The notes under the pieces: generated by a model
What the model was told of the DNA's origin: nothing
What the model saw: the letters and a program-made list of their open reading frames with translations, nothing else
Database searches by the model: none
From: Escherichia coli
GTDB lineage: Bacteria > Pseudomonadota > Gammaproteobacteria > Enterobacterales > Enterobacteriaceae
Assembly: GCF_965641715.1 (NCBI RefSeq)
Contig: NZ_OZ282453.1
Length of the DNA: 64,000 nucleotides
Reading direction: 5' to 3' (one strand)
Made by a program: the position numbers and the translations under genes
Part shown: positions 1 to 64,000 of the stretch, piece after piece
Numbering within the stretch: position 1 is the first letter of the stretch
How the letters are laid out: each line of letters begins with the position of its first letter

Positions 1-35
1 GGAGGTAACCTCGGGCGAGCGCCCCGTTCAGCACA

Positions 36-944
36 CTAATTCTGCTGTAAAAAGTGCAGAAACTGACTTAAAGCATAAGAAGGCGTTTCGTTATTGCGCC
101 AGAACACTCCGACGCTACCTTTCTGTTCTATCTTTGGCAGGTTGAGTATCACCAGTTGTCCCTGGCTGGCATAACGTTGCGCCAGGCGTAATGACAAAAT
201 AGAGATCATATCGCTGCTTTGTAACAGGTTGGTACTGACGTTCATCGACGCCGACTCAATCGTGTTTTCTGGCAGCATTACGCCGTGGTCTACCAGCGCA
301 TTATCAATACTAATGCGAATGGGGGTACCCGTCGGCCAGACGATCCAGCGCCAGTTGGCAAGATCATTCCAGCTGAGGGTGGCGTATTTCGCCAGTGGGT
401 GCTCAGGGCGGGCGACAAAGCATACTGGCTCGGTGTACAGCACCTGATAATTCAGTGGCAGCTGCAATGCGCGACCGCCAATTCGCCCAACGACCACATC
501 GACAGAACCTGCCAATAGATCTTGCAGCAATGGGGTCATCACCTTCTCTTCGATATTCAGGTGTAGAGTTGGCATCTTCGTAAGCAAATGCAAAATCGCC
601 TGGGATACGCAGTCAGTGGCGACAGGAGAACAGCCAATTTTCAGACTGCCGACCAGTCCACCTTGTTTAAAACGGGCCAGTTCATGTTGCGATCGCTCCA
701 TGTCATTGATTAACCGTTGGGCATGTTGCAATAACAATTTGCCGCCTTCAGTCGGACGTAATCCTTTGCTGTGCCGCTCAAAAAGTGTGATTCCAATCTC
801 ATCTTCGAGTTGTGACAACCATTTCGAAAGCGCAGGTTGGGTGATATTCATCATTCGTGCGACATGGGTTAGATTGCCCTGTTCACCCAGCGCCACCAGC
901 ATTTCAAGGTGATGTAGTTTTAATTTTTGCGCCCAGTTCGCCAT
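36..944 (-). CDS. LysR-family transcriptional regulator, divergent from the catabolic operon (MhbR-like)
   Basis: N-terminal HTH (HLEMLVALGEQGNLTHVARMMNITQPALSKWL) and LysR substrate-binding region in the translation; start set at MANWAQ with GGAGG upstream, alternative start at 992; divergent from the transporter gene as in the Klebsiella mhb locus. Confidence 0.75.
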   Translation of the reverse strand: MANWAQKLKLHHLEMLVALGEQGNLTHVARMMNITQPALSKWLSQLEDEIGITLFERHSKGLRPTEGGKLLLQHAQRLINDMERSQHELARFKQGGLVGSLKIGCSPVATDCVSQAILHLLTKMPTLHLNIEEKVMTPLLQDLLAGSVDVVVGRIGGRALQLPLNYQVLYTEPVCFVARPEHPLAKYATLSWNDLANWRWIVWPTGTPIRISIDNALVDHGVMLPENTIESASMNVSTNLLQSSDMISILSLRLAQRYASQGQLVILNLPKIEQKGSVGVFWRNNETPSYALSQFLHFLQQN

Positions 945-1070
945 TTGCCATAACCTCCAGGTTATCTCTCTGCCCGAAATGCCATTGTACATCTCATCTC
1001 TTTAATCACAATATCGCAACATATACAAAACAAAAGAAACATCTACCTTACCTGCACTGAGGCATTTACT

Positions 1071-2429
1071 ATGACTCAACGACGTGATTTACAAGCACTT
1101 ATCGATGCTGCTCCGGTCGGCAAGATGCAGTGGCGCGTTATCATCTGCTGTTTTCTGGTGGTAATGCTCGATGGTTTTGACACCGCGGCTATCGGATTTA
1201 TCGCCCCTGATATTCGCACTCACTGGCAACTCACCGCAGGCGATCTCGCCCCGCTTTTTGGCGCGGGTCTGCTAGGATTAACCGCAGGCGCACTGCTTTG
1301 TGGCCCGTTGTCCGATCGCTTTGGTCGCAAGCGGGTGATTGAGCTGTGCGTCTTTTTGTTTGGCGCGTTAAGCCTCGCCTCGGCTTTCTCACCGGATCTG
1401 CAAACGCTGGTCTTCCTGCGCTTTCTCACCGGCCTGGGTCTGGGCGGCGCGATGCCGAACACCATCACCATGACCTCGGAGTATCTGCCTGCCCGCCGCC
1501 GCGGCGCGCTGGTGACGCTGATGTTTTGCGGCTTTACGCTGGGTTCGGCGTTTGGCGGGATTGTCAGTGCGCAGCTGGTGCCGGTGATTGGCTGGCACGG
1601 CATTCTGGTGTTGGGGGGCGTGTTACCGCTGATGCTGTTTGTCGCACTGCTGGTAGTTCTGCCGGAATCGCCACGCTGGCAGGTGCGCCGCCAGCTACCG
1701 CAGGCGGTGATTGCGAAAACCGTCAGCGCCATCACCCGCGAGCGTTATGTCGATACCCACTTTTATCTCATTGAATCAGCCTCCGTTACAAAAGGCAGCA
1801 TTCGTCAACTGTTTATGGGACGTCAGTTACCCATCACGTTGATGCTGTGGGTAGTGTTCTTTATGAGCCTGCTGATTATTTACCTGCTCTCAAGCTGGAT
1901 GCCGACGCTACTGAACCATCGCGGCATCGACCTGCAACACGCGTCCTGGGTCACCGCCGCGTTCCAGATTGGTGGTACGTTAGGCGCGCTGGCGCTGGGT
2001 GTGCTGATGGATAAGTTCAATCCTTTCCGCGTGCTGGCGCTGAGCTATGCCATAGGCGCTATATGCATCGTGATGATTGGCTTAAGCCAGGATGGATTAT
2101 GGTTGATGGCGCTGGCGATTTTCGGCACTGGCATTGGCATTAGCGGATCGCAGGTGGGGCTGAATGCGCTGACCGCAACACTTTATCCAACACAAAGTCG
2201 CGCCACGGGCGTGAGCTGGTCAAATGCTATCGGCCGCTGCGGCGCGATTGTTGGTTCGCTGTCTGGCGGCGTGATGATGGCGATGAATTTCTCTTTCGAC
2301 ACCCTGTTTTTCATTATCGCTGTGCCTGCGGCGATCAGTGCGGTGATGTTAACCCTGCTGATTACCGTGGTTCGCCAGTCGACCTCTGTCCCTGACTCAC
2401 TGCCTCGCGCAGGCGTTGTGAACGAATAA
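1071..2429 (+). CDS. MFS aromatic-acid transporter (3-hydroxybenzoate/gentisate transporter-like)
   Basis: 452 aa, multiple hydrophobic helices, MFS signature GRKRV loop, first gene of the catabolic operon. Confidence 0.8.
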
Positions 2430-2440
2430 GGAGCATCCCA

Positions 2441-3469
2441 ATGACTGATAACAATCAAAATAGCCGCGAGCAATTTTATCAGCATATTTCCGGGCAAAAC
2501 CTGACCCCGCTGTGGGAGTCACTGCACCATCTGGTGCCGAAAACGCCCAACGCTAACTGTGCGCCAGCGTACTGGAATTATCAGGAGATCCGCCCGCTGC
2601 TACTGGAGAGCGGCGGCCTGATTGGTGCGAAAGAGGCCGTGCGCCGCGTGCTGGTGCTGGAAAACCCGGCGCTGCGCGGGCAGTCTTCCATTACCGCGAC
2701 TTTATATGCCGGTTTGCAACTGATCATGCCGGGCGAAGTGGCACCGAGTCATCGTCATAATCAGTCGGCGCTGCGTTTTATTGTTGAAGGCAAAGGGGCA
2801 TTTACCGCCGTTGATGGCGAACGCACGCCAATGAATGAAGGCGATTTTATCCTGACCCCGCAGTGGCGCTGGCACGATCACGGTAACCCTGGCGACGAAC
2901 CGGTTATCTGGCTCGATGGGCTGGATCTGCCATTAGTGAATATTCTGGGCTGCGGTTTTGCCGAAGATTATCCGGAAGAGCAACAACCGGTAACGCGTAA
3001 AGAGGGAGATTATCTGCCGCGTTACGCTGCCAATATGTTGCCGCTGCGGCATCAGACGGGGAACTCCTCGCCGATCTTTAACTATCGTTATGACCGCAGC
3101 CGCGAAGTGCTGCACGATTTAACCCGACTGGGCGATGCCGACGAGTGGGATGGCTACAAAATGCGCTACGTCAACCCGGTCACCGGCGGCTATCCGATGC
3201 CGTCGATGGGCGCTTTCCTGCAACTGCTGCCGAAAGGGTTTGCCTCACGCGTTGCGCGTACCACTGACAGCACCATCTACCATGTGGTGGAAGGTAGCGG
3301 GCAGGTCATCATCGGCAATGAAACCTTCAGCTTTAGTGCAAAAGATATCTTCGTGGTGCCGACCTGGCATGGCGTGTCGTTCCATACCACGCAAGATTCC
3401 GTTTTATTTAGTTTTTCGGACAGACCGGTACAAGAAGCCCTGGGGCTGTTCCGCGAAGCGCGTTATTAA
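2441..3469 (+). CDS. gentisate 1,2-dioxygenase (bicupin)
   Basis: 342 aa; His-containing cupin motifs ([13 protein letters not shown].., WHDHGN); AAGGAG RBS 7 nt upstream; position in cluster. Confidence 0.85.
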
Positions 3470-3484
3470 TTTAGGAGAGAAAAA

Positions 3485-4186
3485 ATGACTCAATACGTAT
3501 TCGAACCGCAAGCGCCCGTTACCGTACCGGTTGTTGGCAGTGATGAACAATTCCCCGTGCGCCGCGTTTACTGCGTCGGACGTAACTATGCCGCTCACGC
3601 CCGCGAAATGGGCTTTGATCCGGATCGTGAACCGCCATTCTTCTTCTGCAAACCGGCGGATGCCGTTGTTCCGGTTGCCGCTGGTGAAACGCTGGCGCTG
3701 CCGTATCCGGCACAGACCGATAACTACCATTACGAAATTGAACTGGTGGTGGCGATTGGTAAAAAAGGCAGCGATATCCCGCTGGAACACGCCCATGAAT
3801 ATGTCTGGGGTTATGCCACGGGTCTTGATATGACTCGGCGTGACCGTCAAATGGAAATGCGCCAGATGGGCCGCCCGTGGGAAATCGGTAAAGCGTTTGA
3901 TCTCTCAGCGCCCATCGCGCCGCTGCACAAAGCCCGCGATATCGGCGGTATTGATAATGCGCCAATCTGGTTACAGGTTAACGGCGAAGATCATCAGCGC
4001 AGCGATATTCGCCATCTCATCTGGTCGGTGAATGAAACCATCAGCTATCTGTCAGGCTTCTTTGAGCTGCAACCGGGCGATCTGATCTTCACCGGTACGC
4101 CGGAAGGGGTTGGCCCGGTAGTGAAAGGTGATGTGATCACAGGCAACGTCGAGGGCTTAACGCCTATCGCGGTGAAGATTGTCTGA
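3485..4186 (+). CDS. fumarylpyruvate hydrolase (FAH family)
   Basis: 233 aa FAH-fold translation ([25 protein letters not shown]); AGGAGA RBS. Confidence 0.8.
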
Positions 4187-4191
4187 GGTGC

Positions 4192-4839
4192 ATGATGAAG
4201 CTGTACAGTTTTTTTAATAGTTCAGCGTCGTACCGGGTACGCATTGCGCTGGCGCTGAAAGGCATTAATTACCAGACCGAAGGGGTGAATATCCGTATTG
4301 GTCAGCAAAATGAACTGGCCTATCGGCGGATGAATCCGGTCGGGCTGGTGCCGACGCTGCTGACTGACGAGGGCGAATCACTCGGACAATCGCTGGCGAT
4401 TATTGACTGGCTGGAGAGGCACTACCCGCAAGTTCCGCTGGTGCCGCAGGAAGAACCGGCCCGCAACAAGGTGCTGGAAATTGTCTATGCCATCGCTTGT
4501 GATATTCATCCATTGAATAACTTGCGCGTGCTGCGCTACCTGACCGAAGAACTGAACGTCAGTGAAGAAGAAAAAAAACGTTGGTATGCGCACTGGATCC
4601 AGCAAGGGTTAAGCGCGGTGGAACAACTGTTGCGCCAGAACCAGTCGGGGCAATTTTGTGTGGGCGAGACGCCGACGCTGGCAGATTGCTGCCTTGTCCC
4701 GCAGTGGGCGAACGCGCTACGCATGAACTGCGATTTGAGCGGGTATCCACGCTGCAAAGCGGTGTACGACGCCTGCACACAGCTGCCAGCGTTCATTGCC
4801 GCAGCGCCAGAAAATCAACAAGATAAAATTTCAGCCTGA
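4192..4839 (+). CDS. maleylpyruvate isomerase (GST zeta-like)
   Basis: 215 aa with GST N-terminal thioredoxin-like fold (KLYSFFNSSASYRVRIALALKG); start may be the second ATG at 4195. Confidence 0.8.
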   Translation: MMKLYSFFNSSASYRVRIALALKGINYQTEGVNIRIGQQNELAYRRMNPVGLVPTLLTDEGESLGQSLAIIDWLERHYPQVPLVPQEEPARNKVLEIVYAIACDIHPLNNLRVLRYLTEELNVSEEEKKRWYAHWIQQGLSAVEQLLRQNQSGQFCVGETPTLADCCLVPQWANALRMNCDLSGYPRCKAVYDACTQLPAFIAAAPENQQDKISA

Positions 4840-4853
4840 CCAGGAGAACTATA

Positions 4854-6047
4854 ATGACGAAAGTGACACGCGCAGTAATTGTGGGAGGCGGGATCGGCGG
4901 TGCGGCAACTGCGCTGTCACTGGCCCGCCTGGGGATCAAAGTGGTGCTGCTGGAAAAGGCGCATGAGATCGGTGAGATTGGCGCGGGCATCCAGTTGGGG
5001 CCAAATGCGTTTTCGGCGCTGGACAGCCTCGGCGTCGGCGAAGTTGCCCGCCAGCGCGCGGTGTTTACCGATCACATTACCATGATGGATGCGGTGAACG
5101 CCGAAGAAGTGGTGTGCATTGAAACCGGGCAGGCCTTTCGTGACCATTTCGGCGGCCCTTACGCGGTGATCCACCGGGTTGATATTCACGCCTCGGTGTG
5201 GGAAGCGGTACTGACGCATCCGGACGTGGAATATCACACCTCCACCAACGTCGTGGATATTCGCGAGACGGAAGACGATGTCACCGTGTTTGACGATCGC
5301 GGCAATAGCTGGACCGGCGATATTCTGATTGGCTGTGACGGCGTGAAGTCAGTGGTGCGCCAGAGCTTATTGGGCGATGCGCCGCGTGTCACCGGACATG
5401 TTGTCTACCGTGCGGTTATCGATCGTGCCGATATGCCGGAAGATTTGCGCATTAACGCACCGGTACTGTGGGCGGGGCCGCATTGTCACTTGGTGCATTA
5501 CCCTTTGCGCGGCGGCAAGCAGTATAACCTGGTGGTAACATTCCACAGCCGCCAGCAGGAAGAGTGGGGCGTGAAGGATGGTAGTAAAGAGGAAGTGCTC
5601 TCTTACTTTGAAGGGATTCACCCCCGTCCGCGCCAGATGTTGGATAAACCGACTTCATGGCGACGCTGGTCAACCGCTGACCGTGAACCGGTGGCGAAGT
5701 GGGGAACGAAGCGCATAACGCTTGTGGGCGATTCGGCCCATCCGGTGGCGCAATATATGGCGCAGGGAGCCTGTATGGCGCTGGAAGATGCAGTAACGCT
5801 GGGTAAGGCGCTGGCGCAGTGTGAGGGTGATGCGGCGCAAGCCTTTGCGCTGTATGAGTCGGTACGAATTCCGCGCACCGCGCGCATCGTCTGGTCGACC
5901 CGTGAAATGGGGCGGGTTTACCACGCCGCAGGGGTAGAACGCCAGGTACGTAATCTGCTGTGGAAAGGGAAATCGCAGGCAGAATTTTATCGCGGCATGG
6001 AGTGGTTGTACGGCTGGAAAGAAGATAACTGTTTGCAACCACGCTGA
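4854..6047 (+). CDS. 3-hydroxybenzoate 6-hydroxylase (FAD-dependent monooxygenase)
   Basis: 397 aa; N-terminal FAD fingerprint VIVGGGIGGAATALSLARLG; DG and GD FAD motifs (GCDGVKS, LVGDSAHP). Confidence 0.85.
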   Translation: MTKVTRAVIVGGGIGGAATALSLARLGIKVVLLEKAHEIGEIGAGIQLGPNAFSALDSLGVGEVARQRAVFTDHITMMDAVNAEEVVCIETGQAFRDHFGGPYAVIHRVDIHASVWEAVLTHPDVEYHTSTNVVDIRETEDDVTVFDDRGNSWTGDILIGCDGVKSVVRQSLLGDAPRVTGHVVYRAVIDRADMPEDLRINAPVLWAGPHCHLVHYPLRGGKQYNLVVTFHSRQQEEWGVKDGSKEEVLSYFEGIHPRPRQMLDKPTSWRRWSTADREPVAKWGTKRITLVGDSAHPVAQYMAQGACMALEDAVTLGKALAQCEGDAAQAFALYESVRIPRTARIVWSTREMGRVYHAAGVERQVRNLLWKGKSQAEFYRGMEWLYGWKEDNCLQPR

Positions 6048-6157
6048 GCACTTCTTCACCCAATCAGGCGGTCCCCTCGCCCCTTCGGGAGAGGGTTAGG
6101 GTGAGGGTAAAAATCTTGCCCGAATTAATCAGTAAGTCAGTTTGTCTGCAAACACAG

Positions 6158-6186
6158 GAGGCGCTAACATAGCGCCTCATTTTTTT
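6158..6186 (+). terminator. intrinsic terminator-like hairpin (GAGGCGCTA-aca-TAGCGCCTC) followed by ATTTTTTT, 12 nt before the dusC start
   Basis: perfect 9-bp inverted repeat plus T7 run read directly from the sequence. Confidence 0.6.
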
Positions 6187-6198
6187 GCGGGTGATGAT

Positions 6199-7149
6199 AT
6201 GCGTGTGTTACTGGCACCGATGGAGGGAGTGCTTGACTCTCTGGTGCGTGAATTGCTGACCGAAGTTAACGACTACGATCTGTGCATCACCGAGTTTGTC
6301 CGCGTGGTGGATCAACTGCTGCCGGTAAAAGTCTTTCATCGCATTTGCCCTGAGTTACAAAACGCCAGCCGGACACCATCCGGTACGCTGGTGCGCGTTC
6401 AGTTGTTAGGTCAGTTCCCACAATGGCTGGCAGAGAACGCCGCCCGTGCGGTGGAATTAGGTTCCTGGGGCGTGGATCTCAATTGCGGCTGCCCGTCGAA
6501 AACGGTTAACGGTAGCGGTGGTGGGGCGACGTTACTCAAAGATCCTGAACTCATCTACCAGGGTGCAAAAGCGATGCGCGAAGCTGTACCGGCGCATTTG
6601 CCCGTCAGCGTGAAAGTGCGTCTGGGCTGGGACAGCGGTGAGAAGAAATTTGAAATCGCCGATGCGGTTCAACAGGCTGGTGCTACGGAGCTGGTGGTGC
6701 ATGGACGGACAAAAGAGCAGGGTTACCGCGCGGAGCATATTGACTGGCAGGCGATTGGCGAGATTCGCCAGCGGCTGAATATTCCGGTGATTGCCAACGG
6801 CGAAATCTGGGACTGGCAGAGCGCGCAACAATGCATTGCGATCAGCGGCTGCGACGCAGTGATGATTGGTCGCGGGGCGCTCAATATTCCCAACCTGAGC
6901 CGGGTAGTAAAATATAACGAACCGCGAATGCCGTGGCCGGAGGTGGTTGCTTTGCTGCAAAAATATACCCGTCTGGAAAAGCAGGGCGATACCGGGTTAT
7001 ATCACGTAGCGCGGATTAAACAGTGGTTGAGTTATTTGCGTAAAGAATACGATGAAGCAACGGAATTATTTCAGCATGTTCGGGTGTTGAATAATTCCCC
7101 TGATATTGCAAGGGCTATTCAGGCAATTGATATCGATAAGCTGCGATAA
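6199..7149 (+). CDS. dusC: tRNA-dihydrouridine(16) synthase DusC
   Basis: translation from [13 protein letters not shown] matches remembered DusC (315 aa); longer ORF from 6142 would place the hairpin and T-run inside the CDS. Confidence 0.93.
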
Positions 7150-7536
7150 TAGTGGAATCGCAGTTTATCAGAGACAATGAATCGCTTATTCAGCGTCATC
7201 ATCTTGTTGCGCTCCTTTCATGAGCTAAGCCACATATTGCCACTGGCGCAAGGAGCGCGCAGGGGGAGGACAATCGCCTCCTCCCCCTGCACCCCCGGGC
7301 TCTGGCGAACAAAATCGCCGCTGCGCGGTACCTTCAGCTTATCCCCTTCGGCTACCGGGTCGGGCGCGAGGAAACGTCCTTGTAAGACGCGCCCTCAGCC
7401 CACATCCATGTGGGCTGCCCCGGCCTTCGGGGAACGCTTCAGCGATTTTGACGCCACCAACACCGGAGCTGTTTGCAAATCAAGTACACAAAATATCTAG
7501 TTCCTGACCTGACAACTTATATGCCATATCTGATTT

Positions 7537-7620
7537 TTAAAATATCATCTTAAATACGCCAGTCACCACCAGTAGCCCAATCAGGAAAATAATCAATACA
7601 GCCCAGAGTATAATTTTCAT
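7537..7620 (-). CDS. yohP: small membrane protein YohP (27 aa)
   Basis: minus-strand ORF translating to MKIILWAVLIIFLIGLLVVTGVFKMIF, verified codon by codon; AGGA RBS upstream; not in the ORF track (below length cutoff). Confidence 0.7.
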   Translation of the reverse strand: MKIILWAVLIIFLIGLLVVTGVFKMIF

Positions 7621-7843
7621 TGGCGTTCCTTTATTTGTGAGTGCTGAATAAGTATAGGAAAAAACGAAGCCCTTTGCCGTTATCCATAAACGATTAAGAT
7701 AAATCGGAAGATATCATTTACTTAGTGTATATTTTTCTGGATATGTCGTTTTATTGCTACTGATGTATTGCCACGCGGAACTAAAAAATATATCGCAACA
7801 CACGGTAATCTCCGCGCACCTTTTCTTACCTGATTATTCCCCC

Positions 7844-9280
7844 ATGAATCGTGATTCCTTTTATCCAGCCATCGCCTGTTTTCCGCTGTTACTGATGCTG
7901 ACCGGGTGTGCGCCTATGCATGAAACCCGCCAGGCGTTAAGCCAGCAAACGCCCGCTGCACAAGTTGACACCGCATTACCCACGGCGCTGAAAAATGGTT
8001 GGCCAGACAGCCAATGGTGGCTGGAGTATCACGATAATCAACTCACTTCATTAATTAACAATGCACTACAGAACGCACCGGATATGCAGGTGGCTGAACA
8101 GCGCATTCAGCTAGCTGAAGCCCAGGCGAAGGCAATTGCCACTCAGGATGGTCCGCAGATCGACTTTTCTGCGGATATGGAGCGGCAAAAAATGTCGGCA
8201 GAAGGGCTAATGGGGCCGTTTGCTCTGAACGATCCGGCCGCAGGTACGACCGGTCCGTGGTACACCAACGGAACTTTTGGCTTAACGGCGGGCTGGCATC
8301 TCGATATCTGGGGAAAGAATCGGGCGGAGGTTACTGCCCGCCTGGGTACGGTTAAAGCACGGGCGGCGGAACGCGAGCAAACCCGCCAATTGCTGGCTGG
8401 CAGCGTAGCCCGCCTGTACTGGGAGTGGCAAACCCAGGCGGCGTTAAACACGGTCTTGCAGCAAATCGAAAAAGAGCAGAACACCATTATCGCGACCGAT
8501 CGCCAGCTATATCAGAACGGGATTACTTCTTCAGTTGAAGGTGTGGAAACCGATATTAATGCCAGCAAAACCCGGCAGCAGCTCAACGATGTCGCGGGGA
8601 AAATGAAAATTATTGAGGCACGGTTAAGCGCACTTACAAATCACCAGACAAAGTCATTGAAGCTTAAACCGGTCGCGTTGCCGAAAGTGGCAAGCCAGCT
8701 TCCTGATGAACTGGGGTACTCCTTACTGGCCCGGCGGGCAGATTTGCAGGCGGCGCACTGGTACGTTGAGTCATCGCTAAGCACCATTGATGCGGCAAAA
8801 GCGGCATTTTATCCTGACATCAACCTGATGGCCTTCCTGCAACAGGATGCGTTGCACTTAAGCGATCTGTTCCGTCATTCCGCGCAGCAAATGGGCGTTA
8901 CGGCAGGCCTGACGCTACCCATTTTCGATAGTGGTCGTCTTAACGCCAATCTCGATATCGCAAAAGCCGAAAGCAACTTGTCTATCGCCAGCTACAACAA
9001 AGCGGTGGTTGAAGCGGTGAATGACGTGGCGCGGGCAGCCAGTCAGGTTCAGACACTGGCGGAGAAAAACCAGCATCAGGCGCAAATTGAGCGCGATGCC
9101 TTGCGTGTGGTAGGTCTTGCGCAGGCCCGCTTTAACGCGGGCATCATTGCTGGTTCCCGCGTCAGCGAAGCCAGAATCCCCGCGCTGCGTGAGCGGGCCA
9201 ATGGCCTGTTATTGCAAGGGCAGTGGCTGGATGCCTCCATTCAACTCACTGGTGCGTTGGGCGGGGGTTACAAACGCTGA
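7844..9280 (+). CDS. mdtQ: outer-membrane efflux lipoprotein (OMF/NodT family), uninterrupted
   Basis: 478 aa; lipoprotein signal with lipobox LTGC; OMF coiled-coil repeats; single open frame. Confidence 0.85.
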   Translation: MNRDSFYPAIACFPLLLMLTGCAPMHETRQALSQQTPAAQVDTALPTALKNGWPDSQWWLEYHDNQLTSLINNALQNAPDMQVAEQRIQLAEAQAKAIATQDGPQIDFSADMERQKMSAEGLMGPFALNDPAAGTTGPWYTNGTFGLTAGWHLDIWGKNRAEVTARLGTVKARAAEREQTRQLLAGSVARLYWEWQTQAALNTVLQQIEKEQNTIIATDRQLYQNGITSSVEGVETDINASKTRQQLNDVAGKMKIIEARLSALTNHQTKSLKLKPVALPKVASQLPDELGYSLLARRADLQAAHWYVESSLSTIDAAKAAFYPDINLMAFLQQDALHLSDLFRHSAQQMGVTAGLTLPIFDSGRLNANLDIAKAESNLSIASYNKAVVEAVNDVARAASQVQTLAEKNQHQAQIERDALRVVGLAQARFNAGIIAGSRVSEARIPALRERANGLLLQGQWLDASIQLTGALGGGYKR

Positions 9281-9332
9281 TGATATGTGACTTCTATACT
9301 TAACGTTTATTCAGCGTTAAGTGGAGAACTCG

Positions 9333-10094
9333 ATGGCACAGGTAGCGATTATTACCGCCTCCGATTCGGGGATCGGCAAAGAGTGCGCGTTATTACTGGC
9401 GCAGCAAGGGTTTGATATTGGCATTACCTGGCACTCTGATGAAGAAGGGGCAAAAGATACCGCGCGTGAGGTGGTTAGCCACGGCGTACGTGCGGAGATC
9501 GTGCAACTGGATCTCGGCAATCTGCCAGAAGGTGCGCAGGCGCTGGAGAAACTCATTCAACGGCTGGGGCGTATTGATGTGCTGGTGAATAATGCGGGCG
9601 CAATGACCAAAGCGCCGTTTCTTGATATGGCTTTCGATGAGTGGCGCAAGATTTTTACCGTTGATGTCGATGGTGCATTTTTATGCTCACAAATTGCGGC
9701 CCGCCAGATGGTGAAACAAGGGCAGGGCGGTCGCATCATCAACATTACGTCGGTACATGAACATACGCCGCTGCCGGATGCCAGCGCCTACACAGCCGCT
9801 AAACATGCGCTCGGTGGGTTAACCAAAGCGATGGCGCTGGAGCTGGTCAGACATAAGATTTTGGTGAACGCAGTCGCGCCTGGGGCGATCGCCACGCCAA
9901 TGAATGGCATGGATGACAGCGACGTGAAGCCCGACGCGGAGCCTTCGATTCCTCTGCGGCGTTTTGGCGCAACGCATGAGATTGCCAGCCTGGTAGCGTG
10001 GCTGTGCTCAGAGGGCGCAAATTACACCACCGGGCAGTCGTTGATAGTGGATGGCGGCTTTATGTTGGCGAATCCGCAGTTCAACCCAGAATAG
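9333..10094 (+). CDS. yohF: short-chain dehydrogenase/reductase YohF
   Basis: Rossmann TASDSGIGKECA, catalytic YxxxK (YTAAKHA); start at MAQVAII with GGAG RBS. Confidence 0.9.
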   Translation: MAQVAIITASDSGIGKECALLLAQQGFDIGITWHSDEEGAKDTAREVVSHGVRAEIVQLDLGNLPEGAQALEKLIQRLGRIDVLVNNAGAMTKAPFLDMAFDEWRKIFTVDVDGAFLCSQIAARQMVKQGQGGRIINITSVHEHTPLPDASAYTAAKHALGGLTKAMALELVRHKILVNAVAPGAIATPMNGMDDSDVKPDAEPSIPLRRFGATHEIASLVAWLCSEGANYTTGQSLIVDGGFMLANPQFNPE

Positions 10095-10134
10095 CGCAGT
10101 GAGGTGCGTGGTTATTTCAATGGGTAAAATTTTG

Positions 10135-10214
10135 GTAGGCATGATAAGACGCACAAGCGTCGCATCAGGCATGGTGCCCCGGATGTCGGATGCGGCGCGA
10201 ACGCCTTATCCAGG
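10135..10214. repeat. BIME: two REP units (GATAAGACGCACAAGCGTCGCATCAGGC and CGGATGCGGCGCGAACGCCTTATCC)
   Basis: REP consensus-like palindromes between convergent yohF and yohD. Confidence 0.7.
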
Positions 10215-10223
10215 GCAATGGTT

Positions 10224-10802
10224 TTACGCCTGATTATCCGGCTTTTTCTTCCCGCGTCGTTTCAGCCACCAGCGCACGCCTACCACCAGAACCACGACCA
10301 GAATCAACCAGACCCAGTGCTTCAAATGCTGGTCGAGAGTGTGCAACCACGGCGCAATCACCTGACCACCAGCGTAACCGATAGTGGTAAAAATCAACGC
10401 CCAGGCAAATGCGCCGAGAATATTAAGCGGCAGAAAGATTTTCGGCGGCAGCTGGCTGGCACCAATCAGCGTCGGGCCAATCACCCGAAAGCCATACATA
10501 AAGCGCGTACCAATGACAAACAGATACGGATGGCGTTGGATAAGTTTCTGCGCCCGCTCAATTTTATCCTGATGTTTCGAGAAACGGCGTAACAGCTTGC
10601 CGCCAAACCGCCGCCCGCACAGATAAAGCACCTGGTCGCCAATCATGCCGCCAAGCGCCACAGAAAGTACCACCAGCGGGAACTTTAATAGCCCCTGATG
10701 CGCCGCAACGCCTCCCAGCAAAGTCACGGTTTCACCTTCCGCCAGGCTACCGATCACCAGCGCGGCATAACCATATTGTGAGATGAGTGTATTGAGATCC
10801 AT
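10224..10802 (-). CDS. yohD: DedA-family inner membrane protein YohD
   Basis: translation from MDLNTLISQYGYAALVIGSL matches remembered YohD (192 aa). Confidence 0.9.
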   Translation of the reverse strand: MDLNTLISQYGYAALVIGSLAEGETVTLLGGVAAHQGLLKFPLVVLSVALGGMIGDQVLYLCGRRFGGKLLRRFSKHQDKIERAQKLIQRHPYLFVIGTRFMYGFRVIGPTLIGASQLPPKIFLPLNILGAFAWALIFTTIGYAGGQVIAPWLHTLDQHLKHWVWLILVVVLVVGVRWWLKRRGKKKPDNQA

Positions 10803-10971
10803 AGGCCAGTCTGTCTCCCTTTGGTTGCCTGTAAGCATACACCCTGGAAATCATTCACGCTGAAAAAGGACGTACATCAGACGGTGCAAATTACATGAGC
10901 GAACAAAAAATAATCACAAGCTGACTTATACTTGAACTGTCAGGTTCATGAACTCACAACAAGGGGGCGGT

Positions 10972-11559
10972 ATGAGCCATGTCTGGGGACTGTTTTCCCA
11001 TCCCGATCGTGAAATGCAGGTGATTAATCGCGAAAACGAAACGATTTCTCACCATTACACCCACCACGTTTTGCTGATGGCGGCGATTCCGGTGATTTGC
11101 GCCTTCATTGGCACTACACAGATTGGCTGGAATTTTGGCGATGGCACTATCCTGAAGTTATCCTGGTTTACCGGACTGGCGCTGGCTGTCCTGTTTTATG
11201 GCGTTATGCTCGCTGGGGTCGCGGTGATGGGGCGGGTCATTTGGTGGATGGCGCGTAATTATCCGCAGCGTCCGTCACTTGCGCACTGCATGGTCTTCGC
11301 GGGCTACGTTGCAACTCCGCTGTTTTTAAGCGGTCTGGTGGCGCTTTATCCGCTGGTCTGGTTGTGTGCGCTGGTCGGCACGGTGGCACTGTTTTACACC
11401 GGTTACCTGCTTTACCTTGGTATTCCGAGCTTCCTGAATATCAACAAAGAGGAAGGCCTTAGCTTCTCCAGTTCGACGCTGGCGATTGGCGTGCTGGTAC
11501 TGGAAGTGCTGCTCGCCCTTACCGTTATACTATGGGGCTACGGTTATCGTTTGTTCTAG
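10972..11559 (+). CDS. yohC: inner membrane protein YohC (Yip1 family)
   Basis: translation from MSHVWGLFSHPDRE; polytopic membrane protein. Confidence 0.9.
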   Translation: MSHVWGLFSHPDREMQVINRENETISHHYTHHVLLMAAIPVICAFIGTTQIGWNFGDGTILKLSWFTGLALAVLFYGVMLAGVAVMGRVIWWMARNYPQRPSLAHCMVFAGYVATPLFLSGLVALYPLVWLCALVGTVALFYTGYLLYLGIPSFLNINKEEGLSFSSSTLAIGVLVLEVLLALTVILWGYGYRLF

Positions 11560-11732
11560 AAAGTTCTTTGACGTTGCATTGCTGGCGTAAATGTCAGCAA
11601 TGCAGCATTTCCTCACGATTCTCCTTTGACGATCGCACTTTTTGCTCGTTATGATGGCGTCGCTAGCCTCAGTAAATCCTTACTCCGGCGGTGCGCAACC
11701 CGTGCGCGTGAACCACTATCTGAATGCTCATC

Positions 11733-12665
11733 ATGCCGAAATTTCGAGTTTCTTTATTTAGCCTGGCCCTGATGCTGGCTGTGCCTTTTGCACCGCAGGC
11801 CGTTGCGAAAACGGCAGCCGCTACCACCGCTTCACAACCGGAAATTGCCTCCGGTAGCGCGATGATTGTTGATCTGAATACCAACAAAGTGATCTATTCG
11901 AACCACCCGGATCTGGTGCGTCCGATTGCGTCTATCAGCAAATTAATGACTGCGATGGTCGTGCTGGATGCACGACTGCCGCTGGATGAAAAACTAAAAG
12001 TGGATATCAGCCAGACGCCGGAGATGAAAGGGGTCTATTCGCGCGTACGACTGAATAGCGAAATCAGCCGTAAAGATATGCTGTTGCTGGCGTTGATGTC
12101 TTCAGAAAACCGCGCGGCGGCAAGCCTTGCGCACCATTATCCCGGTGGTTACAAAGCCTTTATTAAGGCGATGAATGCGAAAGCGAAATCACTCGGAATG
12201 AACAATACGCGCTTTGTTGAACCAACCGGATTGTCGGTGCATAACGTTTCAACCGCCCGTGACTTAACCAAACTGCTCATTGCCAGCAAACAATATCCGT
12301 TGATCGGGCAGTTAAGTACTACCCGGGAAGATATGGCAACCTTCTCTAACCCGACGTATACGCTGCCGTTTCGCAATACTAATCATCTGGTGTATCGCGA
12401 TAACTGGAATATTCAGTTAACCAAAACCGGCTTTACCAATGCGGCGGGCCATTGTCTGGTGATGCGTACGGTTATCAATAATAAACCGGTGGCGCTGGTA
12501 GTGATGGATGCGTTTGGCAAATATACCCATTTTGCCGATGCCAGTCGCCTGCGTACCTGGATTGAAACCGGTAAAGTGATGCCTGTTCCGGCAGCAGCGT
12601 TGAGCTATAAAAAACAAAAAGCCGCCCAAATGGCGGCGGCGGGGCAGACGGCACAGAACGATTAA
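11733..12665 (+). CDS. pbpG: D-alanyl-D-alanine endopeptidase PBP7
   Basis: signal peptide, SxxK (SISK), SxN (SSEN), KTG motifs; start at MPKFRVSLF. Confidence 0.93.
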
Positions 12666-12670
12666 GTGAA

Positions 12671-12705
12671 TTACGGATGGCGATACTCTGCCATCCGTAA
12701 TTTTT
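12671..12705. terminator. bidirectional intrinsic terminator between pbpG and dld
   Basis: perfect 11-bp inverted repeat TTACGGATGGC / GCCATCCGTAA followed by TTTTT. Confidence 0.8.
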
Positions 12706-14419
12706 ACTCCACTTCCTGCCAGTTTTTCCGCTTACTGGTTTTACCGATCCCCGGATTCATACTGTTGGTCGGATCGTTCTCGCGATAAAACTTCTGCAAC
12801 GTCTCCGGTGCTTTATACAAATGACCGACGTTATGTTCGGCAGGATATTGCGCGCCACGCTGCTGCAGCAGTTCCAGCATCTGTTCTTTCAACGCATGCA
12901 CATCCACGCCTTTTTTAACGATGTAATCCTGATGGAAGACATAGCACATAAAATGGCCGTAATAGAGCTTGTGCACCAGCTGGCTGTCGATCTCCGGCGG
13001 TAAATGCTCATACCATTCGGTGTCGTTACGCCGCAGAGCGATATCCAGCGCCAGAATGTCTTCGACTTCATCGGAATGCACCGCCTGATAACGAATTGCT
13101 GCGCCCGCAGCGGCGAAACGGTGTAAAAACGCTTTGCTGCCTTCCTCCGGCGTACAGACAAAGAAATCGCCCTCGGCCTGTTTGAAATAATCCACCAGCC
13201 ACGATTTGGCTTCACCAACGCCATCGCCCGCCATTTTTAACAGCAGATGATGCTCGTATTTATCGCGCCAGTTTTTCATGCGCGGCGGTAAATGGCTGGG
13301 GAACAGGTGACCGAATTTTTGCATCGCACGGTCAGTAAAATGCGGACGGAAGAATTTCACTTTCTCCAGCATCGCATCGGTGCGTCCCTTGAGATTAAAG
13401 AAGAACGGCATCTTGTCGGTGCCTAACTTATCAATCATCAGGAAGGTGTCTTTGCCGTATTTTTCCGCAATATCGTAGATATCCCGGTGCATATATTCCC
13501 CGGCAACCGGCAGATTTTCGAAGTTAGCCAGAATATGACGGCGGATTTCGGTCAGCACTTCCGGCTGGTTGGTGCCGATATAAAACACCTGCTGATTTTT
13601 TTCCGCTTCGAAGGTATCAAGACGTACTGCAAAGACGGCCAGCTTCCCGGCGCAACCAGAAGATTCAAATAACCGATCCGGATCGGCGTTATAACGTGCG
13701 GGCGTGTCGGCTTCAATATCACGAACGCGGTGGACATAGTCATAATCGTGGGCGTGACGACCATCGTGACGCACATCGTCATCTTTGATGCGATCGTCAT
13801 CCAGCTTGCTAAGGATCTGCTCCGGCGTTTCGCCCAGATCAATCCCCAGATGGTTAACCAGCGTCAGCTTGCCATCTTCATTTATACGCGCGAATAACGA
13901 CATTTCGGTATACGCCGGGCCACGTTGCACCAGCGAGCCGCCGGAGTTGTTACAAATACCGCCGATAACCGATGCGCCTATACACGATGATCCAATCACC
14001 GAGTGCGGTTCGCGTCCCAGCGGTTTGAGGGCTTTTTCCAGCGAATAGAGCGTGGTGCCCGGATAGGCCAGCACCTGTTCGCCCTTGCCAAGAACGTGCA
14101 GCTTGTCGAGACGCAGGGTGCTGATGATAACGACATCGCGATCATAATCGTTACCGTTTGGCGTCGATCCTTCGGTCAGGCCTGTATTGGCAGCCTGCAT
14201 CAGAATAATTTTGTCGGCGGTGACGCAGGCTTTCAGCACCCGCCACAATTCCAGTAGTGAGCCAGGGAAAACGACAGCCAGCGCGTCGCCCTGACCAGAA
14301 CGGAAGCCCTTGCGATAGCGGGCCGTTTTTGCGGGATCGGTGAGCAGGTGTGAATGACCGACCAGACGGGCAAGTTCATTCAAAAAGGCTTTATTATCAG
14401 TTGTTGTCATGGAAGACAT
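12704..14419 (-). CDS. dld: FAD-dependent D-lactate dehydrogenase
   Basis: translation from MSSMTTTDNKAFLNELARLVG matches remembered Dld (571 aa). Confidence 0.93.
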   Translation of the reverse strand: MSSMTTTDNKAFLNELARLVGHSHLLTDPAKTARYRKGFRSGQGDALAVVFPGSLLELWRVLKACVTADKIILMQAANTGLTEGSTPNGNDYDRDVVIISTLRLDKLHVLGKGEQVLAYPGTTLYSLEKALKPLGREPHSVIGSSCIGASVIGGICNNSGGSLVQRGPAYTEMSLFARINEDGKLTLVNHLGIDLGETPEQILSKLDDDRIKDDDVRHDGRHAHDYDYVHRVRDIEADTPARYNADPDRLFESSGCAGKLAVFAVRLDTFEAEKNQQVFYIGTNQPEVLTEIRRHILANFENLPVAGEYMHRDIYDIAEKYGKDTFLMIDKLGTDKMPFFFNLKGRTDAMLEKVKFFRPHFTDRAMQKFGHLFPSHLPPRMKNWRDKYEHHLLLKMAGDGVGEAKSWLVDYFKQAEGDFFVCTPEEGSKAFLHRFAAAGAAIRYQAVHSDEVEDILALDIALRRNDTEWYEHLPPEIDSQLVHKLYYGHFMCYVFHQDYIVKKGVDVHALKEQMLELLQQRGAQYPAEHNVGHLYKAPETLQKFYRENDPTNSMNPGIGKTSKRKNWQEVE

Positions 14420-14614
14420 TTTCCACTCCTTGTGGTGGCGAAAAAATATCACAAACTAGAATAGCGCCTTGTATGACAATTCAGCGAGTGAATATTTTGA
14501 AAATTCAGACAATAAACTGAGCATTCTTTTTCTCTCTCCATCATGCTTATGGCAAACTAAGGTTTTTGCACCATTTTCGCTGCCACGTCGGGCAACAAAG
14601 GAAGAAAAATCCAT

Positions 14615-16912
14615 ATGAAATGGCTATGTTCAGTAGGAATCGCGGTGAGTCTGGCCCTGCAGCCAGCACTGGCGGATGATTTATTCGGTAACCATCCATT
14701 AACGCCTGAAGCGCGGGATGCGTTCGTCACCGAACTGCTTAAGAAAATGACAGTTGATGAGAAAATTGGTCAGCTGCGCTTAATCAGCGTCGGCCCGGAT
14801 AACCCGAAAGAGGCGATCCGCGAGATGATCAAAGACGGTCAGGTTGGGGCGATTTTCAACACCGTAACCCGTCAGGATATCCGCGCCATGCAGGATCAGG
14901 TGATGGAATTAAGCCGCCTGAAAATTCCTCTTTTCTTTGCTTACGACGTGCTGCACGGTCAGCGCACGGTGTTCCCGATTAGCCTCGGTCTGGCCTCGTC
15001 TTTTAACCTCGATGCAGTGAAAACGGTCGGACGTGTCTCTGCTTATGAAGCGGCAGATGATGGCCTGAATATGACCTGGGCACCGATGGTGGATGTTTCT
15101 CGCGATCCGCGCTGGGGACGTGCTTCCGAAGGTTTTGGCGAAGATACGTATCTCACTTCAATAATGGGTAAAACTATGGTGGAAGCGATGCAGGGTAAAA
15201 GCCCGGCAGATCGCTACTCGGTGATGACCAGCGTCAAACACTTTGCCGCTTACGGCGCGGTAGAAGGCGGTAAAGAATACAACACCGTCGATATGAGTTC
15301 GCAGCGCCTGTTTAATGATTATATGCCGCCGTACAAAGCGGGGCTGGACGCAGGCAGCGGTGCGGTAATGGTGGCGCTGAACTCACTCAACGGCACGCCA
15401 GCCACCTCCGACTCCTGGCTGCTGAAAGATGTTCTGCGCGACCAGTGGGGCTTTAAAGGCATCACCGTTTCCGATCATGGTGCAATCAAAGAGTTGATTA
15501 AACATGGCACGGCGGCAGACCCGGAAGATGCGGTGCGCGTGGCGCTGAAATCCGGCATCAACATGAGTATGAGCGACGAGTATTACTCGAAATATCTGCC
15601 TGGGTTGATCAAGTCCGGCAAAGTGACGATGGCAGAGCTGGACGACGCTGCCCGCCATGTACTGAACGTTAAATATGATATGGGGTTGTTTAACGACCCA
15701 TACAGCCATTTGGGGCCGAAAGAGTCTGACCCGGTGGATACCAATGCCGAAAGCCGCCTGCACCGTAAAGAAGCGCGTGAAGTGGCGCGTGAAAGCCTGG
15801 TGTTGCTGAAAAACCGTCTCGAAACGTTACCGCTGAAAAAATCGGCCACCATTGCGGTGGTTGGGCCACTGGCGGACAGTAAACGTGACGTGATGGGCAG
15901 CTGGTCCGCAGCCGGTGTTGCCGATCAATCCGTGACCGTGCTGACCGGGATTAAAAATGCCGTCGGTGAAAACGGTAAAGTGCTGTATGCCAAAGGGGCG
16001 AACGTTACCAGTGACAAAGGCATTATCGATTTCCTGAATCAGTATGAAGAAGCGGTCAAAGTCGATCCGCGTTCGCCGCAAGAGATGATTGATGAAGCGG
16101 TGCAGACGGCGAAACAATCTGATGTGGTGGTGGCTGTAGTCGGTGAAGCACAGGGGATGGCGCACGAGGCCTCCAGCCGTACCGATATTACTATTCCGCA
16201 AAGCCAACGTGACTTGATTGCGGCGCTGAAAGCCACCGGTAAACCGCTGGTGCTGGTGCTGATGAACGGGCGTCCGCTGGCGCTGGTGAAAGAAGATCAG
16301 CAGGCTGATGCGATTCTGGAAACCTGGTTTGCGGGGACTGAAGGCGGTAATGCAATTGCCGATGTGTTGTTTGGCGATTACAACCCGTCCGGCAAGCTGC
16401 CGATGTCCTTCCCGCGTTCTGTCGGGCAGATCCCGGTGTACTACAGCCATCTGAACACCGGTCGTCCGTATAATGCCGACAAGCCGAACAAATACACTTC
16501 GCGTTATTTTGATGAAGCTAACGGGGCGCTTTATCCGTTCGGCTATGGTCTGAGCTATACCACTTTCACCGTCTCTGATGTGAAACTTTCTGCGCCGACC
16601 ATGAAGCGTGACGGCAAAGTGACCGCCAGCGTGCAGGTGACGAACACCGGTAAGCGCGAGGGGGCCACGGTAGTCCAGATGTACTTGCAGGATGTGACGG
16701 CTTCCATGAGTCGTCCGGTGAAACAGCTGAAAGGCTTTGAGAAAATCACCCTGAAACCGGGCGAAACTCAGACCGTCAGCTTCCCGATTGATATCGAGGC
16801 GCTGAAGTTCTGGAATCAACAGATGAAATATGACGCCGAGCCTGGCAAGTTCAATGTCTTTATCGGCACTGATTCCGCACGCGTTAAGAAAGGCGAGTTT
16901 GAGTTGCTGTAA
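14615..16912 (+). CDS. bglX: periplasmic beta-glucosidase (GH3)
   Basis: 765 aa with signal peptide; GH3 motifs. Confidence 0.93.
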   Translation: MKWLCSVGIAVSLALQPALADDLFGNHPLTPEARDAFVTELLKKMTVDEKIGQLRLISVGPDNPKEAIREMIKDGQVGAIFNTVTRQDIRAMQDQVMELSRLKIPLFFAYDVLHGQRTVFPISLGLASSFNLDAVKTVGRVSAYEAADDGLNMTWAPMVDVSRDPRWGRASEGFGEDTYLTSIMGKTMVEAMQGKSPADRYSVMTSVKHFAAYGAVEGGKEYNTVDMSSQRLFNDYMPPYKAGLDAGSGAVMVALNSLNGTPATSDSWLLKDVLRDQWGFKGITVSDHGAIKELIKHGTAADPEDAVRVALKSGINMSMSDEYYSKYLPGLIKSGKVTMAELDDAARHVLNVKYDMGLFNDPYSHLGPKESDPVDTNAESRLHRKEAREVARESLVLLKNRLETLPLKKSATIAVVGPLADSKRDVMGSWSAAGVADQSVTVLTGIKNAVGENGKVLYAKGANVTSDKGIIDFLNQYEEAVKVDPRSPQEMIDEAVQTAKQSDVVVAVVGEAQGMAHEASSRTDITIPQSQRDLIAALKATGKPLVLVLMNGRPLALVKEDQQADAILETWFAGTEGGNAIADVLFGDYNPSGKLPMSFPRSVGQIPVYYSHLNTGRPYNADKPNKYTSRYFDEANGALYPFGYGLSYTTFTVSDVKLSAPTMKRDGKVTASVQVTNTGKREGATVVQMYLQDVTASMSRPVKQLKGFEKITLKPGETQTVSFPIDIEALKFWNQQMKYDAEPGKFNVFIGTDSARVKKGEFELL

Positions 16913-16986
16913 TGCTTTAGTAAGGGCGTGACATTTGCGCCCTTTGCCTGATGTTCATATCTTAACTTGCTGAATTTTCGCCCTTT

Positions 16987-17021
16987 GTAGGCCGGATAAG
17001 GCGCTCGCGCCGCATCCGGCA
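16987..17021. repeat. REP element (GTAGGCCGGATAAGGCGCTCGCGCCGCATCCGGCA)
   Basis: canonical REP palindrome downstream of bglX. Confidence 0.75.
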
Positions 17022-17163
17022 GGAAACGCCGGACCGAATATGCCTCTTAAGTATTTATCTGATTCTGCAATTGAATCCGTCCGCTCAGGCTAACCCTGTC
17101 ATTATCAACTATGCTTTTCTCTTAATTCGCTGAAAACAACAGTAAAAGAATGAGGAAAGCATC

Positions 17164-18081
17164 ATGCCACTCTCAAAGGTCTGGGCAGGTTCACTGGTTT
17201 TGTTGGCAGCCGTGAGCCTGCCGCTGCACGCGGCTTCCCCCGTTAAAGTCGGTTCAAAAATCGATACCGAAGGCGCGCTGCTCGGCAATATCATTTTGCA
17301 AGTACTCGAAAGCCACGGAGTACCAACGGTCAATAAAGTGCAACTTGGAACGACTCCTGTGGTGCGCGGGGCGATTACTTCCGGTGAACTGGATATCTAT
17401 CCGGAATATACCGGCAATGGCGCGTTTTTCTTTAAAGATGAAAACGATGCAGCGTGGAAAAACGCGCAGCAAGGTTACGAGAAAGTCAAAAAACTCGATG
17501 CAGAGCAAAACAAGTTAATCTGGCTGACGCCCGCACCTGCAAATAACACCTGGACCATCGCCGTGCGTCAGGATGTGGCAGAGAAAAACAAACTCACTTC
17601 GCTTGCTGACCTGAGTCGTTATCTGAAAGAGGGCGGCACCTTCAAACTGGCAGCCTCGGCAGAGTTTATCGAACGCGCCGATGCCTTACCCGCGTTTGAA
17701 AAAGCCTACGACTTTAAACTCGATCAGGATCAGTTACTGTCACTGGCTGGCGGCGACACGGCGGTAACGATTAAAGCCGCTGCCCAACAAACTTCTGGCG
17801 TTAATGCCGCAATGGCTTACGGCACTGACGGTCCGGTCGCGGCGCTGGGGCTGCAAACCTTAAGCGATCCGCAAGGCGTGCAACCTATCTACGCGCCTGC
17901 ACCAGTGGTGCGTGAATCGGTGTTGAAGGAGTATCCGCAAATGGCACAGTGGCTACAGCCAGTCTTCGCCAGCCTCGATGAAAAAACATTGCAGCAACTG
18001 AATGCCAGCATTGCAGTGGAAGGACTGGATGCCAAAAAAGTGGCTGCCGACTACCTGAAACAAAAAGGGTGGACGAAGTAA
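17164..18081 (+). CDS. osmF: periplasmic osmoprotectant-binding protein
   Basis: 305 aa with signal peptide; first gene of a four-gene ABC transporter operon. Confidence 0.9.
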   Translation: MPLSKVWAGSLVLLAAVSLPLHAASPVKVGSKIDTEGALLGNIILQVLESHGVPTVNKVQLGTTPVVRGAITSGELDIYPEYTGNGAFFFKDENDAAWKNAQQGYEKVKKLDAEQNKLIWLTPAPANNTWTIAVRQDVAEKNKLTSLADLSRYLKEGGTFKLAASAEFIERADALPAFEKAYDFKLDQDQLLSLAGGDTAVTIKAAAQQTSGVNAAMAYGTDGPVAALGLQTLSDPQGVQPIYAPAPVVRESVLKEYPQMAQWLQPVFASLDEKTLQQLNASIAVEGLDAKKVAADYLKQKGWTK

Positions 18082-18087
18082 TTTCCC

Positions 18088-19245
18088 GTGACTTATCTAC
18101 GTATTAATCCTGTTCTGGCGCTGCTGCTGTTGCTGACGGCAATCGCAGCGGCGCTGCCGTTTATCAGTTACGCGCCTAATCGTTTAGTCTCGGGTGAAGG
18201 GCGTCATCTCTGGCAACTGTGGCCGCAAACGATCTGGATGCTGGTGGGCGTTGGTTGCGCCTGGCTGACAGCCTGTTTTATTCCCGCTAAAAAAGGCAGC
18301 ATTTTTGCACTCATTCTGGCGCAATTCGTCTTCGTATTGCTGGTGTGGGGAGCTGGAAAGGCGGCGACCCAACTGGCGCAAAATGGCAGTGCGCTGGCGC
18401 GTACCAGCCTCGGCAGTGGTTTCTGGCTGGCTGCGGCGCTGGCATTGCTGGCCTGTAGCGATGCCATCCGCCGAATCTCCACGCATCCGCTGTGGCGCTG
18501 GTTGTTGCATATGCAGATTGCCATTATTCCGCTGTGGTTGCTGTACTCCGGCACGCTTAACGATCTCTCACTAATGAAAGAATACGCCAACCGTCAGGAT
18601 GTGTTTGACGACGCGCTGGCACAACATCTGACGTTGCTGTTTGGTGCGGTGCTGCCTGCGTTAGTGATTGGTGTGCCGTTGGGCATCTGGTGCTACTTTT
18701 CCACCGCGCGGCAGGGGGCGATTTTTTCTCTGCTCAATGTCATTCAGACCGTGCCTTCGGTGGCGCTCTTTGGCCTGCTGATTGCGCCGCTTGCCGGACT
18801 GGTTACGGCCTTTCCGTGGCTGGGGAAGCTTGGCATAGCAGGAACCGGAATGACACCCGCACTGATTGCGCTGGTGCTCTATGCCTTGCTGCCGCTGGTG
18901 CGCGGCGTGGTAGTCGGCTTGAACCAGATCCCGCGCGATGTGCTGGAGAGCGCCAGAGCGATGGGCATGAGCGGGGCGCAGCGATTCCTGCATGTTCAGT
19001 TACCGCTGGCGTTACCGGTATTTCTGCGCAGCCTGCGGGTGGTGATGGTGCAAACTGTAGGCATGGCGGTGATTGCGGCGTTAATCGGCGCAGGCGGTTT
19101 TGGTGCGCTGGTTTTCCAGGGGTTGCTAAGCAGCGCCATTGATTTAGTGTTGCTGGGGGTGATCCCGGTAATTGTTCTGGCGGTGCTGATCGATGCGCTG
19201 TTCGATTTACTTATCGCACTGTTGAAGGTGAAACGTAATGATTGA
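18088..19245 (+). CDS. yehY: ABC transporter permease
   Basis: 385 aa, GTG start, polytopic permease. Confidence 0.88.
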
Positions 19246-20164
19246 ATTTAGCCATGTCAGCAAACTGTTCGGCACACAAAAAGCCGTTAACGATCTCAAT
19301 CTCAATTTTCAGGAAGGGAGTTTTTCGGTGCTGATTGGCACATCTGGCTCCGGCAAATCCACCACCCTGAAAATGATTAACCGCCTGGTGGAACATGACA
19401 GCGGAGAGATCCGCTTTGCCGGAGAAGAAATTCGCTCGCTGCCAGTACTGGAGTTGCGCCGCCGTATGGGCTATGCCATTCAATCTATTGGCCTGTTTCC
19501 CCACTGGAGCGTGGCACAAAACATTGCCACCGTGCCGCAATTACAAAAATGGTCGCGGGCGAGGATTGACGATCGTATCGACGAATTAATGGCGCTACTG
19601 GGGCTGGAGTCAAATTTACGTGAGCGTTATCCACATCAGCTTTCCGGTGGTCAGCAGCAACGTGTGGGAGTGGCGCGCGCACTGGCTGCCGATCCGCAAG
19701 TCTTACTGATGGATGAACCTTTTGGCGCACTGGACCCGGTAACGCGCGGCGCGTTGCAACAAGAGATGACGCGCATTCACCGTTTGCTGGGGCGTACCAT
19801 TGTGCTGGTCACTCATGATATTGATGAGGCGCTACGGCTGGCAGAACATCTGGTATTGATGGATCACGGTGAAGTGGTGCAGCAGGGGAATCCGCTGACG
19901 ATGCTGACTCGTCCGGCGAATGATTTTGTCCGCCAGTTTTTTGGACGTAGTGAACTGGGTGTGCGCCTGCTTTCGTTACGTAGTGTGGCGGATTACGTGC
20001 GTCGCGAAGAACGAGCAGAAGGTGAGGCACTGGCAGAAGAGATGACGCTACGCGATGCGCTCTCTCTGTTTGTCGCGCGGGGATGCGAGGTGCTGCCGGT
20101 GGTGAACACGCAGGGGCAGCCTTGCGGCACGCTGCATTTTCAGGATCTGCTGGAGGAGGCGTAA
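19238..20164 (+). CDS. yehX: ABC transporter ATPase with C-terminal CBS-like extension
   Basis: Walker [13 protein letters not shown] signature LSGGQQQRV, Walker B LLMDEP; 8-nt overlap with yehY. Confidence 0.9.
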
Positions 20165-20168
20165 GCGT

Positions 20169-20900
20169 ATGAAGATGTTGCGCGATCCGCTGTTCTGGCT
20201 CATTGCTTTGTTTGTGGCACTGATTTTCTGGCTGCCTTACAGCCAGCCGCTGTTTGCTGCCTTGTTCCCACAACTGCCACGACCCGTTTATCAGCAAGAA
20301 AGTTTTGCAGCTCTGGCACTGGCTCATTTCTGGCTGGTGGGAATTTCGAGTTTGTTTGCGGTGATCATTGGTACTGGTGCCGGAATTGCTGTCACTCGCC
20401 CGTGGGGCGCGGAATTTCGCCCACTGGTGGAAACTATTGCCGCCGTTGGACAGACTTTTCCGCCCGTCGCAGTGCTGGCGATCGCCGTTCCGGTGATCGG
20501 GTTTGGTCTGCAACCAGCGATTATCGCCTTGATCCTTTACGGTGTGCTGCCCGTCCTGCAGGCGACACTTGCCGGGCTGGGAGCGATTGATGCCAGCGTG
20601 ACAGAAGTTGCGAAGGGTATGGGAATGAGTCGTGGTCAGCGACTGCGTAAGGTCGAGCTACCGCTGGCGGCTCCGGTGATTCTGGCGGGCGTGCGAACTT
20701 CGGTGATTATCAACATTGGTACGGCGACGATCGCCTCAACGGTAGGGGCCAGCACGCTGGGTACGCCCATCATCATCGGGCTTAGCGGATTTAATACCGC
20801 GTATGTGATCCAGGGGGCGTTACTGGTGGCACTGGCGGCGATCATCGCAGACCGCCTGTTTGAAAGGCTGGTGCAGGCGCTTAGCCAGCACGCAAAATAA
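20169..20900 (+). CDS. yehW: ABC transporter permease
   Basis: 243 aa polytopic permease, 4 nt after the yehX stop. Confidence 0.9.
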
Positions 20901-20988
20901 AGGTATAACCTGCGAGCATGACGCCACCAATTCCGCCTAACGCCATAAACAGGAACAGGGCGATGACCCCAATTTTAGCTATGCGCAT
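20881..20988 (-). CDS. yohO: small membrane protein YohO (35 aa)
   Basis: minus-strand ORF translating to [35 protein letters not shown], verified codon by codon; AAGGAG RBS 6 nt upstream; 3' end overlaps the yehW 3' end by 20 nt; not in the ORF track. Confidence 0.7.
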
Positions 20989-21047
20989 AATGCACTCCTT
21001 ATGTTAACGAAAGGATTGTACAGTAAAGCGCATTTGTTAACGAATCA

Positions 21048-21779
21048 TTAAATGCCGAGTGGGAAAATATCATAGCCTTGTTCTTGCCAACTGGTGAGTT
21101 GCTGTTGTTGGGCGGAGGTTCGATTTTCACCGCACCACACCAGCAATGTACGGCCTTCGAACAGTTCAGGGCGTAGTTGATTGAGCGAGTGGGCGAGGAC
21201 ATCAATGCGCCATCCTTGTTGACTGGCAATCCAGCCCTCCAGCCACAGACGGGTGGTATCGTGAATATTCCAGCCAACCACCAGCGCATCTTTACCCTGT
21301 TTTTTACGTGCCGAAGCCAGACAGATGGCGATGTAGTTGATCAGTACGCCGTCGAGGATCGCCAGCAGCGCCTGGAGAGTCGGTTGTTGGCACTGAAGCC
21401 GTCGACGCAGAGGAATAAACAAATGCGTGGTGAGCGTCTGGGCGGGGTAATCCTGACCGCGCTCTTTGATCCACGTTCGCAGGCTATGCAGATTGCCGCT
21501 TTGCAAGTAAGTCAGTAATGTTTCTTGCTGATCGCGCCAGCCGTTCTGCACATCAACATTTTCATTACTGAGCAGCATTTTAACTTTGCTGACCTGCACG
21601 CCGTTGTCGATCCAGCGTTTGATCTCGCGGATCCGGTCAATATCGGCATCGTTGAACAGCCGATGACCGCCGTCTGTCCGTTGCGGTTTCAGCAATCCGT
21701 AACGCCTCTGCCACGCGCGTAACGTGACAGGGTTAATATCACAAAGCAACGCCACTTCACCAATTGTGTAAAGCGCCAT
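21048..21779 (-). CDS. mlrA: MerR-family transcriptional regulator MlrA
   Basis: 243 aa; N-terminal MerR HTH (YTIGEVALLCDINPVTLRAWQRRYGLL). Confidence 0.9.
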   Translation of the reverse strand: MALYTIGEVALLCDINPVTLRAWQRRYGLLKPQRTDGGHRLFNDADIDRIREIKRWIDNGVQVSKVKMLLSNENVDVQNGWRDQQETLLTYLQSGNLHSLRTWIKERGQDYPAQTLTTHLFIPLRRRLQCQQPTLQALLAILDGVLINYIAICLASARKKQGKDALVVGWNIHDTTRLWLEGWIASQQGWRIDVLAHSLNQLRPELFEGRTLLVWCGENRTSAQQQQLTSWQEQGYDIFPLGI

Positions 21780-22000
21780 CGTCTCACCCTTGCTCGCGAG
21801 GTCCCGGTTTAACTTTAGACGCAGTTTTGCGAACCAGGTAGTTTTACCCGTTTTTTGTGCATCTATAGGGTGATTTTATTTTTGCCAGGCGATTTTGAGT
21901 GATCGTACTCACGAATTCTCATTTTTCTGCAAGAGTTCAAAGAAAGTTAAACGCAGGCAATGTATGTTACGCGTTTTAAAGGGAAGTGTGGTTTGCGGGT

Positions 22001-23686
22001 ATGTACGATTTTAATCTGGTGTTGCTGCTGCTTCAGCAGATGTGCGTTTTTTTAGTCATTGCATGGTTAATGAGTAAAACGCCATTATTCATACCGTTAA
22101 TGCAGGTCACGGTTCGTCTGCCGCATAAATTTCTCTGCTACATCGTCTTTTCCATCTTCTGCATCATGGGCACCTGGTTTGGGTTGCACATTGACGATTC
22201 TATTGCCAATACCCGTGCGATAGGCGCGGTAATGGGCGGCTTACTCGGCGGTCCGGTCGTCGGTGGGCTGGTTGGCCTGACCGGCGGGTTACATCGATAT
22301 TCGATGGGGGGCATGACCGCGCTAAGTTGCATGATCTCGACCATCGTTGAAGGATTGCTCGGTGGCCTGGTACACAGCATCCTGATCCGCCGCGGGCGCA
22401 CTGATAAAGTCTTTAACCCCATTACCGCCGGTGCCGTCACGTTCGTCGCTGAAATGGTGCAAATGCTGATCATCCTTGCGATCGCCCGACCTTATGAAGA
22501 TGCGGTGCGTCTGGTGAGTAATATTGCTGCGCCAATGATGGTCACCAATACCGTCGGCGCGGCGCTGTTTATGCGTATATTGCTCGATAAACGCGCGATG
22601 TTTGAAAAATACACTTCAGCTTTTTCTGCCACTGCGCTGAAAGTGGCGGCCTCGACGGAAGGCATTTTGCGCCAGGGGTTTAACGAAGTGAACAGCATGA
22701 AAGTGGCACAGGTGCTGTATCAGGAGCTGGATATTGGTGCAGTCGCGATTACCGATCGAGAGAAATTGCTGGCCTTTACCGGAATTGGTGACGATCACCA
22801 TTTACCCGGCAAACCGATTTCTTCGACTTACACCTTAAAAGCGATTGAAACCGGTGAAGTGGTCTACGCTGATGGCAACGAAGTACCTTACCGTTGCTCT
22901 TTGCATCCGCAATGCAAACTGGGGTCGACGCTGGTAATTCCGTTGCGTGGTGAAAATCAGCGGGTGATGGGCACCATCAAATTGTATGAAGCCAAAAACC
23001 GTTTATTCAGTTCAATCAACCGCACGCTGGGCGAGGGGATTGCGCAACTGCTTTCGGCGCAGATCCTCGCCGGGCAATATGAGCGGCAAAAAGCGATGCT
23101 CACCCAGTCAGAGATCAAACTGCTTCACGCCCAGGTGAACCCCCATTTTTTGTTTAATGCGCTTAACACCATTAAAGCGGTGATCCGCCGCGACAGCGAA
23201 CAGGCCAGCCAGCTGGTGCAGTATCTTTCCACTTTTTTCCGCAAAAACTTAAAGCGGCCTTCGGAGTTTGTTACTCTCGCCGACGAAATTGAACATGTGA
23301 ATGCTTATCTGCAAATTGAAAAGGCGCGCTTCCAGTCGCGGTTGCAGGTCAACATTGCTATTCCGCAAGAATTATCCCAGCAGCAATTGCCCGCGTTTAC
23401 CCTGCAACCGATAGTGGAAAACGCCATTAAACATGGGACATCACAACTGCTGGATACAGGGCGAGTGGCAATCAGCGCCCGACGTGAGGGGCAACATTTG
23501 ATGCTGGAGATCGAAGACAATGCCGGTTTGTATCAACCGGTAACCAATGCCAGTGGGCTGGGGATGAATCTGGTGGATAAGCGTTTACGTGAACGGTTTG
23601 GCGATGACTATGGGATAAGCGTCGCCTGTGAGCCTGATAGTTACACCCGAATAACGTTACGACTACCATGGAGGGACGAGGCATGA
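22001..23686 (+). CDS. btsS: LytS-type sensor histidine kinase BtsS (YehU)
   Basis: 5TM-Lyt N-terminal domain, GAF, histidine kinase core ([14 protein letters not shown]); start at MYDFNLVLL. Confidence 0.9.
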
Positions 23687-24402
23687 TTAAAGTCTTAATT
23701 GTCGATGATGAACCGTTAGCACGGGAGAACCTGCGCGTATTTTTGCAGGAGCAGAGCGATATTGAAATCGTTGGTGAGTGTTCAAACGCCGTGGAAGGGA
23801 TCGGCGCGGTGCATAAACTGCGCCCGGATGTGCTGTTTCTCGATATCCAGATGCCGCGCATCAGTGGTCTGGAAATGGTGGGGATGCTCGACCCGGAACA
23901 TCGTCCGTATATTGTTTTTCTCACCGCGTTTGACGAATACGCTATTAAAGCCTTTGAAGAACATGCCTTTGACTATCTGCTGAAGCCAATTGATGAAGCG
24001 CGACTGGAGAAAACGCTGGCGCGTTTGCGGCAGGAACGCAGCAAGCAGGATGTTTCGCTGTTACCAGAAAATCAACAGGCGCTGAAATTTATCCCTTGTA
24101 CTGGGCATAGTCGGATTTATTTGCTGCAAATGAAAGATGTGGCATTTGTCAGCAGTCGGATGAGCGGTGTCTACGTTACCAGCCACGAAGGGAAAGAGGG
24201 CTTTACCGAATTGACATTACGTACACTGGAAAGTCGTACACCACTACTGCGCTGCCATCGTCAGTATCTGGTTAACCTCGCGCATTTACAGGAGATTCGT
24301 CTGGAAGATAACGGCCAGGCCGAGTTGATTTTGCGTAATGGCTTAACCGTGCCGGTCAGCCGCCGTTATCTGAAAAGCTTAAAAGAGGCGATTGGCCTGT
24401 AA
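23683..24402 (+). CDS. btsR: LytTR-family response regulator BtsR (YehT)
   Basis: receiver domain ([16 protein letters not shown] at LFLDIQMP) plus LytTR domain; ATGA overlap with btsS. Confidence 0.9.
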
Positions 24403-24448
24403 AAGACTGCTAAAATGGCTTTTTGCCTCATCAACACCTGAAGGCCTC

Positions 24449-24919
24449 ATGCTAAGTAACGATATTCTGCGCAGCGTGCGCTACATTTTGAAAGCCAATA
24501 ATAATGACCTGGTGCGTATTCTGGCGCTGGGTAATATCGAAGCCACCGCGGAACAGATCGCCGTCTGGCTACGTAAAGAAGACGAAGAGGGTTTTCAGCG
24601 TTGTCCGGACATTGTTTTGTCGTCATTCCTCAATGGCCTGATTTATGAAAAACGCGGCAAGGATGAGTCTGCTCCGGCACTGGAGCCGGAACGTCGCATT
24701 AATAACAACATCGTGCTGAAAAAATTACGCATCGCGTTTTCGCTGAAAACCGATGACATTCTGGCGATCCTCACCGAACAGCAGTTCCGCGTTTCGATGC
24801 CGGAAATTACGGCGATGATGCGTGCACCGGATCATAAAAACTTCCGCGAATGCGGCGATCAATTTTTACGTTATTTTCTGCGTGGACTGGCAGCACGCCA
24901 GCATGTGAAAAAAGGCTAA
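24449..24919 (+). CDS. yehS: DUF1456 protein YehS
   Basis: translation from MLSNDILRSVRYILK; 156 aa. Confidence 0.85.
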   Translation: MLSNDILRSVRYILKANNNDLVRILALGNIEATAEQIAVWLRKEDEEGFQRCPDIVLSSFLNGLIYEKRGKDESAPALEPERRINNNIVLKKLRIAFSLKTDDILAILTEQQFRVSMPEITAMMRAPDHKNFRECGDQFLRYFLRGLAARQHVKKG

Positions 24920-24923
24920 AAAA

Positions 24924-24954
24924 TTGGCGGTCATGTTTAGAGCATGACCGCCAA
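24924..24954. terminator. bidirectional terminator between yehS and yehR
   Basis: perfect 12-bp inverted repeat TTGGCGGTCATG / CATGACCGCCAA flanked by A-run and T-rich tract. Confidence 0.7.
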
Positions 24955-24958
24955 CCGA

Positions 24959-25420
24959 TTATTTCACTTCTTTAAAACCAGCGGCTTTCATCACCAGTTC
25001 CATTTGCGCCATAGTGATACCTTTTTTGGCATCTTCAGCAGAAACGTTGATTCCTGAAATACCCTGCAGGGCTTTAAAATCCACTTTTTCCATATCGATA
25101 GTCACGTTTTCCTGCGCGTAGGTATCGGTATAGGTTAATTTTTCTTCAACACCCGCGATGTTTTTGTATTTGGCGCTTAACGGCTCAAGTGTCTTGGCAG
25201 CATCTTCTTTGGTGGTTGCACCAATGGAGGCAAATTGAATTTTGGTTTCAGAAGATTGCTTAAGCACCTTGTCACCTTTGTAGACATAGGTAATGGCAAT
25301 TTCAGTGCCGTTCAGATTGGCGCTGAATTTCTTCGATTCTTCTTTGTCACCGCAGCCAGCAAGAGAGAAAACCAGAACAGATGCAACAACAAGGGAAAAC
25401 AGCTTATTGAAAGCCTTCAT
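24959..25420 (-). CDS. yehR: lipoprotein YehR
   Basis: start at MKAFNKLF; lipobox LAGC. Confidence 0.85.
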   Translation of the reverse strand: MKAFNKLFSLVVASVLVFSLAGCGDKEESKKFSANLNGTEIAITYVYKGDKVLKQSSETKIQFASIGATTKEDAAKTLEPLSAKYKNIAGVEEKLTYTDTYAQENVTIDMEKVDFKALQGISGINVSAEDAKKGITMAQMELVMKAAGFKEVK

Positions 25421-25544
25421 GTAAAACTCCATTTTATTTAATCAAGGAACTGGTGACTCTCACCAGGGGCTATATAGGATATGCCTAATACCGTGGCGTG
25501 AGCAGTCCGGAACTGGAGTAGAACTCTTAGTAAAAAGCACTATT

Positions 25545-27548
25545 TCATCCTTGTTGCTGAAGCATGGGGAATAATTGTTCGCACAGCAAAACACCGTTAT
25601 TCATTGCTTCTACCCGTGCCTCGCTTTCTGTATTACGAAATTGTCCCAACATATGTGCCAGCCGATAAAAACCCACCGCGGTGAGGTCATTCGCCAGCAA
25701 CTCTGCCTGACCAATAGCACTCTGTTCCTGATAGCGCCAGCCGTTATGGAGCAGTTGAATAAGTAATGCCTGGCAGCGCATCAGCAACTGATGAGCAGTA
25801 GACGGCACAGGCAGAACGCTGGCAGAAGGTAGTGATGCCACCACAGGCGCAGTTTCTGCGTCCAGCGCCCAGGCACGAGTCTTTGTCATCATTACCTGTG
25901 GTTCCAGTGTCAATTGCCCATCAACAAAACTGACAAAGCCAGAAACCAGACACACGGGGTCGTCTGTTTGTTGCAAAAGCGCCGCCATGCGTTCAACGGC
26001 ATAAGGCGCGCTGGCTGAGGCTGGCAGTGATAACGTCAGCAGATTATCTTCACCTTCGCCGCTGATTACCTGCGCATCCAGCGTCTGGCGGCTGCTATCC
26101 CAACCGAGCGAAATACATTCAGCGACCGGCAGAATAAATAAGTTATCGACCTGATTAAGAGGCCGTATGCAGGAGGGGGGACGCTGGCGTAAATATTCCC
26201 GCAAAGCCACAATGCCCGGCTGGCGCAACGGCGCGCTCAACATTCGCCAGGCATCAGGCGACAGTGGAACAACACTACTCAAGCGGTTACGGGTCGCGAA
26301 CAGCAGTTCGCCTTCGGCACTGCGACGCGCTGCTTGTGAAACAATTTGCCCACCTGCCAGTGCGCCAGCCTGAAAACTAAACAGCCGACGCCTAGCTGCC
26401 GGTGAGTTTTCCTGTTCACTTCGCGGCCAACTGCGCGAAAGGTGCAAAATACTGCCGGTGTCGGGATCGGTAAACCAGATGCGTAAACCATAATGCTCAA
26501 TATCCTGCCAGCAACGCATACCTAAAGACACCAGCCGCAGATGATCAAGCTTTGCTTCTCCGGCAATGCCAGAGCCAACGACCGTGCGCCACGGCACAGG
26601 AGGAACTTCACCAACACTGTCGCGCCGGACCATCTCTTGTGCGCAATTTAATCGACTGTTTAATGCCGCAAGCTGACGTAAGCATTCTCCGGCATGATAG
26701 TGGCTGGCGCGGGCGTGGAAGGCATCAACGCTGGCGCGCAGTTGCCGTAGCGATTCACTCACCCAGCGCCAGTTGCAGGCCTCTGCCGCCTGCAATGCGC
26801 GGTTGAATGCTGCCTCGTAATGAATAAGCGGCTGGCTGATGCCGCTCAGCCATAATGCCTGGCTTAGTTGTTGAACATATTGACGACACGTTTTGCCTTC
26901 TTCGCTGGCAAACGGATCGTCAGATGATGTGACGTGTTCGCTGCGCATCTGCCAGATTAAATGAGTCAATTCCGCTTGCTGCGCTTTTGCCTGGACAAAG
27001 GCCTGTACTGCCAGTACGACATGTTCGCAAAGTGTGCCTTCAATACAATCACAACGGGCAAAACGAATGCTGCTACGGGAATAAAAACGCACATCGCTCA
27101 TCGGTAAGCGGGCAGAGGGAATTTCGCCCGGCGTACAGAACAACTCAATGGTGATGCCTTTAGCGACCAGCGCCTGTGCGCGTTTGCGGGTGGTATCGGG
27201 CAGGGTAGCCAGTTCTTCCAGCCAGATTGCCGGATCCCACTCTTCTTCTTTTTCCGTGGGCTGGACGGTGGCACAAAGTCGTTGATAACTTAACACCAGC
27301 ATCACGCGATGACGGCACATGCCGCTGGCCCCGCAGCTGCACTGAGCCTCTTTCAGTGCCTGGCCGTTCGCCAGCTGGGTACGGACACCGTCACTGAAGG
27401 TGGCGATTAAAGCGCCGTTCTCATGGCTGATTTCCGGGACGTTGCCATTTTCCAGTTCCTTAAGGCTGCGCTTAACAAAACCGGCATTGCTTAACGCCGT
27501 CAGGGCCTGCGGTGTCAGTTCTAATAATTCCGGACGTAGTGAATTCAT
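25545..27548 (-). CDS. yehQ: SWIM zinc-finger protein YehQ (two CxCxnCxH motifs)
   Basis: CSCGASGMCRH and CDCIEGTLCEH motifs; start chosen at the ATGA overlap with the yehP stop (alternative upstream start at 27572). Confidence 0.8.
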   Translation of the reverse strand: MNSLRPELLELTPQALTALSNAGFVKRSLKELENGNVPEISHENGALIATFSDGVRTQLANGQALKEAQCSCGASGMCRHRVMLVLSYQRLCATVQPTEKEEEWDPAIWLEELATLPDTTRKRAQALVAKGITIELFCTPGEIPSARLPMSDVRFYSRSSIRFARCDCIEGTLCEHVVLAVQAFVQAKAQQAELTHLIWQMRSEHVTSSDDPFASEEGKTCRQYVQQLSQALWLSGISQPLIHYEAAFNRALQAAEACNWRWVSESLRQLRASVDAFHARASHYHAGECLRQLAALNSRLNCAQEMVRRDSVGEVPPVPWRTVVGSGIAGEAKLDHLRLVSLGMRCWQDIEHYGLRIWFTDPDTGSILHLSRSWPRSEQENSPAARRRLFSFQAGALAGGQIVSQAARRSAEGELLFATRNRLSSVVPLSPDAWRMLSAPLRQPGIVALREYLRQRPPSCIRPLNQVDNLFILPVAECISLGWDSSRQTLDAQVISGEGEDNLLTLSLPASASAPYAVERMAALLQQTDDPVCLVSGFVSFVDGQLTLEPQVMMTKTRAWALDAETAPVVASLPSASVLPVPSTAHQLLMRCQALLIQLLHNGWRYQEQSAIGQAELLANDLTAVGFYRLAHMLGQFRNTESEARVEAMNNGVLLCEQLFPMLQQQG

Positions 27549-28681
27549 GACTGAAGATTCTCCGCAAGCCATGATGCCAGTTCGCCCGGTGTCATGGCGG
27601 CTATTTGTGCGCCGACATTAACCAGCGCCTGGGCCGTATCGCGGTCATAGCAAGGCGTTGCTGTGCTATCGAGCGCCGCCAGTCCCAGCACTTTGATGCC
27701 GCTCTGGACACACTTTTTCACCTGATGCGTCAGCAATGATGATGAACCCCCTTCGTAAAAATCGCTCACGAGGATAATGACGCTTTTTGCTGGTTGTTCA
27801 ATAAGTTGCCGACCATACTCCACGGCACTGGCGATATTGGTTCCGCCGCCTAATTGCACTTTCATTAATAACTCTACCGGATCGGCAACGTCTGCCGTGA
27901 GATCAACCACACTGGTGTCAAAAGCGACCAGATGGGTACGAATGCCGGGTAACTGCCATAAACAGGCCGCCATCACCGCAGAGTGGATCACCGAATCGAC
28001 CATCGAGCCGCTTTGATCAACCAGTAAGACCAGTTGCCATTGTTCGCTTTGGCGTTTAATGCGGCTGTTAAAGCGGGGGGATTCGATATACAACTTGCCG
28101 TGTTGTGGGTGCCAGTGTTGCAGGTTGGCGCGCAGAGTACTTTTGAAATCAAAGTTTCGCGCCAGTGGAATAAATGAGCGGCGACGGCGATCGCGGACAC
28201 CAGAAAAAGCCTGACGAACTTCCTTTGCCAGTCGAGCCATAATTTCTTCAACAACCTGGCGCACTATCCGGCGGGCGGCAGCCAGTACTTCGGGATTCAT
28301 CAGATGTTTGGTGTGCAAAACGGCGCGTAGCAGGCTTTCAGACGGTTGCATACGTTCCAGCACGTCGAGATTCGTCACCACATCTTCAATGCCATAGCGC
28401 AGTACGGCATCGCTTTCCAGCCGCTCAATCACCTGTTGCGGAAACAGCGTGTGAATACTGTTGATCCACTCAGGCGTGGTGAGATTTGAGCCACCTAATC
28501 CACCGGAGCGTTCACCACGCTGGAGCCGTTCAGGATCGCGCCCGTACAGCCACTCCAGCGCGTGGTCTATCTGCCGGGCGTTGTCATCCAGCCCACAAAG
28601 CGTCGTTTCTGCCGCTTCGCCAAGAATTAATCGCCAGCGTTGTAGCTCACGGGTGGTCAGAAGATCGTTCAGTTCAGACAT
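27545..28681 (-). CDS. yehP: von Willebrand factor A domain protein YehP
   Basis: MIDAS motif DxSxS (LLVDQSGSM); start at MSELNDLL overlapping yehM 3' end by 8 nt. Confidence 0.85.
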   Translation of the reverse strand: MSELNDLLTTRELQRWRLILGEAAETTLCGLDDNARQIDHALEWLYGRDPERLQRGERSGGLGGSNLTTPEWINSIHTLFPQQVIERLESDAVLRYGIEDVVTNLDVLERMQPSESLLRAVLHTKHLMNPEVLAAARRIVRQVVEEIMARLAKEVRQAFSGVRDRRRRSFIPLARNFDFKSTLRANLQHWHPQHGKLYIESPRFNSRIKRQSEQWQLVLLVDQSGSMVDSVIHSAVMAACLWQLPGIRTHLVAFDTSVVDLTADVADPVELLMKVQLGGGTNIASAVEYGRQLIEQPAKSVIILVSDFYEGGSSSLLTHQVKKCVQSGIKVLGLAALDSTATPCYDRDTAQALVNVGAQIAAMTPGELASWLAENLQS

Positions 28682-30953
28682 GGAAAACTCCCCAGTGTTG
28701 CAGCGATGCCAGTGCCTGCTGTTCGAGTTGTTGATGATGTGCAATGGCTTGTGGTGGACAATGCAACGGCATTTGCAGTGCCGAAACGGGAAGTTGCGCC
28801 AGTTGATAATGTTCAAGCACCTGATGCGCCAGCGTCCCGCGTTCTCGTGGTGGTAGCCAGGCCATCGCCGCGCGTAAATCGGGCAGGGCATTGATAAAAT
28901 CGGCATCACTTAGTTGATTTAAATGACTGCTGAAACCGGCGATAAATGCCGGCTGACAGGCCAGTTGATGACGGGCTAATGCCAGCAAACCGTGCAGCGC
29001 TTCGCCGGATTGTGCCGGGAAAAACTGTGCCAGCATCGCCAGCGCCGCTTCGGCACTGGCGTTGGGATGTTCCAGACGCATCAGTGCGCCAAGAGCCGCG
29101 CCGCGATCCAGCGCCGGGGCATGAATCGCCTGACTGCGTCGCTCCAGTAAGGCTACCGCCGCAGAAAGCGAAACGCCGGGTAAATTAACGCCGCTATGTA
29201 GATCGCGCAGGATATGGCAAAGCGCCTGCCAGCTATGCAGGTGAGCGTGAAACTCCTTTTCATCCGGTTTGCCGTTGGATTCACACAGCCAGAGCGTGCG
29301 ATCGATAGCCGCGCATAACGTCGTTTGTAATATCTGCGCGCCTTGCATACCGCTAATTTCATCCTGCCGCCATAAGGCATATAGCACTTCCAGCGCCTGG
29401 CCCATTTCGGCAAATTGATTTTCCTGGGCGATTAATAATGTGAGTTGCTCCAGTAATTGTTGACTGAAGGACGCCAGACCCGCTAACGCCGCCTGGCTAA
29501 GACATGTGGTGATACTGCCGATTCCACCCGCGTCCAGCATATCGGCTTCTAATTTATGGCGTGCGGCTCCCTGGAGTGTTGCACCAAAGCAGGCGGCCTC
29601 AATCAATGCCGCATGCTGGCTAAGCGGGCGGGTTAATTTCCAGCGTTCTTCACCGTTGCCTGCAAGTGTCAGTGTGCTTCCCTGCTGGCGTACAATCCCT
29701 GGGATCTCCAGTATTGCCAGCCGATGCAGCACCTGGCTTTGCGCCAGCCCATCGGAGGTAAAGCGATTTAAGGTAAGCTCCGCCGGAAGAGAGATTGTGG
29801 TACGTTCCAGTTCGCAAGTGACATCTTTTGGCAGAGGCGGTTGTGGCGTGGAGGGGGCTAGTTTACCGAATCCGTCACCCGCTAATGTGTCTATCAACGT
29901 TAGCAGAATCGGATCGGTGTCGGGATGAATAACTCCGCGATAGCTCCATGGCAACGGCGCATTCAGGGCTTCTTTAATCAGCGAGCCTGCGAAGGCATCC
30001 AGCCAGTCAGTGCGTAACGGCAGTGTATGACCGCGCAACTGTGCCAGCGCCATCGCATGCAGATGAGCGGCAGCCATATCCGCGGTCGAAGCAGGCAACT
30101 TGTGCTGGCGCAAACGGGTAAGGATAGTTTTTAGCAGTTGTTCTCCCGCCTGCTGTAAGCCCCACTGCCAGCACCAGCTTTGCCAGACCGGGGCAGGCAT
30201 TCCTGAAAGGTATCCTGCCAGCGCATCAAGGCGCTTTTCACTGTAGGGTGTGAGATAACAACCTGTAACGGCATCTGCCAGCGAGGGCAATTCTGGCTTG
30301 TTAATGTCCTGCGGGCATTCGCGCCACATTTTTGCCAGTGCCGGAGCGTGCCAGCCACCGCAGACGACTAACACGTCGCCATTATTTTGCTGCACCGCCC
30401 ATGCAATCCAGCGAGCCATAAAGGCTTCGCGCTGACGATTGAGTGCATCGCCGGGGAAATCGCCCCGCAGTTGGGCAAAATAGTGCGCCAGTGCAGAGGG
30501 TAATGCAGTTTGCTGGCTTTCATCTTCGAACAAGTGATCCCACAGGGTGTCGCTGTTATCCATGCGGGTGGCACGCAGCAGCAAGGTCTGGCTTTCCTCT
30601 TGCGTATCAGGCGAATCGTCCTCTTCTTCACTCTGTGCCCAGCAAGGCAAATCGATGAAGTAAGTTTGTGCCTGAATACGACGAGCGGCTTGTAGCGCCT
30701 GCCACTCCGGCGAAAATTCAGCAAATGGCGTCCAGGCACCACGCCCGGGGGCTGCACCGTCCTGATACTGGCAATAACTGTAAATAGCTACCGGAAGCTG
30801 GTGGGCTAAAAACAGTTCGTCTACCCGGTCATTAAAATCAGCCGGGCCTTCAATCAACACGTATCGTGGCCGCTGGCTTTCGATTAACGATTTCACCAGC
30901 CGGGCGCAGGCCGGGCTATGATGCCGGATGCCGACAATTAACGGCTCGCTCAT
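28674..30953 (-). CDS. yehM: uncharacterised 759-aa protein YehM
   Basis: start at MSEPLIVGIRHH 10 nt after the yehL stop with GAGGAAAG RBS; no motif I can assign. Confidence 0.85.
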   Translation of the reverse strand: MSEPLIVGIRHHSPACARLVKSLIESQRPRYVLIEGPADFNDRVDELFLAHQLPVAIYSYCQYQDGAAPGRGAWTPFAEFSPEWQALQAARRIQAQTYFIDLPCWAQSEEEDDSPDTQEESQTLLLRATRMDNSDTLWDHLFEDESQQTALPSALAHYFAQLRGDFPGDALNRQREAFMARWIAWAVQQNNGDVLVVCGGWHAPALAKMWRECPQDINKPELPSLADAVTGCYLTPYSEKRLDALAGYLSGMPAPVWQSWCWQWGLQQAGEQLLKTILTRLRQHKLPASTADMAAAHLHAMALAQLRGHTLPLRTDWLDAFAGSLIKEALNAPLPWSYRGVIHPDTDPILLTLIDTLAGDGFGKLAPSTPQPPLPKDVTCELERTTISLPAELTLNRFTSDGLAQSQVLHRLAILEIPGIVRQQGSTLTLAGNGEERWKLTRPLSQHAALIEAACFGATLQGAARHKLEADMLDAGGIGSITTCLSQAALAGLASFSQQLLEQLTLLIAQENQFAEMGQALEVLYALWRQDEISGMQGAQILQTTLCAAIDRTLWLCESNGKPDEKEFHAHLHSWQALCHILRDLHSGVNLPGVSLSAAVALLERRSQAIHAPALDRGAALGALMRLEHPNASAEAALAMLAQFFPAQSGEALHGLLALARHQLACQPAFIAGFSSHLNQLSDADFINALPDLRAAMAWLPPRERGTLAHQVLEHYQLAQLPVSALQMPLHCPPQAIAHHQQLEQQALASLQHWGVFHV

Positions 30954-30963
30954 GCATCTTTCC

Positions 30964-32052
30964 TCACGGCAGGCGGTGGCGGGCTTGATAATAAGCCTGC
31001 CAGTGAGCTTCTTTATGTGTGGCGACACGCTGTTCGAAGTAACGGCGCAGGCGCGCGCGATCTTCTTCGTTATCTTTGACGATGGTTCCGGCAATACAGT
31101 CCACCAGGTCGGCAGGCTCCCCCGCACGATTCGCTAAAAACCAGGCGCGGACGCCCACGGCGTGGGCCACGTTCACGGCTTCAGCCGTGGACATAATCGC
31201 TGTTAGTGTATCCATTGACGTTTTCTTTTCGCCGTTGGCACGCAGATCGCGGAAGGTGCGGACCAGTAACTCCAGTACCGCGTCAGGCACTTTATGCGGA
31301 ATACCGCTATGGGCCAGCAAACGCGCCGAAGCACTGGCGACAAGCTCCAGCTCCTGGGCGAAATCCATAATCGGAAAGACAGTTTCAAAATCGAAGCGAC
31401 GCTTTAGCGCAGCACTCATTTCATTGACGCCGCGATCGCGGGTATTGGCAGTGGCAATAATATTAAAGCCTTCTCGCGCATAGAGCTGACTGGCTTCACC
31501 TGTGAGTTCCGGTACCGTCATCACCCTGTCAGAAAGCATACCTAACAGACAGTCTTGCACTTCCAGCGGTGTACGCGTTATCTCTTCAAAACGGACGATT
31601 TTGCCGTCGCGCATTCCCTGGTAAAGCGGGGCAGGGACCAGCGCTTCCGTTGATGGACCATGATTGATAAGCAGGGCGTAGTTCCAGCCGTACTTGATTT
31701 GATCTTCGGTAGTAGATGCGCCGCCCTGGATGGTTAACCCGGCATCGCCGCTAATAGCGGTTGCCAGTAATTCAGACAGGAGAGATTTTGCGGTGCCAGG
31801 TTCCCCCACCAACATCAAACCGCGTCCGGTGGCAAGAGTGACTAACATACGTTCGACAGCGGAGGGACTAATCACCACTTTACGGCTAATATTTTGCGCG
31901 CTATCGCCAAGGATAAAAGCACGGGCCGCAGGCAAACTTAACTGCCAACCGGGCGGGCAAGGTGCGTTATCATTTTGTTTTAATTTTGTCAGTTCATCGG
32001 CGTATAACACAGCAGCAGGCGGACGCTGCAGATGATTATTCTGCGGTGACAT
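30964..32052 (-). CDS. yehL: MoxR-like AAA+ ATPase YehL
   Basis: Walker A LVGEPGTAKS, Walker B-like IVRFEEI, sensor-1 IIATANT; start at MSPQNNHLQ. Confidence 0.85.
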   Translation of the reverse strand: MSPQNNHLQRPPAAVLYADELTKLKQNDNAPCPPGWQLSLPAARAFILGDSAQNISRKVVISPSAVERMLVTLATGRGLMLVGEPGTAKSLLSELLATAISGDAGLTIQGGASTTEDQIKYGWNYALLINHGPSTEALVPAPLYQGMRDGKIVRFEEITRTPLEVQDCLLGMLSDRVMTVPELTGEASQLYAREGFNIIATANTRDRGVNEMSAALKRRFDFETVFPIMDFAQELELVASASARLLAHSGIPHKVPDAVLELLVRTFRDLRANGEKKTSMDTLTAIMSTAEAVNVAHAVGVRAWFLANRAGEPADLVDCIAGTIVKDNEEDRARLRRYFEQRVATHKEAHWQAYYQARHRLP

Positions 32053-32161
32053 ATATTCATCCCTGAAATGTATTAATGAAATAAACGATATTTTACGCGC
32101 AATAAATGTTTGGCGCATTAGTTGTTTGAGCGAAAAATATCTGGAAAGCAGATCACAGTAA

Positions 32162-32244
32162 ATAAAAAAACCTGCTGGTGAGGCAGGTTCTTTTATTTAC
32201 TACTTTGATGTTAAGTTACTGATACTGCAACATGGCATCTCAAC
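32162..32244 (-). ncRNA. orzO: putative type I antitoxin sRNA (OrzO-like)
   Basis: minus-strand promoter TTGCAA-17 nt-TATAAT; 5' end is a 19-nt near-direct copy (17/19) of zorO 5' UTR positions 32392-32410, so the RNAs can pair; 3' end at hairpin ACCTGC/GCAGGT plus U-run. Confidence 0.5.
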
Positions 32245-32250
32245 GAGCGA

Positions 32251-32301
32251 ATTATAACCACCTCGCGACCGTGTTGCAATTAAGATAATGAGATTTATAA
32301 T
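32251..32301. promoter_or_regulatory. overlapping divergent sigma70-like promoters sharing one palindromic -35 hexamer
   Basis: TTGCAA (32274-32279) is its own reverse complement; minus strand -10 TATAAT at 32251-32256 (17-nt spacer); plus strand -10 TATAAT at 32296-32301 (16-nt spacer). Confidence 0.5.
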
Positions 32302-32482
32302 CCTGACTGTTGGGAAGTTGCGCCGGATCGAACCCATTTCAAGTCCTGGCTACCGGACGGGTGGTGCCGCAGGTAGTGCTCTGATCCGGAGTGCAACATG
32401 GCGACTCAACATACGTAAACCAGTATCGACAGGCAGCGTAAGGGTAAGGTGCTGGTGTTGCGCTCCTTAATAAGGAGAGCGG

Positions 32483-32572
32483 ATGGACACGCTGACACAA
32501 AAGTTAACCGTGCTCATTGCTGTACTGGAGCTATTAGTAGCTCTGTTACGGTTGATTGATTTGTTGAAGTAA
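32483..32572 (+). CDS. zorO: type I toxin, 29-aa hydrophobic peptide (ZorO/ShoB-like)
   Basis: ORF MDTLTQKLTVLIAVLELLVALLRLIDLLK with AAGGAG RBS 5 nt upstream, verified codon by codon; long leader from predicted TSS near 32308; not in the ORF track. Confidence 0.7.
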   Translation: MDTLTQKLTVLIAVLELLVALLRLIDLLK

Positions 32573-32593
32573 CGGGCAAATTGAAACGCATCT

Positions 32594-32620
32594 AAGGGGG
32601 AAACCGCTTCCCCCTTTAAT
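32594..32620 (+). terminator. hairpin downstream of the toxin ORF
   Basis: perfect 9-bp inverted repeat AAGGGGGAA / TTCCCCCTT with 5-nt loop, weak T tract. Confidence 0.45.
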
Positions 32621-32680
32621 AAAGCTATACTCGTCATACTTCAAGTTGCATGTGCTGCGACTTGAATTATCTAGAGTATA

Positions 32681-32998
32681 TTATTCTATTTCTTGGTTGA
32701 ATATATTCTGTAGTTCACGATTAAAAATTGCTATTACAGTTTCAGGTGATTCACCTCGTAATTTCCGCTCATCAATACACTCATCTCTTATATAAATCAA
32801 CGCATCATTTATTAGCGGGTCAGCATCTTCTCGATCACGTTGATGAAATGTTGGATGTAGCCGGAATCGCTCCAGTCGATAGACGGAACCTGTAAATAAT
32901 TCAGAGCATTTATGGACCTCAAGTCTGAAGGAAAACGGATCTTCAGGTACAGGGACCTCATAATCGTAAATAGCAACCAGCTCTTTTTGCACGATCAT
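32681..32998 (-). CDS. yehK: uncharacterised protein YehK
   Basis: 105-aa ORF between yehI and the toxin locus; translation matches remembered YehK. Confidence 0.8.
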   Translation of the reverse strand: MIVQKELVAIYDYEVPVPEDPFSFRLEVHKCSELFTGSVYRLERFRLHPTFHQRDREDADPLINDALIYIRDECIDERKLRGESPETVIAIFNRELQNIFNQEIE

Positions 32999-33058
32999 CG
33001 CTTTCCCCGCTGGTAAGTCGTGTTGATAACGGGCAGTTGCATCACTGCCCGCTGTGTT

Positions 33059-36000
33059 TTAATGGAAAATGACGTCAGGTGCGCTTAACGCCTCACTCAA
33101 ATCAAACACATCAAGTTCGGCAAAAGTGACGGATTTATTGTCACGGTACACTCGAAGAGAACGGAAGCTCATTAGCGCTTTGCTATCAACATTGTAGTGG
33201 TTAAAACCGGGTGAAAACTTAAGGACCAGCCGGTACTCACCCAGGTCATAGACAAATGCGTCCTCATAGCCTGACTCCCAGCCTTTGTATCGCATTCCCA
33301 TAAGTTGCCCAACGGTAGCGGATTTACCTTCCCAGCGAGTCAGGCTGTTACTGGTTGACTCGTCAGGTGTGAGCAGCACCGTGCGGCGCGACAACTGGCG
33401 AAAAGGCGGCATAATTTCGTAATCGGCAAAAAGCTGTGCAAATTCACTGCGCATTTCTGCTGTCATTTCTAACGGGTGGGCAATGCCAATCAGAGCATCC
33501 GCAGGAAGGTCAATGGGCTCATCCTGCGCATTGCAGAACTCCCCCTCTGCGGCCACACGAAAGGCGTTGAGTAAACGACGCGGTTCATTTGCCGGATAAA
33601 CCCCCCATATTAATCGCTGGGTAACCAGGCGGGTAAAGGGATGATTAACAAACAGAGAATGAAAATCTGCCAGCGACCAGCGTCGGGTGGTACGTAGGGC
33701 AGCTTCAAGACGCGGGAGCAGGTTTTTGCTCACCTGAGTAGCATCTTTTTTTAGCCCTTTTAGTCGGGCCAGTGCCTCGGGCGCTTTCAGTTGATCGTCA
33801 TCGGCACGCAACCGGGGAACACTTTTCTGGCGAACGTTTTGTTGATCAAAGATAACCGGGTTGAGGTTTTCATCGAAGCGAACGGTAAACTGCCGGGGAC
33901 CAAAATCAAAAATCAACGCCTGCGGATCATCAAGACCCAGTGTTGGGACTAATCTGTCCGCTAACTCTTCCTGGCTTAGCCCGCGATTTTCTGCGACCAC
34001 CTGAAGAAATTCCGCTGCGTTTTCACGTAATGAAGAGGATTTCGCCCGTTGTGATACATGATGCAGCTGTATCAGCGCCATATCATTATTCATCAAGGTA
34101 AGTATATTCAGACCAATGACAGCACGGGCAGATTTGCCTTCTTGTGGCCAGGCGAGGATCTGTGTCGTCAGATCCCGAGCCGTGCTTTCGTCACCAAAGA
34201 GACTTAACGCCAGAAATGCCCAGTTGTCTTTTGCGGGGGCACCAGCTTGTTGCCACGCAGTGAAGAGATCCCAGGCAAAAGCGGCCAGCGTTTGTGGCTG
34301 GCAAAACGTTTTCAGTTGTTCCAGACCGCTATAAAAACGTCCGCCCTGGGTAAAGCGCAGCATTTCGCCGATAATTTCCAGAGCGTCATCGGTAACAGGC
34401 TGATTATTAGTGATAAGTCGCGGCCTGGACCACATTGCCGGATGCCAGAAATCAGGGGCTTTTGGAATGCGTGCCGGGTAAATGTCCATTGGACCCTGTT
34501 TCAGTAAATGCTCCAGGGCAGGCCATACATCTGTACGCTGCCAGCGGTTTGCCACGGTTTGCAGCAATTCACCATGTCCCTGTTCGTAAAGTAAACGCAG
34601 GGCAAGTAATGCAGCTTCGCTATTATCGCTGGATTTGGTGAAGACAAGAGGGATAAGTGCAGTAGCCGTATGTTCCGGCCAATGTAAAATCCACTGGCGA
34701 GCCAGATCACGCTGCACCGCGAAACGTCGCCAGACGCGGGCAACGGGCAGGGCCAGTTCTGTTGCGCCAAAATTTAAAATTAACGGAAATGTTTCTTTTG
34801 GACGATGTAAAAAAGCCAACATCAGACCTGGTAGCGCATCCAACCCGAGGATACTGAGAAAATAGTCCTCACCCGCGAACAGATGTTTTTTCTCATTGAT
34901 ACGCAGCCAGAAGGTCAAAGCCATCTCACGCGGCAACTGTGCCAATAAATACAGGTTCCAGACACTCTTTTCCGGACGATAACGTGAGTAGTTGTCATTT
35001 TCCCATATGTTAATTAACGCTTCTATGTGACCGCTGCGGAGCGCCTGTTCTGCTAATTGTGCTTCCGGGGAGTTCCAGCCATTCAGGATCTCTTCAACCC
35101 GCCCCTGGTAGTAATGCCACTGAACAATGAGTGAATTGCGTGCAGCATCCAGTTTTCCGGGGAGTATATAATTCAGAAACAGCCATACATCATCCCCAAA
35201 ACCCAGTTCCTGTAATACAACTCGCCCACTTTTTTGTTCCATGCGTTCCGCAAGAGATTCCGTGCTGAAATAACGGGCAGACTCAGTGGAGGCAAGCCAC
35301 TCTTGTTCGCCTGGTTGCCAGTAAACTTGCGGGGTTAATTCGAGCGGTGCCAAATCAAGACGTGGAGCTGTCATTTTTTTCTTACTACGCCACGGTGGTG
35401 AAACGAGGATTTCAGGCAGATTGCTGTTATCGGTGCCATCAATAACCGGTTTGGGCGGTGCCAATAAATAACTATTCAGTACTGCCCGGGCTTGAGTACT
35501 TAACCACTGCATCACCTCTTCTGCCAGTTGTGGCTGCGATGCCATCAGCGTTTGTAACAGCGTACGCCAGTATTCATCGCGTGCTTTTTGCTGGGCAGGC
35601 AGCTTTTTGTCTTCGATGATTGGATAACCAGGGCGGGCTGGTGGTTCTTTTAACGCCAGCAGTTCTGCCAGTGCCGCGAGCGTCGCGTGGGGGAAGTTTT
35701 TACTGTATTTAGCCACACGTTGCAGGCTGGGTTTGTTTTTATCAGCCACCAGTAGCAAGGTGTGGATGACCTGCGGATGGTTAATTTGTACCAACAGACT
35801 GCCGCAATCTTCTTTATGGGCATACATCGCGAGGCGCGGAATGGCTGCCAGTCCTTGTTCGCGCAAAAGGGCGGCGCAGGCCGCGTAGCCGAAGTGGTTT
35901 TTTTGTGACATGTAGCTGGCTTCGCGATCGCTAAATACGTCCAGGCCCCAGTATCGTTCGAGTTTTTTTACCGCCGTATTATCAGTAGCAACGACCTTTA

Positions 36001-36691
36001 ACCACTCCTTTGAATGGAGACTTGACCGGGAGCTTTCAAGACTGGCGAGTTCATTGGCTATTTCAGGCTTTTCCGGGAGGATCAGCGCAATAAAAGGACG
36101 GCGAATTTTGGGTATTCCTGGCAGTGCGGCAATGAGTTTATCGGCACAACGCTGCCAGCAACTTTCCTCTGCCAGCGACAGATGCTTACGCAAACGGAGA
36201 TCGAAATCGTTATAGGTCGCGGAGCCATAACCGTAGCCATAGTCCTCGTCCTGATACTGCAATGTCACTACCAGAGGATCACTCTCATAACACCGCGCAA
36301 TAAACTGGCGTGCAATCACCACCTCAGTCGCATATTCCAGCCCCTCTTGTTGGACGATTTCGTCGAGCAACTGTTGGCTGTCATTTTGCGCGATACAGGC
36401 TAGCGCCGCCATTGTCCGGGCCGGGATTGAGGGTTTGTGTTCGCCGATCAAGTTGATGGCCTGCGTGATGGCGGACTGCCACTCCAGTGAAAAATTTTCA
36501 TAACGCCAGACAATGTTTTTTTTCTTCTCAGCTTTTTTTAGCAATTCATCACCCAGTGTCTGGATGAGGCTTTCAGTGATAACAGGCGCTGGTTCGCCCG
36601 GCCAATTGCGATGGCTGAGTGGTGTTTTACCCTTTTTATATTTCAGTTCCAGTTGGGCGTTATCAGCCAGCCACGGTAATTCCTTGTCCAT
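33059..36691 (-). CDS. yehI: giant DUF4132-type protein YehI (no WGR domain)
   Basis: 1210 aa; C-terminal ~350 aa shares conserved blocks with the two downstream paralogs (WAF.AL...GDESTAR, LDFGPRQFTV, ADYE..PPF). Confidence 0.88.
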   Translation of the reverse strand: MDKELPWLADNAQLELKYKKGKTPLSHRNWPGEPAPVITESLIQTLGDELLKKAEKKKNIVWRYENFSLEWQSAITQAINLIGEHKPSIPARTMAALACIAQNDSQQLLDEIVQQEGLEYATEVVIARQFIARCYESDPLVVTLQYQDEDYGYGYGSATYNDFDLRLRKHLSLAEESCWQRCADKLIAALPGIPKIRRPFIALILPEKPEIANELASLESSRSSLHSKEWLKVVATDNTAVKKLERYWGLDVFSDREASYMSQKNHFGYAACAALLREQGLAAIPRLAMYAHKEDCGSLLVQINHPQVIHTLLLVADKNKPSLQRVAKYSKNFPHATLAALAELLALKEPPARPGYPIIEDKKLPAQQKARDEYWRTLLQTLMASQPQLAEEVMQWLSTQARAVLNSYLLAPPKPVIDGTDNSNLPEILVSPPWRSKKKMTAPRLDLAPLELTPQVYWQPGEQEWLASTESARYFSTESLAERMEQKSGRVVLQELGFGDDVWLFLNYILPGKLDAARNSLIVQWHYYQGRVEEILNGWNSPEAQLAEQALRSGHIEALINIWENDNYSRYRPEKSVWNLYLLAQLPREMALTFWLRINEKKHLFAGEDYFLSILGLDALPGLMLAFLHRPKETFPLILNFGATELALPVARVWRRFAVQRDLARQWILHWPEHTATALIPLVFTKSSDNSEAALLALRLLYEQGHGELLQTVANRWQRTDVWPALEHLLKQGPMDIYPARIPKAPDFWHPAMWSRPRLITNNQPVTDDALEIIGEMLRFTQGGRFYSGLEQLKTFCQPQTLAAFAWDLFTAWQQAGAPAKDNWAFLALSLFGDESTARDLTTQILAWPQEGKSARAVIGLNILTLMNNDMALIQLHHVSQRAKSSSLRENAAEFLQVVAENRGLSQEELADRLVPTLGLDDPQALIFDFGPRQFTVRFDENLNPVIFDQQNVRQKSVPRLRADDDQLKAPEALARLKGLKKDATQVSKNLLPRLEAALRTTRRWSLADFHSLFVNHPFTRLVTQRLIWGVYPANEPRRLLNAFRVAAEGEFCNAQDEPIDLPADALIGIAHPLEMTAEMRSEFAQLFADYEIMPPFRQLSRRTVLLTPDESTSNSLTRWEGKSATVGQLMGMRYKGWESGYEDAFVYDLGEYRLVLKFSPGFNHYNVDSKALMSFRSLRVYRDNKSVTFAELDVFDLSEALSAPDVIFH

Positions 36692-36700
36692 GCTCTTTCC

Positions 36701-39700
36701 TTATTCAAACAGGGCTTCAATATCGTTAATTAGCTCGCTGGCGGTGATGGCATCGAGTACGGAGAGCTGCGCTTCCTGTATTGAATTACTCCCCCAGCCA
36801 TAGCTTTCCGCTTTGCCTTCCCATAGCCACAGCTTGCTTAAGAGTTGCTCGGCACTCAGTTCGGCTGGCGACATGCCTACCGCAAAGCCTTCATCGATTT
36901 CCATGATTAACGACCAGCGGCCCAGAGGTTTGATCATCCAGCCGATCCAGCCTCCATCCTGTGGTTCGCCCTTTATCCAGCCTTTATTCGCCAGCCCCAT
37001 TACCCGACCGCTCGGGCATTTTCTGCCTGCCCAGCGGGTCAGTTCGCTGGCATTGCGCTCGGTTTCTGTCAGGGCGTAACTGTTACGGTCGAGCTGGCGG
37101 AACGGCGGTAGCAGTTCGTAGTCGGCAAAAAGCTGCCCAAATGCGGCGGCATCCGTCGGTGATATTTCCAGAACGTGAGGAATACCAACAGAGATATCGC
37201 CTTCCGGCAGGGTGAAAAGATCATCGTCAGCGGTGCTGTAGCTGTTATCTTCCGCTACGCGGAAGCACGTCAGTAGCTGGTTTTCGGTGCTATAAACGCC
37301 CCAAATCAGACGGCGGGTTAAGTGGTGTACCAGTGGATGTTCAACCAGGAAGAGCTGAAAGTTTTCTGGCGACCAGCGGCGACGCAGGCACATGGCGGAT
37401 TCCAACCTTGCTACCTGCTGGGCGGCGACGGTACGCGCATCTTTTTTCAGCAGTTTGTAGCGGTTAACAGCATCGTTCGCCTGTGATTCATCATCGCTTT
37501 TGTTTGGTTTGGGCAGGTCTTTCAGACGGCTGCCGGAAGCGTCACGCACAAACGGTTTTAAGGTTTCATCAAAGCTGACGGTGAACTGGCGTGGGCCGAA
37601 ATCCAGCAGCAACGAACCGTTATCATCCAGACTGAGATCCGGTGCTAACCGATCTTCAAGCTCCGCCACTGTCAGTTCGCGACTTTCAGCAATGTCGGCA
37701 ATTTTCTCTTTCGCCCGCTCCTGTAAAGCTTTGAATTTCAGTTTCTGAGCAATGCCGTTAAGCTGCATCAGAGCGATATCACTACCGATAGCGGCGAGAA
37801 TATCCAACCCAACGGTGGCGCGTTTATGCTGAGATTCGCCAGGCCAGGCGCGTATTAATGGCGTCAGTTTGCGAGCGGTGTCGTCGTTACCGAGAACACA
37901 TAACGCAGTGAACGCCCAGCTTTCTTTCGATGGTGCACCCGTAGTCAGCCAGGCGGTAAACAGATCCCAGGCAAATTCAGCCAGTGAGTCGGCGGTACAG
38001 GCATCTTTCACCTGCAATAATCCCGGATACAGCGCCTCTTCCTGAGGGAAGCGGAGCATTTCACCGAGGTGGAGGAGGGCGTTATCTGGCAGTACCTTGC
38101 TGCTATTTTTGAGTTTTGGGCGAGTCCATAATGGAGGTTGATAAAACAACGGTAAAGGGGGGATTTTCGCCGGGTATTTACCCACAGGACTGTTGTCGTT
38201 ATTTTTATTTTGAGTTTCCCAGGGCGGCGAGACTAGTACCATTGGTAGAATTTCTGAGTTTGCAAAATCTTCATTGCGACTATTCAGCAATTGCTGACAT
38301 TGTTGCAATAAATTTGCCGCTTGCGACGATAATCCGATGACTAATTTTTCGACCAATAAAGGATTTGCATTAAGTAATGAAACCAGCAACGTATGTTTGC
38401 GTTTATCATCTTTTTTTACCAATTCTTCGGCTAATGCCGCTATCGTGGCAGAAGGAAAATTTTCGGCACTTTTTATTAGTCGTTCATAACAGCGTTTATT
38501 AGTATCGGCGGCTTCGATGAGTGCCGTAATGGCCAACGGATGATTAATACATTTCAGTACGTCACCGCAATTATCTTCTTCAGCATAGGAAGCCAGGCGA
38601 GCCAGTGCCGCTATACCTTGTTCCCGTAATACCGTAGCTGACCAACTGGCACCATAGGTGTTAAATACATCAATGTATTGATAGTTCTCCAGTATTTCGA
38701 GCGTGAATGGATCTGTCGCTACCAGTTTCAACATTTCAAGTTGTGGAACATCTGCGACCTGGTGTAAACGATGTACGATCTCATGGGCCACTTCGGGTAT
38801 TTCTGGCATTAAAATGGCAATTAACGGTTGGCGATAGAGTGATATATCTGGTAACGCAACGAGTAATTTTGCAATGCAATTTTGCCATACTTCTTCTTCT
38901 GCTAGTGATAAATGTTTACGCAGACGTAAACTAAATTTGTCGTTATTCCTTCTATAACTGTCCTTGCTGCTATCTGCATAATTAATAAAGAAAGTCAAAT
39001 GTTCATCTTTATAGTCAAAATCGAAATCAATTTGCCACCAGAAGATGACAGTTTCAGTTGCGTATTCGATACCGAAGGTGCTTACAATTTCATCCAGCAA
39101 CTCGGATGAGGTTTCATCATTCCAGCCCTGACAAAAACATATTTCCAGAAAAGTAAGTACCGCCATAGTACGCGCGGGTATCTCAGTCTTTTGGGCCTTA
39201 ATTAAGCTGATTGCCTGGCTAATCGCATCAGCCCATTCATCAGAGCATGAGCTGTAATCGAAAGTCAGATTTTTATAATAATGATAAGTACGATTTGCCA
39301 ATCGGGAAATTAAATTTTGTTTTTCGGGTTTGGTTGGTTTTTTAACTGGCTCTCCCGGCCAAAGGCGGTGGCTGAGGGCATGGCGGGCAATATTCGGGGG
39401 AAGAATAATGGGATCGTTGTCTGCCAGCCAGGGTAAACCATTAGTTGCTGCCTGGCGATTTATTGAGGCTTTTTCCTCTGTGACCAGGACTTTCTTTGCT
39501 GAGGCATCATGTGAGTGAGCGTTAGCGTCTACTTGCTCCACATACCCCTTCTTCACCTTCTCCGCAATCAGCTTCAGTTCCACTTTTTCCGCCGCCGCAG
39601 CATCTGCAAAGCTTTTTACCTGACTTTGCCCGTTAGTGCCGACTTTACCCCAGGTTATATGCAGCTCGTTTCCCTGCTGCTCCACCGCCCAGAATTTATG

Positions 39701-39733
39701 TGATTTTTCGTCCTGATAAATATAGGTTTTCAT
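36701..39733 (-). CDS. WGR-domain plus DUF4132 protein, 1010-aa paralog of MolR/YehI
   Basis: N-terminal WGR-like module (KFWAVEQQGNELHITWGKVGT) and C-terminal module about 75% identical to the molR-like product by eye. Confidence 0.85.
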   Translation of the reverse strand: MKTYIYQDEKSHKFWAVEQQGNELHITWGKVGTNGQSQVKSFADAAAAEKVELKLIAEKVKKGYVEQVDANAHSHDASAKKVLVTEEKASINRQAATNGLPWLADNDPIILPPNIARHALSHRLWPGEPVKKPTKPEKQNLISRLANRTYHYYKNLTFDYSSCSDEWADAISQAISLIKAQKTEIPARTMAVLTFLEICFCQGWNDETSSELLDEIVSTFGIEYATETVIFWWQIDFDFDYKDEHLTFFINYADSSKDSYRRNNDKFSLRLRKHLSLAEEEVWQNCIAKLLVALPDISLYRQPLIAILMPEIPEVAHEIVHRLHQVADVPQLEMLKLVATDPFTLEILENYQYIDVFNTYGASWSATVLREQGIAALARLASYAEEDNCGDVLKCINHPLAITALIEAADTNKRCYERLIKSAENFPSATIAALAEELVKKDDKRKHTLLVSLLNANPLLVEKLVIGLSSQAANLLQQCQQLLNSRNEDFANSEILPMVLVSPPWETQNKNNDNSPVGKYPAKIPPLPLFYQPPLWTRPKLKNSSKVLPDNALLHLGEMLRFPQEEALYPGLLQVKDACTADSLAEFAWDLFTAWLTTGAPSKESWAFTALCVLGNDDTARKLTPLIRAWPGESQHKRATVGLDILAAIGSDIALMQLNGIAQKLKFKALQERAKEKIADIAESRELTVAELEDRLAPDLSLDDNGSLLLDFGPRQFTVSFDETLKPFVRDASGSRLKDLPKPNKSDDESQANDAVNRYKLLKKDARTVAAQQVARLESAMCLRRRWSPENFQLFLVEHPLVHHLTRRLIWGVYSTENQLLTCFRVAEDNSYSTADDDLFTLPEGDISVGIPHVLEISPTDAAAFGQLFADYELLPPFRQLDRNSYALTETERNASELTRWAGRKCPSGRVMGLANKGWIKGEPQDGGWIGWMIKPLGRWSLIMEIDEGFAVGMSPAELSAEQLLSKLWLWEGKAESYGWGSNSIQEAQLSVLDAITASELINDIEALFE
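39665..39718. repeat. 54-bp segment identical to 43475-43528
   Basis: direct sequence comparison of the 5' coding ends of the two WGR paralogs. Confidence 0.85.
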
Positions 39734-39745
39734 TGTTAAATCCTT

Positions 39746-42700
39746 TTAATCAAACAGTGATTCAATGTCGTTAATCAGCTCGCTGGCGGTGATGTCGTCG
39801 AGCATGGAGAAAGTGGGTGAGGATTGTTTACCATAGCGATCATAAGGGGCGGTGATTTTTACGCTTTCGACAGGCAGCAGGTCGCTATACCCCGTTTCGC
39901 CATAAATTAATGAAAAAGGTTCCGTTTCAAGTTCGAGAGCACCATAAGGGGTAGATTTGCGCATCGCATAAACGCTGCCGCTTTCTTCCAGACGTTGCCA
40001 GCCTCGGCGTTCCAGCCCGACAATGCGTCCGGCCTGGCAGAGACGTCCGTTCCAGCGTGACAATTCATGGACATTACGTTCGTTATCAGCAAGGTGGTAA
40101 CTACCACGTTCGAGCTGTTGGAAAGGGGGAAGCAGTTCGTAATCAACGTAAATTTGCCTGAATGCAGCGGCGGATTCAGGGGGGATTTCCAGCACATGCG
40201 GTATACCGATGTTTCCTGCTGGCAGCGTGAATAACTCATCCTGCGCATCGCTGTAAGTGCTGTCTTCTGCCACGCGAAAACAGGTGATAAGAGCGTTTTC
40301 ATCGTTATAAACCCCCCATAACAGCCGTCGGGTTAAGTGACGTACCAGCGGATGCTCCACCAGAAACAGGCGGAACTGCTCTGCCGTCCAGCGTCTGCGC
40401 TGGCACATAGCCTGTTCCAGACGGGTAATATGCTGGCTGGCGATAGCACGAACATCTTTTTTCAACTGTTTGAAGAGATTAACTGCGTCAGTTGCCAGTG
40501 TTTTATCATCGCTCTGGTTTGGCTTAGGTAAATCTTTCAGGACTTTGCCGTTTGCATCGCACACTACAGGTTTTAAGGTTTCGTCAAAACCAACGGTGAA
40601 TTTGCGGGGGCCGAAATCCAGTATCAGCGAGCCACTGCTATCAAGCCCTAAATCTGGAGCCAGGCGGTCTTCCATTTCAGCCATAGTCAGCCCACGGTTT
40701 TCAGCAACTATGTTGATTTTCTCGCGGGCATGTTCCTGTAATGCTTTGAATTTAATTTTTCGCGCGATGCCATTAAGCAGCATTAGCGCAACATCGCTGC
40801 CAATATCAGCTAATACATCCAGCCCGGACACCGCCCGTTTATGCTGGGATTCCCCAGGCCAGGCGCGGATAAGCGGGGTTAATTTACGCGCGGTGTCGTC
40901 ATTGCCTAAAATCCCAAGCGAAGTAAATGCCCAGTTTTCTTTTGCGGGTGCGCCAGCTTCTGTCCAGGCGGTATACAGATCCCAGCCAAATTCAGCCAGT
41001 GATTCGCGGGTGAAGATTTCTCTAATGATATCCAGCCCAGCGTAGGCGGTAATGTCGCGAGGAAAGCTCAGCATAGTGCCGAGGTGGCGCATAGCGTCAT
41101 CTGACAGAGGCAGGTTGTTACTTTTAAGCCGTGGTCTGCGCCATAAGGTGAACTGATAAAAGCCGGGCAGTGGGGCGATTTTAGCGGGATATTCTTCCAG
41201 CGGCTCGCTATCAAATAATGTTGCCAGCGCAGCTAAAACATCAGGTTGGTTATACCCCTGGGCGATTTCTTCAATCGTTTCTCGCTGGTTTAAATTCACC
41301 AGCAGACGAAGCGCCTGGCGGGCACAATCACGATCTTTTCCTTTTTTGCCCAAGGCCACAGGAAGTAGCCCGGCGGCAGCATGGCGTGGGAAGTTAGCCA
41401 GCCATTTTCGAGCATCTTCAGCAGACATTTTTTTCTGTAATCGCTGCGCCATCGGTAATGCTAATTCGCTGACGCCCAGGAAGAGGGTGAATATCCATAA
41501 CTGTTGTGGCTTACGTTGCAGACATTTCATAAACGCAGGAATGGCCGCATCACCAAAAATCGCCAGAATTTCTCTCTCGCCGGAGAATTGCTCTTCATTA
41601 ATTATTTGATTGAGAAAAGAAATAGCATGCTGAGTGGGTAGGAAGCAGAGCGCGTACAACTGCCAGTGTCTGCTTCCTTTGTTATGGTATTGCGCAAACT
41701 CGGCTTTCAGCGCGGGGAAATCGAAACGTAACAGGGCATCAACTGCGCTTTGTGGCATTATTTTTTTTTCGTATTGTTCTTCTCCGGTTCTGCGCCATTC
41801 CTTAAACCCCAGTCGCCAAAGGATTTGCTGTTCTGGCGTTAAAGGGATGAAAGACGTTTCCCAGCGTTCTTTTTTTATCGGTGGCAGGTCGGTAAATAAG
41901 GTTTGCTGTGATGCCTGATATTGCGCGATTTCACTGAATCTGGATATGTCAGTATGACTGATTAACTCTGTAATTCCTGGTGTGATATCCGTGACGGCAG
42001 GAATGGGAAGTACCGGTAAATCAAATACGGGTATGACATTCTTTTTCTTATTTATTACCCACGGTGGAGCGACAAGCAGCTCCGGCAACATATCCACAGT
42101 GGCATATTCACATTCTTCAGCTACTGGCAGCGGACGACATTCAGATAAGATGCCTGCCGCCTTAGCATTAACCCAGGGAATGACCTCGCATACTAACTCT
42201 GGCGTGGCGGTAATCAGTTTGACAAGCGCTTTACGCCACTCATTATTTTCATGTATTGCCAGCAAAGTAGCATAAGCGGCAATAGCCGCAGCGGGATGTT
42301 TTTGGCAGGCTTTGCTTAAGTATTCCAGGTGCTTTTTCTTGCCATTTACACCGAGGATCAGAATTTGAATCGCATCCGGGTGATTCGTTTTCCATAGCCA
42401 TTTGACAAGATCTTCAGTCTCGCTGATACGCTCGAAGAGATAAGTGGGATTGTCAGAATGCTCTTCCGTAAACTCAAGAAGTATCCGGCTTACACCGCGC
42501 ACCCCATTATTTGCCAGCAACATTGCCAGATAAGCGCGAAAATCATGATACAACGGTGGGAAGTCGTATTTTTCTGCTGTAGTCAGAGCGGCGTCATCGG
42601 TTACCACCAGTCTTAACCAGGTCATCGCCGGAACGTTTTGATCTGCATAACGTAGCGCCATAGCATTGGCAATATCCGGGCGTTCAGGGAGCAGTAACGC

Positions 42701-43543
42701 CGCAAAAGGTTGTCGTGCTGGGGATAGCGAGGGAATAGCAGCGAGTACTTTATCTACACAGCGTTGCCACTCATCTTCTGAAGCGAGTGAAAGATGATGA
42801 CATAGACGTTGATGCCAACTCGGTAGCGATTCTGCTTCGTGATTAGGTGGAATGATGGTGGTTACTGCGCCTTTTACTGGTTTATATTTGAGTTGAAGAG
42901 CGAGAAGGGCGATTTCAACGGCACTTTCCAGACCACAGCGAATGACTAAGTCATCGACCAGTTCATCTTGAGAGTAAGAGTTCCAAAAGCCCCAGAGCAA
43001 TGCTGCATCAGATTGCGCACTCCCTGTCGGTTGATTACCCTTAACTCGCATTTGTAACTCAGCAAAAGCCTGCTGCCAGTTTTCTGGATAAGAGCGGTAA
43101 TTGTTGTCGGGATCATATGCCCTGGTGTTATTCGCGATGCGCTTCCATATTTGGCCATCTTTGTACAGATAATTGATCTCTCTGGGGCGAGAGCGATGAG
43201 GAAAAGCAAATCGATTAATATCGTCAGTGACCGGAATGACTGCATCATCAGCCAGCCAGGGGCGTTGGTTTTTACTCTCAGGGGAAGTTTCAACTTCAGG
43301 AGTGGCTTTGGTAATGGGGGGGATATGCACGTTTGCTGAAGCATTTTCCACATAGCCTTTTTTCGTTTTCTCCGCGATAAGCTTCAGTTTCGCTTTTTCC
43401 GCTGCTGCAACATCAGCAAAATTTTTTACCTGGCTTTGCCCTTGGGTACCAACTTTTCCCCAGCTGATATGCAACTCGTTTCCCTGCTGCTCCACCGCCC
43501 AGAATTTATGTGATTTTTCGTCCTGATAGATAAAGTGTCTCAT
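39746..43543 (-). CDS. molR: WGR-domain plus DUF4132 protein, full length (MolR-like)
   Basis: 1265-aa uninterrupted ORF; N-terminal WGR (KFWAVEQQGNELHISWGKVGT); position directly downstream of metG. Confidence 0.85.
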   Translation of the reverse strand: MRHFIYQDEKSHKFWAVEQQGNELHISWGKVGTQGQSQVKNFADVAAAEKAKLKLIAEKTKKGYVENASANVHIPPITKATPEVETSPESKNQRPWLADDAVIPVTDDINRFAFPHRSRPREINYLYKDGQIWKRIANNTRAYDPDNNYRSYPENWQQAFAELQMRVKGNQPTGSAQSDAALLWGFWNSYSQDELVDDLVIRCGLESAVEIALLALQLKYKPVKGAVTTIIPPNHEAESLPSWHQRLCHHLSLASEDEWQRCVDKVLAAIPSLSPARQPFAALLLPERPDIANAMALRYADQNVPAMTWLRLVVTDDAALTTAEKYDFPPLYHDFRAYLAMLLANNGVRGVSRILLEFTEEHSDNPTYLFERISETEDLVKWLWKTNHPDAIQILILGVNGKKKHLEYLSKACQKHPAAAIAAYATLLAIHENNEWRKALVKLITATPELVCEVIPWVNAKAAGILSECRPLPVAEECEYATVDMLPELLVAPPWVINKKKNVIPVFDLPVLPIPAVTDITPGITELISHTDISRFSEIAQYQASQQTLFTDLPPIKKERWETSFIPLTPEQQILWRLGFKEWRRTGEEQYEKKIMPQSAVDALLRFDFPALKAEFAQYHNKGSRHWQLYALCFLPTQHAISFLNQIINEEQFSGEREILAIFGDAAIPAFMKCLQRKPQQLWIFTLFLGVSELALPMAQRLQKKMSAEDARKWLANFPRHAAAGLLPVALGKKGKDRDCARQALRLLVNLNQRETIEEIAQGYNQPDVLAALATLFDSEPLEEYPAKIAPLPGFYQFTLWRRPRLKSNNLPLSDDAMRHLGTMLSFPRDITAYAGLDIIREIFTRESLAEFGWDLYTAWTEAGAPAKENWAFTSLGILGNDDTARKLTPLIRAWPGESQHKRAVSGLDVLADIGSDVALMLLNGIARKIKFKALQEHAREKINIVAENRGLTMAEMEDRLAPDLGLDSSGSLILDFGPRKFTVGFDETLKPVVCDANGKVLKDLPKPNQSDDKTLATDAVNLFKQLKKDVRAIASQHITRLEQAMCQRRRWTAEQFRLFLVEHPLVRHLTRRLLWGVYNDENALITCFRVAEDSTYSDAQDELFTLPAGNIGIPHVLEIPPESAAAFRQIYVDYELLPPFQQLERGSYHLADNERNVHELSRWNGRLCQAGRIVGLERRGWQRLEESGSVYAMRKSTPYGALELETEPFSLIYGETGYSDLLPVESVKITAPYDRYGKQSSPTFSMLDDITASELINDIESLFD
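43475..43528. repeat. 54-bp segment identical to 39665-39718
   Basis: direct sequence comparison. Confidence 0.85.
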
Positions 43544-43640
43544 TCTGCATCCCTGTAATTTTATCCAGTTGAATGCAGATGCTACCAGTATTTATGCGGG
43601 TTAGAGAGAGACAAAATCGTAAGAAAACAACTTTAGGAAT

Positions 43641-43674
43641 TTATAAAGAAAAGGCGCTGTCGATGCAGCGCCTT
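43641..43674 (-). terminator. intrinsic terminator downstream of metG
   Basis: perfect 9-bp inverted repeat AAGGCGCTG / CAGCGCCTT followed on the minus strand by a T-rich tract. Confidence 0.7.
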
Positions 43675-43683
43675 GAAGGGGGA

Positions 43684-45717
43684 TTATTTCACCTGATGAC
43701 CCGGTTTAGCACCAGCATCCGGGCTTAGCAGGAAAATATCTTTCCCGCCAGGACCGGCAGCCATCACCATGCCTTCGGAGATACCGAAGCGCATTTTACG
43801 TGGTGCCAGGTTAGCCACCATAATGGTGTGACGACCAATCAGTACCTGCGGATCCGGGTAAGCAGAACGAATGCCAGAGAAGACATTGCGTTTTTCACCG
43901 CCGAGATCCAGCGTCAGGCGCAGCAGTTTGTCAGAACCTTCAACAAACTCTGCGTTTTCAATCAGCGCCACGCGCAGGTCAACTTTAGCGAAGTCGTCAA
44001 AGGTGATGGTTTCCTGAATCGGATCATCTGCCAGCGGGCCAGTTACCGGCGCGGCAGCTGCTTTCACTTCTTCTTTAGACGCTTCCACCAGTGCTTCAAC
44101 CTGCTTCATATCTATGCGGTTATACAGCGCCTTGAACGGATTCACTTTATGGCCCAGCAGCGGTTGCTGGATACCATCCCAGGTCAGTTCCGTATTCAGG
44201 AATGCTTCTGCGCGCTCGGTCAGTTTCGGCAGTACCGGCTTCAGGTAAGTCATCAGCACGCGGAACAGGTTTATGCCCATCGAGCAAATTGCCTGCAGGT
44301 CAGCATCGCGGCCTTCCTGTTTCGCCACCACCCACGGAGCCTGTTCATCGACATAGCGGTTAGCCAGATCAGCCAGCGCCATGATTTCGCGCACTGCTTT
44401 ACCAAATTCGCGGCTTTCCCACGCTTCACCAATCACTTCAGCGGCATCAGTGAAGGTTTTGTACAACTGCGGGTCAGCCAGTTCGCTTGCCAGCACGCCG
44501 TCAAAACGCTTGTTGATAAAGCCCGCATTACGAGAGGCCAGGTTAACCACTTTGTTAACGATATCGGCATTCACGCGCTGAACGAAATCTTCCAGGTTGA
44601 GATCGATATCATCAATGCGCGAAGAGAGTTTCGCAGTGTAGTAGTAACGCAGGCTGTCGGCGTCAAAATGATTCAGCCAGGTGCTGGCCTTAATAAAGGT
44701 GCCACGAGACTTAGACATCTTCGCGCCATTCACCGTCACATAGCCGTGAACAAACAGGTTGGTCGGCTTGCGGAAGTTGCTGCCTTCCAACATGGCAGGC
44801 CAGAACAGACTGTGGAAGTAAACGATGTCTTTGCCGATGAAGTGATACAGCTCAGCGGTGGAATCTTTCTTCCAGTATTCATCGAAGTTTACAGTGTCGC
44901 CGCGCTTGTCGCACAGATTCTTGAAAGAACCCATGTAGCCAATCGGTGCGTCCAGCCAGACGTAGAAGTATTTGCCCGGCGCGTTCGGAATTTCGAAACC
45001 GAAGTACGGTGCATCTCGGGAGATATCCCACTGTTGCAGGCCGGATTCAAACCATTCCTGCATTTTGTTGGCCACCTGCTCCTGCAACGCGCCGCTGCGA
45101 GTCCATGCCTGCAACATTTCGCTGAAAGAGGGCAGATCAAAGAAGAAGTGTTCGGAATCACGCATTACCGGCGTAGCGCCAGAAACCACCGATTTTGGTT
45201 CGATCAATTCAGTCGGGCTATATGTTGCGCCGCAGACTTCACAGTTATCGCCGTATTGATCCGGCGATTTACATTTCGGGCAGGTACCTTTCACAAAACG
45301 GTCCGGCAGGAACATGCCTTTTTCCGGATCGTACAGTTGAGAGATGGTGCGGTTTTTAATAAAACCGTTCTCTTTCAGGCGGCTGTATATAAGCTCCGAC
45401 AGCTGACGGTTCTCTTCGCTGTGCGTAGAGTGGTAATTGTCGTAGCTGATGTTAAAGCCTGCGAAATCAGTCTGATGTTCCTGACTCATTTCGCCAATCA
45501 TCTGCTCCGGGGTGATACCAAGCTGCTGAGCTTTCAGCATGATTGGCGTACCGTGGGCATCGTCGGCGCAGATGAAGTTGACTTCGTGGCCGCGCATTCG
45601 CTGGTAACGGACCCAGACATCAGCCTGGATGTGCTCCAGCATATGGCCGAGGTGGATTGAGCCGTTGGCGTACGGCAGTGCGCACGTTACCAGAATTTTC
45701 TTCGCGACTTGAGTCAT
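43684..45717 (-). CDS. metG: methionyl-tRNA synthetase
   Basis: start at [26 protein letters not shown] (HIGH-type motif), KMSKS present, zinc knuckle CPKCKS..CEVCG. Confidence 0.95.
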
Positions 45718-45884
45718 AGTAGGCATTACTTCTTTGTAGTGAAAAGGGCTTAGATAGTACCAAATGGGGCATGGTTACGTAAGTCCTGTGCAAGCATCTT
45801 ATGATGCATTATTAGGTAAGTACTTAGCTGTTAACTTCAGGTAAACTAATAGCGATAAGTTATCTTTATAAATAAGGAGTCGGG

Positions 45885-46994
45885 ATGAACGAACAATCCC
45901 AGGCCAAATCACCAGAAGCCTTGCGCGCAATGGTCGCCGGGACACTGGCCAATTTTCAGCACCCAACCCTGAAGCATAACCTCACCACGCTGAAAGCGTT
46001 GCACCATGTCGCCTGGATGGACGACACGTTGCATGTGGAACTGGTTATGCCATTCGTCTGGCATAGCGCGTTTGAAGAGTTAAAAGAGCAATGTAGCGCC
46101 GAACTGCTGCGTATCACCGGGGCGAAAGCTATCGACTGGAAACTGTCGCACAATATCGCCACCTTAAAACGCGTGAAGAATCAGCCGGGTATTAATGGCG
46201 TGAAGAACATCATTGCGGTCAGTTCCGGTAAAGGCGGCGTGGGTAAATCCTCCACGGCGGTAAACCTGGCGCTGGCACTGGCGGCGGAAGGGGCGAAAGT
46301 CGGTATTCTGGACGCCGATATCTACGGCCCATCAATTCCCACCATGCTGGGCGCAGAAAATCAGCGTCCAACTTCGCCGGACGGTACCCATATGGCACCG
46401 ATTATGTCTCATGGCCTGGCAACCAATTCAATTGGTTATCTGGTCACTGACGACAATGCGATGGTGTGGCGTGGACCGATGGCGAGCAAGGCGTTAATGC
46501 AGATGTTGCAGGAAACCTTGTGGCCGGATCTCGACTATCTGGTGCTTGATATGCCGCCAGGCACCGGTGACATTCAATTGACGCTGGCGCAGAACATTCC
46601 GGTAACTGGTGCAGTCGTGGTCACCACCCCGCAGGACATCGCGTTGATCGATGCGAAAAAAGGCATTGTGATGTTCGAGAAAGTCGAGGTTCCGGTGCTC
46701 GGTATTGTCGAGAACATGAGTGTGCATATTTGTAGTAACTGTGGTCACCATGAACCGATTTTCGGTACCGGTGGTGCAGAGAAACTGGCTGAAAAATACC
46801 ATACACAGCTGCTGGGGCAGATGCCGTTACACATCTCCTTACGTGAGGATCTCGATAAAGGCACGCCAACGGTTATCAGCCGTCCGGAGAGCGAATTTAC
46901 CGCTATCTACCGCCAGCTGGCTGACCGCGTTGCAGCTCAGCTCTACTGGCAGGGTGAAGTTATTCCAGGCGAGATTTCCTTCCGCGCGGTCTAA
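45885..46994 (+). CDS. apbC: Fe-S cluster carrier ATPase ApbC/Mrp
   Basis: 369 aa; P-loop SGKGGVGKSS; CxxC motif (CSNCGH). Confidence 0.93.
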   Translation: MNEQSQAKSPEALRAMVAGTLANFQHPTLKHNLTTLKALHHVAWMDDTLHVELVMPFVWHSAFEELKEQCSAELLRITGAKAIDWKLSHNIATLKRVKNQPGINGVKNIIAVSSGKGGVGKSSTAVNLALALAAEGAKVGILDADIYGPSIPTMLGAENQRPTSPDGTHMAPIMSHGLATNSIGYLVTDDNAMVWRGPMASKALMQMLQETLWPDLDYLVLDMPPGTGDIQLTLAQNIPVTGAVVVTTPQDIALIDAKKGIVMFEKVEVPVLGIVENMSVHICSNCGHHEPIFGTGGAEKLAEKYHTQLLGQMPLHISLREDLDKGTPTVISRPESEFTAIYRQLADRVAAQLYWQGEVIPGEISFRAV

Positions 46995-47022
46995 CGCCTA
47001 TTAACCATTCTGGTTATTCTTC

Positions 47023-47066
47023 ATACACCGCAGAGATGTTACATTGATGCGGTGTATTTGTTTTTG
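47023..47066 (+). terminator. intrinsic terminator after apbC
   Basis: 10-bp inverted repeat ATACACCGCA / TGCGGTGTAT followed by TTGTTTTTG. Confidence 0.7.
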
Positions 47067-47255
47067 CCGCATTAATGAACACTTATTTAATACTGCGAAT
47101 ATTCAGTGGATCTTAGTCCGAAACTGTACAAAGGCGATTGATTGTGCAACCACTGTCTCTTTATCATCCCTCGTGGCTGTGTAGCGGATGTACAGCTATA
47201 GTGTGTTATGCACTCAATCTACCCGGCATAACCTTTACTACAGGGATAACGTTCA

Positions 47256-47537
47256 ATGAATAAGTATTGGTTGTCAGGAGCTGTTTTTCTTGCTTATGGA
47301 CTAGCATCACCCGCGTTCTCTTCTGATACTGCAACATTAACCATCAATGGCAGAATTAGTTCCCCTACATGCAGTATGGATGTTGTTAATAATCATCTTC
47401 AGCAACGTTGTGGGCAGTTGTTACAACGAGTTGAAACCAACTATCGTGCTTCTTCTACTGCAAAAGGCGTTACGACAGAAGTGGTAGCTGTGGGTAATAA
47501 CGACAAACGCAAAATCGTGTTAAATCGCTACGATTAA
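47256..47537 (+). CDS. yehE: small secreted protein YehE
   Basis: 93 aa with signal peptide, upstream of the fimbrial genes. Confidence 0.8.
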   Translation: MNKYWLSGAVFLAYGLASPAFSSDTATLTINGRISSPTCSMDVVNNHLQQRCGQLLQRVETNYRASSTAKGVTTEVVAVGNNDKRKIVLNRYD

Positions 47538-47566
47538 TTTGCCAACACCGTTTTAAGCATATTTAA

Positions 47567-47608
47567 AAAGCCAAAATCATTCCTATGAATGATTTTGGCT
47601 TTTTTATT
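47567..47608 (+). terminator. intrinsic terminator after yehE
   Basis: 15-bp inverted repeat AAGCCAAAATCATTC / GAATGATTTTGGCTT followed by TTTTTT. Confidence 0.75.
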
Positions 47609-47828
47609 CATCCCATAAATGTTATTTACGGTAATTTACGGTAATTAATCAGTTTCAAAAATGTTTGTTATAGCGAATTATTTGTTGTATTTATATCGCA
47701 TTAGTTAATTTGTTTTAAATCAACAAAACAATATGTTTACATTGCGGCAACCTTTTTGATGTGAGAAATTTGTTTCCAAGAGATACAGACTCTTAACAAA
47801 ACAAAATAAACTTATTAAGGAATGCATC

Positions 47829-48371
47829 ATGAAACATTCAATTATTGCTGTCGCTGTCTTATCTTCTGTATTTATGAGTGCTGGTATTTTCGCTGCTGAA
47901 GTAGATACCGGAACTTTAACCATTAAAGGTAATATTGCTGAATCACCATGTACATTTGTCGCTGGCGGTGATTCAGTCAGTATTAATATGCCGACTGTAC
48001 CCACCACTGTATTTGATGGAAAAGCGAAATATTCAACTTATGATGGCGCGGTTGGTGTAACCAGCAGTATGCTGAAAATTACTTGTCCGAAGACTATTGA
48101 TGGCGTAAAACTTTCGTTGATCACCAACGAGAAAATTCTTGGTAATGATAAGGCAATATCCAGTAGTAATGACACAGTTGGATACTATCTCTATTTGGGA
48201 GATAGCAGTGACGTACTGGATATTTCCGCACCATTTAATATTGAAAGTTATAAAACTGCTGATGGACAATATGCAATACCGTTTAAGGCAAAATATCTGA
48301 AGTTGACTGACAGTGGTGTTGCATCTGGTACTGTTAACTCTTCATTGGTTATGCGTGTTGCCCAGGATTAA
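47829..48371 (+). CDS. yehD: fimbrial major subunit YehD
   Basis: 180 aa with signal peptide and fimbrial subunit fold, AT-rich upstream region. Confidence 0.9.
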   Translation: MKHSIIAVAVLSSVFMSAGIFAAEVDTGTLTIKGNIAESPCTFVAGGDSVSINMPTVPTTVFDGKAKYSTYDGAVGVTSSMLKITCPKTIDGVKLSLITNEKILGNDKAISSSNDTVGYYLYLGDSSDVLDISAPFNIESYKTADGQYAIPFKAKYLKLTDSGVASGTVNSSLVMRVAQD

Positions 48372-48411
48372 ATATTTAAAATAATCATCTTGTTTTTTCA
48401 GTAAGTTAAAA

Positions 48412-48435
48412 TGGCCGCCATATTCATGGCGGCCA
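48412..48435 (+). promoter_or_regulatory. intercistronic stem-loop between pilin and chaperone genes
   Basis: perfect 10-bp inverted repeat TGGCCGCCAT-attc-ATGGCGGCCA with no T-run. Confidence 0.5.
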
Positions 48436-48458
48436 GCATAAATATAAGAGGCATTAAG

Positions 48459-49133
48459 ATGAAAGGGTTATTATCTTTACTCATCTCTTCTATGATATTC
48501 CCCGTGCATGCCGGAATGGTTATTTTCGGGACCCGTATCATTTACCCGGCAGAGCAGAAAGAGGTCATGGTACAACTGATGAATCAGGGAAACCGCTCTT
48601 CGCTGATGCAGGCGTGGATTGATGATGGCGACACGTCTCTGCCGCCAGAAAAGATTCAGGTTCCTTTCATGTTAACGCCACCAGTAGTGAAAGTAGCGGC
48701 CAATTCTGGGCAACAAATAAAAATTAAAATCATGCCTAATAAATTACCCAGTAATAAGGAAAGTATTTTTTATCTTAATGTTCTGGATATTCCACCGAAT
48801 AGCCCAGAAGATGAAGGAAAGAATGCGTTAAAATTTGCCATGCAAAACAGAATCAAGTTGTTTTACCGACCTGCTGGTATTGCTCCGGTAAATAAAACGA
48901 CTTTTAAAAAATTACGAGTGAGTCGTAGCGGTAATAACGTAGTCATAAAAAATGACTCGCCAAATTGGGTAACGATTTCTGATGTTAAGGCTAATAACGT
49001 CAAAGTGAATTATGAAACAATCATGATTGCACCACATGAAAGTCAGAATGTTAGTGTAAAAAATAATAATGCGAATAGCTGGCAACTGACCATTATCGAT
49101 GACCACGGCAACTATATTAGTGACAAAATTTAA
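48459..49133 (+). CDS. yehC: periplasmic fimbrial chaperone YehC
   Basis: start at MKGLLSLL with AAGAGG RBS; PapD-like chaperone. Confidence 0.9.
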   Translation: MKGLLSLLISSMIFPVHAGMVIFGTRIIYPAEQKEVMVQLMNQGNRSSLMQAWIDDGDTSLPPEKIQVPFMLTPPVVKVAANSGQQIKIKIMPNKLPSNKESIFYLNVLDIPPNSPEDEGKNALKFAMQNRIKLFYRPAGIAPVNKTTFKKLRVSRSGNNVVIKNDSPNWVTISDVKANNVKVNYETIMIAPHESQNVSVKNNNANSWQLTIIDDHGNYISDKI

Positions 49134-49148
49134 TTGCAGGAGCTGCCT

Positions 49149-51629
49149 ATGTTGAGAATGACCCCACTTGCATCAGCAATAGTCGCGTTATTGCTCGGCA
49201 TTGAAGCACATGCAGCAGAAGAAACCTTTGACACCCATTTTATGATGGGAGGAATGAAAGGTGAGCAAGTAACAAATTTGCGTCTTGATGATAATCAGCC
49301 TTTACCTGGGCAGTACGACATTGATATTTATGTCAATAAACAATGGCGTGGAAAATATGAGATTATCGTCAAAGATAACCCACATGAAACTTGCCTGACG
49401 CGTGAAATTGTAAAGCGGTTAGGTATAAATAGCGATAATTTTGCACGCGAAAATCAGTGTTTAACATTTGAGCAACTTGTTCAGGGCGGAAGCTACTCCT
49501 GGGATATTGGGATTTTTCGTTTGGATCTCGCTGTTCCGCAAGCCTGGGTCGAAGAGCTGGAAAATGGTTACGTTCCGCCAGTAAACTGGGAGCGGGGAAT
49601 CAATGCGTTTTATACGTCTTATTACGTAAGTCAGTATTACAGTGACTATAAAGCCTCGGGCAATAGTAAGAGCACTTATGTGCGTTTTAACAGTGGGCTA
49701 AATTTGCTGGGATGGCAGCTGCATTCAGATGCCAGTTTTAGCAAAACGGATAATAATCCTGGTGAGTGGAAAAGCAACACACTGTTTCTGGAGCATGGAT
49801 TTTCTCAAATTCTCGGTGCGCTGCGTATTGGTGATATGTACACCTCATCCGATATATTTGATTCCGTTCGCTTCACCGGGGTTCGGTTATTTCGTGATAT
49901 GCAGATGTTGCCAAACTCGAAGCAAAATTTTACCCCACGGGTACAGGGGATTGCCCAGAGTAACGCGTTGGTAACTATTGAACAGAACGGTTTTGTCGTT
50001 TATCAGAAAGAGGTTCCACCAGGTCCGTTTTCGATTAGTGATTTGCAGTTAGCGGGCGGAGGGGCGGATCTTGATGTTAGTGTTAAGGAAGCCGATGGTT
50101 CTGTGACTACGTATCTGGTGCCTTATGCGGCAGTACCTAATATGCTGCAACCAGGTGTATCAAAATATGATTTTGCGGCAGGCCGTAGTCATATTGAAGG
50201 TGCGAGCAAGCAAAGTGATTTTGTCCAGGTCGGTTATCAGTATGGTTTTAATAATTTATTGACGCTGTATGGCGGCACGATGGTTGCTAATAATTACTAT
50301 GCCTTTACCCTCGGAACAGGTTGGAACACGCGTATTGGCGCAATTTCAGTCGATGCAACTAAATCGCACAGTAAGCAAGACAATGGTGATGTGTTTGACG
50401 GACAAAGTTATCAAATTGCCTATAACAAATTTTTGAGCCAAACATCAACACGTTTTGGTCTGGCGGCCTGGCGTTATTCGTCGCGTGATTACCGCACATT
50501 TAACGATTATGTGTGGGCAAATAATAAAGATAATTATCGTCGTGATAAAAACGATGTCTATGATATTGCCGATTATTACCAGAATGATTTTGGTCGCAAA
50601 AATAGCTTTTCCGCCAATATGAGTCAGTCATTGCCAGAAGGCTGGGGATCTGTGTCATTAAGTACTTTATGGCGTGATTACTGGGGGCGAAGCGGCAGTA
50701 GTAAAGATTATCAACTGAGTTATTCCAATAACTGGCGGCGGATAAGCTATACCCTCGCGGCAAGCCAGGCGTATGACGAGAACCACGCCGAAGAGAAACG
50801 CTTTAATATTTTTATATCGATTCCCTTTGACTGGGGCGATGACGTTACGACGCCGCGGCGGCAAATATATATGTCTAACTCAACGACCTTTGATGATCAG
50901 GGTTTTGCTTCAAACAATACCGGATTATCGGGAACCGTTGGGAACCGCGATCAGTTTAACTATGGTATCAACTTGAGCCATCAACATCAGGGAAATGAAA
51001 CGACAGCTGGGGCCAATTTGACCTGGACCGCACCGGCCGCAACAGTGAATGGCAGCTATAGTCAGTCGAGTACTTATCGACAGGTCGGAGCCAGTGTTTC
51101 AGGGGGACTGGTTGCCTGGTCTGGTGGCGTTAATCTGGCGAACCGTCTTTCCGAAACGTTTGCAGTGATGCATGCGCCGGGAATCAAAGATGCTTATGTC
51201 AATGGGCAAAAATATCGCACAACAAACCGTAATGGTGTGGTGGTGTACGACGGACTGACACCTTATCGGGAAAATCACCTGATGATGGATGTGTCGCAAA
51301 GCGATAGCGAAACAGAATTACGCGGGAATCGTAAAATGACCGCCCCTTATCGCGGCGCGGTCGTTCTGGTTGATTTTGATACCGATCAGCGTAAGCCCTG
51401 GTTTATAAAAGCATTAAGATCCGATGGACAGCCATTAACGTTTGGTTATGAAGTCAATGATATGCATGGTCATAACATTGGTGTTGTCGGCCAGGGCAGT
51501 CAGATATTTATTCGCACCAATGAAATACCGCCAGCGGTTAATGTGGCAATTGATAAGCAACAAGGGCTTTCATGCACAATCACCTTCGGTAAAGAGATTG
51601 ATGAAAGTAAAAATTATATCTGTCGGTGA
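49149..51629 (+). CDS. yehB: outer-membrane fimbrial usher YehB
   Basis: 826 aa from MLRMTPLAS; usher family. Confidence 0.9.
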   Translation: MLRMTPLASAIVALLLGIEAHAAEETFDTHFMMGGMKGEQVTNLRLDDNQPLPGQYDIDIYVNKQWRGKYEIIVKDNPHETCLTREIVKRLGINSDNFARENQCLTFEQLVQGGSYSWDIGIFRLDLAVPQAWVEELENGYVPPVNWERGINAFYTSYYVSQYYSDYKASGNSKSTYVRFNSGLNLLGWQLHSDASFSKTDNNPGEWKSNTLFLEHGFSQILGALRIGDMYTSSDIFDSVRFTGVRLFRDMQMLPNSKQNFTPRVQGIAQSNALVTIEQNGFVVYQKEVPPGPFSISDLQLAGGGADLDVSVKEADGSVTTYLVPYAAVPNMLQPGVSKYDFAAGRSHIEGASKQSDFVQVGYQYGFNNLLTLYGGTMVANNYYAFTLGTGWNTRIGAISVDATKSHSKQDNGDVFDGQSYQIAYNKFLSQTSTRFGLAAWRYSSRDYRTFNDYVWANNKDNYRRDKNDVYDIADYYQNDFGRKNSFSANMSQSLPEGWGSVSLSTLWRDYWGRSGSSKDYQLSYSNNWRRISYTLAASQAYDENHAEEKRFNIFISIPFDWGDDVTTPRRQIYMSNSTTFDDQGFASNNTGLSGTVGNRDQFNYGINLSHQHQGNETTAGANLTWTAPAATVNGSYSQSSTYRQVGASVSGGLVAWSGGVNLANRLSETFAVMHAPGIKDAYVNGQKYRTTNRNGVVVYDGLTPYRENHLMMDVSQSDSETELRGNRKMTAPYRGAVVLVDFDTDQRKPWFIKALRSDGQPLTFGYEVNDMHGHNIGVVGQGSQIFIRTNEIPPAVNVAIDKQQGLSCTITFGKEIDESKNYICR

Positions 51630-51639
51630 GAGGTGAAAT

Positions 51640-52674
51640 ATGATGTTCAGAAATGCAATATTACTAATATTTATATTGTGGGCTAATTTTACCTGGGCTG
51701 GATGTCGTACTACTGCATCATTAAATATTACTGATAGTATTAATGTTGGGGGGATTTTAGCGAATGAAACTTCCTTTAGTAAAAGTGTCGTGTTTACTGG
51801 GATATCTTGTGATACGAGCACGGATAAAATAGTTTATAAAAATATCCAAAGTGATTGGGTTGAAGTTGGGCCTTTTGGTAATGGCGAAAAATTAAAGGTT
51901 AAAATAGAGTCTTTAGGTAAAACCAGCGACACGATTGGGAAATCCAGCAATGCGCAGGCAGTATTACCCTATGTGGTTAAAATAGCCAGAGGTACACCTG
52001 ATTTTACTGGAGAAAGAAAATCTACCTGGTTTATTTCAGATACCGTGATTGCAAATATTGGCGGTGAGTCATCGTCATCCATCGACTTTTGGTTGGGTAT
52101 TTGTAAGGCATTGAAGTTTAACTGGTGTGTGAATTATCTCACCAGCAAACTGGCGGGGGATACTTTTACGCTTGGGTTAAGTATTTCCTATTATCCTAAA
52201 AATACGACCTGTAAGCCTGAAAACACAGTTATAAAAGTAGATGATATCGCCTTGTCCCAGCTCAGAAATCAGGGAAAGATTGCGGCGAACAGTAAGGAAG
52301 GAACAATTACGTTGAAATGTGATAATCTTTTCGGCGACAAAAAACAAGCATCGCGGAATATGGTTGTATATCTTTCTAGCAGTGACTTAGTTAAAGGAAG
52401 TAATACTATTTTGCGTGGTAAAACAGATAATGGTGTAGGGTTTGTGTTGGATCTAACAGAACCACCAAAAGGGACTGAGGCTGCCATTAAAATTTCGGCC
52501 AACGGCGATCAGGGCGCGGCGACATCATTATGGAAAACAGATAAACCAGGAGTTTCATTAAATAGCAACATTATTAATATACCTGTCATGGCCAGTTACT
52601 ATGTATATGATGAAAAAAAAGTTAAATCTGGCGTACTGGAGGCAACCGCATTAATCAACGTGAAATACGACTAA
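51640..52674 (+). CDS. yehA: fimbrial adhesin-like protein YehA
   Basis: 344 aa with signal peptide, last gene of the chaperone-usher operon. Confidence 0.88.
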   Translation: MMFRNAILLIFILWANFTWAGCRTTASLNITDSINVGGILANETSFSKSVVFTGISCDTSTDKIVYKNIQSDWVEVGPFGNGEKLKVKIESLGKTSDTIGKSSNAQAVLPYVVKIARGTPDFTGERKSTWFISDTVIANIGGESSSSIDFWLGICKALKFNWCVNYLTSKLAGDTFTLGLSISYYPKNTTCKPENTVIKVDDIALSQLRNQGKIAANSKEGTITLKCDNLFGDKKQASRNMVVYLSSSDLVKGSNTILRGKTDNGVGFVLDLTEPPKGTEAAIKISANGDQGAATSLWKTDKPGVSLNSNIINIPVMASYYVYDEKKVKSGVLEATALINVKYD

Positions 52675-52730
52675 TAACAAGCAAGACGAGCAAGTGGCTA
52701 ATAATAAGAAATAATAAGGTGTCTGCATTT

Positions 52731-52757
52731 CCCCCTCTCTCCGAGGGGGCTTTTTTT
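52731..52757 (+). terminator. intrinsic terminator after yehA
   Basis: CCCCCTC-tctcc-GAGGGGG hairpin followed by TTTTTTT. Confidence 0.8.
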
Positions 52758-53094
52758 AGCGATGATAAAAAATCTCACCGTCGTAGGCTTTAATGATTTT
52801 TCCGTCGGTATTATTGATCAGCACATATGCACCGCCCATATAGGTCCAGTGGGTTCCGGCGTCAGGTGCGGGCAGGTTACGCAACTGCCACTGCTTAATG
52901 TTGTACTCATCGGTACGGTACATCTCTGGTACGGTGTCACCTGGTTTGAAATGCTTGAAGTCAGCAATGAAGCTGCTTAACTCATACTTTGAAATTCCCG
53001 AGGCATTGGTCGAACCCGCGGTGGCTGGTGCGGCCCATGCTGCGCTGGTTACCAGCAAAAGCGCACCCAGCAACATCTTATTTTTTATGGTCAT
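52756..53094 (-). CDS. rcnB: periplasmic nickel/cobalt homeostasis protein RcnB
   Basis: start at MTIKNKMLLGALLL with GGAGAG RBS; 112 aa with signal peptide. Confidence 0.9.
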   Translation of the reverse strand: MTIKNKMLLGALLLVTSAAWAAPATAGSTNASGISKYELSSFIADFKHFKPGDTVPEMYRTDEYNIKQWQLRNLPAPDAGTHWTYMGGAYVLINNTDGKIIKAYDGEIFYHR

Positions 53095-53311
53095 ATACTC
53101 TCCACTTTGGGGATCAGTAAAATCAGTCGCATATCTTTCCCGCCATACAATATAACCGACAAGAGATATTTTGTTAGTGATCCCATGATTTCGTAAAAAG
53201 TGTAAATGAAAGGATGCAGCAAAAGCATCCTCATTGAACGAGAAGTGAACGGAATAAGCTGATTTAAGAATCATCCTGGGCTAAAGGGATAACGAAGCCC
53301 AGGTGATTGTT

Positions 53312-54163
53312 TTATCTCATAATACCCATAAAGCCATGCACTCCCATATACAACCCGACTAAACCAATCAACAGACTGGAAAAATAGGGGGCGCGTTTAG
53401 CGAGAGTGTTAAATCCGCTCCAGCGTTTTGCAACTTGTTGAACACTGATTGCCGCTCCAACGCCTACTGTAACCAGCGTTAATGCCAGGCCGATGCTGAA
53501 ACTGACGACCAGTGTTGCGCCCAGTGTCAGGGCTTTCAACTGAATGCAAATCAACAGCACGGTAATTGCTGCCGGGCAGGGAATAAGGCCACCTGTTAAG
53601 CCAAATAACAAAATTTGCCAGTTGGTGACCTCTCTACCATCAAAGCGTCGTTTAATGTCATTGGCATGGGCTCGTGCATGGGCATCCTGATACTCTTCGT
53701 TGTCGCCATGTTCATGATGGTGATGATGTTCGTGGTCGTGGTCGTGGTCGTGGTCTTGATGATCTTCGTGATCGTGGTGATGATGCTCATGATCATGCTC
53801 GTGCATATTCTCCAGCCAGTTGCGTTCGCCGCGCCAGGTACGCCAGAACATCCAGAACGCGGTGCCAATAATGATCACTGCGGAAATCAACTGGAGCCAC
53901 GGTTCTGCTGATTGAGCAGTAAAGCGCTTGCTGATCACCATCCCGCCAAAGGCAATCAACCAGACCACCGCGGTATGCGAAATGGTTGCTGCCAGTCCGA
54001 GCATCACCGCCTGTTTAGTGGTGCCTTTGATGGCGATGATAAACGCCGCCATCATCGTTTTTGAGTGCCCTGGTTCCAGGCCATGAAGCGCACCAAGTAA
54101 GATGGCGCTGGGGATGAAGAACCAGGCGTTTCCTTGCTGAAGAAGAGTTGTAAATTCGGTCAT
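53312..54163 (-). CDS. rcnA: nickel/cobalt efflux permease RcnA with His-rich loop
   Basis: 283 aa; cytoplasmic loop HEHDHEHHHHDHEDHQDHDHDHDHEHHHHHEH. Confidence 0.93.
   Translation of the reverse strand: MTEFTTLLQQGNAWFFIPSAILLGALHGLEPGHSKTMMAAFIIAIKGTTKQAVMLGLAATISHTAVVWLIAFGGMVISKRFTAQSAEPWLQLISAVIIIGTAFWMFWRTWRGERNWLENMHEHDHEHHHHDHEDHQDHDHDHDHEHHHHHEHGDNEEYQDAHARAHANDIKRRFDGREVTNWQILLFGLTGGLIPCPAAITVLLICIQLKALTLGATLVVSFSIGLALTLVTVGVGAAISVQQVAKRWSGFNTLAKRAPYFSSLLIGLVGLYMGVHGFMGIMR
53732..53755. repeat. hexanucleotide tandem repeat (GTGGTC)x4 inside the rcnA His-rich loop
   Basis: direct reading; encodes alternating His-Asp on the minus strand. Confidence 0.8.
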
Positions 54164-54200
54164 GATAATAATTCTTAGTATTAATTCGGCAATCTTATTC

Positions 54201-54235
54201 TACTCCCCCCCAGTACCTGATACTACCCCCCAGTA
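54201..54235. promoter_or_regulatory. two tandem RcnR operator sites (TACT-C7-AGTA and TACT-AC6-AGTA)
   Basis: matches the TACT-G6-N-AGTA RcnR recognition pattern (reverse strand), in the rcnA-rcnR divergent intergenic region. Confidence 0.85.
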
Positions 54236-54283
54236 GATTAATAGTGCTATGATTTTTCATGTTCTTGTTAACCAGGTGTTGCC

Positions 54284-54556
54284 ATGTCTCATACAATCCG
54301 TGATAAACAGAAACTGAAAGCGCGTGCCAGTAAGATTCAGGGCCAGGTCGTGGCGCTCAAGAAAATGCTCGACGAGCCGCACGAATGCGCTGCAGTTTTA
54401 CAACAGATTGCTGCTATCCGTGGCGCGGTAAACGGTCTGATGCGGGAAGTGATTAAAGGTCATCTGACGGAACACATCGTTCACCAGGGGGATGAGCTAA
54501 AACGTGAAGAAGATCTGGATGTTGTTCTGAAGGTGCTGGATTCATATATCAAATAA
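54284..54556 (+). CDS. rcnR: Ni/Co-responsive repressor RcnR (CsoR/RcnR family)
   Basis: 90 aa, [21 protein letters not shown]. Confidence 0.93.
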
Positions 54557-54644
54557 TTTATTAACGCGATTGTAAAACTGCCGTTTTTCCTCGTTTACAA
54601 CGGGTGCGCTGGACATTACCATCCTCCTCTGCGATTTATCATCG

Positions 54645-54778
54645 CAACCAAACGACTCGGGGTGCCCTTCTACGTGAAGGCTGAGAAATACCCGTATCAC
54701 CTGATCTGGATAATGCCAGCGTAGGGAAGTCACGGACCACCAGGTCATTGCTTCTTCACGTTATGGCAGGAGCAAACT
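54645..54778 (+). ncRNA. TPP riboswitch (THI-box) leader of thiMD
   Basis: conserved THI-box CTGAGA...ACCTGATCTGGATAATGCCAGCGTAGGGAA; expression platform overlaps the thiM RBS GGCAGGAG. Confidence 0.9.
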
Positions 54779-55567
54779 ATGCAAGTCGACCTGCTGAGTT
54801 CCGCGCAATCTGCGCACGCGTTACACCTTTTTCACCAACATTCCCCTCTTGTGCATTGCATGACCAATGATGTGGTGCAAACCTTTACTGCCAATACCTT
54901 GCTGGCGCTCGGTGCATCGCCAGCGATGGTTATCGAAACCGAAGAGGCCAGTCAGTTTGCGGCTATCGCCAGTGCCTTGTTGATTAACGTTGGCACGCTG
55001 ACGCAGCCACGCGCACAGGCGATGCGTGCCGCCGTTGAGCAAGCAAAAAGCTCTCAAACCCCCTGGACGCTTGATCCAGTAGCGGTTGGTGCGCTCGATT
55101 ATCGTCGCCATTTTTGTCATGAACTTTTATCTTTTAAACCGGCAGCGATACGTGGTAATGCTTCGGAAATCATGGCATTAGCTGGCGTTGCTACTGGCGG
55201 ACGGGGAGTGGATACCACTGACGCGGCAGCTAATGCGATACCCGCTGCACAAACACTGGCACGGGAAACTGGCGCAATCTTCGTGGTCACTGGCGAGGTG
55301 GATTATGTTACCGATGGTCGTCGCACCGTTGGCATTCACGGCGGCGATCCGTTAATGGCCAAAGTGGTAGGAACTGGCTGTGCATTATCGGCAGTTGTCG
55401 CTGCCTGCTGTGCGTTACCAGGCGATATGCTGGAAAATGTCGCATCTGCCTGTCACTGGATGAAACAAGCCGGAGAACGCGCAGTCGCCAGAAGCGAGGG
55501 GCCAGGCAGTTTTGTTCCACATTTCCTTGATGCGCTCTGGCAATTGACGCAGGAGGTGCAGGCATGA
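54779..55567 (+). CDS. thiM: hydroxyethylthiazole kinase
   Basis: 262 aa, immediately after the TPP riboswitch. Confidence 0.93.
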
Positions 55568-56364
55568 AACGAATTAACGCTCTGACGATTGCCGGTACTG
55601 ATCCGAGTGGTGGTGCGGGGATTCAGGCCGATCTTAAAACCTTCTCGGCACTTGGCGCTTATGGTTGCTCAGTTATTACTGCTCTGGTGGCGCAAAACAC
55701 CCGTGGCGTACAGTCGGTGTATCGCATTGAGCCTGATTTTGTCGCTGCCCAGCTCGATTCGGTGTTCAGCGATGTGCGAATCGACACCACTAAAATCGGT
55801 ATGTTGGCGGAAACCGATATTGTTGAAGCGGTGGCAGAACGGTTGCAACGTTATCAGATCCAAAACGTGGTACTCGACACCGTTATGCTGGCAAAAAGCG
55901 GCGACCCACTGCTTTCACCTTCGGCGGTTGCTACGCTGCGCAGTCGATTATTGCCACAGGTTTCATTAATAACGCCAAACTTGCCCGAAGCTGCTGCCTT
56001 GCTCGACGCGCCACACGCGCGCACCGAACAGGAAATGCTGGAACAAGGGCGATCGCTGTTGGCGATGGGCTGTGGCGCAGTGCTAATGAAAGGTGGTCAT
56101 CTGGATGATGAGCAAAGCCCGGACTGGCTGTTTACCCGCGAGGGTGAACAACGGTTTACCGCACCGCGCATTATGACCAAAAACACCCACGGCACTGGTT
56201 GTACACTCTCTGCGGCGTTGGCTGCACTACGCCCGCGCCATACAAACTGGGCTGACACCGTACAGGAGGCAAAAAGCTGGCTTTCATCGGCGTTAGCACA
56301 GGCCGACACGCTGGAAGTTGGTCACGGTATTGGTCCGGTTCACCACTTCCACGCCTGGTGGTGA
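55564..56364 (+). CDS. thiD: hydroxymethylpyrimidine/phosphomethylpyrimidine kinase
   Basis: 266 aa; ATGA overlap with thiM. Confidence 0.93.
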
Positions 56365-56428
56365 GCACCGTACTATAGCTGCTTTGGTTATTGTCAGCCT
56401 TTGGCACTGACATTCAGGGATGAAACCA

Positions 56429-57247
56429 ATGCAGCTAAGCATTACCAGTCGAAAAAAACTCACCGCTCTATTATGCGCTCTTGGGCTAATTTCCATCGTT
56501 GCAATTTATCCGCGTCAGACGGTGAATTTTTTCTATTCGACAGCAGTTCAGATTACAGACTACATCCACTTCTACGGTTATCGCCCGGTTAAATCTTTCG
56601 CTATTCGCATTCCTGCCAGTTACACCATTCACGGAATAGATGTTTCGCGCTGGCAGGAGCGGATCGACTGGCAGCGGGTGGCAAAAATGCGCGACAACGG
56701 TATCCGCTTACAGTTTGCTTTTATTAAGGCGACGGAAGGCGAAAAGCTGGTGGACCCGTATTTTTCGCGTAACTGGCAACTAAGCCGCGAAAATGGCCTG
56801 CTGCGCGGGGCGTATCATTATTTCTCCCCGTCGGTAGCAGCGCCGGTTCAGGCGCGATTATTTCTGCAAACGGTGGATTTCTCACAAGGCGATTTCCCTG
56901 CCGTGCTGGACGTAGAAGAACGGGGAAAATTATCGGCAAAAGAATTACGCAAGCGGGTAAGTCAGTGGCTAAAAATGGTCGAAAAAAGTACGGGAAAAAA
57001 GCCGGTTATTTACTCAGGAGCCGTTTTTTATCACACCAATCTGGCGGGCTATTTCAATGAATATCCGTGGTGGGTGGCTCACTACTATCAACGTCGTCCG
57101 GACAATGACGGCATGGCCTGGCGCTTCTGGCAGCATTCCGACCGTGGACAGGTAGATGGCATCAATGGTCCGGTGGATTTTAATGTATTTAATGGCACGG
57201 TGGAGGAGTTGCAGGCATTCGTTGATGGGATTAAAGAAACGCCTTAA
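56429..57247 (+). CDS. yegX: GH25 lysozyme-like glycoside hydrolase YegX
   Basis: 272 aa from MQLSITSRKK with N-terminal membrane anchor (ORF-track start 56420 has no RBS spacing). Confidence 0.85.
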   Translation: MQLSITSRKKLTALLCALGLISIVAIYPRQTVNFFYSTAVQITDYIHFYGYRPVKSFAIRIPASYTIHGIDVSRWQERIDWQRVAKMRDNGIRLQFAFIKATEGEKLVDPYFSRNWQLSRENGLLRGAYHYFSPSVAAPVQARLFLQTVDFSQGDFPAVLDVEERGKLSAKELRKRVSQWLKMVEKSTGKKPVIYSGAVFYHTNLAGYFNEYPWWVAHYYQRRPDNDGMAWRFWQHSDRGQVDGINGPVDFNVFNGTVEELQAFVDGIKETP

Positions 57248-57298
57248 ATAAGAAGCAGTGATATACTCCCACCAGACTCCCTGGCAGGAAAAAGACAA

Positions 57299-58045
57299 AT
57301 GGAACAAGCGCATACCCAGCTGATTGCCCAACTGAACGAGCGTATTTTAGCGGCGGATAACACGCCGCTTTATATTAAGTTTGCCGAAACGGTAAAAAAT
57401 GCCGTGCGCAGCGGGGTGCTGGAGCATGGCAATATTTTGCCCGGTGAGCGTGATTTAAGTCAGTTAACCGGCGTTTCGCGCATTACGGTGCGCAAGGCGA
57501 TGCAGGCGCTGGAAGAAGAGGGCGTGGTGACGCGTTCGCGTGGTTACGGCACGCAGATCAACAACATCTTCGAATACTCGTTGAAAGAAGCGCGAGGTTT
57601 TTCTCAGCAGGTGGTATTGCGCGGGAAAAAGCCCGATACGCTATGGGTTAACAAGCGTGTCGTGAAATGTCCCGAAGAAGTCGCGCAGCAGCTGGCGGTC
57701 GAAGCGGGAAGTGATGTCTTTTTGCTTAAGCGTATTCGCTATGTCGATGAAGAAGCGGTATCGATTGAGGAATCGTGGGTTCCGGCGCATTTAATTCATG
57801 ATGTTGATGCCATCGGAATTTCTCTTTATGACTATTTCCGCAGCCAGCACATTTACCCACAACGTACACGTTCCCGCGTTAGCGCCCGGATGCCAGATGC
57901 CGAGTTTCAGTCACATATTCAGTTAGATAGCAAAATACCGGTGCTGGTGATCAAGCAAGTGGCGCTTGACCAACAGCAACGGCCTATTGAATACAGCATT
58001 AGCCACTGTCGCAGCGATCTATACGTTTTTGTTTGCGAGGAGTAG
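57299..58045 (+). CDS. yegW: GntR/HutC-family transcriptional regulator YegW
   Basis: N-terminal GntR wHTH and UTRA effector domain; 248 aa. Confidence 0.9.
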   Translation: MEQAHTQLIAQLNERILAADNTPLYIKFAETVKNAVRSGVLEHGNILPGERDLSQLTGVSRITVRKAMQALEEEGVVTRSRGYGTQINNIFEYSLKEARGFSQQVVLRGKKPDTLWVNKRVVKCPEEVAQQLAVEAGSDVFLLKRIRYVDEEAVSIEESWVPAHLIHDVDAIGISLYDYFRSQHIYPQRTRSRVSARMPDAEFQSHIQLDSKIPVLVIKQVALDQQQRPIEYSISHCRSDLYVFVCEE

Positions 58046-58984
58046 TTCCTCGCGCGTTGGCGCACAATCACCGCCCCGATGCCCGACAACCCACGACGCC
58101 ACTGCATTGCCCAGTAATACGGCATCCGCCAGTGGCAGACCAGAGGCCAGCCCGGCAAGTACGCCACCGGCATGACTGTCGCCCGCCCCAATGGTGTCGA
58201 CAACTTGCGTTGGAAATGCCGGAATGCAGCCAGAAGCGTCGTTGCTGAAATACCATGCGCCTTCTTTATCGAGACGAACGATCAACGGCGCGGCAAATTT
58301 CTCCTGCCATTGTTTGCCAAGTGTTGTTATCTCTGCGGATAAAGCAAAACGTTCGGCGGCAATCTCAGCCTCTTGACGATTGAGTGACACTAAAGGTCGA
58401 CAGGCCATGATCCGCGCCAGTAATGCATCCGGGATATCGCCAATACGTGGGCCAAAATCGATAAACGGCGTCACGTCTTGCAGCTTTTCCAGCCATTCCA
58501 CTAATAATTCGCCGCAGGGCGAGGCCATTTGATAACCGGAAAAATAGAGCAGGCTGCCAGGCGCAACGGTTAATCGCGCCAGACACTGGCGATTCCACTG
58601 ATTTTCCACACCGCTGAATGACATAAAAGTGCGTTCGCCATCCGGCTCAACCAGCGCCAGACACCAGCCGTTATCACCTTCGGCGTTATCGATCAGGCTG
58701 ATTAAGCCCTCTTTTGCCATCCGGTTGCGAATAATCTCCGCCCACACGCCCTGACCGAGCGGCAAGGCGTTACCCGCTTCGATGCCGAGGCGTTTTAACG
58801 CCACGGCAATATTCAGGGCGCAGCCGCCAACGTTAACGCTCTGCTGTTTCAGTTCGATATCGCACCCACGCCAGGGGAGGGCATAAGCGTCGGCGATCAC
58901 GTCAATGACCGCCGCGCCGACGACCATCACCGGCTGACGCGTGGTTAATTCAGGCAGCAGCGTGTGTAATCGAGCGCCGCTCAT
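58019..58984 (-). CDS. yegV: PfkB-family sugar/nucleoside kinase YegV
   Basis: 321 aa; ribokinase-like motifs (DTIGAGDSHAGGVLAG). Confidence 0.9.
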   Translation of the reverse strand: MSGARLHTLLPELTTRQPVMVVGAAVIDVIADAYALPWRGCDIELKQQSVNVGGCALNIAVALKRLGIEAGNALPLGQGVWAEIIRNRMAKEGLISLIDNAEGDNGWCLALVEPDGERTFMSFSGVENQWNRQCLARLTVAPGSLLYFSGYQMASPCGELLVEWLEKLQDVTPFIDFGPRIGDIPDALLARIMACRPLVSLNRQEAEIAAERFALSAEITTLGKQWQEKFAAPLIVRLDKEGAWYFSNDASGCIPAFPTQVVDTIGAGDSHAGGVLAGLASGLPLADAVLLGNAVASWVVGHRGGDCAPTREELLLANKNV

Positions 58985-59985
58985 ACCACCTCCCGTTGTT
59001 GGCGATACTTCGCCAGCGCTGTGGCATAGCGGTTGAAATCAAGCTGATTTACCGCATCCAGTTCCGCCTTTAACGCAGGATCGATAGCGTTAACGCCATG
59101 CAACGCGCCGCAAATCGCCGTCGCCATAGCGCCGATGGTGTCTGTGTCGCCGCCAAGGTTAGCGCACAGGACGGCGCAACGGTTCGGGTCGGTTTGTGCC
59201 AGTTCAACCAGCGCAATGGCGCACGGAACGGACTCAATAGTGCTGGTACCTGCGCCAACGACCTGGTAAAGCTGTTCGCTGGCGGATTCAGTGCCGTCGG
59301 CATTGCGCACAATTTTCAGCGCAATCTCCAGACGTGCTGCCAGTGAGGCGCTGAAGGTAGTGATGCGTTTTTGCTGTGCATGTCGCGCAATTGAAGGCAG
59401 TGAATCAACAATCGCTGACCAGCTTTCTCCGTCAATGGCACGAGAAATCGCCCATGCGATGACTACCGCGCCTGCAACCGCCAGATCGGATTTATGGGTC
59501 GGGCTGGACGCCAGCGCCACATCATCAATAAAGGAATCAACATCGTGCGCCGGAAGCAAACAACCTAATGGCGAGACGCGCATCGCTGCGCCGTTGGTCA
59601 CGCCGTTGTTTTCCAGTTCAGCAACGGGTTTACCGTCGCGAATGGCGTTGAGAGCAATCTTCGAGGTCGGACCTAGTACGTTTTTGTTAAAGGCGTCGAA
59701 ACGCAGCGCCCAGTCGAGAATATTACGCCCAATCAGATTCGGGTCGATCTTGCCTTCACGTTCCAGTAACGCATCCGCCAGACACAGCGCCATCGAGGTA
59801 TCGTCGGTGAATTCGGCGCGGTTAAAATAACAGGCCGCGTTATTCTCCTTTGGTCCAGGCAGAAAACGGTCAATCCAGCCAAAGTGTGCTTTAACGCGGC
59901 TGCGTGGCCAAAGCTCGGAGGGCATCCCCATCGCATCCCCTAACGCCTGCCCATAAAGAGCACCGAGAATACGTTCTGTTTTCAT
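58981..59985 (-). CDS. yegU: ADP-ribosylglycohydrolase-family protein YegU
   Basis: 334 aa; ARH fold motifs (GQALGDAMG, GGDTDTIGAMA); ATGA overlap with yegV. Confidence 0.9.
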   Translation of the reverse strand: MKTERILGALYGQALGDAMGMPSELWPRSRVKAHFGWIDRFLPGPKENNAACYFNRAEFTDDTSMALCLADALLEREGKIDPNLIGRNILDWALRFDAFNKNVLGPTSKIALNAIRDGKPVAELENNGVTNGAAMRVSPLGCLLPAHDVDSFIDDVALASSPTHKSDLAVAGAVVIAWAISRAIDGESWSAIVDSLPSIARHAQQKRITTFSASLAARLEIALKIVRNADGTESASEQLYQVVGAGTSTIESVPCAIALVELAQTDPNRCAVLCANLGGDTDTIGAMATAICGALHGVNAIDPALKAELDAVNQLDFNRYATALAKYRQQREVV

Positions 59986-61259
59986 TTAACTTCCCCTTGT
60001 GTCAACGCAATATCGCGATCATCGACCTTGATAGCCGTAATTTCGTTGTCGGATTCGCGGAAAAAAATCATGAACAGCACGGCGATAATGGCAATCATCA
60101 CCGCGCCAAAAGTCCACATCCCGGACCAGTTGAAAGTCAGTCCGTTTACCGGTTCCTGATAAGCGAACATCTTTTCCATCATCACACCGCCAAGACGATA
60201 GCCGAGCAAACTGCCGAAGCCCTGGCAGCAGAGCGTGATCAGCCCCTGCGCGGCGGTACGCATATGCACGGGGGCTTTTTTATCGACATAGATGTAAGCG
60301 GTAACGTAGTAAAAATCGTAACTTACGCCGTGAAGCAAAATACCGAGGAACAGTAACGCGTAGGTGAAATATTCATCCGCACTACCGTAAATAAAGAAGC
60401 CATAGCGGATCGCAGCGGTGATTAGACCAAGCAATAATACCTTTTTGATACCAAAGCGTTTAGTGAAAAACGGCAATGCCAGCATAAAGAAGATTTCAGA
60501 GAACTGGCCGAGCGTCATCCAGCCGGTGGCGTTTTTCATGCCAACTTCGGTCAGATAACCGTTGGCAAAGATGTAATAGAACGCCAGTGGCATCGCAAAC
60601 AGGAATGAACAGAAGAAAAAGACGAGGAAGTTTTTATCGCGCAGCAGGATCAGCGCATCCAGGCCGAGCATGACTTTAATGTCCATTTTGCCGGTGCTTT
60701 TTGGTGGCGTGTCGGGCAGGAAAAACGCAAACACACCGAGCAGAGCAGAACTTCCGGCGGTAATCAGCAGCGGGATGTTAGTCGGTGAGATATCGGCATA
60801 CCCCAGCATTTGCGGCAAGAAACCACATGCCAGACCGGAGGCAATCCAGCCGATAGTGCCCATCACACGAATGCGCGGGAAATCACGCTCAACATCCGGC
60901 ACGTTGGCAAAAGCGATGCTGTTAGTCAGCGCAATGGTCGGCATATAGGTTAGCGAGTAGGCCAGCAGTAACGGGAAGAACCCGGCAAAAGTGGTCTGTT
61001 GCGCGGCGAAATACATCAGCACCGCACCAGCGAACATCAATACCGCCAGCACTTTCTGCGCCGAGAAAAAGCGGTCAGTGATGGAGCCAACCAGAATTGG
61101 CGACAGGATCGCCGCAATGGCTGTGCAGGCATACGACCAGCCAATTTCTCCGGCACTAAAACCGCTTTTACTTAACCACAACCACAATGGCACAAACCAC
61201 GCGCCCCAGATAAACCATTCAACAAACATCATGAACGACAGCTTTGCTGTTGTTTTCAT
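59982..61259 (-). CDS. yegT: MFS nucleoside transporter (NupG/XapB family) YegT
   Basis: 425 aa polytopic MFS protein; ATGA overlap with yegU. Confidence 0.9.
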   Translation of the reverse strand: MKTTAKLSFMMFVEWFIWGAWFVPLWLWLSKSGFSAGEIGWSYACTAIAAILSPILVGSITDRFFSAQKVLAVLMFAGAVLMYFAAQQTTFAGFFPLLLAYSLTYMPTIALTNSIAFANVPDVERDFPRIRVMGTIGWIASGLACGFLPQMLGYADISPTNIPLLITAGSSALLGVFAFFLPDTPPKSTGKMDIKVMLGLDALILLRDKNFLVFFFCSFLFAMPLAFYYIFANGYLTEVGMKNATGWMTLGQFSEIFFMLALPFFTKRFGIKKVLLLGLITAAIRYGFFIYGSADEYFTYALLFLGILLHGVSYDFYYVTAYIYVDKKAPVHMRTAAQGLITLCCQGFGSLLGYRLGGVMMEKMFAYQEPVNGLTFNWSGMWTFGAVMIAIIAVLFMIFFRESDNEITAIKVDDRDIALTQGEVK

Positions 61260-61515
61260 CTTTTAATTCCTTCATGACAGGTAATGTAAGGTACGCGATG
61301 ACAATACCACTTAATAATACCTTTTAAATACCTTTGCGGTGAAAACTTGACCGCGCTAACATTTTTTCTGATGAATCGAGCCAACAGAAAACGCTGAAAA
61401 AACATCCAAAAGATGGAAAAACTCGCCCGTAACGACCAGGATTATGATTGCCCGCAAAAGGCGGGCCAGGACAATCCATAGCCGATATCCAATCGGAATT
61501 TACGGGAGCATAGTA

Positions 61516-62568
61516 ATGACAGATATTGCGCAGTTGCTTGGCAAAGACGCCGACAACCTTTTACAGCACCGTTGTATGACTATTCCTTCTGACCAGCTTT
61601 ATCTCCCCGGACATGACTACGTAGACCGCGTGATGATTGACAATAATCGCCCGCCTGCGGTGTTACGTAATATGCAGACGTTGTACAACACCGGGCGTCT
61701 GGCTGGCACAGGATATCTTTCTATTCTGCCCGTTGACCAGGGCGTTGAGCACTCTGCCGGAGCTTCATTTGCTGCTAACCCGCTCTACTTTGACCCGAAA
61801 AACATTGTTGAACTGGCGATCGAAGCGGGCTGTAACTGTGTGGCATCAACTTACGGCGTGTTGGCGTCGGTATCGCGGCGCTATGCGCATCGCATTCCAT
61901 TTCTCGTAAAACTTAATCACAACGAGACGCTAAGTTACCCGAATACCTACGATCAAACGCTGTATGCCAGCGTGGAGCAGGCCTTCAACATGGGCGCGGT
62001 GGCGGTTGGTGCGACTATCTATTTTGGCTCGGAAGAATCACGTCGCCAGATTGAAGAAATTTCTGCGGCTTTTGAACGTGCGCACGAGCTGGGCATGGTG
62101 ACAGTGCTGTGGGCCTATTTGCGTAACTCCGCCTTTAAGAAAGATGGCGTTGATTACCATGTCTCCGCCGACCTGACTGGTCAGGCGAACCATCTGGCGG
62201 CAACCATAGGTGCAGATATCGTCAAACAAAAAATGGCGGAAAATAACGGCGGCTATAAAGCAATTAATTACGGTTATACCGACGATCGCGTGTACAGCAA
62301 GTTAACCAGCGAAAACCCGATTGATCTGGTGCGTTATCAGTTAGCTAACTGCTATATGGGCCGGGCCGGGTTGATAAACTCCGGCGGTGCTGCAGGCGGT
62401 GAAACTGACCTCAGCGATGCAGTGCGTACTGCAGTTATCAACAAACGCGCTGGCGGAATGGGGCTGATTCTTGGACGTAAGGCGTTCAAGAAATCGATGG
62501 CTGACGGCGTGAAACTGATTAACGCCGTGCAGGACGTTTATCTCGATAGCAAAATTACTATCGCCTGA
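61516..62568 (+). CDS. fbaB: class I fructose-bisphosphate aldolase
   Basis: start at [16 protein letters not shown] with GGGAG RBS; 350 aa. Confidence 0.93.
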
Positions 62569-62595
62569 TACGCCTTATACGAACAACACCACCCC

Positions 62596-62708
62596 GTAGG
62601 ACGGATAAGGCGTTTACGCTGCATCCGGCAACCTATGCCTGATGCGACGCTGAAGCGTCTTATCATGCCTACACAGCGCTGCCACGTATGTTTACACTGC
62701 ATCCGGCA
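62596..62708. repeat. BIME with three REP units
   Basis: GTAGGACGGATAAGGCGTTTACGCTGCATCCGGCA, GCCTGATGCGACGCTGAAGCGTCTTATCATGCCTACA and partial TGTTTACACTGCATCCGGCA. Confidence 0.75.
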
Positions 62709-62731
62709 TAAAATAACGCGCACTTTGCTAC

Positions 62732-62760
62732 GGCTTCCCTATCGGGAGGCCGTTTTTTTT
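62732..62760 (+). terminator. intrinsic terminator after the fbaB/BIME region
   Basis: GGCTTCCC-tatc-GGGAGGCC hairpin followed by T8. Confidence 0.7.
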
Positions 62761-62822
62761 GCCTTTCACTCCTCTAACAATTTTCATATTGTCGTTTTTG
62801 TGATCGTTATCTCGACATTTAA

Positions 62823-64000
<1,178 letters not shown>

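Follow-up and report, generated by a model that had tools for sequence, protein, structure and literature searches.

yohO, a conserved small membrane-peptide gene of Escherichia coli overlapping the 3' end of yehW tail to tail

The yohO gene and its peptide

The window analysed here, the whole stretch of 64,000 nt of Escherichia coli contig NZ_OZ282453.1, carries bglX, osmF, yehY, yehX and yehW on the plus strand, followed by yohO and mlrA on the minus strand and by btsS and btsR on the plus strand again (RefSeq annotation). The products of osmF-yehYXW form a glycine betaine ABC importer, according to an EcoCyc paper citing Lang et al. 2015. At the far end of this operon the coding sequences of yehW and yohO run into each other tail to tail. 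The features of the locus are:

20169..20900, plus strand: yehW coding sequence (ORF list and RefSeq annotation)
20881..20988, minus strand: yohO coding sequence, 35 codons and stop, ATG start (RefSeq 'protein YohO', NF010225)
20881..20900, both strands: double-coding segment of 20 nt, with yohO codons 30-35 and stop and the last yehW codons and stop
20995..21000, minus strand: Shine-Dalgarno sequence AAGGAG of yohO, separated by a 6-nt spacer (tgcatt) from the ATG at 20988..20986
21002..21008, minus strand: proximal GTTAACA block, conserved, directly before the Shine-Dalgarno sequence and at the predicted transcript start
21015..21020, minus strand: -10-like hexamer TACAAT of the putative yohO promoter, 26 nt upstream of the ATG
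21035..21041, minus strand: distal GTTAACA block, conserved, 14 nt upstream of the -10 hexamer
21048..21779, minus strand: mlrA, the same-strand neighbour upstream of yohO in E. coli, with a gap of 59 nt

An earlier note, made from the letters of the window, had read the minus-strand ORF as the membrane-peptide gene yohO with a consensus AAGGAG ribosome binding site. Our reading of the sequence and the ORF list agree on the 35 codons at 20881-20988, and the AAGGAG was found at 21000..20995, 6 nt before the ATG. The name is borne out by the RefSeq annotation and by the NCBIfam equivalog NF010225 ('protein YohO'), which matches the peptide over positions 1-35 of 35 with 80.1 bits (cutoff 57, E = 8.8e-23). 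YohO orthologues bear the precomputed Pfam label PF27791 (UPF0387_membrane); the local Pfam copy, without PF27791, gave only a sub-threshold B12D match for the peptide. No family related to YohO was found in PHROGs and no related chain in the PDB, nor did any toxin family in Pfam or PHROGs match.

The region was detected as a 701-bp stretch around the ORF, in which yehW, yohO and mlrA are all annotated by RefSeq, in 5423 of 5426 complete E. coli genomes. When the two were compared within the species, the osmF-yehYXW operon was found in 5421 and the yohO region in 5420 of the 5426. Both yohO and the transporter operon are thus core within E. coli.

Short ORFs are abundant in this region, with 49 ORFs of at least 20 amino acids per 3 kb, and the presence of the yohO ORF alone therefore means little. 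In shuffled versions of the 64-kb window, 0.49 occurrences are expected of AAGGAG followed by a spacer of 4 to 9 nt, an ATG and at least 35 codons; five were observed, three of them at the head of a long ORF. What speaks for yohO being a gene is the comparative evidence together with its published detection. Other AAGGAG-preceded frames were noted elsewhere in the window. At 17941..18081 on the plus strand, AAGGAG, 8 nt and an ATG precede a 46-codon ORF which ends at the osmF stop codon (18081) and is an in-frame internal start of that gene; this could be chance or an internal initiation site. At 7119..7202 on the minus strand, a 27-amino-acid ORF is preceded by AAGGAG at a distance of 8 nt.

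YohO reportedly belongs to the small proteins of E. coli K-12 described by Hemm and colleagues in 2008. The protein has been detected by top-down proteomics/mass spectrometry (PMC12529367), and in the literature yohO translation is seen by Ribo-seq and the product is termed membrane-bound (Hemm 2008). Absence of translation from the minus strand, the outcome by which the earlier note would have been refuted, is contradicted by these ribosome profiling and mass spectrometry data. In Shigella flexneri, yohO mRNA was about 8-fold lower under anaerobic conditions (log2 fold change -2.96), and an effect of fnr is not listed.

The peptide is very hydrophobic. Its GRAVY value is 1.58 and 19-residue Kyte-Doolittle windows reach 2.41, over residues 6-28. 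AlphaFold2, run on a 34-sequence family alignment, gave one helix from residue 3 to residue 33, broken only at the invariant G19 (mean pLDDT 89.8). With one hydrophobic, helical segment of bilayer-spanning length in the model, YohO is predicted to be a single-pass membrane peptide. Positive charges are present on the N-terminal side (R2 and K5) and on the C-terminal side (R33), which by the positive-inside rule weakly favours an N-in orientation.

A glycine-rich face was apparent on this long helix. In the pattern [G/S]18-G19-I-G21-G22 ... A26-G27, small residues recur at i, i+4 spacing along one side, and the core M15-A16-x-[G/S]-G-I-G-G-V-M-L-x-G-Y28 is invariant or nearly so. GxxxG and glycine-zipper surfaces serve tight helix-helix packing. 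By its glycine-zipper face YohO could act by packing against another transmembrane helix, either its own or that of a partner.

Taken as a whole, the locus is best explained by yohO being a bona fide, known gene for a 35-residue single-pass inner-membrane peptide, and we consider this very probable. The gene name, the product, its membrane character and the transcript overlap with yehW were all already on record. The locus illustrates that yohO is recognisable as a real small gene from sequence alone, and YohO belongs to the large group of validated but functionally uncharacterised small membrane proteins of this species. The additions of the present analysis are modest: an overlap anchored to fixed codons in 88 loci, dominance of the YohO frame within it, a promoter module of its own, the linkage to yehW and a lineage lacking the operon.

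Conservation of yohO and its promoter region

A set of 80 species-level Enterobacteriaceae loci was gathered with MlrA as a handle (L002-L081), covering Escherichia, Citrobacter, Salmonella, Enterobacter, Leclercia, Lelliottia, Kosakonia, Phytobacter, Buttiauxella, Atlantibacter, Cedecea and Franconibacter. It was supplemented with eight loci in which mlrA does not adjoin yohO (L082-L089). An intact yohO ORF of 35-37 codons with an ATG start was present in the window and in all but one of the 80 species loci. The exception, Citrobacter amalonaticus AUH_CA_2023_1 (L008, 3792..3900), carries one T too many in a run of T's (CTCTTTTTTACTG), which shifts the yohO frame; the remainder of the ORF continues intact in the +1 frame, and deleting the surplus T restores a perfect reading frame. 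This is probably a sequencing or assembly error in a long-read genome.

All 80 yohO nucleotide sequences were mutually different while the protein core was fixed. Residues M1, G19, I20, G22, V23, M24, L25, G27, Y28 and I31 are invariant, and K5, M15, A16 and G21 nearly so. The entropy at the first, second and third codon positions was 0.55, 0.22 and 1.18, and equal values were obtained for codons 1-28, which lie outside yehW. The pN/pS ratio was 0.29 and the median dN/dS 0.19. Codon-position entropy and dN/dS together form a protein-coding signature and not that of a conserved regulatory or antisense element; judged from the sequences, the yohO ORF is under purifying selection across the Enterobacteriaceae. 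The family is a narrow one, since a representative library of 1.84 billion proteins contained only 17 YohO relatives, mostly truncated, frameshifted or chimeric copies.

Conservation extends into the region upstream of the start codon. The GGAG core of the Shine-Dalgarno sequence was present across the loci and stood 6 nt from the ATG in 76 of 89. In 87 of the 89 loci, the distance from the end of a TATAAT, TACAAT or TATACT hexamer to the ATG is 25-31 nt, and in 64 of them it is exactly 26 nt. This -10 lies outside both coding sequences, and it and the yohO start codon are both outside yehW. The consensus promoter scan did not call the yohO -10 in the window and found no correctly spaced -35 box. 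The only good -35-like hexamer, TTAACA, is situated 14 nt from the -10, and only 6 nt from it in some Citrobacter that carry an 8-nt deletion, and was for this reason ruled out as a -35 box. From its sequence the promoter looks like one with a good -10 and a poor -35.

In most loci the sequence TTAAC occurs about 19 nt ahead of the ATG, and in 47 loci also about 52 nt ahead of it. The proximal GTTAACA would lie at or near the transcript start, as start-site or leader sequence. Both copies hold the palindrome GTTAAC, lie on either side of the -10 and recur from genus to genus; a regulator might bind at the distal copy. In Escherichia the -10 region (21015..21022, minus strand) reads TGTACAAT, a sequence that matches a half-site of the MlrA box reported for the region upstream of csgD. 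An MlrA box at this position was dropped as an interpretation, as other genera have TATAAT preceded by variable bases and the likeness is probably coincidence.

The module of -10, GTTAACA and Shine-Dalgarno sequence is kept where the gene upstream of yohO is not mlrA. In L083 and L084 it comes after metG and a textbook terminator hairpin (GGGAGAATACGTTCTCCCTTTTTT), in L086-L089 after a TonB-dependent receptor gene, and the -10 is also kept behind a gene for an ArsR-type regulator. Its persistence without mlrA upstream indicates that yohO is an independent transcription unit. The gene would then have its own promoter and a short monocistronic mRNA whose leader measures about 20 nt. Transcription running on from mlrA could reach yohO as well in E. 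coli, because the gap is only 59 nt and no terminator was detected in it.

The overlap with yehW and the convergent transcripts

The earlier note had placed the last 20 nt of yohO over the end of yehW. The overlap is exact, from 20881 to 20900, both stop codons included. An overlap of 20, 23 or 26 nt was found in every locus with an intact yohO, and this variation comes only from the length of the YohO C-terminus. In all 88 loci compared, the stop codon of yehW, TAA in 75 of them and TGA in 13, lies on the strand opposite yohO codons 30/31. In the phase used, second positions of yehW codons face third positions of yohO codons. The entropy of the yohO third positions inside the overlap was 1.18, as outside, and the last residues of YehW vary accordingly. 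From this pattern in the alignment, it is the YohO frame that carries the constraint in the shared segment.

It had further been proposed that the yohO mRNA is necessarily antisense to the 3' end of the osmF-yehYXW transcript and that this could couple expression of the two. The first part follows from the geometry: because the coding sequences overlap, full-length mRNAs are complementary over at least 20 nt. It also agrees with the listing of the pair by ExcludonFinder (NAR 2025), a study that maps overlaps only, in which yohO-yehW is among 165 convergent excludons present in at least 50% of 58 MG1655 RNA-seq samples.

The terminator scan downstream of both genes gave only weak matches at chance level, and a custom hairpin-plus-U scan at the 3' ends of yohO and yehW gave nothing below -10 kcal/mol. 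Folds of both 3' regions were no more stable than shuffled sequences (z = -0.70 and z = -0.59). With no evident intrinsic terminator on either strand, each transcript probably runs well into the other gene. The convergent transcripts might end by Rho-dependent termination, by collision of RNA polymerases or by processing; such collision is a documented way of ending the transcription of convergent genes in E. coli. Inside yehW, beside yohO (at approximately 20.2-20.9 kb), a binding peak of RNA polymerase holoenzyme is listed in a genomic SELEX study of minor sigma factors (type D, intensity 4.0).

Both flanking units have been connected with RpoS. The osmF gene is a core RpoS-dependent gene, and mlrA, yehW, yehX and yehY were all RpoS-dependent in one dataset. 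As both sides depend on RpoS they would be switched on together, unlike the mutually exclusive sides of classical excludons.

A rival reading takes the arrangement as a convergent excludon with a chiefly regulatory meaning: convergent transcription of yohO and osmF-yehYXW would yield complementary 3' ends, and by transcriptional interference, or by RNase III cleavage of the duplex, expression of one gene would affect that of the other. Of the rivals this one is the likeliest, and it is nonetheless improbable on balance. The obligatory complementarity of at least 20 nt is consistent with it, and so are the probably longer overlap in the lack of an evident intrinsic terminator, the listing of the pair as an excludon in at least 50% of 58 samples, the retention of the overlap in all 88 loci and the collision documented for convergent genes. 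Against it, listing in the excludome is automatic for any pair of overlapping coding sequences, and conservation of the overlap is expected from lock-in alone. Strong purifying selection on the peptide argues for more than an antisense RNA at yohO, RpoS induces the two flanking units together and not in alternation, and one Escherichia lineage, described below, keeps yohO without the operon. That the overlap has a measurable regulatory effect is possible, though we would rather expect that it has none.

Separating two overlapping genes damages one of them, and constant synteny is therefore expected even without a functional link. The preferred reading is that the yohO/yehW overlap would mainly be an ancestral arrangement that is not easily undone, with any antisense effect on yehW secondary and unproven.

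Linkage, possible roles and likeness to known systems

The gene yohO was positioned downstream of a yehW homologue, in convergent orientation, in 88 of 88 loci, including the eight without adjoining mlrA. Two divergent members of the family, P0014 and P0015 (60-64% identity), have metG, a gene for an ArsR-type regulator or a fepA-like receptor gene as upstream neighbour; they keep the 20-nt overlap with the yehW homologue, beside an intact operon of OpuAC, permease, ATPase and permease genes. Since yohO stays on yehW where mlrA is not adjoining, its physical linkage is to osmF-yehYXW and not to mlrA. The search with the YehW protein returned only relatives of at least 78% identity.

One lineage has lost the operon. 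In Escherichia sp. MOD1-EC7003 (L002, 3880..4266) a deletion of about 3.3 kb takes osmF, yehY, yehX and all of yehW up to its last 31 codons. The gene bglX abuts this remnant, and yohO is intact, with a protein identical to E. coli YohO. The deletion may be recent. In Leclercia adecarboxylata NCTC13032 (L045, 3883..6600) yehW and yehY are each split by frameshifts next to an intact yohO. These frameshifts are probably sequencing or assembly errors and not marks of pseudogenes. The partial yehW match of this locus, a string of frameshifts that also hits yehY, was set aside as uninformative.

KdpF with KdpABC, AcrZ with AcrB and MgtS with MgtA are small transmembrane modulators of transporters. 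By analogy with these, the likeliest candidate for a partner of YohO would be the YehW/YehY permease of OsmF-YehYXW, as a tentative suggestion that is well short of an even chance. The comparative linkage to yehW makes it a concrete first partner candidate for YohO. A more specific proposal, that YohO is a dedicated transmembrane partner of OsmF-YehYXW with its zipper packed on YehW or YehY, and that the overlap is kept because it balances the amounts of the peptide and the transporter, is unlikely. Were it true, convergent transcription would tune this ratio in stationary phase, when RpoS turns on both sides. The synteny of yohO and yehW cannot separate functional linkage from lock-in of the overlap; yohO lies on the strand opposite the transporter operon, unlike kdpF; and the MOD1-EC7003 lineage keeps yohO without osmF-yehYX and most of yehW.

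Slightly less probable still is a pairing with the other neighbour, in which mlrA and yohO form an operon, with yohO in second place, and YohO works with MlrA, aiding the MlrA-dependent control of csgD and curli. The two genes are on the same strand in the window and in L002-L081, with yohO 51-79 nt downstream of mlrA in most of them, no terminator was detected between the two, and mlrA is RpoS-dependent. The eight loci L082-L089 speak against it, for they have metG, a gene for an ArsR-type regulator or a TonB-dependent receptor gene upstream and keep yohO, the -10 and the overlap all the same. The conserved -10 and the short leader likewise argue for independent transcription.

It is very unlikely that YohO is a type I toxin with the 3' end of the yehW mRNA as its antisense antitoxin. 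The peptide is small, hydrophobic and single-helical, with an obligatory antisense partner, as this would require, and what is probably a genuine ZorO-type toxin is present in the same window at +32483. The predicted leader of yohO, however, is only about 20 nt with no long structured 5' UTR, and its consensus Shine-Dalgarno sequence is exposed. Ordinary cultures contain detectable YohO, the gene is present in one copy and passed on vertically in fixed synteny, and YohO has no toxin family match in Pfam or PHROGs. The promoter scan of the plus strand revealed no dedicated antisense RNA promoter at yohO. The sole antisense promoter-like site, at 20963..20991, has 9 of 12 matches with 0.9 such sites expected by chance, and uses E. 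coli-specific bases around the yohO ATG that are not conserved in the other loci.

The locus at 32483..32572 (plus strand) consists of a 29-amino-acid ORF, MDTLTQKLTVLIAVLELLVALLRLIDLLK, preceded by AGGAG. Its length and its six charged residues (D2, K7, E16, R23, D26 and K29) match the description of ZorO (PMC9860968), in which charged residues are required for toxicity. The 500-bp region around it is multi-copy, with a median of five places per genome, and was present at full length in 3331 of 5426 genomes; RefSeq lists only yehK under this stretch. It is probably a toxin-antitoxin locus of the zorO/zorP type, and the window is consequently not K-12-like there.

Finally, that the yohO ORF is a chance frame in the spacer between yehW and mlrA, conserved on account of the yehW 3' end or of regulatory DNA, draws on the very high number of short ORFs in the region and is refuted by the coding pattern that codons 1-28 keep outside yehW (entropy of 1.18 at third against 0.22 at second positions, dN/dS of about 0.19), by a start codon, Shine-Dalgarno sequence and length conserved in more than 80 species, and by detection of the YohO protein.

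Compared with known systems, the ORF in the window is the same gene as that of the YohO family (UPF0387; NF010225; PF27791), and nothing differs. With the convergent excludons it shares convergent genes and overlapping transcripts. It differs from them in that the coding sequences of yohO and yehW themselves overlap, by which the coverage asked of an excludon arises automatically, and in that convergent excludons are defined by reciprocal repression, whereas the two sides appear co-induced by RpoS here.

ZorO, like YohO, is a small hydrophobic alpha-helical inner-membrane peptide with a complementary RNA from the opposite strand. According to its published description, zorO has a 5' UTR of 174 nt, which impedes translation of the gene and is targeted by an sRNA dedicated to it. 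YohO departs from this by its short open leader, its consensus Shine-Dalgarno sequence, its routine detectability, its single copy and its lack of a dedicated sRNA, against the 174-nt UTR and sRNA antitoxin of ZorO.

The small transporter modulators KdpF, AcrZ and MgtS are of similar build, with approximately 30-50 residues, one transmembrane helix and a conserved small-residue packing face, of which the helix and the face are predicted in the case of YohO; a genetic association with a transporter may be a further likeness. In gene arrangement they diverge: kdpF lies within the operon of its transporter and acrZ and mgtS are unlinked to theirs, whereas yohO lies on the strand opposite the transporter operon.

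Follow-up and report, generated by a model that had tools for sequence, protein, structure and literature searches.

The yehLMPQ genes of Escherichia coli form the downstream half of a conserved MoxR-VWA operon with DUF4132 proteins

The DNA analyzed here, referred to as the window, is a stretch of 64,000 nucleotides from an Escherichia coli contig (NZ_OZ282453.1). Four genes, yehL, yehM, yehP and yehQ, lie on its minus strand throughout and are tightly coupled:

30964..32052, minus strand: yehL, 362 aa, MoxR-class AAA+ ATPase
30954..30963, minus strand: yehL-yehM spacer of 10 nt (ggaaagatgc), between the yehL stop (30964) and the yehM ATG (30953)
28674..30953, minus strand: yehM, 759 aa, DUF5682 protein
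28674..28681, minus strand: yehM/yehP overlap of 8 nt, ATGTCTGA
27545..28681, minus strand: yehP, 378 aa, CoxE-type VWA protein
27545..27548, minus strand: yehP/yehQ overlap ATGA, comprising the yehP stop and the yehQ start
25545..27548, minus strand: yehQ, 667 aa, SWIM protein

The yehL/yehM junction carries a ribosome-binding site, AGGAAA, that includes the last base of the yehL TGA stop. The RefSeq annotation has the same junctions for the same four E. coli genes, and the gene identities, common strand, 10-nt gap, 8-nt overlap and ATGA of the initial annotation are all borne out by the coordinates. The arrangement was compared with 80 related loci from several phyla. Counted from the start closest to the upstream stop, which biases the values towards small gaps, yehM and yehP overlap in 68 of 77 junctions (by exactly 4 nt in 54), yehP and yehQ overlap in 63 of 75 (by exactly 4 nt in 57), and yehL and yehM lie at most 20 nt apart in 73 of 79. 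The pile-up at exactly −4 is not explained by the nearest-start bias, and tight coupling exceeds chance. Translational coupling of the module genes is kept across phyla.

The genes L, M, P and Q occur in this fixed order on one strand in 66 of the 68 loci long enough to hold all partners. The conserved unit is larger than the four-gene cassette described initially: of the 60 loci with sufficient flanking sequence, which come from several phyla, 58 have one or more same-strand DUF4132 genes adjoining yehLMPQ. Among these 60 loci, the DUF4132 genes are located only upstream in 54 and only downstream in four (Burkholderia). They number one to three per locus and often encode a WGR domain. The WGR-DUF4132 array, initially taken as context, belongs to the same operon in nearly every other genome, and yehLMPQ makes up the downstream half of a module consisting of one to three DUF4132 proteins followed by YehL, YehM, YehP and YehQ. 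The module is found in Gamma- and Betaproteobacteria, in myxobacterial and "Deltaproteobacteria" genomes and in Actinobacteria, and a locus from Acidobacteria shows an identical architecture with 4-nt overlaps. Two myxobacterial genomes contain L-M-P alone, so neither YehQ nor DUF4132 is a strict requirement. No further flanking protein family was found in more than seven of the 80 loci; therefore, no client enzyme is encoded nearby. The module is self-contained and moves between genomes.

In the window, the upstream half and the region that separates it from yehL contain the following features:

43553..43568, minus strand: SOS-box-like site CTGGATAAAATTACAG, 9 nt upstream of the molR ATG
39746..43543, minus strand: molR/yehF-yehH equivalent, WGR-DUF4132 protein, 1265 aa, first gene of the array
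36701..39733, minus strand: second WGR-DUF4132 paralogue, 1010 aa (Pfam WGR, E 5e-17; DUF4132, E 2e-51)
33059..36691, minus strand: yehI, third DUF4132 paralogue, 1210 aa, without WGR (Pfam DUF4132, E 3e-47)
32681..32998, minus strand: yehK, 105 aa, between the DUF4132 array and yehL
32483..32572, plus strand: zorO, 29-aa open reading frame MDTLTQKLTVLIAVLELLVALLRLIDLLK
32164..32237, minus strand: OrzO-P RNA (OrzO), Rfam RF02083, 88.8 bits

The molR equivalent matches Pfam DUF4132 with an E value of 8e-50 over the C-terminal 1198 residues, and its N-terminus, MRHFIYQDEKSHKF, shows homology to the WGR-bearing N-terminus of the second paralogue. In that paralogue, the WGR region is similar to PDB entry 2ra8_A (E 7e-18). 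The three array genes are separated by 12 nt and 9 nt. WGR domains have been described as DNA-binding (PMC7824862), and in Deinococcus the depletion of DdrO derepresses WGR and DUF4132 proteins (PMC8533742). The site upstream of molR reads CTG-N10-CAG, with one mismatch to CTGT-N8-ACAG. molR figures in a list of LexA-regulated genes whose SOS box is known (PMC6590174), and we infer that the present site is this published box. In other taxa, a simple pattern scan detected no such box before the operon. The window has none immediately upstream of yehL either, and there yehK and zor-orz separate yehLMPQ from the DUF4132 array. The link to DNA damage may be confined to E. coli and may not reach yehLMPQ.

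YehK matches the E. coli locus only and was not found in the other 80 loci, including Klebsiella; the gene is outside the conserved module. The gap between yehI and yehL is 240 nt in Klebsiella and about 25–30 nt in Erwinia and actinobacteria. The adjoining toxin-antitoxin locus is real, given the OrzO match and the ZorO reading frame, and corresponds to the type I zor-orz system (Fozo et al. 2010, PMC2887945). It is inserted upstream of yehL (32164..32572), nested in the locus and outside the conserved module. The locus is flanked by metG on one side and by yehR, yehS and btsSR on the other, and 5200 of 5426 complete E. coli genomes (96%) carry it. Its core character, its housekeeping flanks and the lack of any PADLOC match for the four proteins speak against the conflict or defence island that had been proposed as its context in E. 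coli. Upstream of yehL lies a region bound by H-NS, and expression of yehL and yehM rises in an hns/stpA mutant (PMC3686432).

The motifs of the two proteins that define the MoxR-VWA pair are located as follows, the motifs being given in translation:

31783..31806, minus strand: YehL Walker A, GEPGTAKS
31579..31596, minus strand: YehL Walker B, VRFEEI, EE variant
31441..31455, minus strand: YehL sensor-1, ATANT
28004..28018, minus strand: YehP MIDAS DQSGS, D222-x-S224-x-S226
within 27833..27847, minus strand: YehP MIDAS T281
27808..27823, minus strand: frameshift-prone site (+1) in yehP, GTGGAGTATGGTCGGC (PMC2790909)
within 27755..27769, minus strand: YehP MIDAS D307

YehL is assigned to AAA_5 (PF07728) by precomputed matches on its orthologues, and the nearest solved sequences are the AAA domains of midasin (E 3e-10). 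Among its 80 orthologues, identity of 95% or more holds at 169 of the 362 positions, and every catalytic motif falls within this set; conservation likewise reaches at least 95% for Walker A, Walker B, sensor-1 and the KRRF arginines (residues 217–220). Identity across phyla is 60–90%. A MoxR "YehL subfamily" with YehL as the type member has been named since 2006 (Snider and Houry, as cited in PMC3893208), and the cassette itself is therefore not a new discovery. The MIDAS of YehP is complete, with D222, S224, S226, T281 and D307 all at least 95% conserved in 77 orthologues. The families VWA_CoxE (PF05762) and VWA_2 (PF13519) were taken from precomputed orthologue matches and fusion calls.

YehQ contains two SWIM motifs and a β-rich region located between two helical bundles (residues ~216–311 and ~584–666):

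27309..27341, minus strand: SWIM1, CSCGASGMCRH
27021..27053, minus strand: SWIM2, CDCIEGTLCEH
25869..26558, minus strand: β-rich region, residues ~331–560, resembling a tandem OB fold

All the motifs cited initially for YehL, YehP and YehQ are present on translation, and the MoxR, VWA/MIDAS and SWIM assignments are correct. Both SWIM fingers of YehQ are found here; SWIM1 is kept in 64 of 64 orthologues, but SWIM2 is not universal (32 of 64). Two methods returned OB-fold DNA-binding matches, and the predicted β-rich region resembles the tandem OB single-stranded DNA-binding module of RPA70. The scores are weak, with no detectable sequence similarity, for RPA70 DBD-A/B, other tandem OB single-stranded DNA binders and SWIM proteins such as ZSWIM8. 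YehQ is the fastest-diverging member of the module (25–64% identity).

YehM, in which no motif had been recognized, matches the Pfam profile DUF5682 and consists of an N-terminal α/β-domain followed by a helical solenoid (residues ~255–759):

30234..30953, minus strand: α/β-domain, residues ~1–240, TIKI/TraB/ChaN/erythromycin-esterase fold
30921..30932, minus strand: first GxxH
within 30846..30860, minus strand: E35
30423..30431, minus strand: R175/E176
30348..30359, minus strand: second GxxH

Residues G8, R10, H11, E35, R175, E176, G199, G200 and H202 are each at least 95% conserved. The predicted domain shares with the TIKI/TraB/PrgY/ChaN/erythromycin-esterase superfamily (members: Tiki1/2, RRSP, EreA-C, Bcr135/136, HopBA1, PMT C2 and ChaN) the α/β-fold, two GxxH-type histidines after β-strands, a glutamate after β-2 and a conserved arginine. 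Its kinship to the superfamily is suggested by fold and motifs; Pfam TraB, Ere and ChaN gave no match even at E ≤ 10. YehM differs from these proteins in that it is fused to a solenoid of about 500 residues and encoded in a MoxR-VWA operon, a context undescribed in the literature searched. The best structural match is ChaN, a haem-binding protein and not an enzyme.

A comparison with known systems places yehLMPQ next to the experimentally studied MoxR/VWA pairs RavA-ViaA, NorQ-NorD, CbbQ-CbbO and CoxD-CoxE, all with an AAA_5 ATPase gene adjoining a VWA gene with a full MIDAS. YehL has the conserved Walker A, sensor-1 and arginines of MoxR ATPases, and the VWA domain of YehP is of the CoxE type. 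By contrast, the present system has three extra, near-obligatory partner types (DUF5682/TIKI-like, SWIM/OB and WGR-DUF4132 paralogues), EE instead of DE in Walker B, and no adjacent client enzyme. With the MoxR-vWA ternary conflict systems of the VMAP, iSTAND, FtsH and beta-propeller types (Kaur, Burroughs, Iyer and Aravind 2020), it shares a MoxR-vWA core accompanied by further conserved components, one of which may be a peptidase-like effector, and self-contained operons of patchy spread, many in Actinobacteria and myxobacterial genomes. It lacks the four third components that define those systems, and YehP has no C-terminal effector domain; YehL, SWIM and WGR are unmentioned in that study. 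In midasin (Rea1/Mdn1), as predicted for YehL-YehP, a MoxR-clade AAA ring is coupled to a MIDAS domain, and ATP hydrolysis pulls a bound protein off a large assembly. Midasin is a single eukaryotic polypeptide of 5000 residues acting on pre-60S ribosomes, whereas the proteins here are separate and their targeting modules are predicted to bind DNA. In agreement with the initial annotation, no assigned function for yehLMPQ was found in the literature searched, PADLOC, NCBIfam or solved structures.

The predicted parts suggest an ATP-driven protein machine acting on DNA. The reading that we tentatively prefer, possible rather than probable, is that the module encodes a self-contained remodelling complex of the MoxR-VWA kind, which would be directed to DNA and would control a TIKI-like hydrolase. 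YehL, YehM, YehP, YehQ and the DUF4132 proteins would form one complex with the YehM solenoid as a scaffold. Through its MIDAS, YehP would grip a partner at an acidic residue; YehM or a DUF4132 protein is the most likely partner, and ATP hydrolysis by a YehL hexamer would remodel it. The WGR, SWIM and OB modules would recruit the complex to DNA that is probably single-stranded or broken, and remodelling would switch on, deliver or release the YehM hydrolase, which may be a protease or an esterase.

It is unlikely that the module instead provides anti-phage or anti-plasmid immunity, in which DUF4132, WGR and YehQ would detect either incoming DNA or a phage protein, activation would be licensed by the MoxR-VWA pair and the TIKI-like domain of YehM would be a toxic protease in abortive infection. 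The self-contained module, its varied genomic contexts and patchy spread, its variable number of DUF4132 paralogues, the rapid divergence of YehQ and the H-NS silencing fit such a role. So do a GC content above that of the neighbours, toxin-antitoxin modules nested in the module in three lineages, the peptidase effectors of the ternary systems proposed by Kaur et al., in spite of the missing third components, and the toxins RRSP and HopBA1 among TIKI-fold proteins. However, the absence of PADLOC matches is joined by that of any phage-defence link in the literature searched, a core set at a fixed locus between housekeeping genes is unusual for defence systems, and the catalytic components are extremely conserved, as seen in YehL.

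A chaperone for maturation or cofactor insertion like CoxD/CoxE, NorQ/NorD or CbbQ/CbbO appears quite improbable. The ChaN-like domain of YehM would then hold haem or a metal, with the DUF4132 proteins as clients or adaptors. The CoxE-type family of YehP and the ChaN match agree with this role, all experimentally studied MoxR-VWA pairs are maturation factors (PMC3893208), and molR was first described as a gene required for the use of molybdate (Lee et al. 1990). Yet that phenotype comes from K-12, where molR is a pseudogene. Known pairs usually lie beside their client, and no conserved enzyme or cofactor gene adjoins the module in the 80 loci; moreover, the WGR, SWIM and OB modules suggest a nucleic-acid target rather than a metalloenzyme, and the catalytic-type His, Glu and Arg of the superfamily are conserved in YehM. 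It is very improbable that the cassette in E. coli is a horizontally acquired and now silenced remnant whose present function is slight or absent. H-NS silencing, an amber stop in yehQ and a degraded DUF4132 array in K-12, many truncated YehM and YehQ variants among E. coli protein clusters and the tolerance of a transposon in the DUF4132 region by an ST131 lineage (PMC9334617) fit a remnant. Nevertheless, the clusters are dominated by full-length forms (14594 + 4681 members for YehM, 11049 + 4644 for YehQ), the locus is kept in 96% of complete genomes, and the window retains intact active sites and overlapping start/stop codons, both of which are conserved across phyla.

These data indicate that yehLMPQ is a real and tightly linked set of genes, all four being only a part of a larger conserved operon. 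In E. coli, the DUF4132 half appears tied to DNA damage through the molR LexA box, and the yehL half is silenced by H-NS. On the preferred reading, the LexA box and the silencing point to a response to damaged or foreign DNA as the likely role.

The four cassette genes are read from the minus strand of the window:

30964..32052, minus strand, yehL (MoxR AAA+ ATPase)
28674..30953, minus strand, yehM (DUF5682 protein)
27545..28681, minus strand, yehP (VWA/MIDAS protein)
25545..27548, minus strand, yehQ (SWIM protein)

A 10-nt spacer separates the yehL stop from yehM; the ribosome-binding site there, AGGAAA, takes in the final base of the stop codon. The yehM and yehP frames overlap by 8 nt (ATGTCTGA), and those of yehP and yehQ share an ATGA. 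The gene order, the tight junctions and all of the motifs cited in the initial annotation were confirmed by coordinates and translation. The RefSeq names of the products are ATP-binding protein, DUF5682 protein, VWA protein and SWIM protein, with junctions identical to those of the window. Longer open reading frames starting at 32118 (yehL) and 27572 (yehQ) were discarded, because the RefSeq starts agree with both the alignments of orthologues and the pattern of coupling. The gene block has long been known, and its ATPase gave its name in 2006 to the YehL subfamily of MoxR proteins (PMC3893208). It is therefore not the discovery of a new object, and the YehL-YehP pair is of a known kind.

An alignment of YehM was used to fetch 80 loci from one-genome-per-species collections, and the window proteins were then mapped onto these loci. 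The yehL, yehM, yehP and yehQ genes follow one another in the same order and on one strand in 66 of the 68 loci with enough flanking sequence, so that the proposal of a four-gene unit holds with respect to linkage. It falls short in extent, since one to three same-strand DUF4132 genes are also present in 58 of the 60 loci with room on both sides. These genes usually lie directly upstream of yehL, and downstream of yehQ in Burkholderia. The corresponding array of the window consists of three genes, with WGR domains in two of the three proteins:

39746..43543, first gene of the array, WGR-DUF4132 (molR equivalent)
36701..39733, second gene of the array, WGR-DUF4132
33059..36691, third gene of the array, yehI, DUF4132

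The module occurs in at least 535 bacterial species representatives. It is found in Gamma- and Betaproteobacteria, in myxobacterial and 'Deltaproteobacteria' genomes and in many Actinobacteria, and an Acidobacteria contig carries the same six genes, which overlap by 4 nt and encode proteins of nearly identical length. Across genera, the distribution of the cassette is patchy. The yehM/yehP junction is exactly -4 in 54 of 77 loci, and the yehP/yehQ junction in 57 of 75. A conserved client enzyme was sought by clustering 596 flanking ORFs from the 80 loci, and no other family was present in more than 7 of the 80; the module is thus self-contained and sits in unrelated genomic contexts. Two loci of Sandaracinaceae and 'Deltaproteobacteria' genomes (L037 and L040) hold a three-gene yehL-yehM-yehP set with no YehQ or DUF4132 gene detected within 10 kb, except that L040 has a short piece resembling DUF4132 at its far end. 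A Kitasatospora locus (L084, 10001-11974) encodes a DUF4132 protein with no yehLMPQ within 10 kb, which indicates that DUF4132 paralogues can sit apart from the module. In the dominant papGII+ sublineage L1a of ST131, an insertion of the blaCTX-M-15 transposon TnMB1860 was described in the metG/DUF4132/yeh region of 184 isolates (PMC9334617), so that even successful clinical clones can carry a disrupted DUF4132 array (window 33059..43543).

In E. coli, as in the window, the array and yehL are separated by yehK and the type I toxin-antitoxin locus zor-orz. YehK was detected in none of the other 80 loci. The toxin-antitoxin neighbour had been noticed from the sequence, and was verified by a match to RF02083 (OrzO RNA) at 32164..32237 that scores 88.8 bits, above the gathering score of 60, and by a 29-aa ZorO ORF at 32483..32572; the locus, at 32164..32572, was previously placed between yehI and yehL (PMC2887945). 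Toxin-antitoxin modules are nested in the operon in three unrelated lineages, namely E. coli, Azoarcus and Xenophilus. From reading of the sequence, the Azoarcus locus (L023, 4977-5633) carries a HigB/HigA-like pair between yehM and yehP, and the Xenophilus locus (L045, 12336-12746) a Phd/YefM-like gene at the yehM/yehP junction. At the same junction in Chitinibacter (L021, 12527-13567) there is a 346-aa protein unrelated to these inserts. Four betaproteobacterial loci have additional DNA between yehM and yehP; it was rejected as the source of a sixth subunit, as two of the loci encode toxin-antitoxin-like genes there and a third the unrelated 346-aa protein. Three further RNAs of the window score above their Rfam gathering scores:

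11648..11728, plus strand, Peptidase-S11 RNA
54648..54744, plus strand, TPP riboswitch
62599..62669, plus strand, naRNA4/CssrE

YehL is strongly conserved, with 169 of its 362 positions at least 95% identical in 80 orthologues. These include the Walker A motif GEPGTAKS (G83-S90; 31783..31806), sensor-1 (ATANT) and the KRRF arginines. The Walker B motif, VRFEEI, has Glu in place of the usual Asp, and since E156 and E157 are both at least 95% conserved, the double-Glu Walker B is a fixed feature of the family. Together with the AAA_5 profile (PF07728) recorded on the orthologues, the Walker A, sensor-1 and arginine motifs assign YehL to the MoxR AAA+ ATPases at the level of sequence. Its closest solved sequences are the AAA domains of midasin, and its NCBIfam matches, to GvpN and McrB, are weak. 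Two further elements are at least 95% conserved across phyla, the C-terminal residues R358, L361 and P362 (30964..30975) and an N-terminal PPGW motif (residues 33–36), and both may serve as docking motifs. The MIDAS of YehP is complete, with D222, S224, S226, T281 and D307 each conserved to at least 95% across 77 orthologues. The profiles PF05762 (VWA_CoxE) and PF13519 (VWA_2) are recorded on YehP orthologues and on read-through fusions, so the protein is classified as a VWA/MIDAS protein, and its orthologues fall into the VWA family of the CoxE type. NCBIfam gave a weak cobaltochelatase match, and sequence and profile searches of the PDB returned no solved relative of YehP. An exact 16-nt copy of GTGGAGTATGGTCGGC lies inside yehP (window 27808..27823, minus strand). 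According to PMC2790909, this sequence favours a +1 shift of the ribosome at yehP codon 291 and yields a protein of 303 aa, without the final 75 residues; the frameshifted protein would lose the MIDAS residue D307.

YehM had been described as devoid of recognizable motifs, which proved incorrect: it carries Pfam DUF5682, and its predicted structure displays a TIKI-type fold. At E <= 10, Pfam returned only DUF5682 and a spurious CBM46 match. The AlphaFold model, built from 27 sequences (pLDDT 83), predicts an α/β domain (residues ~1–240) followed by a helical solenoid. The N-terminal fold, with its core of parallel β-sheet, is common to ChaN, HopBA1, Bcr135/136, PMT and RRSP, which are included in the TIKI superfamily, with a catalytic signature of two His and two Glu plus a basic residue (PMC6254334). 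In 81 YehM sequences, G8-x-R10-H11 after β-1 and E35 at the end of β-2 are at least 95% conserved, as are R175-E176 and G199-G200-x-H202, in which H202 follows the strand 194–199; candidates for the second catalytic Glu are E176, E83 and E143. YehM matched none of the TraB_PrgY_gumN, Erythro_esteras and Cofac_haem_bdg profiles at E <= 10, and a PDB profile search gave nothing relevant. YehM is therefore credited with the TIKI/TraB/ChaN/erythromycin-esterase fold and a plausible active site, and is not claimed as a proven member of the superfamily or a proven enzyme.

The structure model of YehQ (pLDDT 91.6, pTM 0.90) shows two SWIM fingers, two helical bundles and a β-rich region (residues ~331–560). 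The CxCxnCxH motif is present twice, with Pfam SWIM matches at E values of 9.7e-4 and 0.21. Both fingers reported initially are thus found in the window; across orthologues, only the first is general, being kept in 64 of 64 sequences, whereas the second (27021..27053) is retained in 32 of 64. Orthologues that lack it mostly have T/A/D/A at the four zinc-ligand positions. A Foldseek search with YehQ placed RPA70 DBD-A/B on top with a probability of 0.99 and a weak score (E 1.8e-3), followed by LEF-3, the MNDA HIN domain, CST and POT1. Two methods agree on the OB-fold similarity, with weak scores, and in the model residues ~331–560 look like a tandem OB-fold module of the ssDNA-binding type. Sequence and profile searches of the PDB with YehQ revealed no solved relative.

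The C-terminal ~500 residues of the DUF4132 proteins contain many invariant charged and His residues (35–106 sequences; e.g., window 36704..38197), including the motifs WPG, DRL.P, FDE, LPKP...DD, HPL..H, AED and DYE..PF.Q..R. A profile search with this region found no solved relative in the PDB. The C-terminal half could be an enzyme or a surface that provides a ligand to the MIDAS. The WGR domains of the array are treated in the literature as DNA-binding (PMC7824862).

A relation to DNA damage is suggested by regulation. The first array gene, named molR in K-12, appears in a list of genes under LexA control whose SOS box is known (PMC6590174), and in the window the SOS-box-like sequence CTGGATAAAATTACAG lies 9 nt upstream of the ATG of the molR equivalent. 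The strict pattern CTGT-N8-ACAG is absent from the whole window, and no SOS box was found upstream of yehL there. In Deinococcus, depletion of the DNA-damage repressor DdrO derepresses a WGR protein and a DUF4132 protein (PMC8533742). A search with simple patterns for LexA- or Cheo-type boxes before the operon in other taxa found none, so the link to DNA damage is confined to E. coli and Deinococcus. BglJ-RcsB also activates the molR promoter (PMC3950696). H-NS is bound upstream of yehL, and yehL and yehM are upregulated in an hns/stpA mutant (PMC3686432).

The initial annotation viewed the surroundings as typical of a defence island, which the distribution in E. coli does not support. Of 5426 complete E. 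coli genomes, 5200 carry at least 80% of the 8-kb cassette region, whose position between metG and btsSR is fixed. The four proteins matched no family among the PADLOC-DB models at E <= 0.01. The best E. coli matches of the 8-kb region reach ~97.5% identity. The GC content of yehLMPQ (window 25000..32000) is 54–56.5%, against ~50% in the neighbours and 42% in the yehK/zor-orz spacer; the higher value fits an old acquisition from a higher-GC donor. An NCBIfam scan of the four proteins gave nothing specific. The function had been regarded as unassigned, and in the literature searched no functional study was found for the yeh genes, DUF5682 or DUF4132, for a combination of MoxR, vWA and SWIM, or for MoxR in phage defence.

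From the domain assignments, the conservation and the gene linkage observed here, we infer complex formation, DNA binding, hydrolase activity and a biological role for the module. Our preferred reading, which we hold tentatively and at somewhat less than even confidence, is a multi-subunit, ATP-driven remodelling complex that is targeted to DNA and has the TIKI-like YehM as its output. A MoxR ring of YehL with YehP as MIDAS adaptor would act on a partner held by the YehM solenoid, the complex would be brought to DNA by the WGR, SWIM and OB modules, and the TIKI-like domain of YehM would be the probable catalytic output. A more specific version is rather unlikely as stated: the module would be a DNA-directed protein-removal machine tied to DNA damage or, alternatively, a new DNA-sensing immune class. 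As a removal machine, its WGR, SWIM and OB modules would locate broken or single-stranded DNA, the MoxR-VWA pair would grip the stuck protein and the TIKI-like hydrolase of YehM would cut it. Such a machine would be a functional analogue of eukaryotic SPRTN/p97 DNA-protein crosslink repair, or of protein extraction by midasin.

The mobility of the module, its varying number of paralogues, the nested toxin-antitoxin modules and the silencing by H-NS are also compatible with yehLMPQ and DUF4132 being an immune system, for which the MoxR-vWA conflict systems of Kaur et al. 2020 provide a precedent. The third component of those ternary systems is VMAP, iSTAND, FtsH or a β-propeller fused to vWA. 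By contrast, yehLMPQ has none of these and is partnered by DUF5682, a SWIM protein and DUF4132, and YehL is not mentioned in that work. In view also of the core status in E. coli and the lack of a PADLOC match, we consider an immune function improbable. A classical chaperone for cofactor insertion or maturation would accord with the CoxE-type VWA of YehP, the similarity of YehM to ChaN and the old molybdate story for molR; it is weakened by the failure to find a conserved client enzyme near the module, and appears slightly less probable still. Least likely is that the locus is a silenced remnant in E. coli, given the strong purifying selection that acts on it.

The K-12 locus is decayed. In MG1655 (L085, 17101-18945), yehQ encodes 614 aa owing to a single substitution that turns GAG, codon 616 of the gene in the window (25545..27548; codon 615 in K-12 numbering), into TAG. 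All that is left of the array there is a fragment with WGR (yehF), the pseudogene yehH and yehI. Phenotypes in K-12 collections, or their absence, consequently say little about the intact system, and the yehQ amber stop together with the broken DUF4132 array probably explains why so little emerged from decades of K-12 genetics. In the literature searched, we found no report of this decay, of the DUF4132/WGR array as part of a conserved module, of a TIKI-type fold for DUF5682 or of an OB-like module in YehQ.

Few conserved blocks of unknown function in E. coli are as large as this one, which in intact strains comprises seven genes over ~18 kb. With the membership of DUF4132/WGR proteins, the TIKI-type fold of YehM and the resemblance of YehQ to DNA binders, the block yields a hypothesis for which specific mutants and substrates can be named. 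Enzyme maturation is the only role known so far for the MoxR-VWA family; if the DNA-directed model is true, the family would acquire a further one, either action on DNA-bound proteins or the sensing of DNA.

Follow-up and report, generated by a model that had tools for sequence, protein, structure and literature searches.

The described systems closest to the one considered here are the MoxR–vWA counter-invader systems, in which an ATPase and a vWA protein act together with a peptidase and with a sensor that evolves rapidly (PMC7159879; PMC12839542). Within the MoxR family, YehL constitutes a named but uncharacterised subfamily (PMC3893208). The yehL gene belongs to a block of eight long-standing E. 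coli y-genes, for which no published description as a system was found in the searchable literature, and none of the eight proteins matched a family of PADLOC-DB v2.0.0 at E <= 0.01. In the window analysed, i.e., the whole stretch of 64,000 nt of E. coli DNA, we describe this block, with high confidence, as one conserved five-family system that works as a single functional unit, plus two lineage-specific insertions.

Organization of the yehQ–molR block

The first-pass annotation presented the region as a minus-strand block interrupted only by a plus-strand toxin gene, and this layout holds. Eight intact minus-strand genes, identified from the open reading frame (ORF) listing and by comparison with annotated E. 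coli genomes, fill positions 25545-43543, the sole interruption being the zorO–orzO type I toxin–antitoxin (TA) locus. The features are as follows:

25545-27548, minus strand: yehQ, 667 aa, full length, two SWIM zinc fingers (Pfam SWIM)
27545-28681, minus strand: yehP, 378 aa, VWA protein of CoxE type with intact MIDAS (motifs; homologues called VWA_CoxE/VWA_2)
28674-30953, minus strand: yehM, 759 aa, DUF5682, with an N-terminal hydrolase-like domain of TIKI/TraB/ChaN/Ere fold and then a HEAT-like solenoid
30964-32052, minus strand: yehL, 362 aa, MoxR-family AAA+ ATPase (AAA_5; YehL subfamily)
32164-32237, minus strand: OrzO antitoxin sRNA and strong intrinsic terminator, between yehK and yehL (Rfam RF02083)
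32483-32572, plus strand: zorO, type I toxin, 29 aa, the only plus-strand gene of the block (ORF)
32681-32998, minus strand: yehK, 105 aa (ORF)
33059-36691, minus strand: yehI, 1210 aa, WGR-less HEAT/ARM–DUF4132 paralogue (Pfam DUF4132, 3.1e-47)
36701-39733, minus strand: middle paralogue, WGR–HEAT/ARM–DUF4132, 1010 aa
39746-43543, minus strand: gene at the molR position, WGR–HEAT/ARM–DUF4132, 1265 aa (Pfam WGR, 5.7e-18; DUF4132, 7.6e-50)
38175-43347, minus strand: strain-variable 5.2-kb segment (blastn against K-12 and Nissle)
43551-43570, minus strand: LexA (SOS) box AACTGGATAAAATTACAGGG, directly upstream of the first WGR–DUF4132 gene (sequence)

The domain calls made earlier (a MoxR ATPase, VWA, SWIM and giant WGR/DUF4132 proteins) are upheld by Pfam and family matches together with motifs. 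From yehQ to the gene at the molR position, the intergenic gaps are -4, -8, 10, 628, 60, 9, and 12 nt, and the last of these genes is separated from metG by 140 nt.

Conservation of the system across bacteria

The linkage of genes was followed in 80 species with a YehM (DUF5682) homologue, 60 of whose loci have adequate flank (at least 5 kb). The idea that the sub-clusters are phylogenetically independent fails here: DUF4132 ORFs lie beside the yehLMPQ-type cassette (MoxR–DUF5682–VWA–SWIM) in 72/80 species loci and in 58/60 of the adequately flanked ones, nearly always on the same strand and with a median gap of ~15 nt. In 75/80 loci, those with all four cassette genes, the cassette includes a VWA gene. 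Three gene orders occur, with DUF4132 placed upstream of the cassette, downstream of it (Burkholderia), or inside it (on a Sinorhizobium plasmid, between DUF5682 and VWA). The adjacency is kept in Pseudomonadota (alpha, beta, and gamma), Myxococcota, Actinomycetota, and Bacillota, with gaps of 30-80 nt or overlaps, and the genomic contexts differ among Klebsiella, Serratia, Erwinia, and Burkholderia. The core families are the DUF4132 partners (one to four paralogues per locus), the YehL-type MoxR AAA+ ATPase, the DUF5682 protein YehM, the VWA protein with MIDAS, and the double-SWIM protein; no sixth conserved family was found beside them in the 80 loci. The earlier proposal of a single system thus stands for the core cassette with DUF4132, and does not extend to the toxin and yehK.

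It can be argued that in E. coli two unrelated operons, molR-yehI-yehK and yehLMPQ, became neighbours by chance, with the toxin marking the boundary. The 628-nt gap with its antisense TA locus and strong terminator would fit such an arrangement, as would the different documented regulators of the two halves. However, adjacency across phyla, at the short distances given above and in three gene orders, makes it very improbable.

The system occurs in at least 554/100,044 species genomes from several phyla, also in Streptomyces, and is kept across at least five bacterial phyla, while homologues in phages are essentially absent. Plasmid-borne copies are found in Bacillus mycoides, Sinorhizobium, and Iodobacter; on the Iodobacter plasmid the system adjoins a type I R-M. 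In a plasmid collection, YehM was present in 24/32 DUF4132 records, and the genes were adjacent wherever coordinates or gene tables were compared. Distant DUF4132 proteins exist without the cassette, and in Rhodococcus a solo DUF4132 gene adjoins Wadjet. Distant cassettes carrying DUF5691 instead of DUF4132 represent a sister system, reported here for the first time. In E. coli the locus is core and fixed in position (5425/5426 genomes), and the same is observed in Klebsiella; it has decayed or been lost in K-12, where the partner genes are pseudogenes, in S. sonnei, and in ST131 L1a.

The zorO–orzO locus and yehK

The small toxin, previously counted among the components of the block, is not one of them. 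Together with the antisense RNA found between yehK and yehL, the plus-strand ORF (MDTLTQKLTVLIAVLELLVALLRLIDLLK, 29 aa) makes up the zorO–orzO locus, described before as a self-contained type I TA (PMC3919570). OrzO scores 88.8 bits with Rfam RF02083 (OrzO-P; gathering score 60), its terminator consists of a hairpin and a T-run, and divergent promoter-like sites are located at 32274-32301 (plus strand) and 32279-32251 (minus strand). The insertion 32342-32662 is missing from K-12 (blastn), and zorO–orzO was found neither in K-12 nor in Klebsiella or other genera whose gene tables were inspected; in some Escherichia/Shigella strains it is present as a separate insertion, outside the conserved system. 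One could still consider zorO the effector of the block, a small membrane toxin regulated by the large proteins, given its position within the block and given that a membrane toxin is the end point of many conflict systems. This is extremely improbable when the opposite strand of zorO, its absence from the genomes just named, and the self-contained, RNA-based regulation of the locus (PMC3919570; Rfam) are taken into account. The membership of yehK is not upheld either, since its homologues are limited to Escherichia: among 90 loci they were found only in this window and in L001, L002, and L010. No family match for it was obtained with PADLOC or other family searches, and it is probably not a core component.

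The cassette genes yehL, yehM, yehP, and yehQ

YehL contains the Walker A motif GEPGTAKS and the Walker B-like motif VRFEEITR. Its nearest solved sequences are the AAA domains of midasin (3.3e-10), AAA_5 was called in all orthologous YehL loci inspected, and weak NCBIfam matches point to GvpN and MadB. YehP, encoded two genes downstream of yehL, is a VWA protein without a fusion, and its MIDAS is intact (DQSGS...GGGT...SD). In YehQ both SWIM fingers follow CxCxnCxH (CSCGASGMCRH and CDCIEGTLCEH); the K-12 gene is truncated to 614 aa, compared to 667 aa here.

The N-terminal domain of YehM has the hydrolase fold of the TIKI/TraB/ChaN/erythromycin-esterase type, α/β with a parallel β-sheet core, which is a new assignment; at the sequence level there is no TIKI match, and Pfam calls DUF5682 only. 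A comparison of 18 diverse homologues shows no variation at residues H11, H12, E35, R175, E176, and H202. The TIKI catalytic motif comprises two His and two Glu together with a conserved basic residue. The His/Glu/Arg set of YehM resembles these catalytic residues, and the protein is a predicted hydrolase. However, catalysis is not assured because YehM has Arg10 where the TIKI E-x-H motif has its first Glu; ChaN and PMT have the TIKI fold yet are not hydrolases.

Considering the ATPase and VWA pair, the system might be a classical MoxR–VWA chaperone (CoxD/E, NorQ/D, RavA/ViaA) dedicated to assembly or cofactor insertion, with the DUF4132 protein or an unlinked enzyme as the client. The VWA_CoxE type of YehP and the historical annotation of molR as a "molybdate metabolism regulator" agree with this. 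The MoxR proteins characterised so far are also maturation chaperones (PMC3893208). However, no conserved enzyme or cofactor gene is kept beside the system in the 80 loci, its genomic contexts vary freely, and the client-like partner is hypervariable and multiplied. To our knowledge, known maturation systems contain neither a TIKI-type hydrolase nor SWIM fingers. In Deinococcus, the molybdenum genes are also not co-regulated (PMC8533742). A chaperone function is considered quite improbable.

Diversification of the DUF4132 partners

Pfam detects both WGR and DUF4132 in two of the large proteins; in YehI it finds only DUF4132, and the alignment of YehI with the molR-position protein starts at residue 95. 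The build of the DUF4132 proteins, described here for the first time, is a PARP-like WGR (optional; missing from the DUF4132 ORFs in 30/80 loci), a HEAT/ARM solenoid, and a conserved C-terminal half. The WGR domain matches that of PARP1/3 and the solenoid matches HEAT/ARM proteins; the role of the DUF4132 α/β domain is a guess, because no solved structure matched it.

The presence of a giant WGR/DUF4132 gene at the molR position was confirmed, but its identity as molR was not: the product is only 44% identical to the usual one (Nissle). The gene, a divergent allele or paralogue, has in common with the usual molR only the promoter and the first ~200 nt. Between E. coli strains the identity amounts to 46% in the N-terminal halves and 93.5% in the C-terminal half, and between paralogues to 35% and 60%, respectively. 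The N-terminal halves of DUF4132 proteins are swapped between E. coli strains, a new observation. The strain-variable segment covers most of the first DUF4132 gene and the N-terminal half of the second, and it stands in place of ~2.1 kb of K-12/Nissle; its GC content is 0.42-0.51, compared to 0.54-0.565 for yehLMPQ. The middle paralogue is full length in only 407/5426 E. coli genomes.

Regulation and the DNA damage response

A LexA box, CTGTAATTTTATCCAG, is located at 43553-43568. It has the form CTGG-N8-ACAG around an AT-rich centre and lies 10 nt ahead of the start codon (ATG). K-12 and Nissle have the identical box, and one is kept at -25 in Klebsiella and Intestinirhabdus; within the block, the box belongs to the promoter of the first partner gene only. 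Outside Enterobacteriaceae no LexA-like boxes were found (3/53 upstream regions matched, one being an irrelevant actinobacterial match). The regulation of the block as one unit, implied by the earlier proposal, is not obvious in E. coli: molR is among genes with a known SOS box (PMC6590174), whereas yehL/yehM respond to H-NS/StpA via an intergenic site (PMC3686432). In this strain the halves are separated by 628 nt and by the OrzO terminator, which probably stops read-through into yehL.

The control of the first partner gene allows the system to be viewed as a DNA damage response factor without a conflict role. SOS-induced WGR–DUF4132 proteins would recognise DNA breaks or stalled complexes, and the MoxR–VWA–TIKI–SWIM engine would extract or degrade DNA-bound protein for repair. 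The match of the WGR fold to PARP1/3, the occurrence of SWIM fingers in DNA-associated proteins, and the core status of the locus in E. coli are consistent with such a function. It is also supported by the retention of the molR SOS box in the three enterobacterial genera (PMC6590174) and, independently, by data from Deinococcus, in which mitomycin C, acting through IrrE/DdrO, induces both a DUF4132 protein and a WGR protein (PMC8533742). However, a repair factor would not usually show hypervariable N-terminal halves, paralogue expansion, and cassette swapping. Loss or decay in K-12, S. sonnei, and ST131 L1a is not accompanied by known repair defects, WGR is dispensed with in the 30 loci mentioned above, no SOS-type boxes were found beyond Enterobacteriaceae, and the engine genes are silenced by H-NS, not controlled by SOS. 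A pure repair function is considered rather unlikely.

Proposed mechanism and role

The explanation we prefer, in which our confidence is evenly balanced, is a MoxR–VWA machine, triggered by stress or by an invader, that combines remodelling with a hydrolase, and not an enzyme-maturation chaperone. We infer the mechanism as a whole from the parts described above, and the proposed division of roles is about equally likely to be right or wrong. It assumes that the DUF4132 proteins form the sensing or target-recruiting arm, with the WGR domain as the putative binding site for nucleic-acid ends or breaks, the strain-variable solenoid as that for a variable ligand, and the conserved C-terminal half as the part that would dock onto the invariant engine. 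Next, the midasin-like VWA MIDAS site and the MoxR ring would enable ATP-powered pulling on, or remodelling of, the complex, and the TIKI-type domain of YehM might perform a hydrolytic step, probably a proteolytic one. In Escherichia and Klebsiella, LexA cleavage (SOS) would turn on the partner genes, with the engine genes under H-NS silencing.

A conflict or defence role of this machine is plausible, and we put it forward tentatively. Circumstantial support for it comes from the hypervariable sensor-like halves, the paralogue expansion, the decay seen in several lineages, and, in some cases, a location on plasmids or in defence islands. On the other side, no PADLOC model matches, phage homologues are essentially absent, and the locus is core, unlike most defence systems, which are accessory; in Serratia, Erwinia, and Burkholderia the system is flanked on the chromosome by ordinary metabolic genes. 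A little more tentatively still, the system may represent a widespread, undescribed MoxR–VWA immune-like class. Its hypervariable WGR–HEAT–DUF4132 receptors would sense nucleic acid (foreign or broken) or a protein from an invader and signal to an invariant AAA+/MIDAS/TIKI protease/SWIM engine that gives a proteolytic response; the receptor module would be interchangeable (DUF4132 or DUF5691), and the E. coli locus would be core yet often decaying.

The unity of yehLMPQ with molR/yehI, the TIKI-type fold of YehM, and the modular partners convert what was a list of DUFs into a machine open to testing. As a model for it, K-12 is poorly suited, because there the partner genes are pseudogenes and yehQ is truncated. 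If the conflict role is correct, then the MoxR–vWA immune systems gain a new architecture and PARP-type WGR gains a use in bacteria; if it serves in the DNA damage response, then a large unexplored branch of the SOS response is at hand.

Comparison with known systems

Midasin/Rea1, RavA–ViaA, CoxD–CoxE, and NorQ–NorD likewise combine an AAA_5/MoxR ring with a MIDAS-containing VWA; here, three further partners (DUF5682, SWIM, and DUF4132) are obligatory and there is no linked client enzyme. The TIKI superfamily comprises Tiki, TraB/PrgY, erythromycin esterases, ChaN, HopBA1, RRSP, and PMT C1/C2, from which the YehM domain differs in its fusion to a long HEAT-like solenoid and in its location within a MoxR operon. 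Compared to PARP WGR and bacterial WGR proteins (2ra8, Bacteroides fragilis), the partners described here have no ADP-ribosyltransferase domain, their WGR is optional, and its DNA binding is putative.

The MoxR–vWA ternary systems (Kaur, Burroughs, Iyer, and Aravind, 2020; PMC7159879) share with the present one the MoxR AAA+, the vWA partner, a peptidase-type activity (predicted here), and a large, fast-evolving sensor-like protein. They are also alike in paralogue variation and in a patchy spread favouring large-genome bacteria (Actinomycetes, Myxobacteria, and Burkholderiales). However, their vWA is fused to effector peptidases, whereas here it is unfused and the hydrolase-like TIKI/TraB fold is found on the separate YehM. 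Their iSTAND, β-propeller, or VMAP components are replaced here by WGR–HEAT–DUF4132 proteins as the sensor-like part, and a SWIM protein is obligatory. SWIM, WGR, YehL, DUF4132, and DUF5682 are not mentioned in that work (PMC7159879). Of the properties of that class, a diversifying sensor and a patchy distribution are found here, and a third component from the described set and a peptidase fusion are not. The yeh/DUF4132 system therefore appears to work like the Kaur class and, because YehP is unfused and its partners are absent from that description, lies outside the described types.

Organization of the gene block

The block under study consists of eight minus-strand genes, from yehQ to molR. 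As judged from gene spacing in the window, they form two tight units set apart by a 628-nt spacer, with gaps of -4, -8, and 10 nt within yehLMPQ, and of 12, 9, and 60 nt among the DUF4132 genes and yehK.

Genes of the block
25545-27548, minus strand: yehQ, two SWIM domain matches
27545-28681, minus strand: yehP, CoxE-type VWA with intact MIDAS motif
28674-30953, minus strand: yehM, DUF5682
30964-32052, minus strand: yehL, MoxR/AAA_5 ATPase
32681-32998, minus strand: yehK
33059-36691, minus strand: yehI, DUF4132 alone, no WGR
36701-39733, minus strand: middle gene (1010 aa), WGR and DUF4132
39746-43543, minus strand: gene at the molR position (1265 aa), WGR and DUF4132

The first-pass annotation had treated these genes as one candidate system. 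All of its domain assignments (two SWIM domains, DUF5682, WGR with DUF4132 twice, a DUF4132-only YehI, MoxR/AAA_5, and VWA) were upheld, and its observation of the block is therefore confirmed. Scanning the eight proteins against PADLOC and NCBIfam was uninformative, with no PADLOC match.

The spacer carries a 29-aa ZorO ORF on its plus strand and, on its minus strand, the antitoxin RNA OrzO and its terminator (Rfam RF02083, 88.8 bits), together with divergent promoter-like sites. These elements make up the zorO-orzO type I locus described earlier (PMC3919570). One copy is present here, in the 628-nt gap (window 32053-32680); the gap measures 1240 nt in the best-matching strain (L001 10508-11748), presumably the duplicated zorO/zorP form, and 306 nt in K-12, from which zorO-orzO is absent. 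The yehK–yehL spacer (window 32000-32999) is AT-rich, with a GC fraction of 0.42. Homologues of yehK were restricted to Escherichia in the HMM scan of loci described below.

Linkage of DUF4132 genes with the yehLMPQ cassette

The most system-specific protein of the block is YehM (DUF5682). Searching 1.84 billion library proteins with it gave 2253 representative clusters at E <= 0.001, and a one-genome-per-species scan found relatives in at least 554 species and returned 80 loci, drawn from Gamma- and Betaproteobacteria, Myxococcota, and Actinomycetota. Six-frame ORFs of these loci were scanned with HMMs built from the window proteins and iterated. DUF4132 ORFs were found in 72 of the 80 loci, and a WGR domain in 50. 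A single large DUF4132 ORF is present in 41 loci, two in 20, three in 8, and four in 1; except at two loci, the DUF4132 ORFs lie on the same strand as the cassette, the median gap being about 15 nt. Most loci lacking DUF4132 are truncated by contig ends, the genuine exceptions being two from Myxococcota. These two, from metagenome-assembled genomes (L041 and L044), have no DUF4132 ORF in the locus despite cassette flanks of 6.7 kb or more on each side; the four cassette genes are complete in L041, and no SWIM (YehQ) ORF was detected in L044. They may rely on a different partner or a distant one.

The arrangement of the genes varies. In Klebsiella, metG is followed by WGR-DUF4132, DUF4132, AAA_5, DUF5682, VWA, and SWIM genes, with a junction gap of 78 nt and with neither yehK nor the toxin. 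Serratia fonticola and Erwinia sorbitola have one WGR-DUF4132 gene, which precedes the ATPase gene by 60 and 31 nt, respectively, in unrelated chromosomal contexts, and in Burkholderia the SWIM gene is followed downstream by the WGR-DUF4132 gene. On a Sinorhizobium conjugative plasmid, the DUF4132 gene separates DUF5682 from VWA within the cassette, and stop and start codons overlap. The same five genes are found in a Streptomyces locus and on an annotated plasmid of Bacillus mycoides (Bacillota), and on an Iodobacter plasmid they adjoin a type I restriction-modification system. No sixth conserved gene family was found around the cassette, just genus-level synteny.

Phylogenetic independence of the sub-clusters, which the first-pass annotation had named as the result that would speak against one system, was not observed: a DUF4132 ORF accompanies the cassette in 58 of the 60 loci having at least 5 kb on both sides of it, in three gene orders. 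Linkage maintained through these orders in five or more phyla argues strongly for a functional unit. It is very likely that the DUF4132 genes and yehLMPQ make up a single system and that zorO-orzO, and probably yehK, were inserted later.

An apparently exchangeable partner module

A search of the protein database with a DUF4132 domain profile yielded mainly split-gene fragments, of little use for reverse co-occurrence, and a plasmid collection was cross-tabulated instead by tblastn with the DUF4132 C-terminal half and YehM as queries. The first matched 32 plasmid records and the second 38, of which 24 were common to both; in shared records where coordinates or gene tables were compared, the two genes are adjacent. 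The eight DUF4132-only records hold distant solo proteins (22-42% identity). One, on a Rhodococcus plasmid (L099 9343-19253), has a Wadjet (JetABCD) system and a GIY-YIG nuclease as neighbours, and another, on an Acetobacter plasmid (L100 5391-16467), lies between BrnT/A and VapBC toxin-antitoxin modules; both contexts are defence-island-like, without a MoxR cassette. On a Bacteroidota plasmid the DUF4132 gene stands alone.

The fourteen YehM-only records carry distant cassettes (25-30% identity). Both records inspected, plasmids of Deinococcus taeanensis (L097 3759-11805) and Rhizobium sp. Kim5 (L098 4518-11451), encode SWIM and DUF5691 proteins, followed by ATPase, DUF5682, and VWA, with no DUF4132. 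In such loci, here called type B to distinguish them from the DUF4132-containing type A, DUF5691 seems to replace the DUF4132 partner. A DUF5691 profile of two sequences gave no hhalign signal with DUF4132 or with the YehQ C-terminus, and the type B SWIM protein gave no alignment with YehQ. The picture is of an invariant engine combined with an exchangeable partner module.

Variation and decay within E. coli

Of 5426 complete E. coli genomes, 5425 carry the locus; at least 80% of the block is matched in one place in only 723 of the 5426, and the middle gene is full length in only 407. The best identity to the block (25545-43543) among these genomes is 97.6%, and the zor region is 99.7% identical to that of the baboon isolate PapM-32-1. 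The window's E. coli lineage is probably uncommon.

The window has three partner genes, compared with two in Nissle and K-12. Relative to Nissle, the product of the middle gene is 93.5% identical over its C-terminal 495 residues and 46% over its N-terminal 512, and that of the molR-position gene is 44% identical overall. DNA comparison showed that a 5.2-kb segment of lower GC (38175-43347) substitutes for about 2.1 kb of K-12 and Nissle, bringing an extra WGR-DUF4132 gene and a swapped N-terminal half of the next gene; the promoter and first ~200 nt of the molR-position gene are kept in both strains. A 203-nt repeat of the WGR start (43347-43543 and 39532-39734) marks a duplication.

Decay of the system is common in E. 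coli and Shigella. In K-12 (L002 4475-8270), yehF is a WGR fragment and yehH a pseudogene, and yehQ (L002 17101-18945) is truncated to 614 aa from the 667 aa of the window; K-12 phenotypes should therefore not be read as those of an intact system. A split yehI occurs in a lineage represented by 853 database members, yehM-yehL-zorO was lost from Shigella sonnei lineages 2 and 3 (PMC12795559), and ST131 sublineage L1a has a resistance transposon inside the DUF4132 region (PMC9334617). YehM is mostly intact, with full-length clusters of 14,594 and 4,681 members compared to a few thousand truncated sequences.

Regulation

Immediately 5' of the first partner gene is a LexA box, AACTGGATAAAATTACAGGG, which is identical in K-12; molR is among the genes with a known SOS box (PMC6590174). 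The box occupies the same position in Klebsiella and Intestinirhabdus. When LexA and Cheo boxes were sought upstream of the operon at 53 loci, they were found in Enterobacteriaceae only, so SOS control is no general property of the system. An independent link to DNA damage is provided by Deinococcus radiodurans, in which mitomycin C induces a DUF4132 protein and a WGR protein via IrrE/DdrO (PMC8533742). A function purely in DNA damage is considered rather unlikely.

In hns/stpA mutants yehL and yehM are derepressed, and an intergenic H-NS site is reported near them in K-12 (PMC3686432); yehL was also among the differentially transcribed genes in a run-off transcription study (PMC3141248). Considering this separate control of yehL/yehM and the OrzO terminator that sits between the halves in the window strain, the entire block is unlikely to be transcribed as one unit here. 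For other genera, a single operon is indicated by the short distances between the genes.

Protein structures and proposed mechanism

A confident model of YehM was obtained from an 18-sequence alignment (pLDDT 87.4, pTM 0.82). Its homologues share invariant R10-H11-H12, E35, H51, R175-E176, and G-G-x-H202; the remainder of the protein is predicted to be a HEAT-like solenoid. The fold of its N-terminal domain is that of TIKI, TraB, ChaN, and erythromycin esterases, which a structural paper groups as the TIKI superfamily, active members having a 2His/2Glu motif and a conserved basic residue (PMC6254334). The invariant His, Glu, and Arg residues thus make it plausible that YehM is a hydrolase, possibly a protease. 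In the model of the 1010-aa partner (pLDDT 85.5), a disordered linker (residues 71-98) precedes a HEAT/ARM solenoid, and a C-terminal α/β region, for which no solved relative was found, holds the family's most conserved residues. The solved sequences nearest to YehL are the AAA domains of midasin, a eukaryotic AAA_5 ring acting via its own MIDAS domain. PDB sequence searches with YehQ, YehP, and the DUF4132 and YehM profiles gave no meaningful matches; a match to 1ygm, with E 0.65 over 63 residues, seems fortuitous.

In the proposed mechanism, partner proteins would sense or recruit, WGR binding nucleic-acid ends and the variable solenoid a variable ligand, and their conserved half would dock onto the engine, possibly by way of its invariant acidic DYE motif and the MIDAS site of YehP. 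The MIDAS–AAA+ pair would then use ATP to remodel the complex, with a hydrolytic step performed by the TIKI-type domain of YehM. That the system is instead a classical maturation chaperone is considered improbable.

Biological role and relation to known systems

A role in conflict is proposed tentatively, at somewhat below even chances, because of the diversification, paralogue expansion, modular exchange, and decay of the system and some plasmid and defence-island contexts. Several observations count against it: in E. coli the locus is core and fixed in position, its neighbours in several genomes are ordinary genes, PADLOC yielded no match, and homologues are nearly absent from phages.

YehL is a named MoxR subfamily (PMC3893208), and the block genes were already annotated. 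In the searchable literature, DUF5682 is unmentioned and DUF4132 appears in only four papers, and in those consulted no description was found of the five-family system, the YehM TIKI fold, or the split into types A and B. SWIM, WGR, YehL, and DUF4132 are not mentioned in two papers on MoxR–vWA counter-invader systems (PMC7159879; PMC12839542). The specific third components of those systems are all absent here; however, the proposed mechanism follows their logic, in which an ATPase and a vWA protein are combined with a peptidase and a rapidly evolving sensor (PMC7159879; PMC12839542), and we rate the present system as belonging with the MoxR–VWA-centred multi-component systems.

Follow-up and report, generated by a model that had tools for sequence, protein, structure and literature searches.

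A putative Q-type zor/orz type I toxin–antitoxin module in the yehL–yehK intergenic region of Escherichia coli

The Escherichia coli window analysed here (the whole 64 kb stretch of DNA) very probably contains an intact, single zor/orz type I toxin–antitoxin module, positioned at the standard site of this family and carrying the Q specificity allele; its mechanism of action is drawn from the literature on the O allele. Our type I reading follows from the identity of the encoded peptide to ZorO, the score of the small RNA (sRNA) gene against Rfam family RF02083, the genomic site, and compensatory changes between the sRNA and its target. Judged by sequence, the module belongs to the Q type, encodes the protein sequence of ZorO and has a rare C20G change in the sRNA, an assignment based on comparison with loci encoding ZorQ A20S rather than with a published orzQ reference sequence. 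The original prediction, of a ZorO/OrzO-like module, was correct regarding the family and the toxin, whereas the specificity allele proved to be zorQ/orzQ and not OrzO. The present analysis directly established the sequence identities and the family membership, as well as the geometry, the potential for pairing and the covariation.

The presence of zor/orz at this position is already known, and the only addition made here is the rare single-base variant of the sRNA. Published work has described the locus and its site, its single and tandem forms, the variability of the region that pairs, the existence of a third locus type and strains with orz only, such as K-12 (PMC2887945, PMC3919570, PMC5397157, PMC11264685). 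The biology in print between 2010 and 2024 includes a membrane-depolarising toxin, standby-site and RNase III control, an association of copy number with intestinal pathotypes, and an aminoglycoside phenotype seen at multicopy only.

Organization of the toxin gene, its leader and the antitoxin RNA

The features of the module and its flanking genes are collected in Table 1. A 29-codon ORF with an AAGGAG ribosome-binding site (RBS) had been predicted, and both were present (32483-32572 and 32472-32477, respectively), with the ATG 5 nt downstream of the RBS. The hydrophobic peptide read from this ORF, MDTLTQKLTVLIAVLELLVALLRLIDLLK, is ZorO of E. coli O157:H7 residue for residue: an exact-sequence look-up returned 'Small toxic protein ZorO' (UniRef ZORO_ECO57), confirming the identity suggested originally. 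No model matched the window peptide in an NCBIfam scan, and family membership therefore had no curated model to be checked against. Among 29 sampled copies, the zor ORF was represented by 13 distinct DNA alleles, the differences being mostly synonymous, with a few conservative replacements. The ZorO protein is toxic in experiments (PMC2887945, PMC3919570); it localizes to the inner membrane, depolarises the membrane and lowers ATP (PMC9860968, PMC6669753). The terminator-like hairpin downstream of the ORF was kept in all compared units, and was not called by the consensus terminator scan because its T run is short.

Table 1. Features of the zor/orz module and flanking genes, in window coordinates
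Feature	Position	Strand	Description and basis
yehL	30964-32052	-	As annotated in homologous RefSeq genomes
orz antitoxin sRNA gene	32244-32161	-	~84 nt, Q-type seed; Rfam RF02083
orz intrinsic terminator	32161-32201	-	Extended A/U-flanked stem; terminator scan, fold
orz -10 hexamer	32251-32256	-	TATAAT; promoter scan
Palindromic -35 hexamer, common to zor and orz promoters	32274-32279	both	TTGCAA; promoter scan
zor -10 hexamer	32296-32301	+	TATAAT; promoter scan
zor 5' UTR	32309-32482	+	174 nt; start site set by homology
Region homologous to published EAP ('exposed after processing')	32381-32410	+	+73 to +102; coordinates from PMC5397157 and PMC11264685
Orz seed target	32392-32410	+	UGCAACAUGGCGACUCAAC, +84 to +102; direct repeat, duplex, covariation
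RBS hairpin	32460-32480	+	Anti-RBS CUCCUUA with UAAGGAG; inverted repeat I9
zor toxin ORF	32483-32572	+	29 aa plus stop; ORF listing
zor mRNA terminator-like hairpin	32596-32620	+	GGGGGAA-loop-UUCCCCC, then short U tract; sequence and fold
yehK	32681-32998	-	As annotated in homologous RefSeq genomes

A leader of ~175 nt had been proposed for the toxin mRNA, which agrees well with the 174 nt that result from a homology-based start site at 32309. The RBS would then occupy +164 to +169, the same position as the RBS of published zorO (PMC5397157), and the published 28-nt 5' processing, when transferred to the window, would give a 5' end at 32337. A conserved GGAGTG motif (32388-32393) lies within the EAP-homologous region. 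In the predicted fold, leader positions +1 to +22 are paired with +74 to +102 and the RBS is sequestered, with a predicted unpaired probability of 0.07. The published opening of +73 to +102 after removal of the first 28 nt was not reproduced by thermodynamic folding, in which the probability of this region being unpaired went from 0.30 for the full leader to 0.25 for the shortened one, and the folding energy of the leader is ordinary for its composition (z = -0.47). The folds are consequently compatible with the published model, and do not constitute evidence for it.

On the opposite strand, the 5' end of orz was set at 32244 by homology to the mapped OrzO start site, with nt 1-19 of the sRNA forming the pairing seed. 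Rfam RF02083 (OrzO-P) matched 32164-32237 (-) over the full model length with 88.8 bits, against a gathering score of 60. The length of the putative transcript is in keeping with published Orz sRNAs of ~85 nt (PMC2887945), and its predicted fold leaves the 5' end free, with a small hairpin and the terminator hairpin behind it (-24.2 kcal/mol, z = -4.5). The core of the terminator reads AACCUGC-loop-GCAGGUU followed by U7 at 32195-32161 (-), and the terminator coincides with inverted repeat I3, the 19-nt arms of which are 95% complementary. A promoter of consensus type and a terminator had been claimed for the sRNA; both were found, although only the -10 hexamer is a true consensus, the promoter as a whole (TTGCAA/17/TATAAT) scoring 10/12. 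The zor promoter (TTGCAA/16/TATAAT) likewise scored 10/12. The -10 hexamer of orz was kept in all homologous units and that of zor was kept across units. A single -35 hexamer serves both zor and orz, and the two divergent units thus have overlapping promoters; a 2024 survey gives this TTGCAA hexamer for 99.4% of loci (PMC11264685).

The same general layout is found in shoB-ohsC, tisB-istR-1 and dinQ-agrB, in which a small membrane-toxin mRNA with a long processed 5' UTR is paired, far upstream of the RBS, by a divergently encoded sRNA (PMC5397157). These systems differ from the window module in having other toxin families and other sRNAs. The comparison to ShoB-OhsC that was drawn originally is valid for the architecture, but not for family membership: shoB-ohsC was rejected as an assignment, as the ohsC model (Rfam RF02495) scored 33.6 bits against a gathering score of 50, making the resemblance architectural only. 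The weak ohsC match to orz arises because the terminators are similar.

Pairing specificity and assignment of the allele

The sRNA and the leader had been predicted to pair over about 18 nt by virtue of a 17/19 repeat. We observed the direct repeat between 32226-32244 and 32392-32410, with 17/19 identical positions and copies 166 nt apart; a repeat of this pattern with up to 3 mismatches has a chance expectation of 0.03 over the entire 64 kb. Measured from the AUG, the target is 73-91 nt upstream, inside the interval of ~72-92 nt that characterizes the family. Watson–Crick pairs form between sRNA nt 1-6 and 32410-32405, and between nt 9-19 and 32402-32392. Between these blocks lie a G·U pair (U8 with G32403) and a mismatch (A7 with A32404). 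The pattern is therefore 6(1)12: 18 pairs, one of them G·U, and one internal A·A mismatch. For the window Orz on its own leader, the duplex is predicted at -30.8 kcal/mol. Published experiments defined a rule for repression: pairing must be either continuous over at least 15 pairs or, with one mismatch, discontinuous over at least 17 (PMC3919570), and the window satisfies the discontinuous form of this rule if the G·U pair is counted.

Predicted energies were compared for cognate and non-cognate combinations. OrzO on zorO, the validated pair, gave -31.3 kcal/mol, OrzP on zorP -34.0 kcal/mol, the common Q allele on its leader -34.4 kcal/mol and the B2-type Orz on its leader -32.9 kcal/mol; in every sampled full unit the cognate duplex was -30.8 kcal/mol or stronger. 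Non-cognate Orz/leader combinations ranged from -15.7 to -24.4 kcal/mol. These include OrzP on zorO (-18.9 kcal/mol), which gave no repression in experiment (PMC3919570), and OrzO on the window leader, where the pairing is broken (-23.4 kcal/mol). Cross-pairing between the window and O alleles is predicted to be poor in both directions (-23.4 and -15.7 kcal/mol).

The window seed, GUUGAGAUGCCAUGUUGCAG, has GCC as V1 and faces the target UGCAACAUGGCGACUCAAC, a combination that is neither O nor P. The OrzO seed, GUUGGUACGAAAUGUUGC, has GAA as V1, and the sequence that defines the O allele is absent from the window: seed positions 5-11 read AGAUGCC in the window compared with GUACGAA in OrzO, and the leader target differs in step. 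For reference, we used the tandem units of an O157-like strain. The yehL-proximal unit has the seed GUUGGAACACGAUGUUGCAC and encodes ZorP (T3S), and the yehK-proximal unit has the seed GUUGGUACGAAAUGUUGCAC and encodes ZorO; their assignment as P and O agrees with the V1 values of ACG for OrzP and GAA for OrzO reported by Wen et al. 2014 (PMC3919570).

Two sampled units with a window-type seed and C at position 20 (L012 and L013) share 19 of the first 20 seed nt and an identical target with the window, and encode MDTLTQKLTVLIAVLELLVSLLRLIDLLK, which is the A20S variant. According to the 2024 survey, A20S defines ZorQ, the marker of the third locus type, zorQ/orzQ (PMC11264685). Across the whole unit, identity to the window was 97.6% for a Q unit (L007), 97.0% for the Q unit encoding ZorQ (L012), 94.8% for the B2-lineage type, 90.3% for P and 88.3% for O. 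The window resembles zorQ/orzQ (PMC11264685) in its seed (GUUGAGAUGCCAUGUUGCA) and target (UGCAACAUGGCGACUCAAC), promoters, RBS and 29-codon ORF, with units 97.0-97.6% identical. It differs in encoding A20 (ZorO) rather than the A20S of ZorQ, in having G20 instead of C20 in the sRNA, and in being a single intergenic copy; in the Q units sampled, two units stand in tandem and the Q unit is the one nearer yehK. With C20G, a pair found in the common Q allele is lost (-34.4 vs -30.8 kcal/mol). In an allele-specific search with a 66-nt query, the orz type of the window was present at ≥95% identity in 858 of 5,426 complete genomes (~16%), and the exact window allele in 2 of the 5,426.

Compared with zorO-orzO of EDL933 (PMC2887945, PMC3919570, PMC5397157), the window has an identical toxin, an sRNA of the same Rfam family, the same architecture and genomic site and, if the start site is taken from homology, a leader of equal length with the RBS and the target at the corresponding positions; it differs at seed positions 5-11 and at the matching leader bases, with V1 being GCC in the window and GAA in O, and the unit as a whole is 88.3% identical. 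The zorP-orzP pair belongs to the same family with the same architecture, and its natural duplex is also mismatched at seed position 7; it differs in its seed (GUUGGAACACG...) and, in O157-type strains, in the T3S change of ZorP.

A fourth Orz seed, GUUGGGGCGCCAUGUUGCAU, was observed in strains FDAARGOS_1292 (L004, 1005-1265) and D8 (L016, 1022-1282), where it is paired with a leader target identical to that of the Q type (-32.9 kcal/mol). Around 240 genomes match the window orz segment at ~89%.

The original prediction proposed conservation of the 19-nt match in homologous loci as a test of function. Five alleles entered this comparison (window, common Q, B2-type, P and O), the seed of each being concatenated with the target from the same unit. 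Of the resulting seed/target cells, 94% form standard pairs, compared with 25-40% when the register is slid. Complementarity is maintained by compensatory changes: across the four seed classes, 5/20 pairs change on both sides (seed positions 5, 6, 9, 10 and 11), which answers the test in favour of function. None of 500 shuffles reached the observed values for cells paired, for pairs or cells changed on both sides, or for the covariation score, and 2/500 reached the observed count of further pair types. Within these sequences the covariation pattern is clear, though the statistics are thin with five alleles only, and it agrees with the 99.8% of 2,439 loci that retain pairing potential in the published survey (PMC11264685).

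These results bear on other explanations of the locus. We consider it extremely improbable that the short ORF and the 19-nt repeat are products of chance, or the fossil of an old duplication, with no RNA–RNA function. The ORF is tiny, nothing at this position is annotated by RefSeq and no NCBIfam model matched, but the peptide is an exact match to a protein that is toxic in experiments (PMC2887945, PMC3919570), the Rfam match exceeds the gathering score, the repeat is unexpected by chance, compensatory covariation affects 5 pairs, and 3,391/5,426 genomes contain one full unit or more. There is just as little to recommend the view that the module is the true O allele, the zorO-orzO of EDL933, such that EDL933 OrzO would repress the window toxin mRNA. 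That view accounts for the identical protein and the common Rfam family; yet the seed differs at positions 5-11 and in V1, the target differs in step, OrzO is predicted to form a duplex of -23.4 kcal/mol on the window leader, and the unit is 88.3% identical to O vs 97.6% to Q. The strict O-allele reading was rejected at the level of sequence on the basis of the seed, V1, target and unit identity.

More deserving of attention, though still improbable in our judgement, is a module that is structurally intact with weakened antitoxin control, in which the A·A mismatch, the G·U pair and C20G place the duplex at or below the repression threshold; silencing would then depend mainly on leader structure, or the locus would be decaying. 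The 6(1)12 pattern holds only if the G·U counts and is otherwise 6(2)11, and 5(2)11, the closest design to have been tested, gave no repression (PMC3919570). In addition, the window duplex is 3.6 kcal/mol weaker than that of the common Q allele, and the exact orz allele is found in only 2/5,426 genomes. However, at -30.8 kcal/mol the duplex equals that of the validated OrzO/zorO pair (-31.3 kcal/mol), the combination of A·A and G·U is present in ~858 genomes with a Q-type seed, natural OrzP/zorP is also mismatched at seed position 7, and the RBS and the ORF are intact, as are the two promoters and the two terminators.

Genomic site and distribution

The predicted location between yehL and yehK was borne out by the flanking ORFs and by annotated homologous regions. 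The gene order yehM-yehL-[module]-yehK-yehI matches that of annotated E. coli genomes, including the O157-like strain with tandem P and O units, and the published site is the yehI-yehL intergenic region, at the Z3289/Z3290 locus (PMC2887945). Many E. coli chromosomes align with the window at 97-98% identity over 14 kb, and the yehL–yehK intergenic region of the window is 99.6% identical to that of strain PapM-32-1, from a baboon. At least one full zor/orz unit was found in 3,391 of 5,426 genomes; in published work, single-copy and tandem forms account for 25% and 42% of genomes, respectively (PMC2887945, PMC3919570, PMC5397157, PMC11264685). Neither the toxin nor the sRNA is annotated by RefSeq at the module site in the homologous genomes inspected, so that finding them takes careful reading or an Rfam scan.

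When one genome per species was scanned with a conserved 21-nt leader word, the only species recovered was Escherichia whittamii, with P-type and O-type copies, and the scan returned no Q-type copy outside E. coli and added nothing at greater phylogenetic distance. In strain Sa2BVA5 of E. whittamii (L018, reverse strand, ~300-1410 of the reversed locus), the P-type and O-type units are in tandem as in O157, indicating that the P and O seeds are shared across species; one of the two toxins carries Q6R. K-12 KLY (L003, 2546-2621 and 2640-2730) has an intact orzP (RF02083, 99.9 bits) and has kept the shared promoter region, with ~28 nt of the zorP leader left before a deletion that extends into the palindromic repeat beside yehK. 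The orphan antitoxin of K-12 is published as OrzPmg (PMC11264685). In strain ZF34 (L015), the yeh site harbours an array of at least three zor ORFs; copy numbers of three or more are described as rare among genomes in the same survey (PMC11264685).

In L004, L005, L007, L008, L011, L014 and L017, the annotation of yehK beside the module is often that of a frameshifted gene, a gene with an internal stop, or a 'hypothetical protein' of different length, the 3' end of which overlaps the 3' end of zor. The yehK end of the intergenic region is therefore variable among strains. A palindrome with 25-nt arms (I2; window 32626-32680) separates the zor terminator from the stop codon of yehK. This small dispersed repeat, unannotated in RefSeq, occurs at a median of 5 sites in an E. 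coli genome and gives a weak partial match to isrH (22 bits).

The yehL–yehK intergenic region is bracketed by a 27-nt imperfect inverted repeat (32051-32077 / 32680-32706; 21/27 matching, with the outer 9 nt perfect). No equally good repeat arose in 100 dinucleotide shuffles of 32000-32800. In 17 other loci, arm 1 is invariant and arm 2, which lies inside the 3' coding end of yehK, varies, with 18-21/27 matching. Since the variation in arm 2 is without compensation, mobile-element ends and a long-range RNA stem were dropped as explanations, and the repeat is probably a relic or due to chance.

Other Rfam matches above gathering scores in the window were a Peptidase-S11 RNA (11648-11728 (+), 72.8 bits), a TPP riboswitch (54648-54744 (+), 71.2 bits) and naRNA4 (62599-62669 (+), 64.5 bits), all of which are ordinary E. 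coli features.

Proposed regulation and implications

Transcription, toxicity, 5' processing and the mechanism based on RNase III and a standby site are carried over to the window from studies of the O allele. By this analogy, the plus strand would produce an mRNA with a 174-nt leader and the 29-codon ORF, the product of which would be the small inner-membrane toxin ZorO. The minus strand would produce an sRNA of ~84 nt from a promoter with the common -35 hexamer, and the single-stranded 5' end of this sRNA may pair with +84 to +102 of the leader. As in zorO-orzO, Orz would block a ribosome standby-like region and trigger cleavage by RNase III. Experimentally, binding of OrzO blocks translation and triggers RNase III-dependent, Hfq-independent decay (PMC3919570, PMC5397157). 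Growth arrest by the toxin, with RNase III-assisted rescue by the sRNA, has been demonstrated for EDL933 zorO-orzO only (PMC3919570, PMC5397157).

The leader may also exert control over itself. The RBS is predicted to be hidden in a hairpin, and the first ~22 nt would cover +74 to +102 until 28 nt are removed. Because of this pairing, the unprocessed mRNA would mask both the standby-like region and the antitoxin site. In experiments, removal of the 28 nt opens the region and raises zorO translation (PMC3919570, PMC5397157).

More speculatively, the Q-type seed and the B2-lineage seed (GUUGGGGCGCC), which have a common leader target, could represent specificity classes insulated from O and P, with the C20G change placing the window right at the measured threshold of repression; we regard this combined proposal as unlikely. 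If it were true, the window strain, with its single copy, would be leakier for ZorO than strains in which the common Q allele is present. The 2024 survey already discusses how variable the pairing region is and that it probably serves to prevent cross-talk (PMC11264685).

The main value of our result lies in annotation. The allele call also has a practical side: with a Q-type allele, reagents and rules derived from EDL933 OrzO should not be assumed to be active on the leader of the window zor mRNA.
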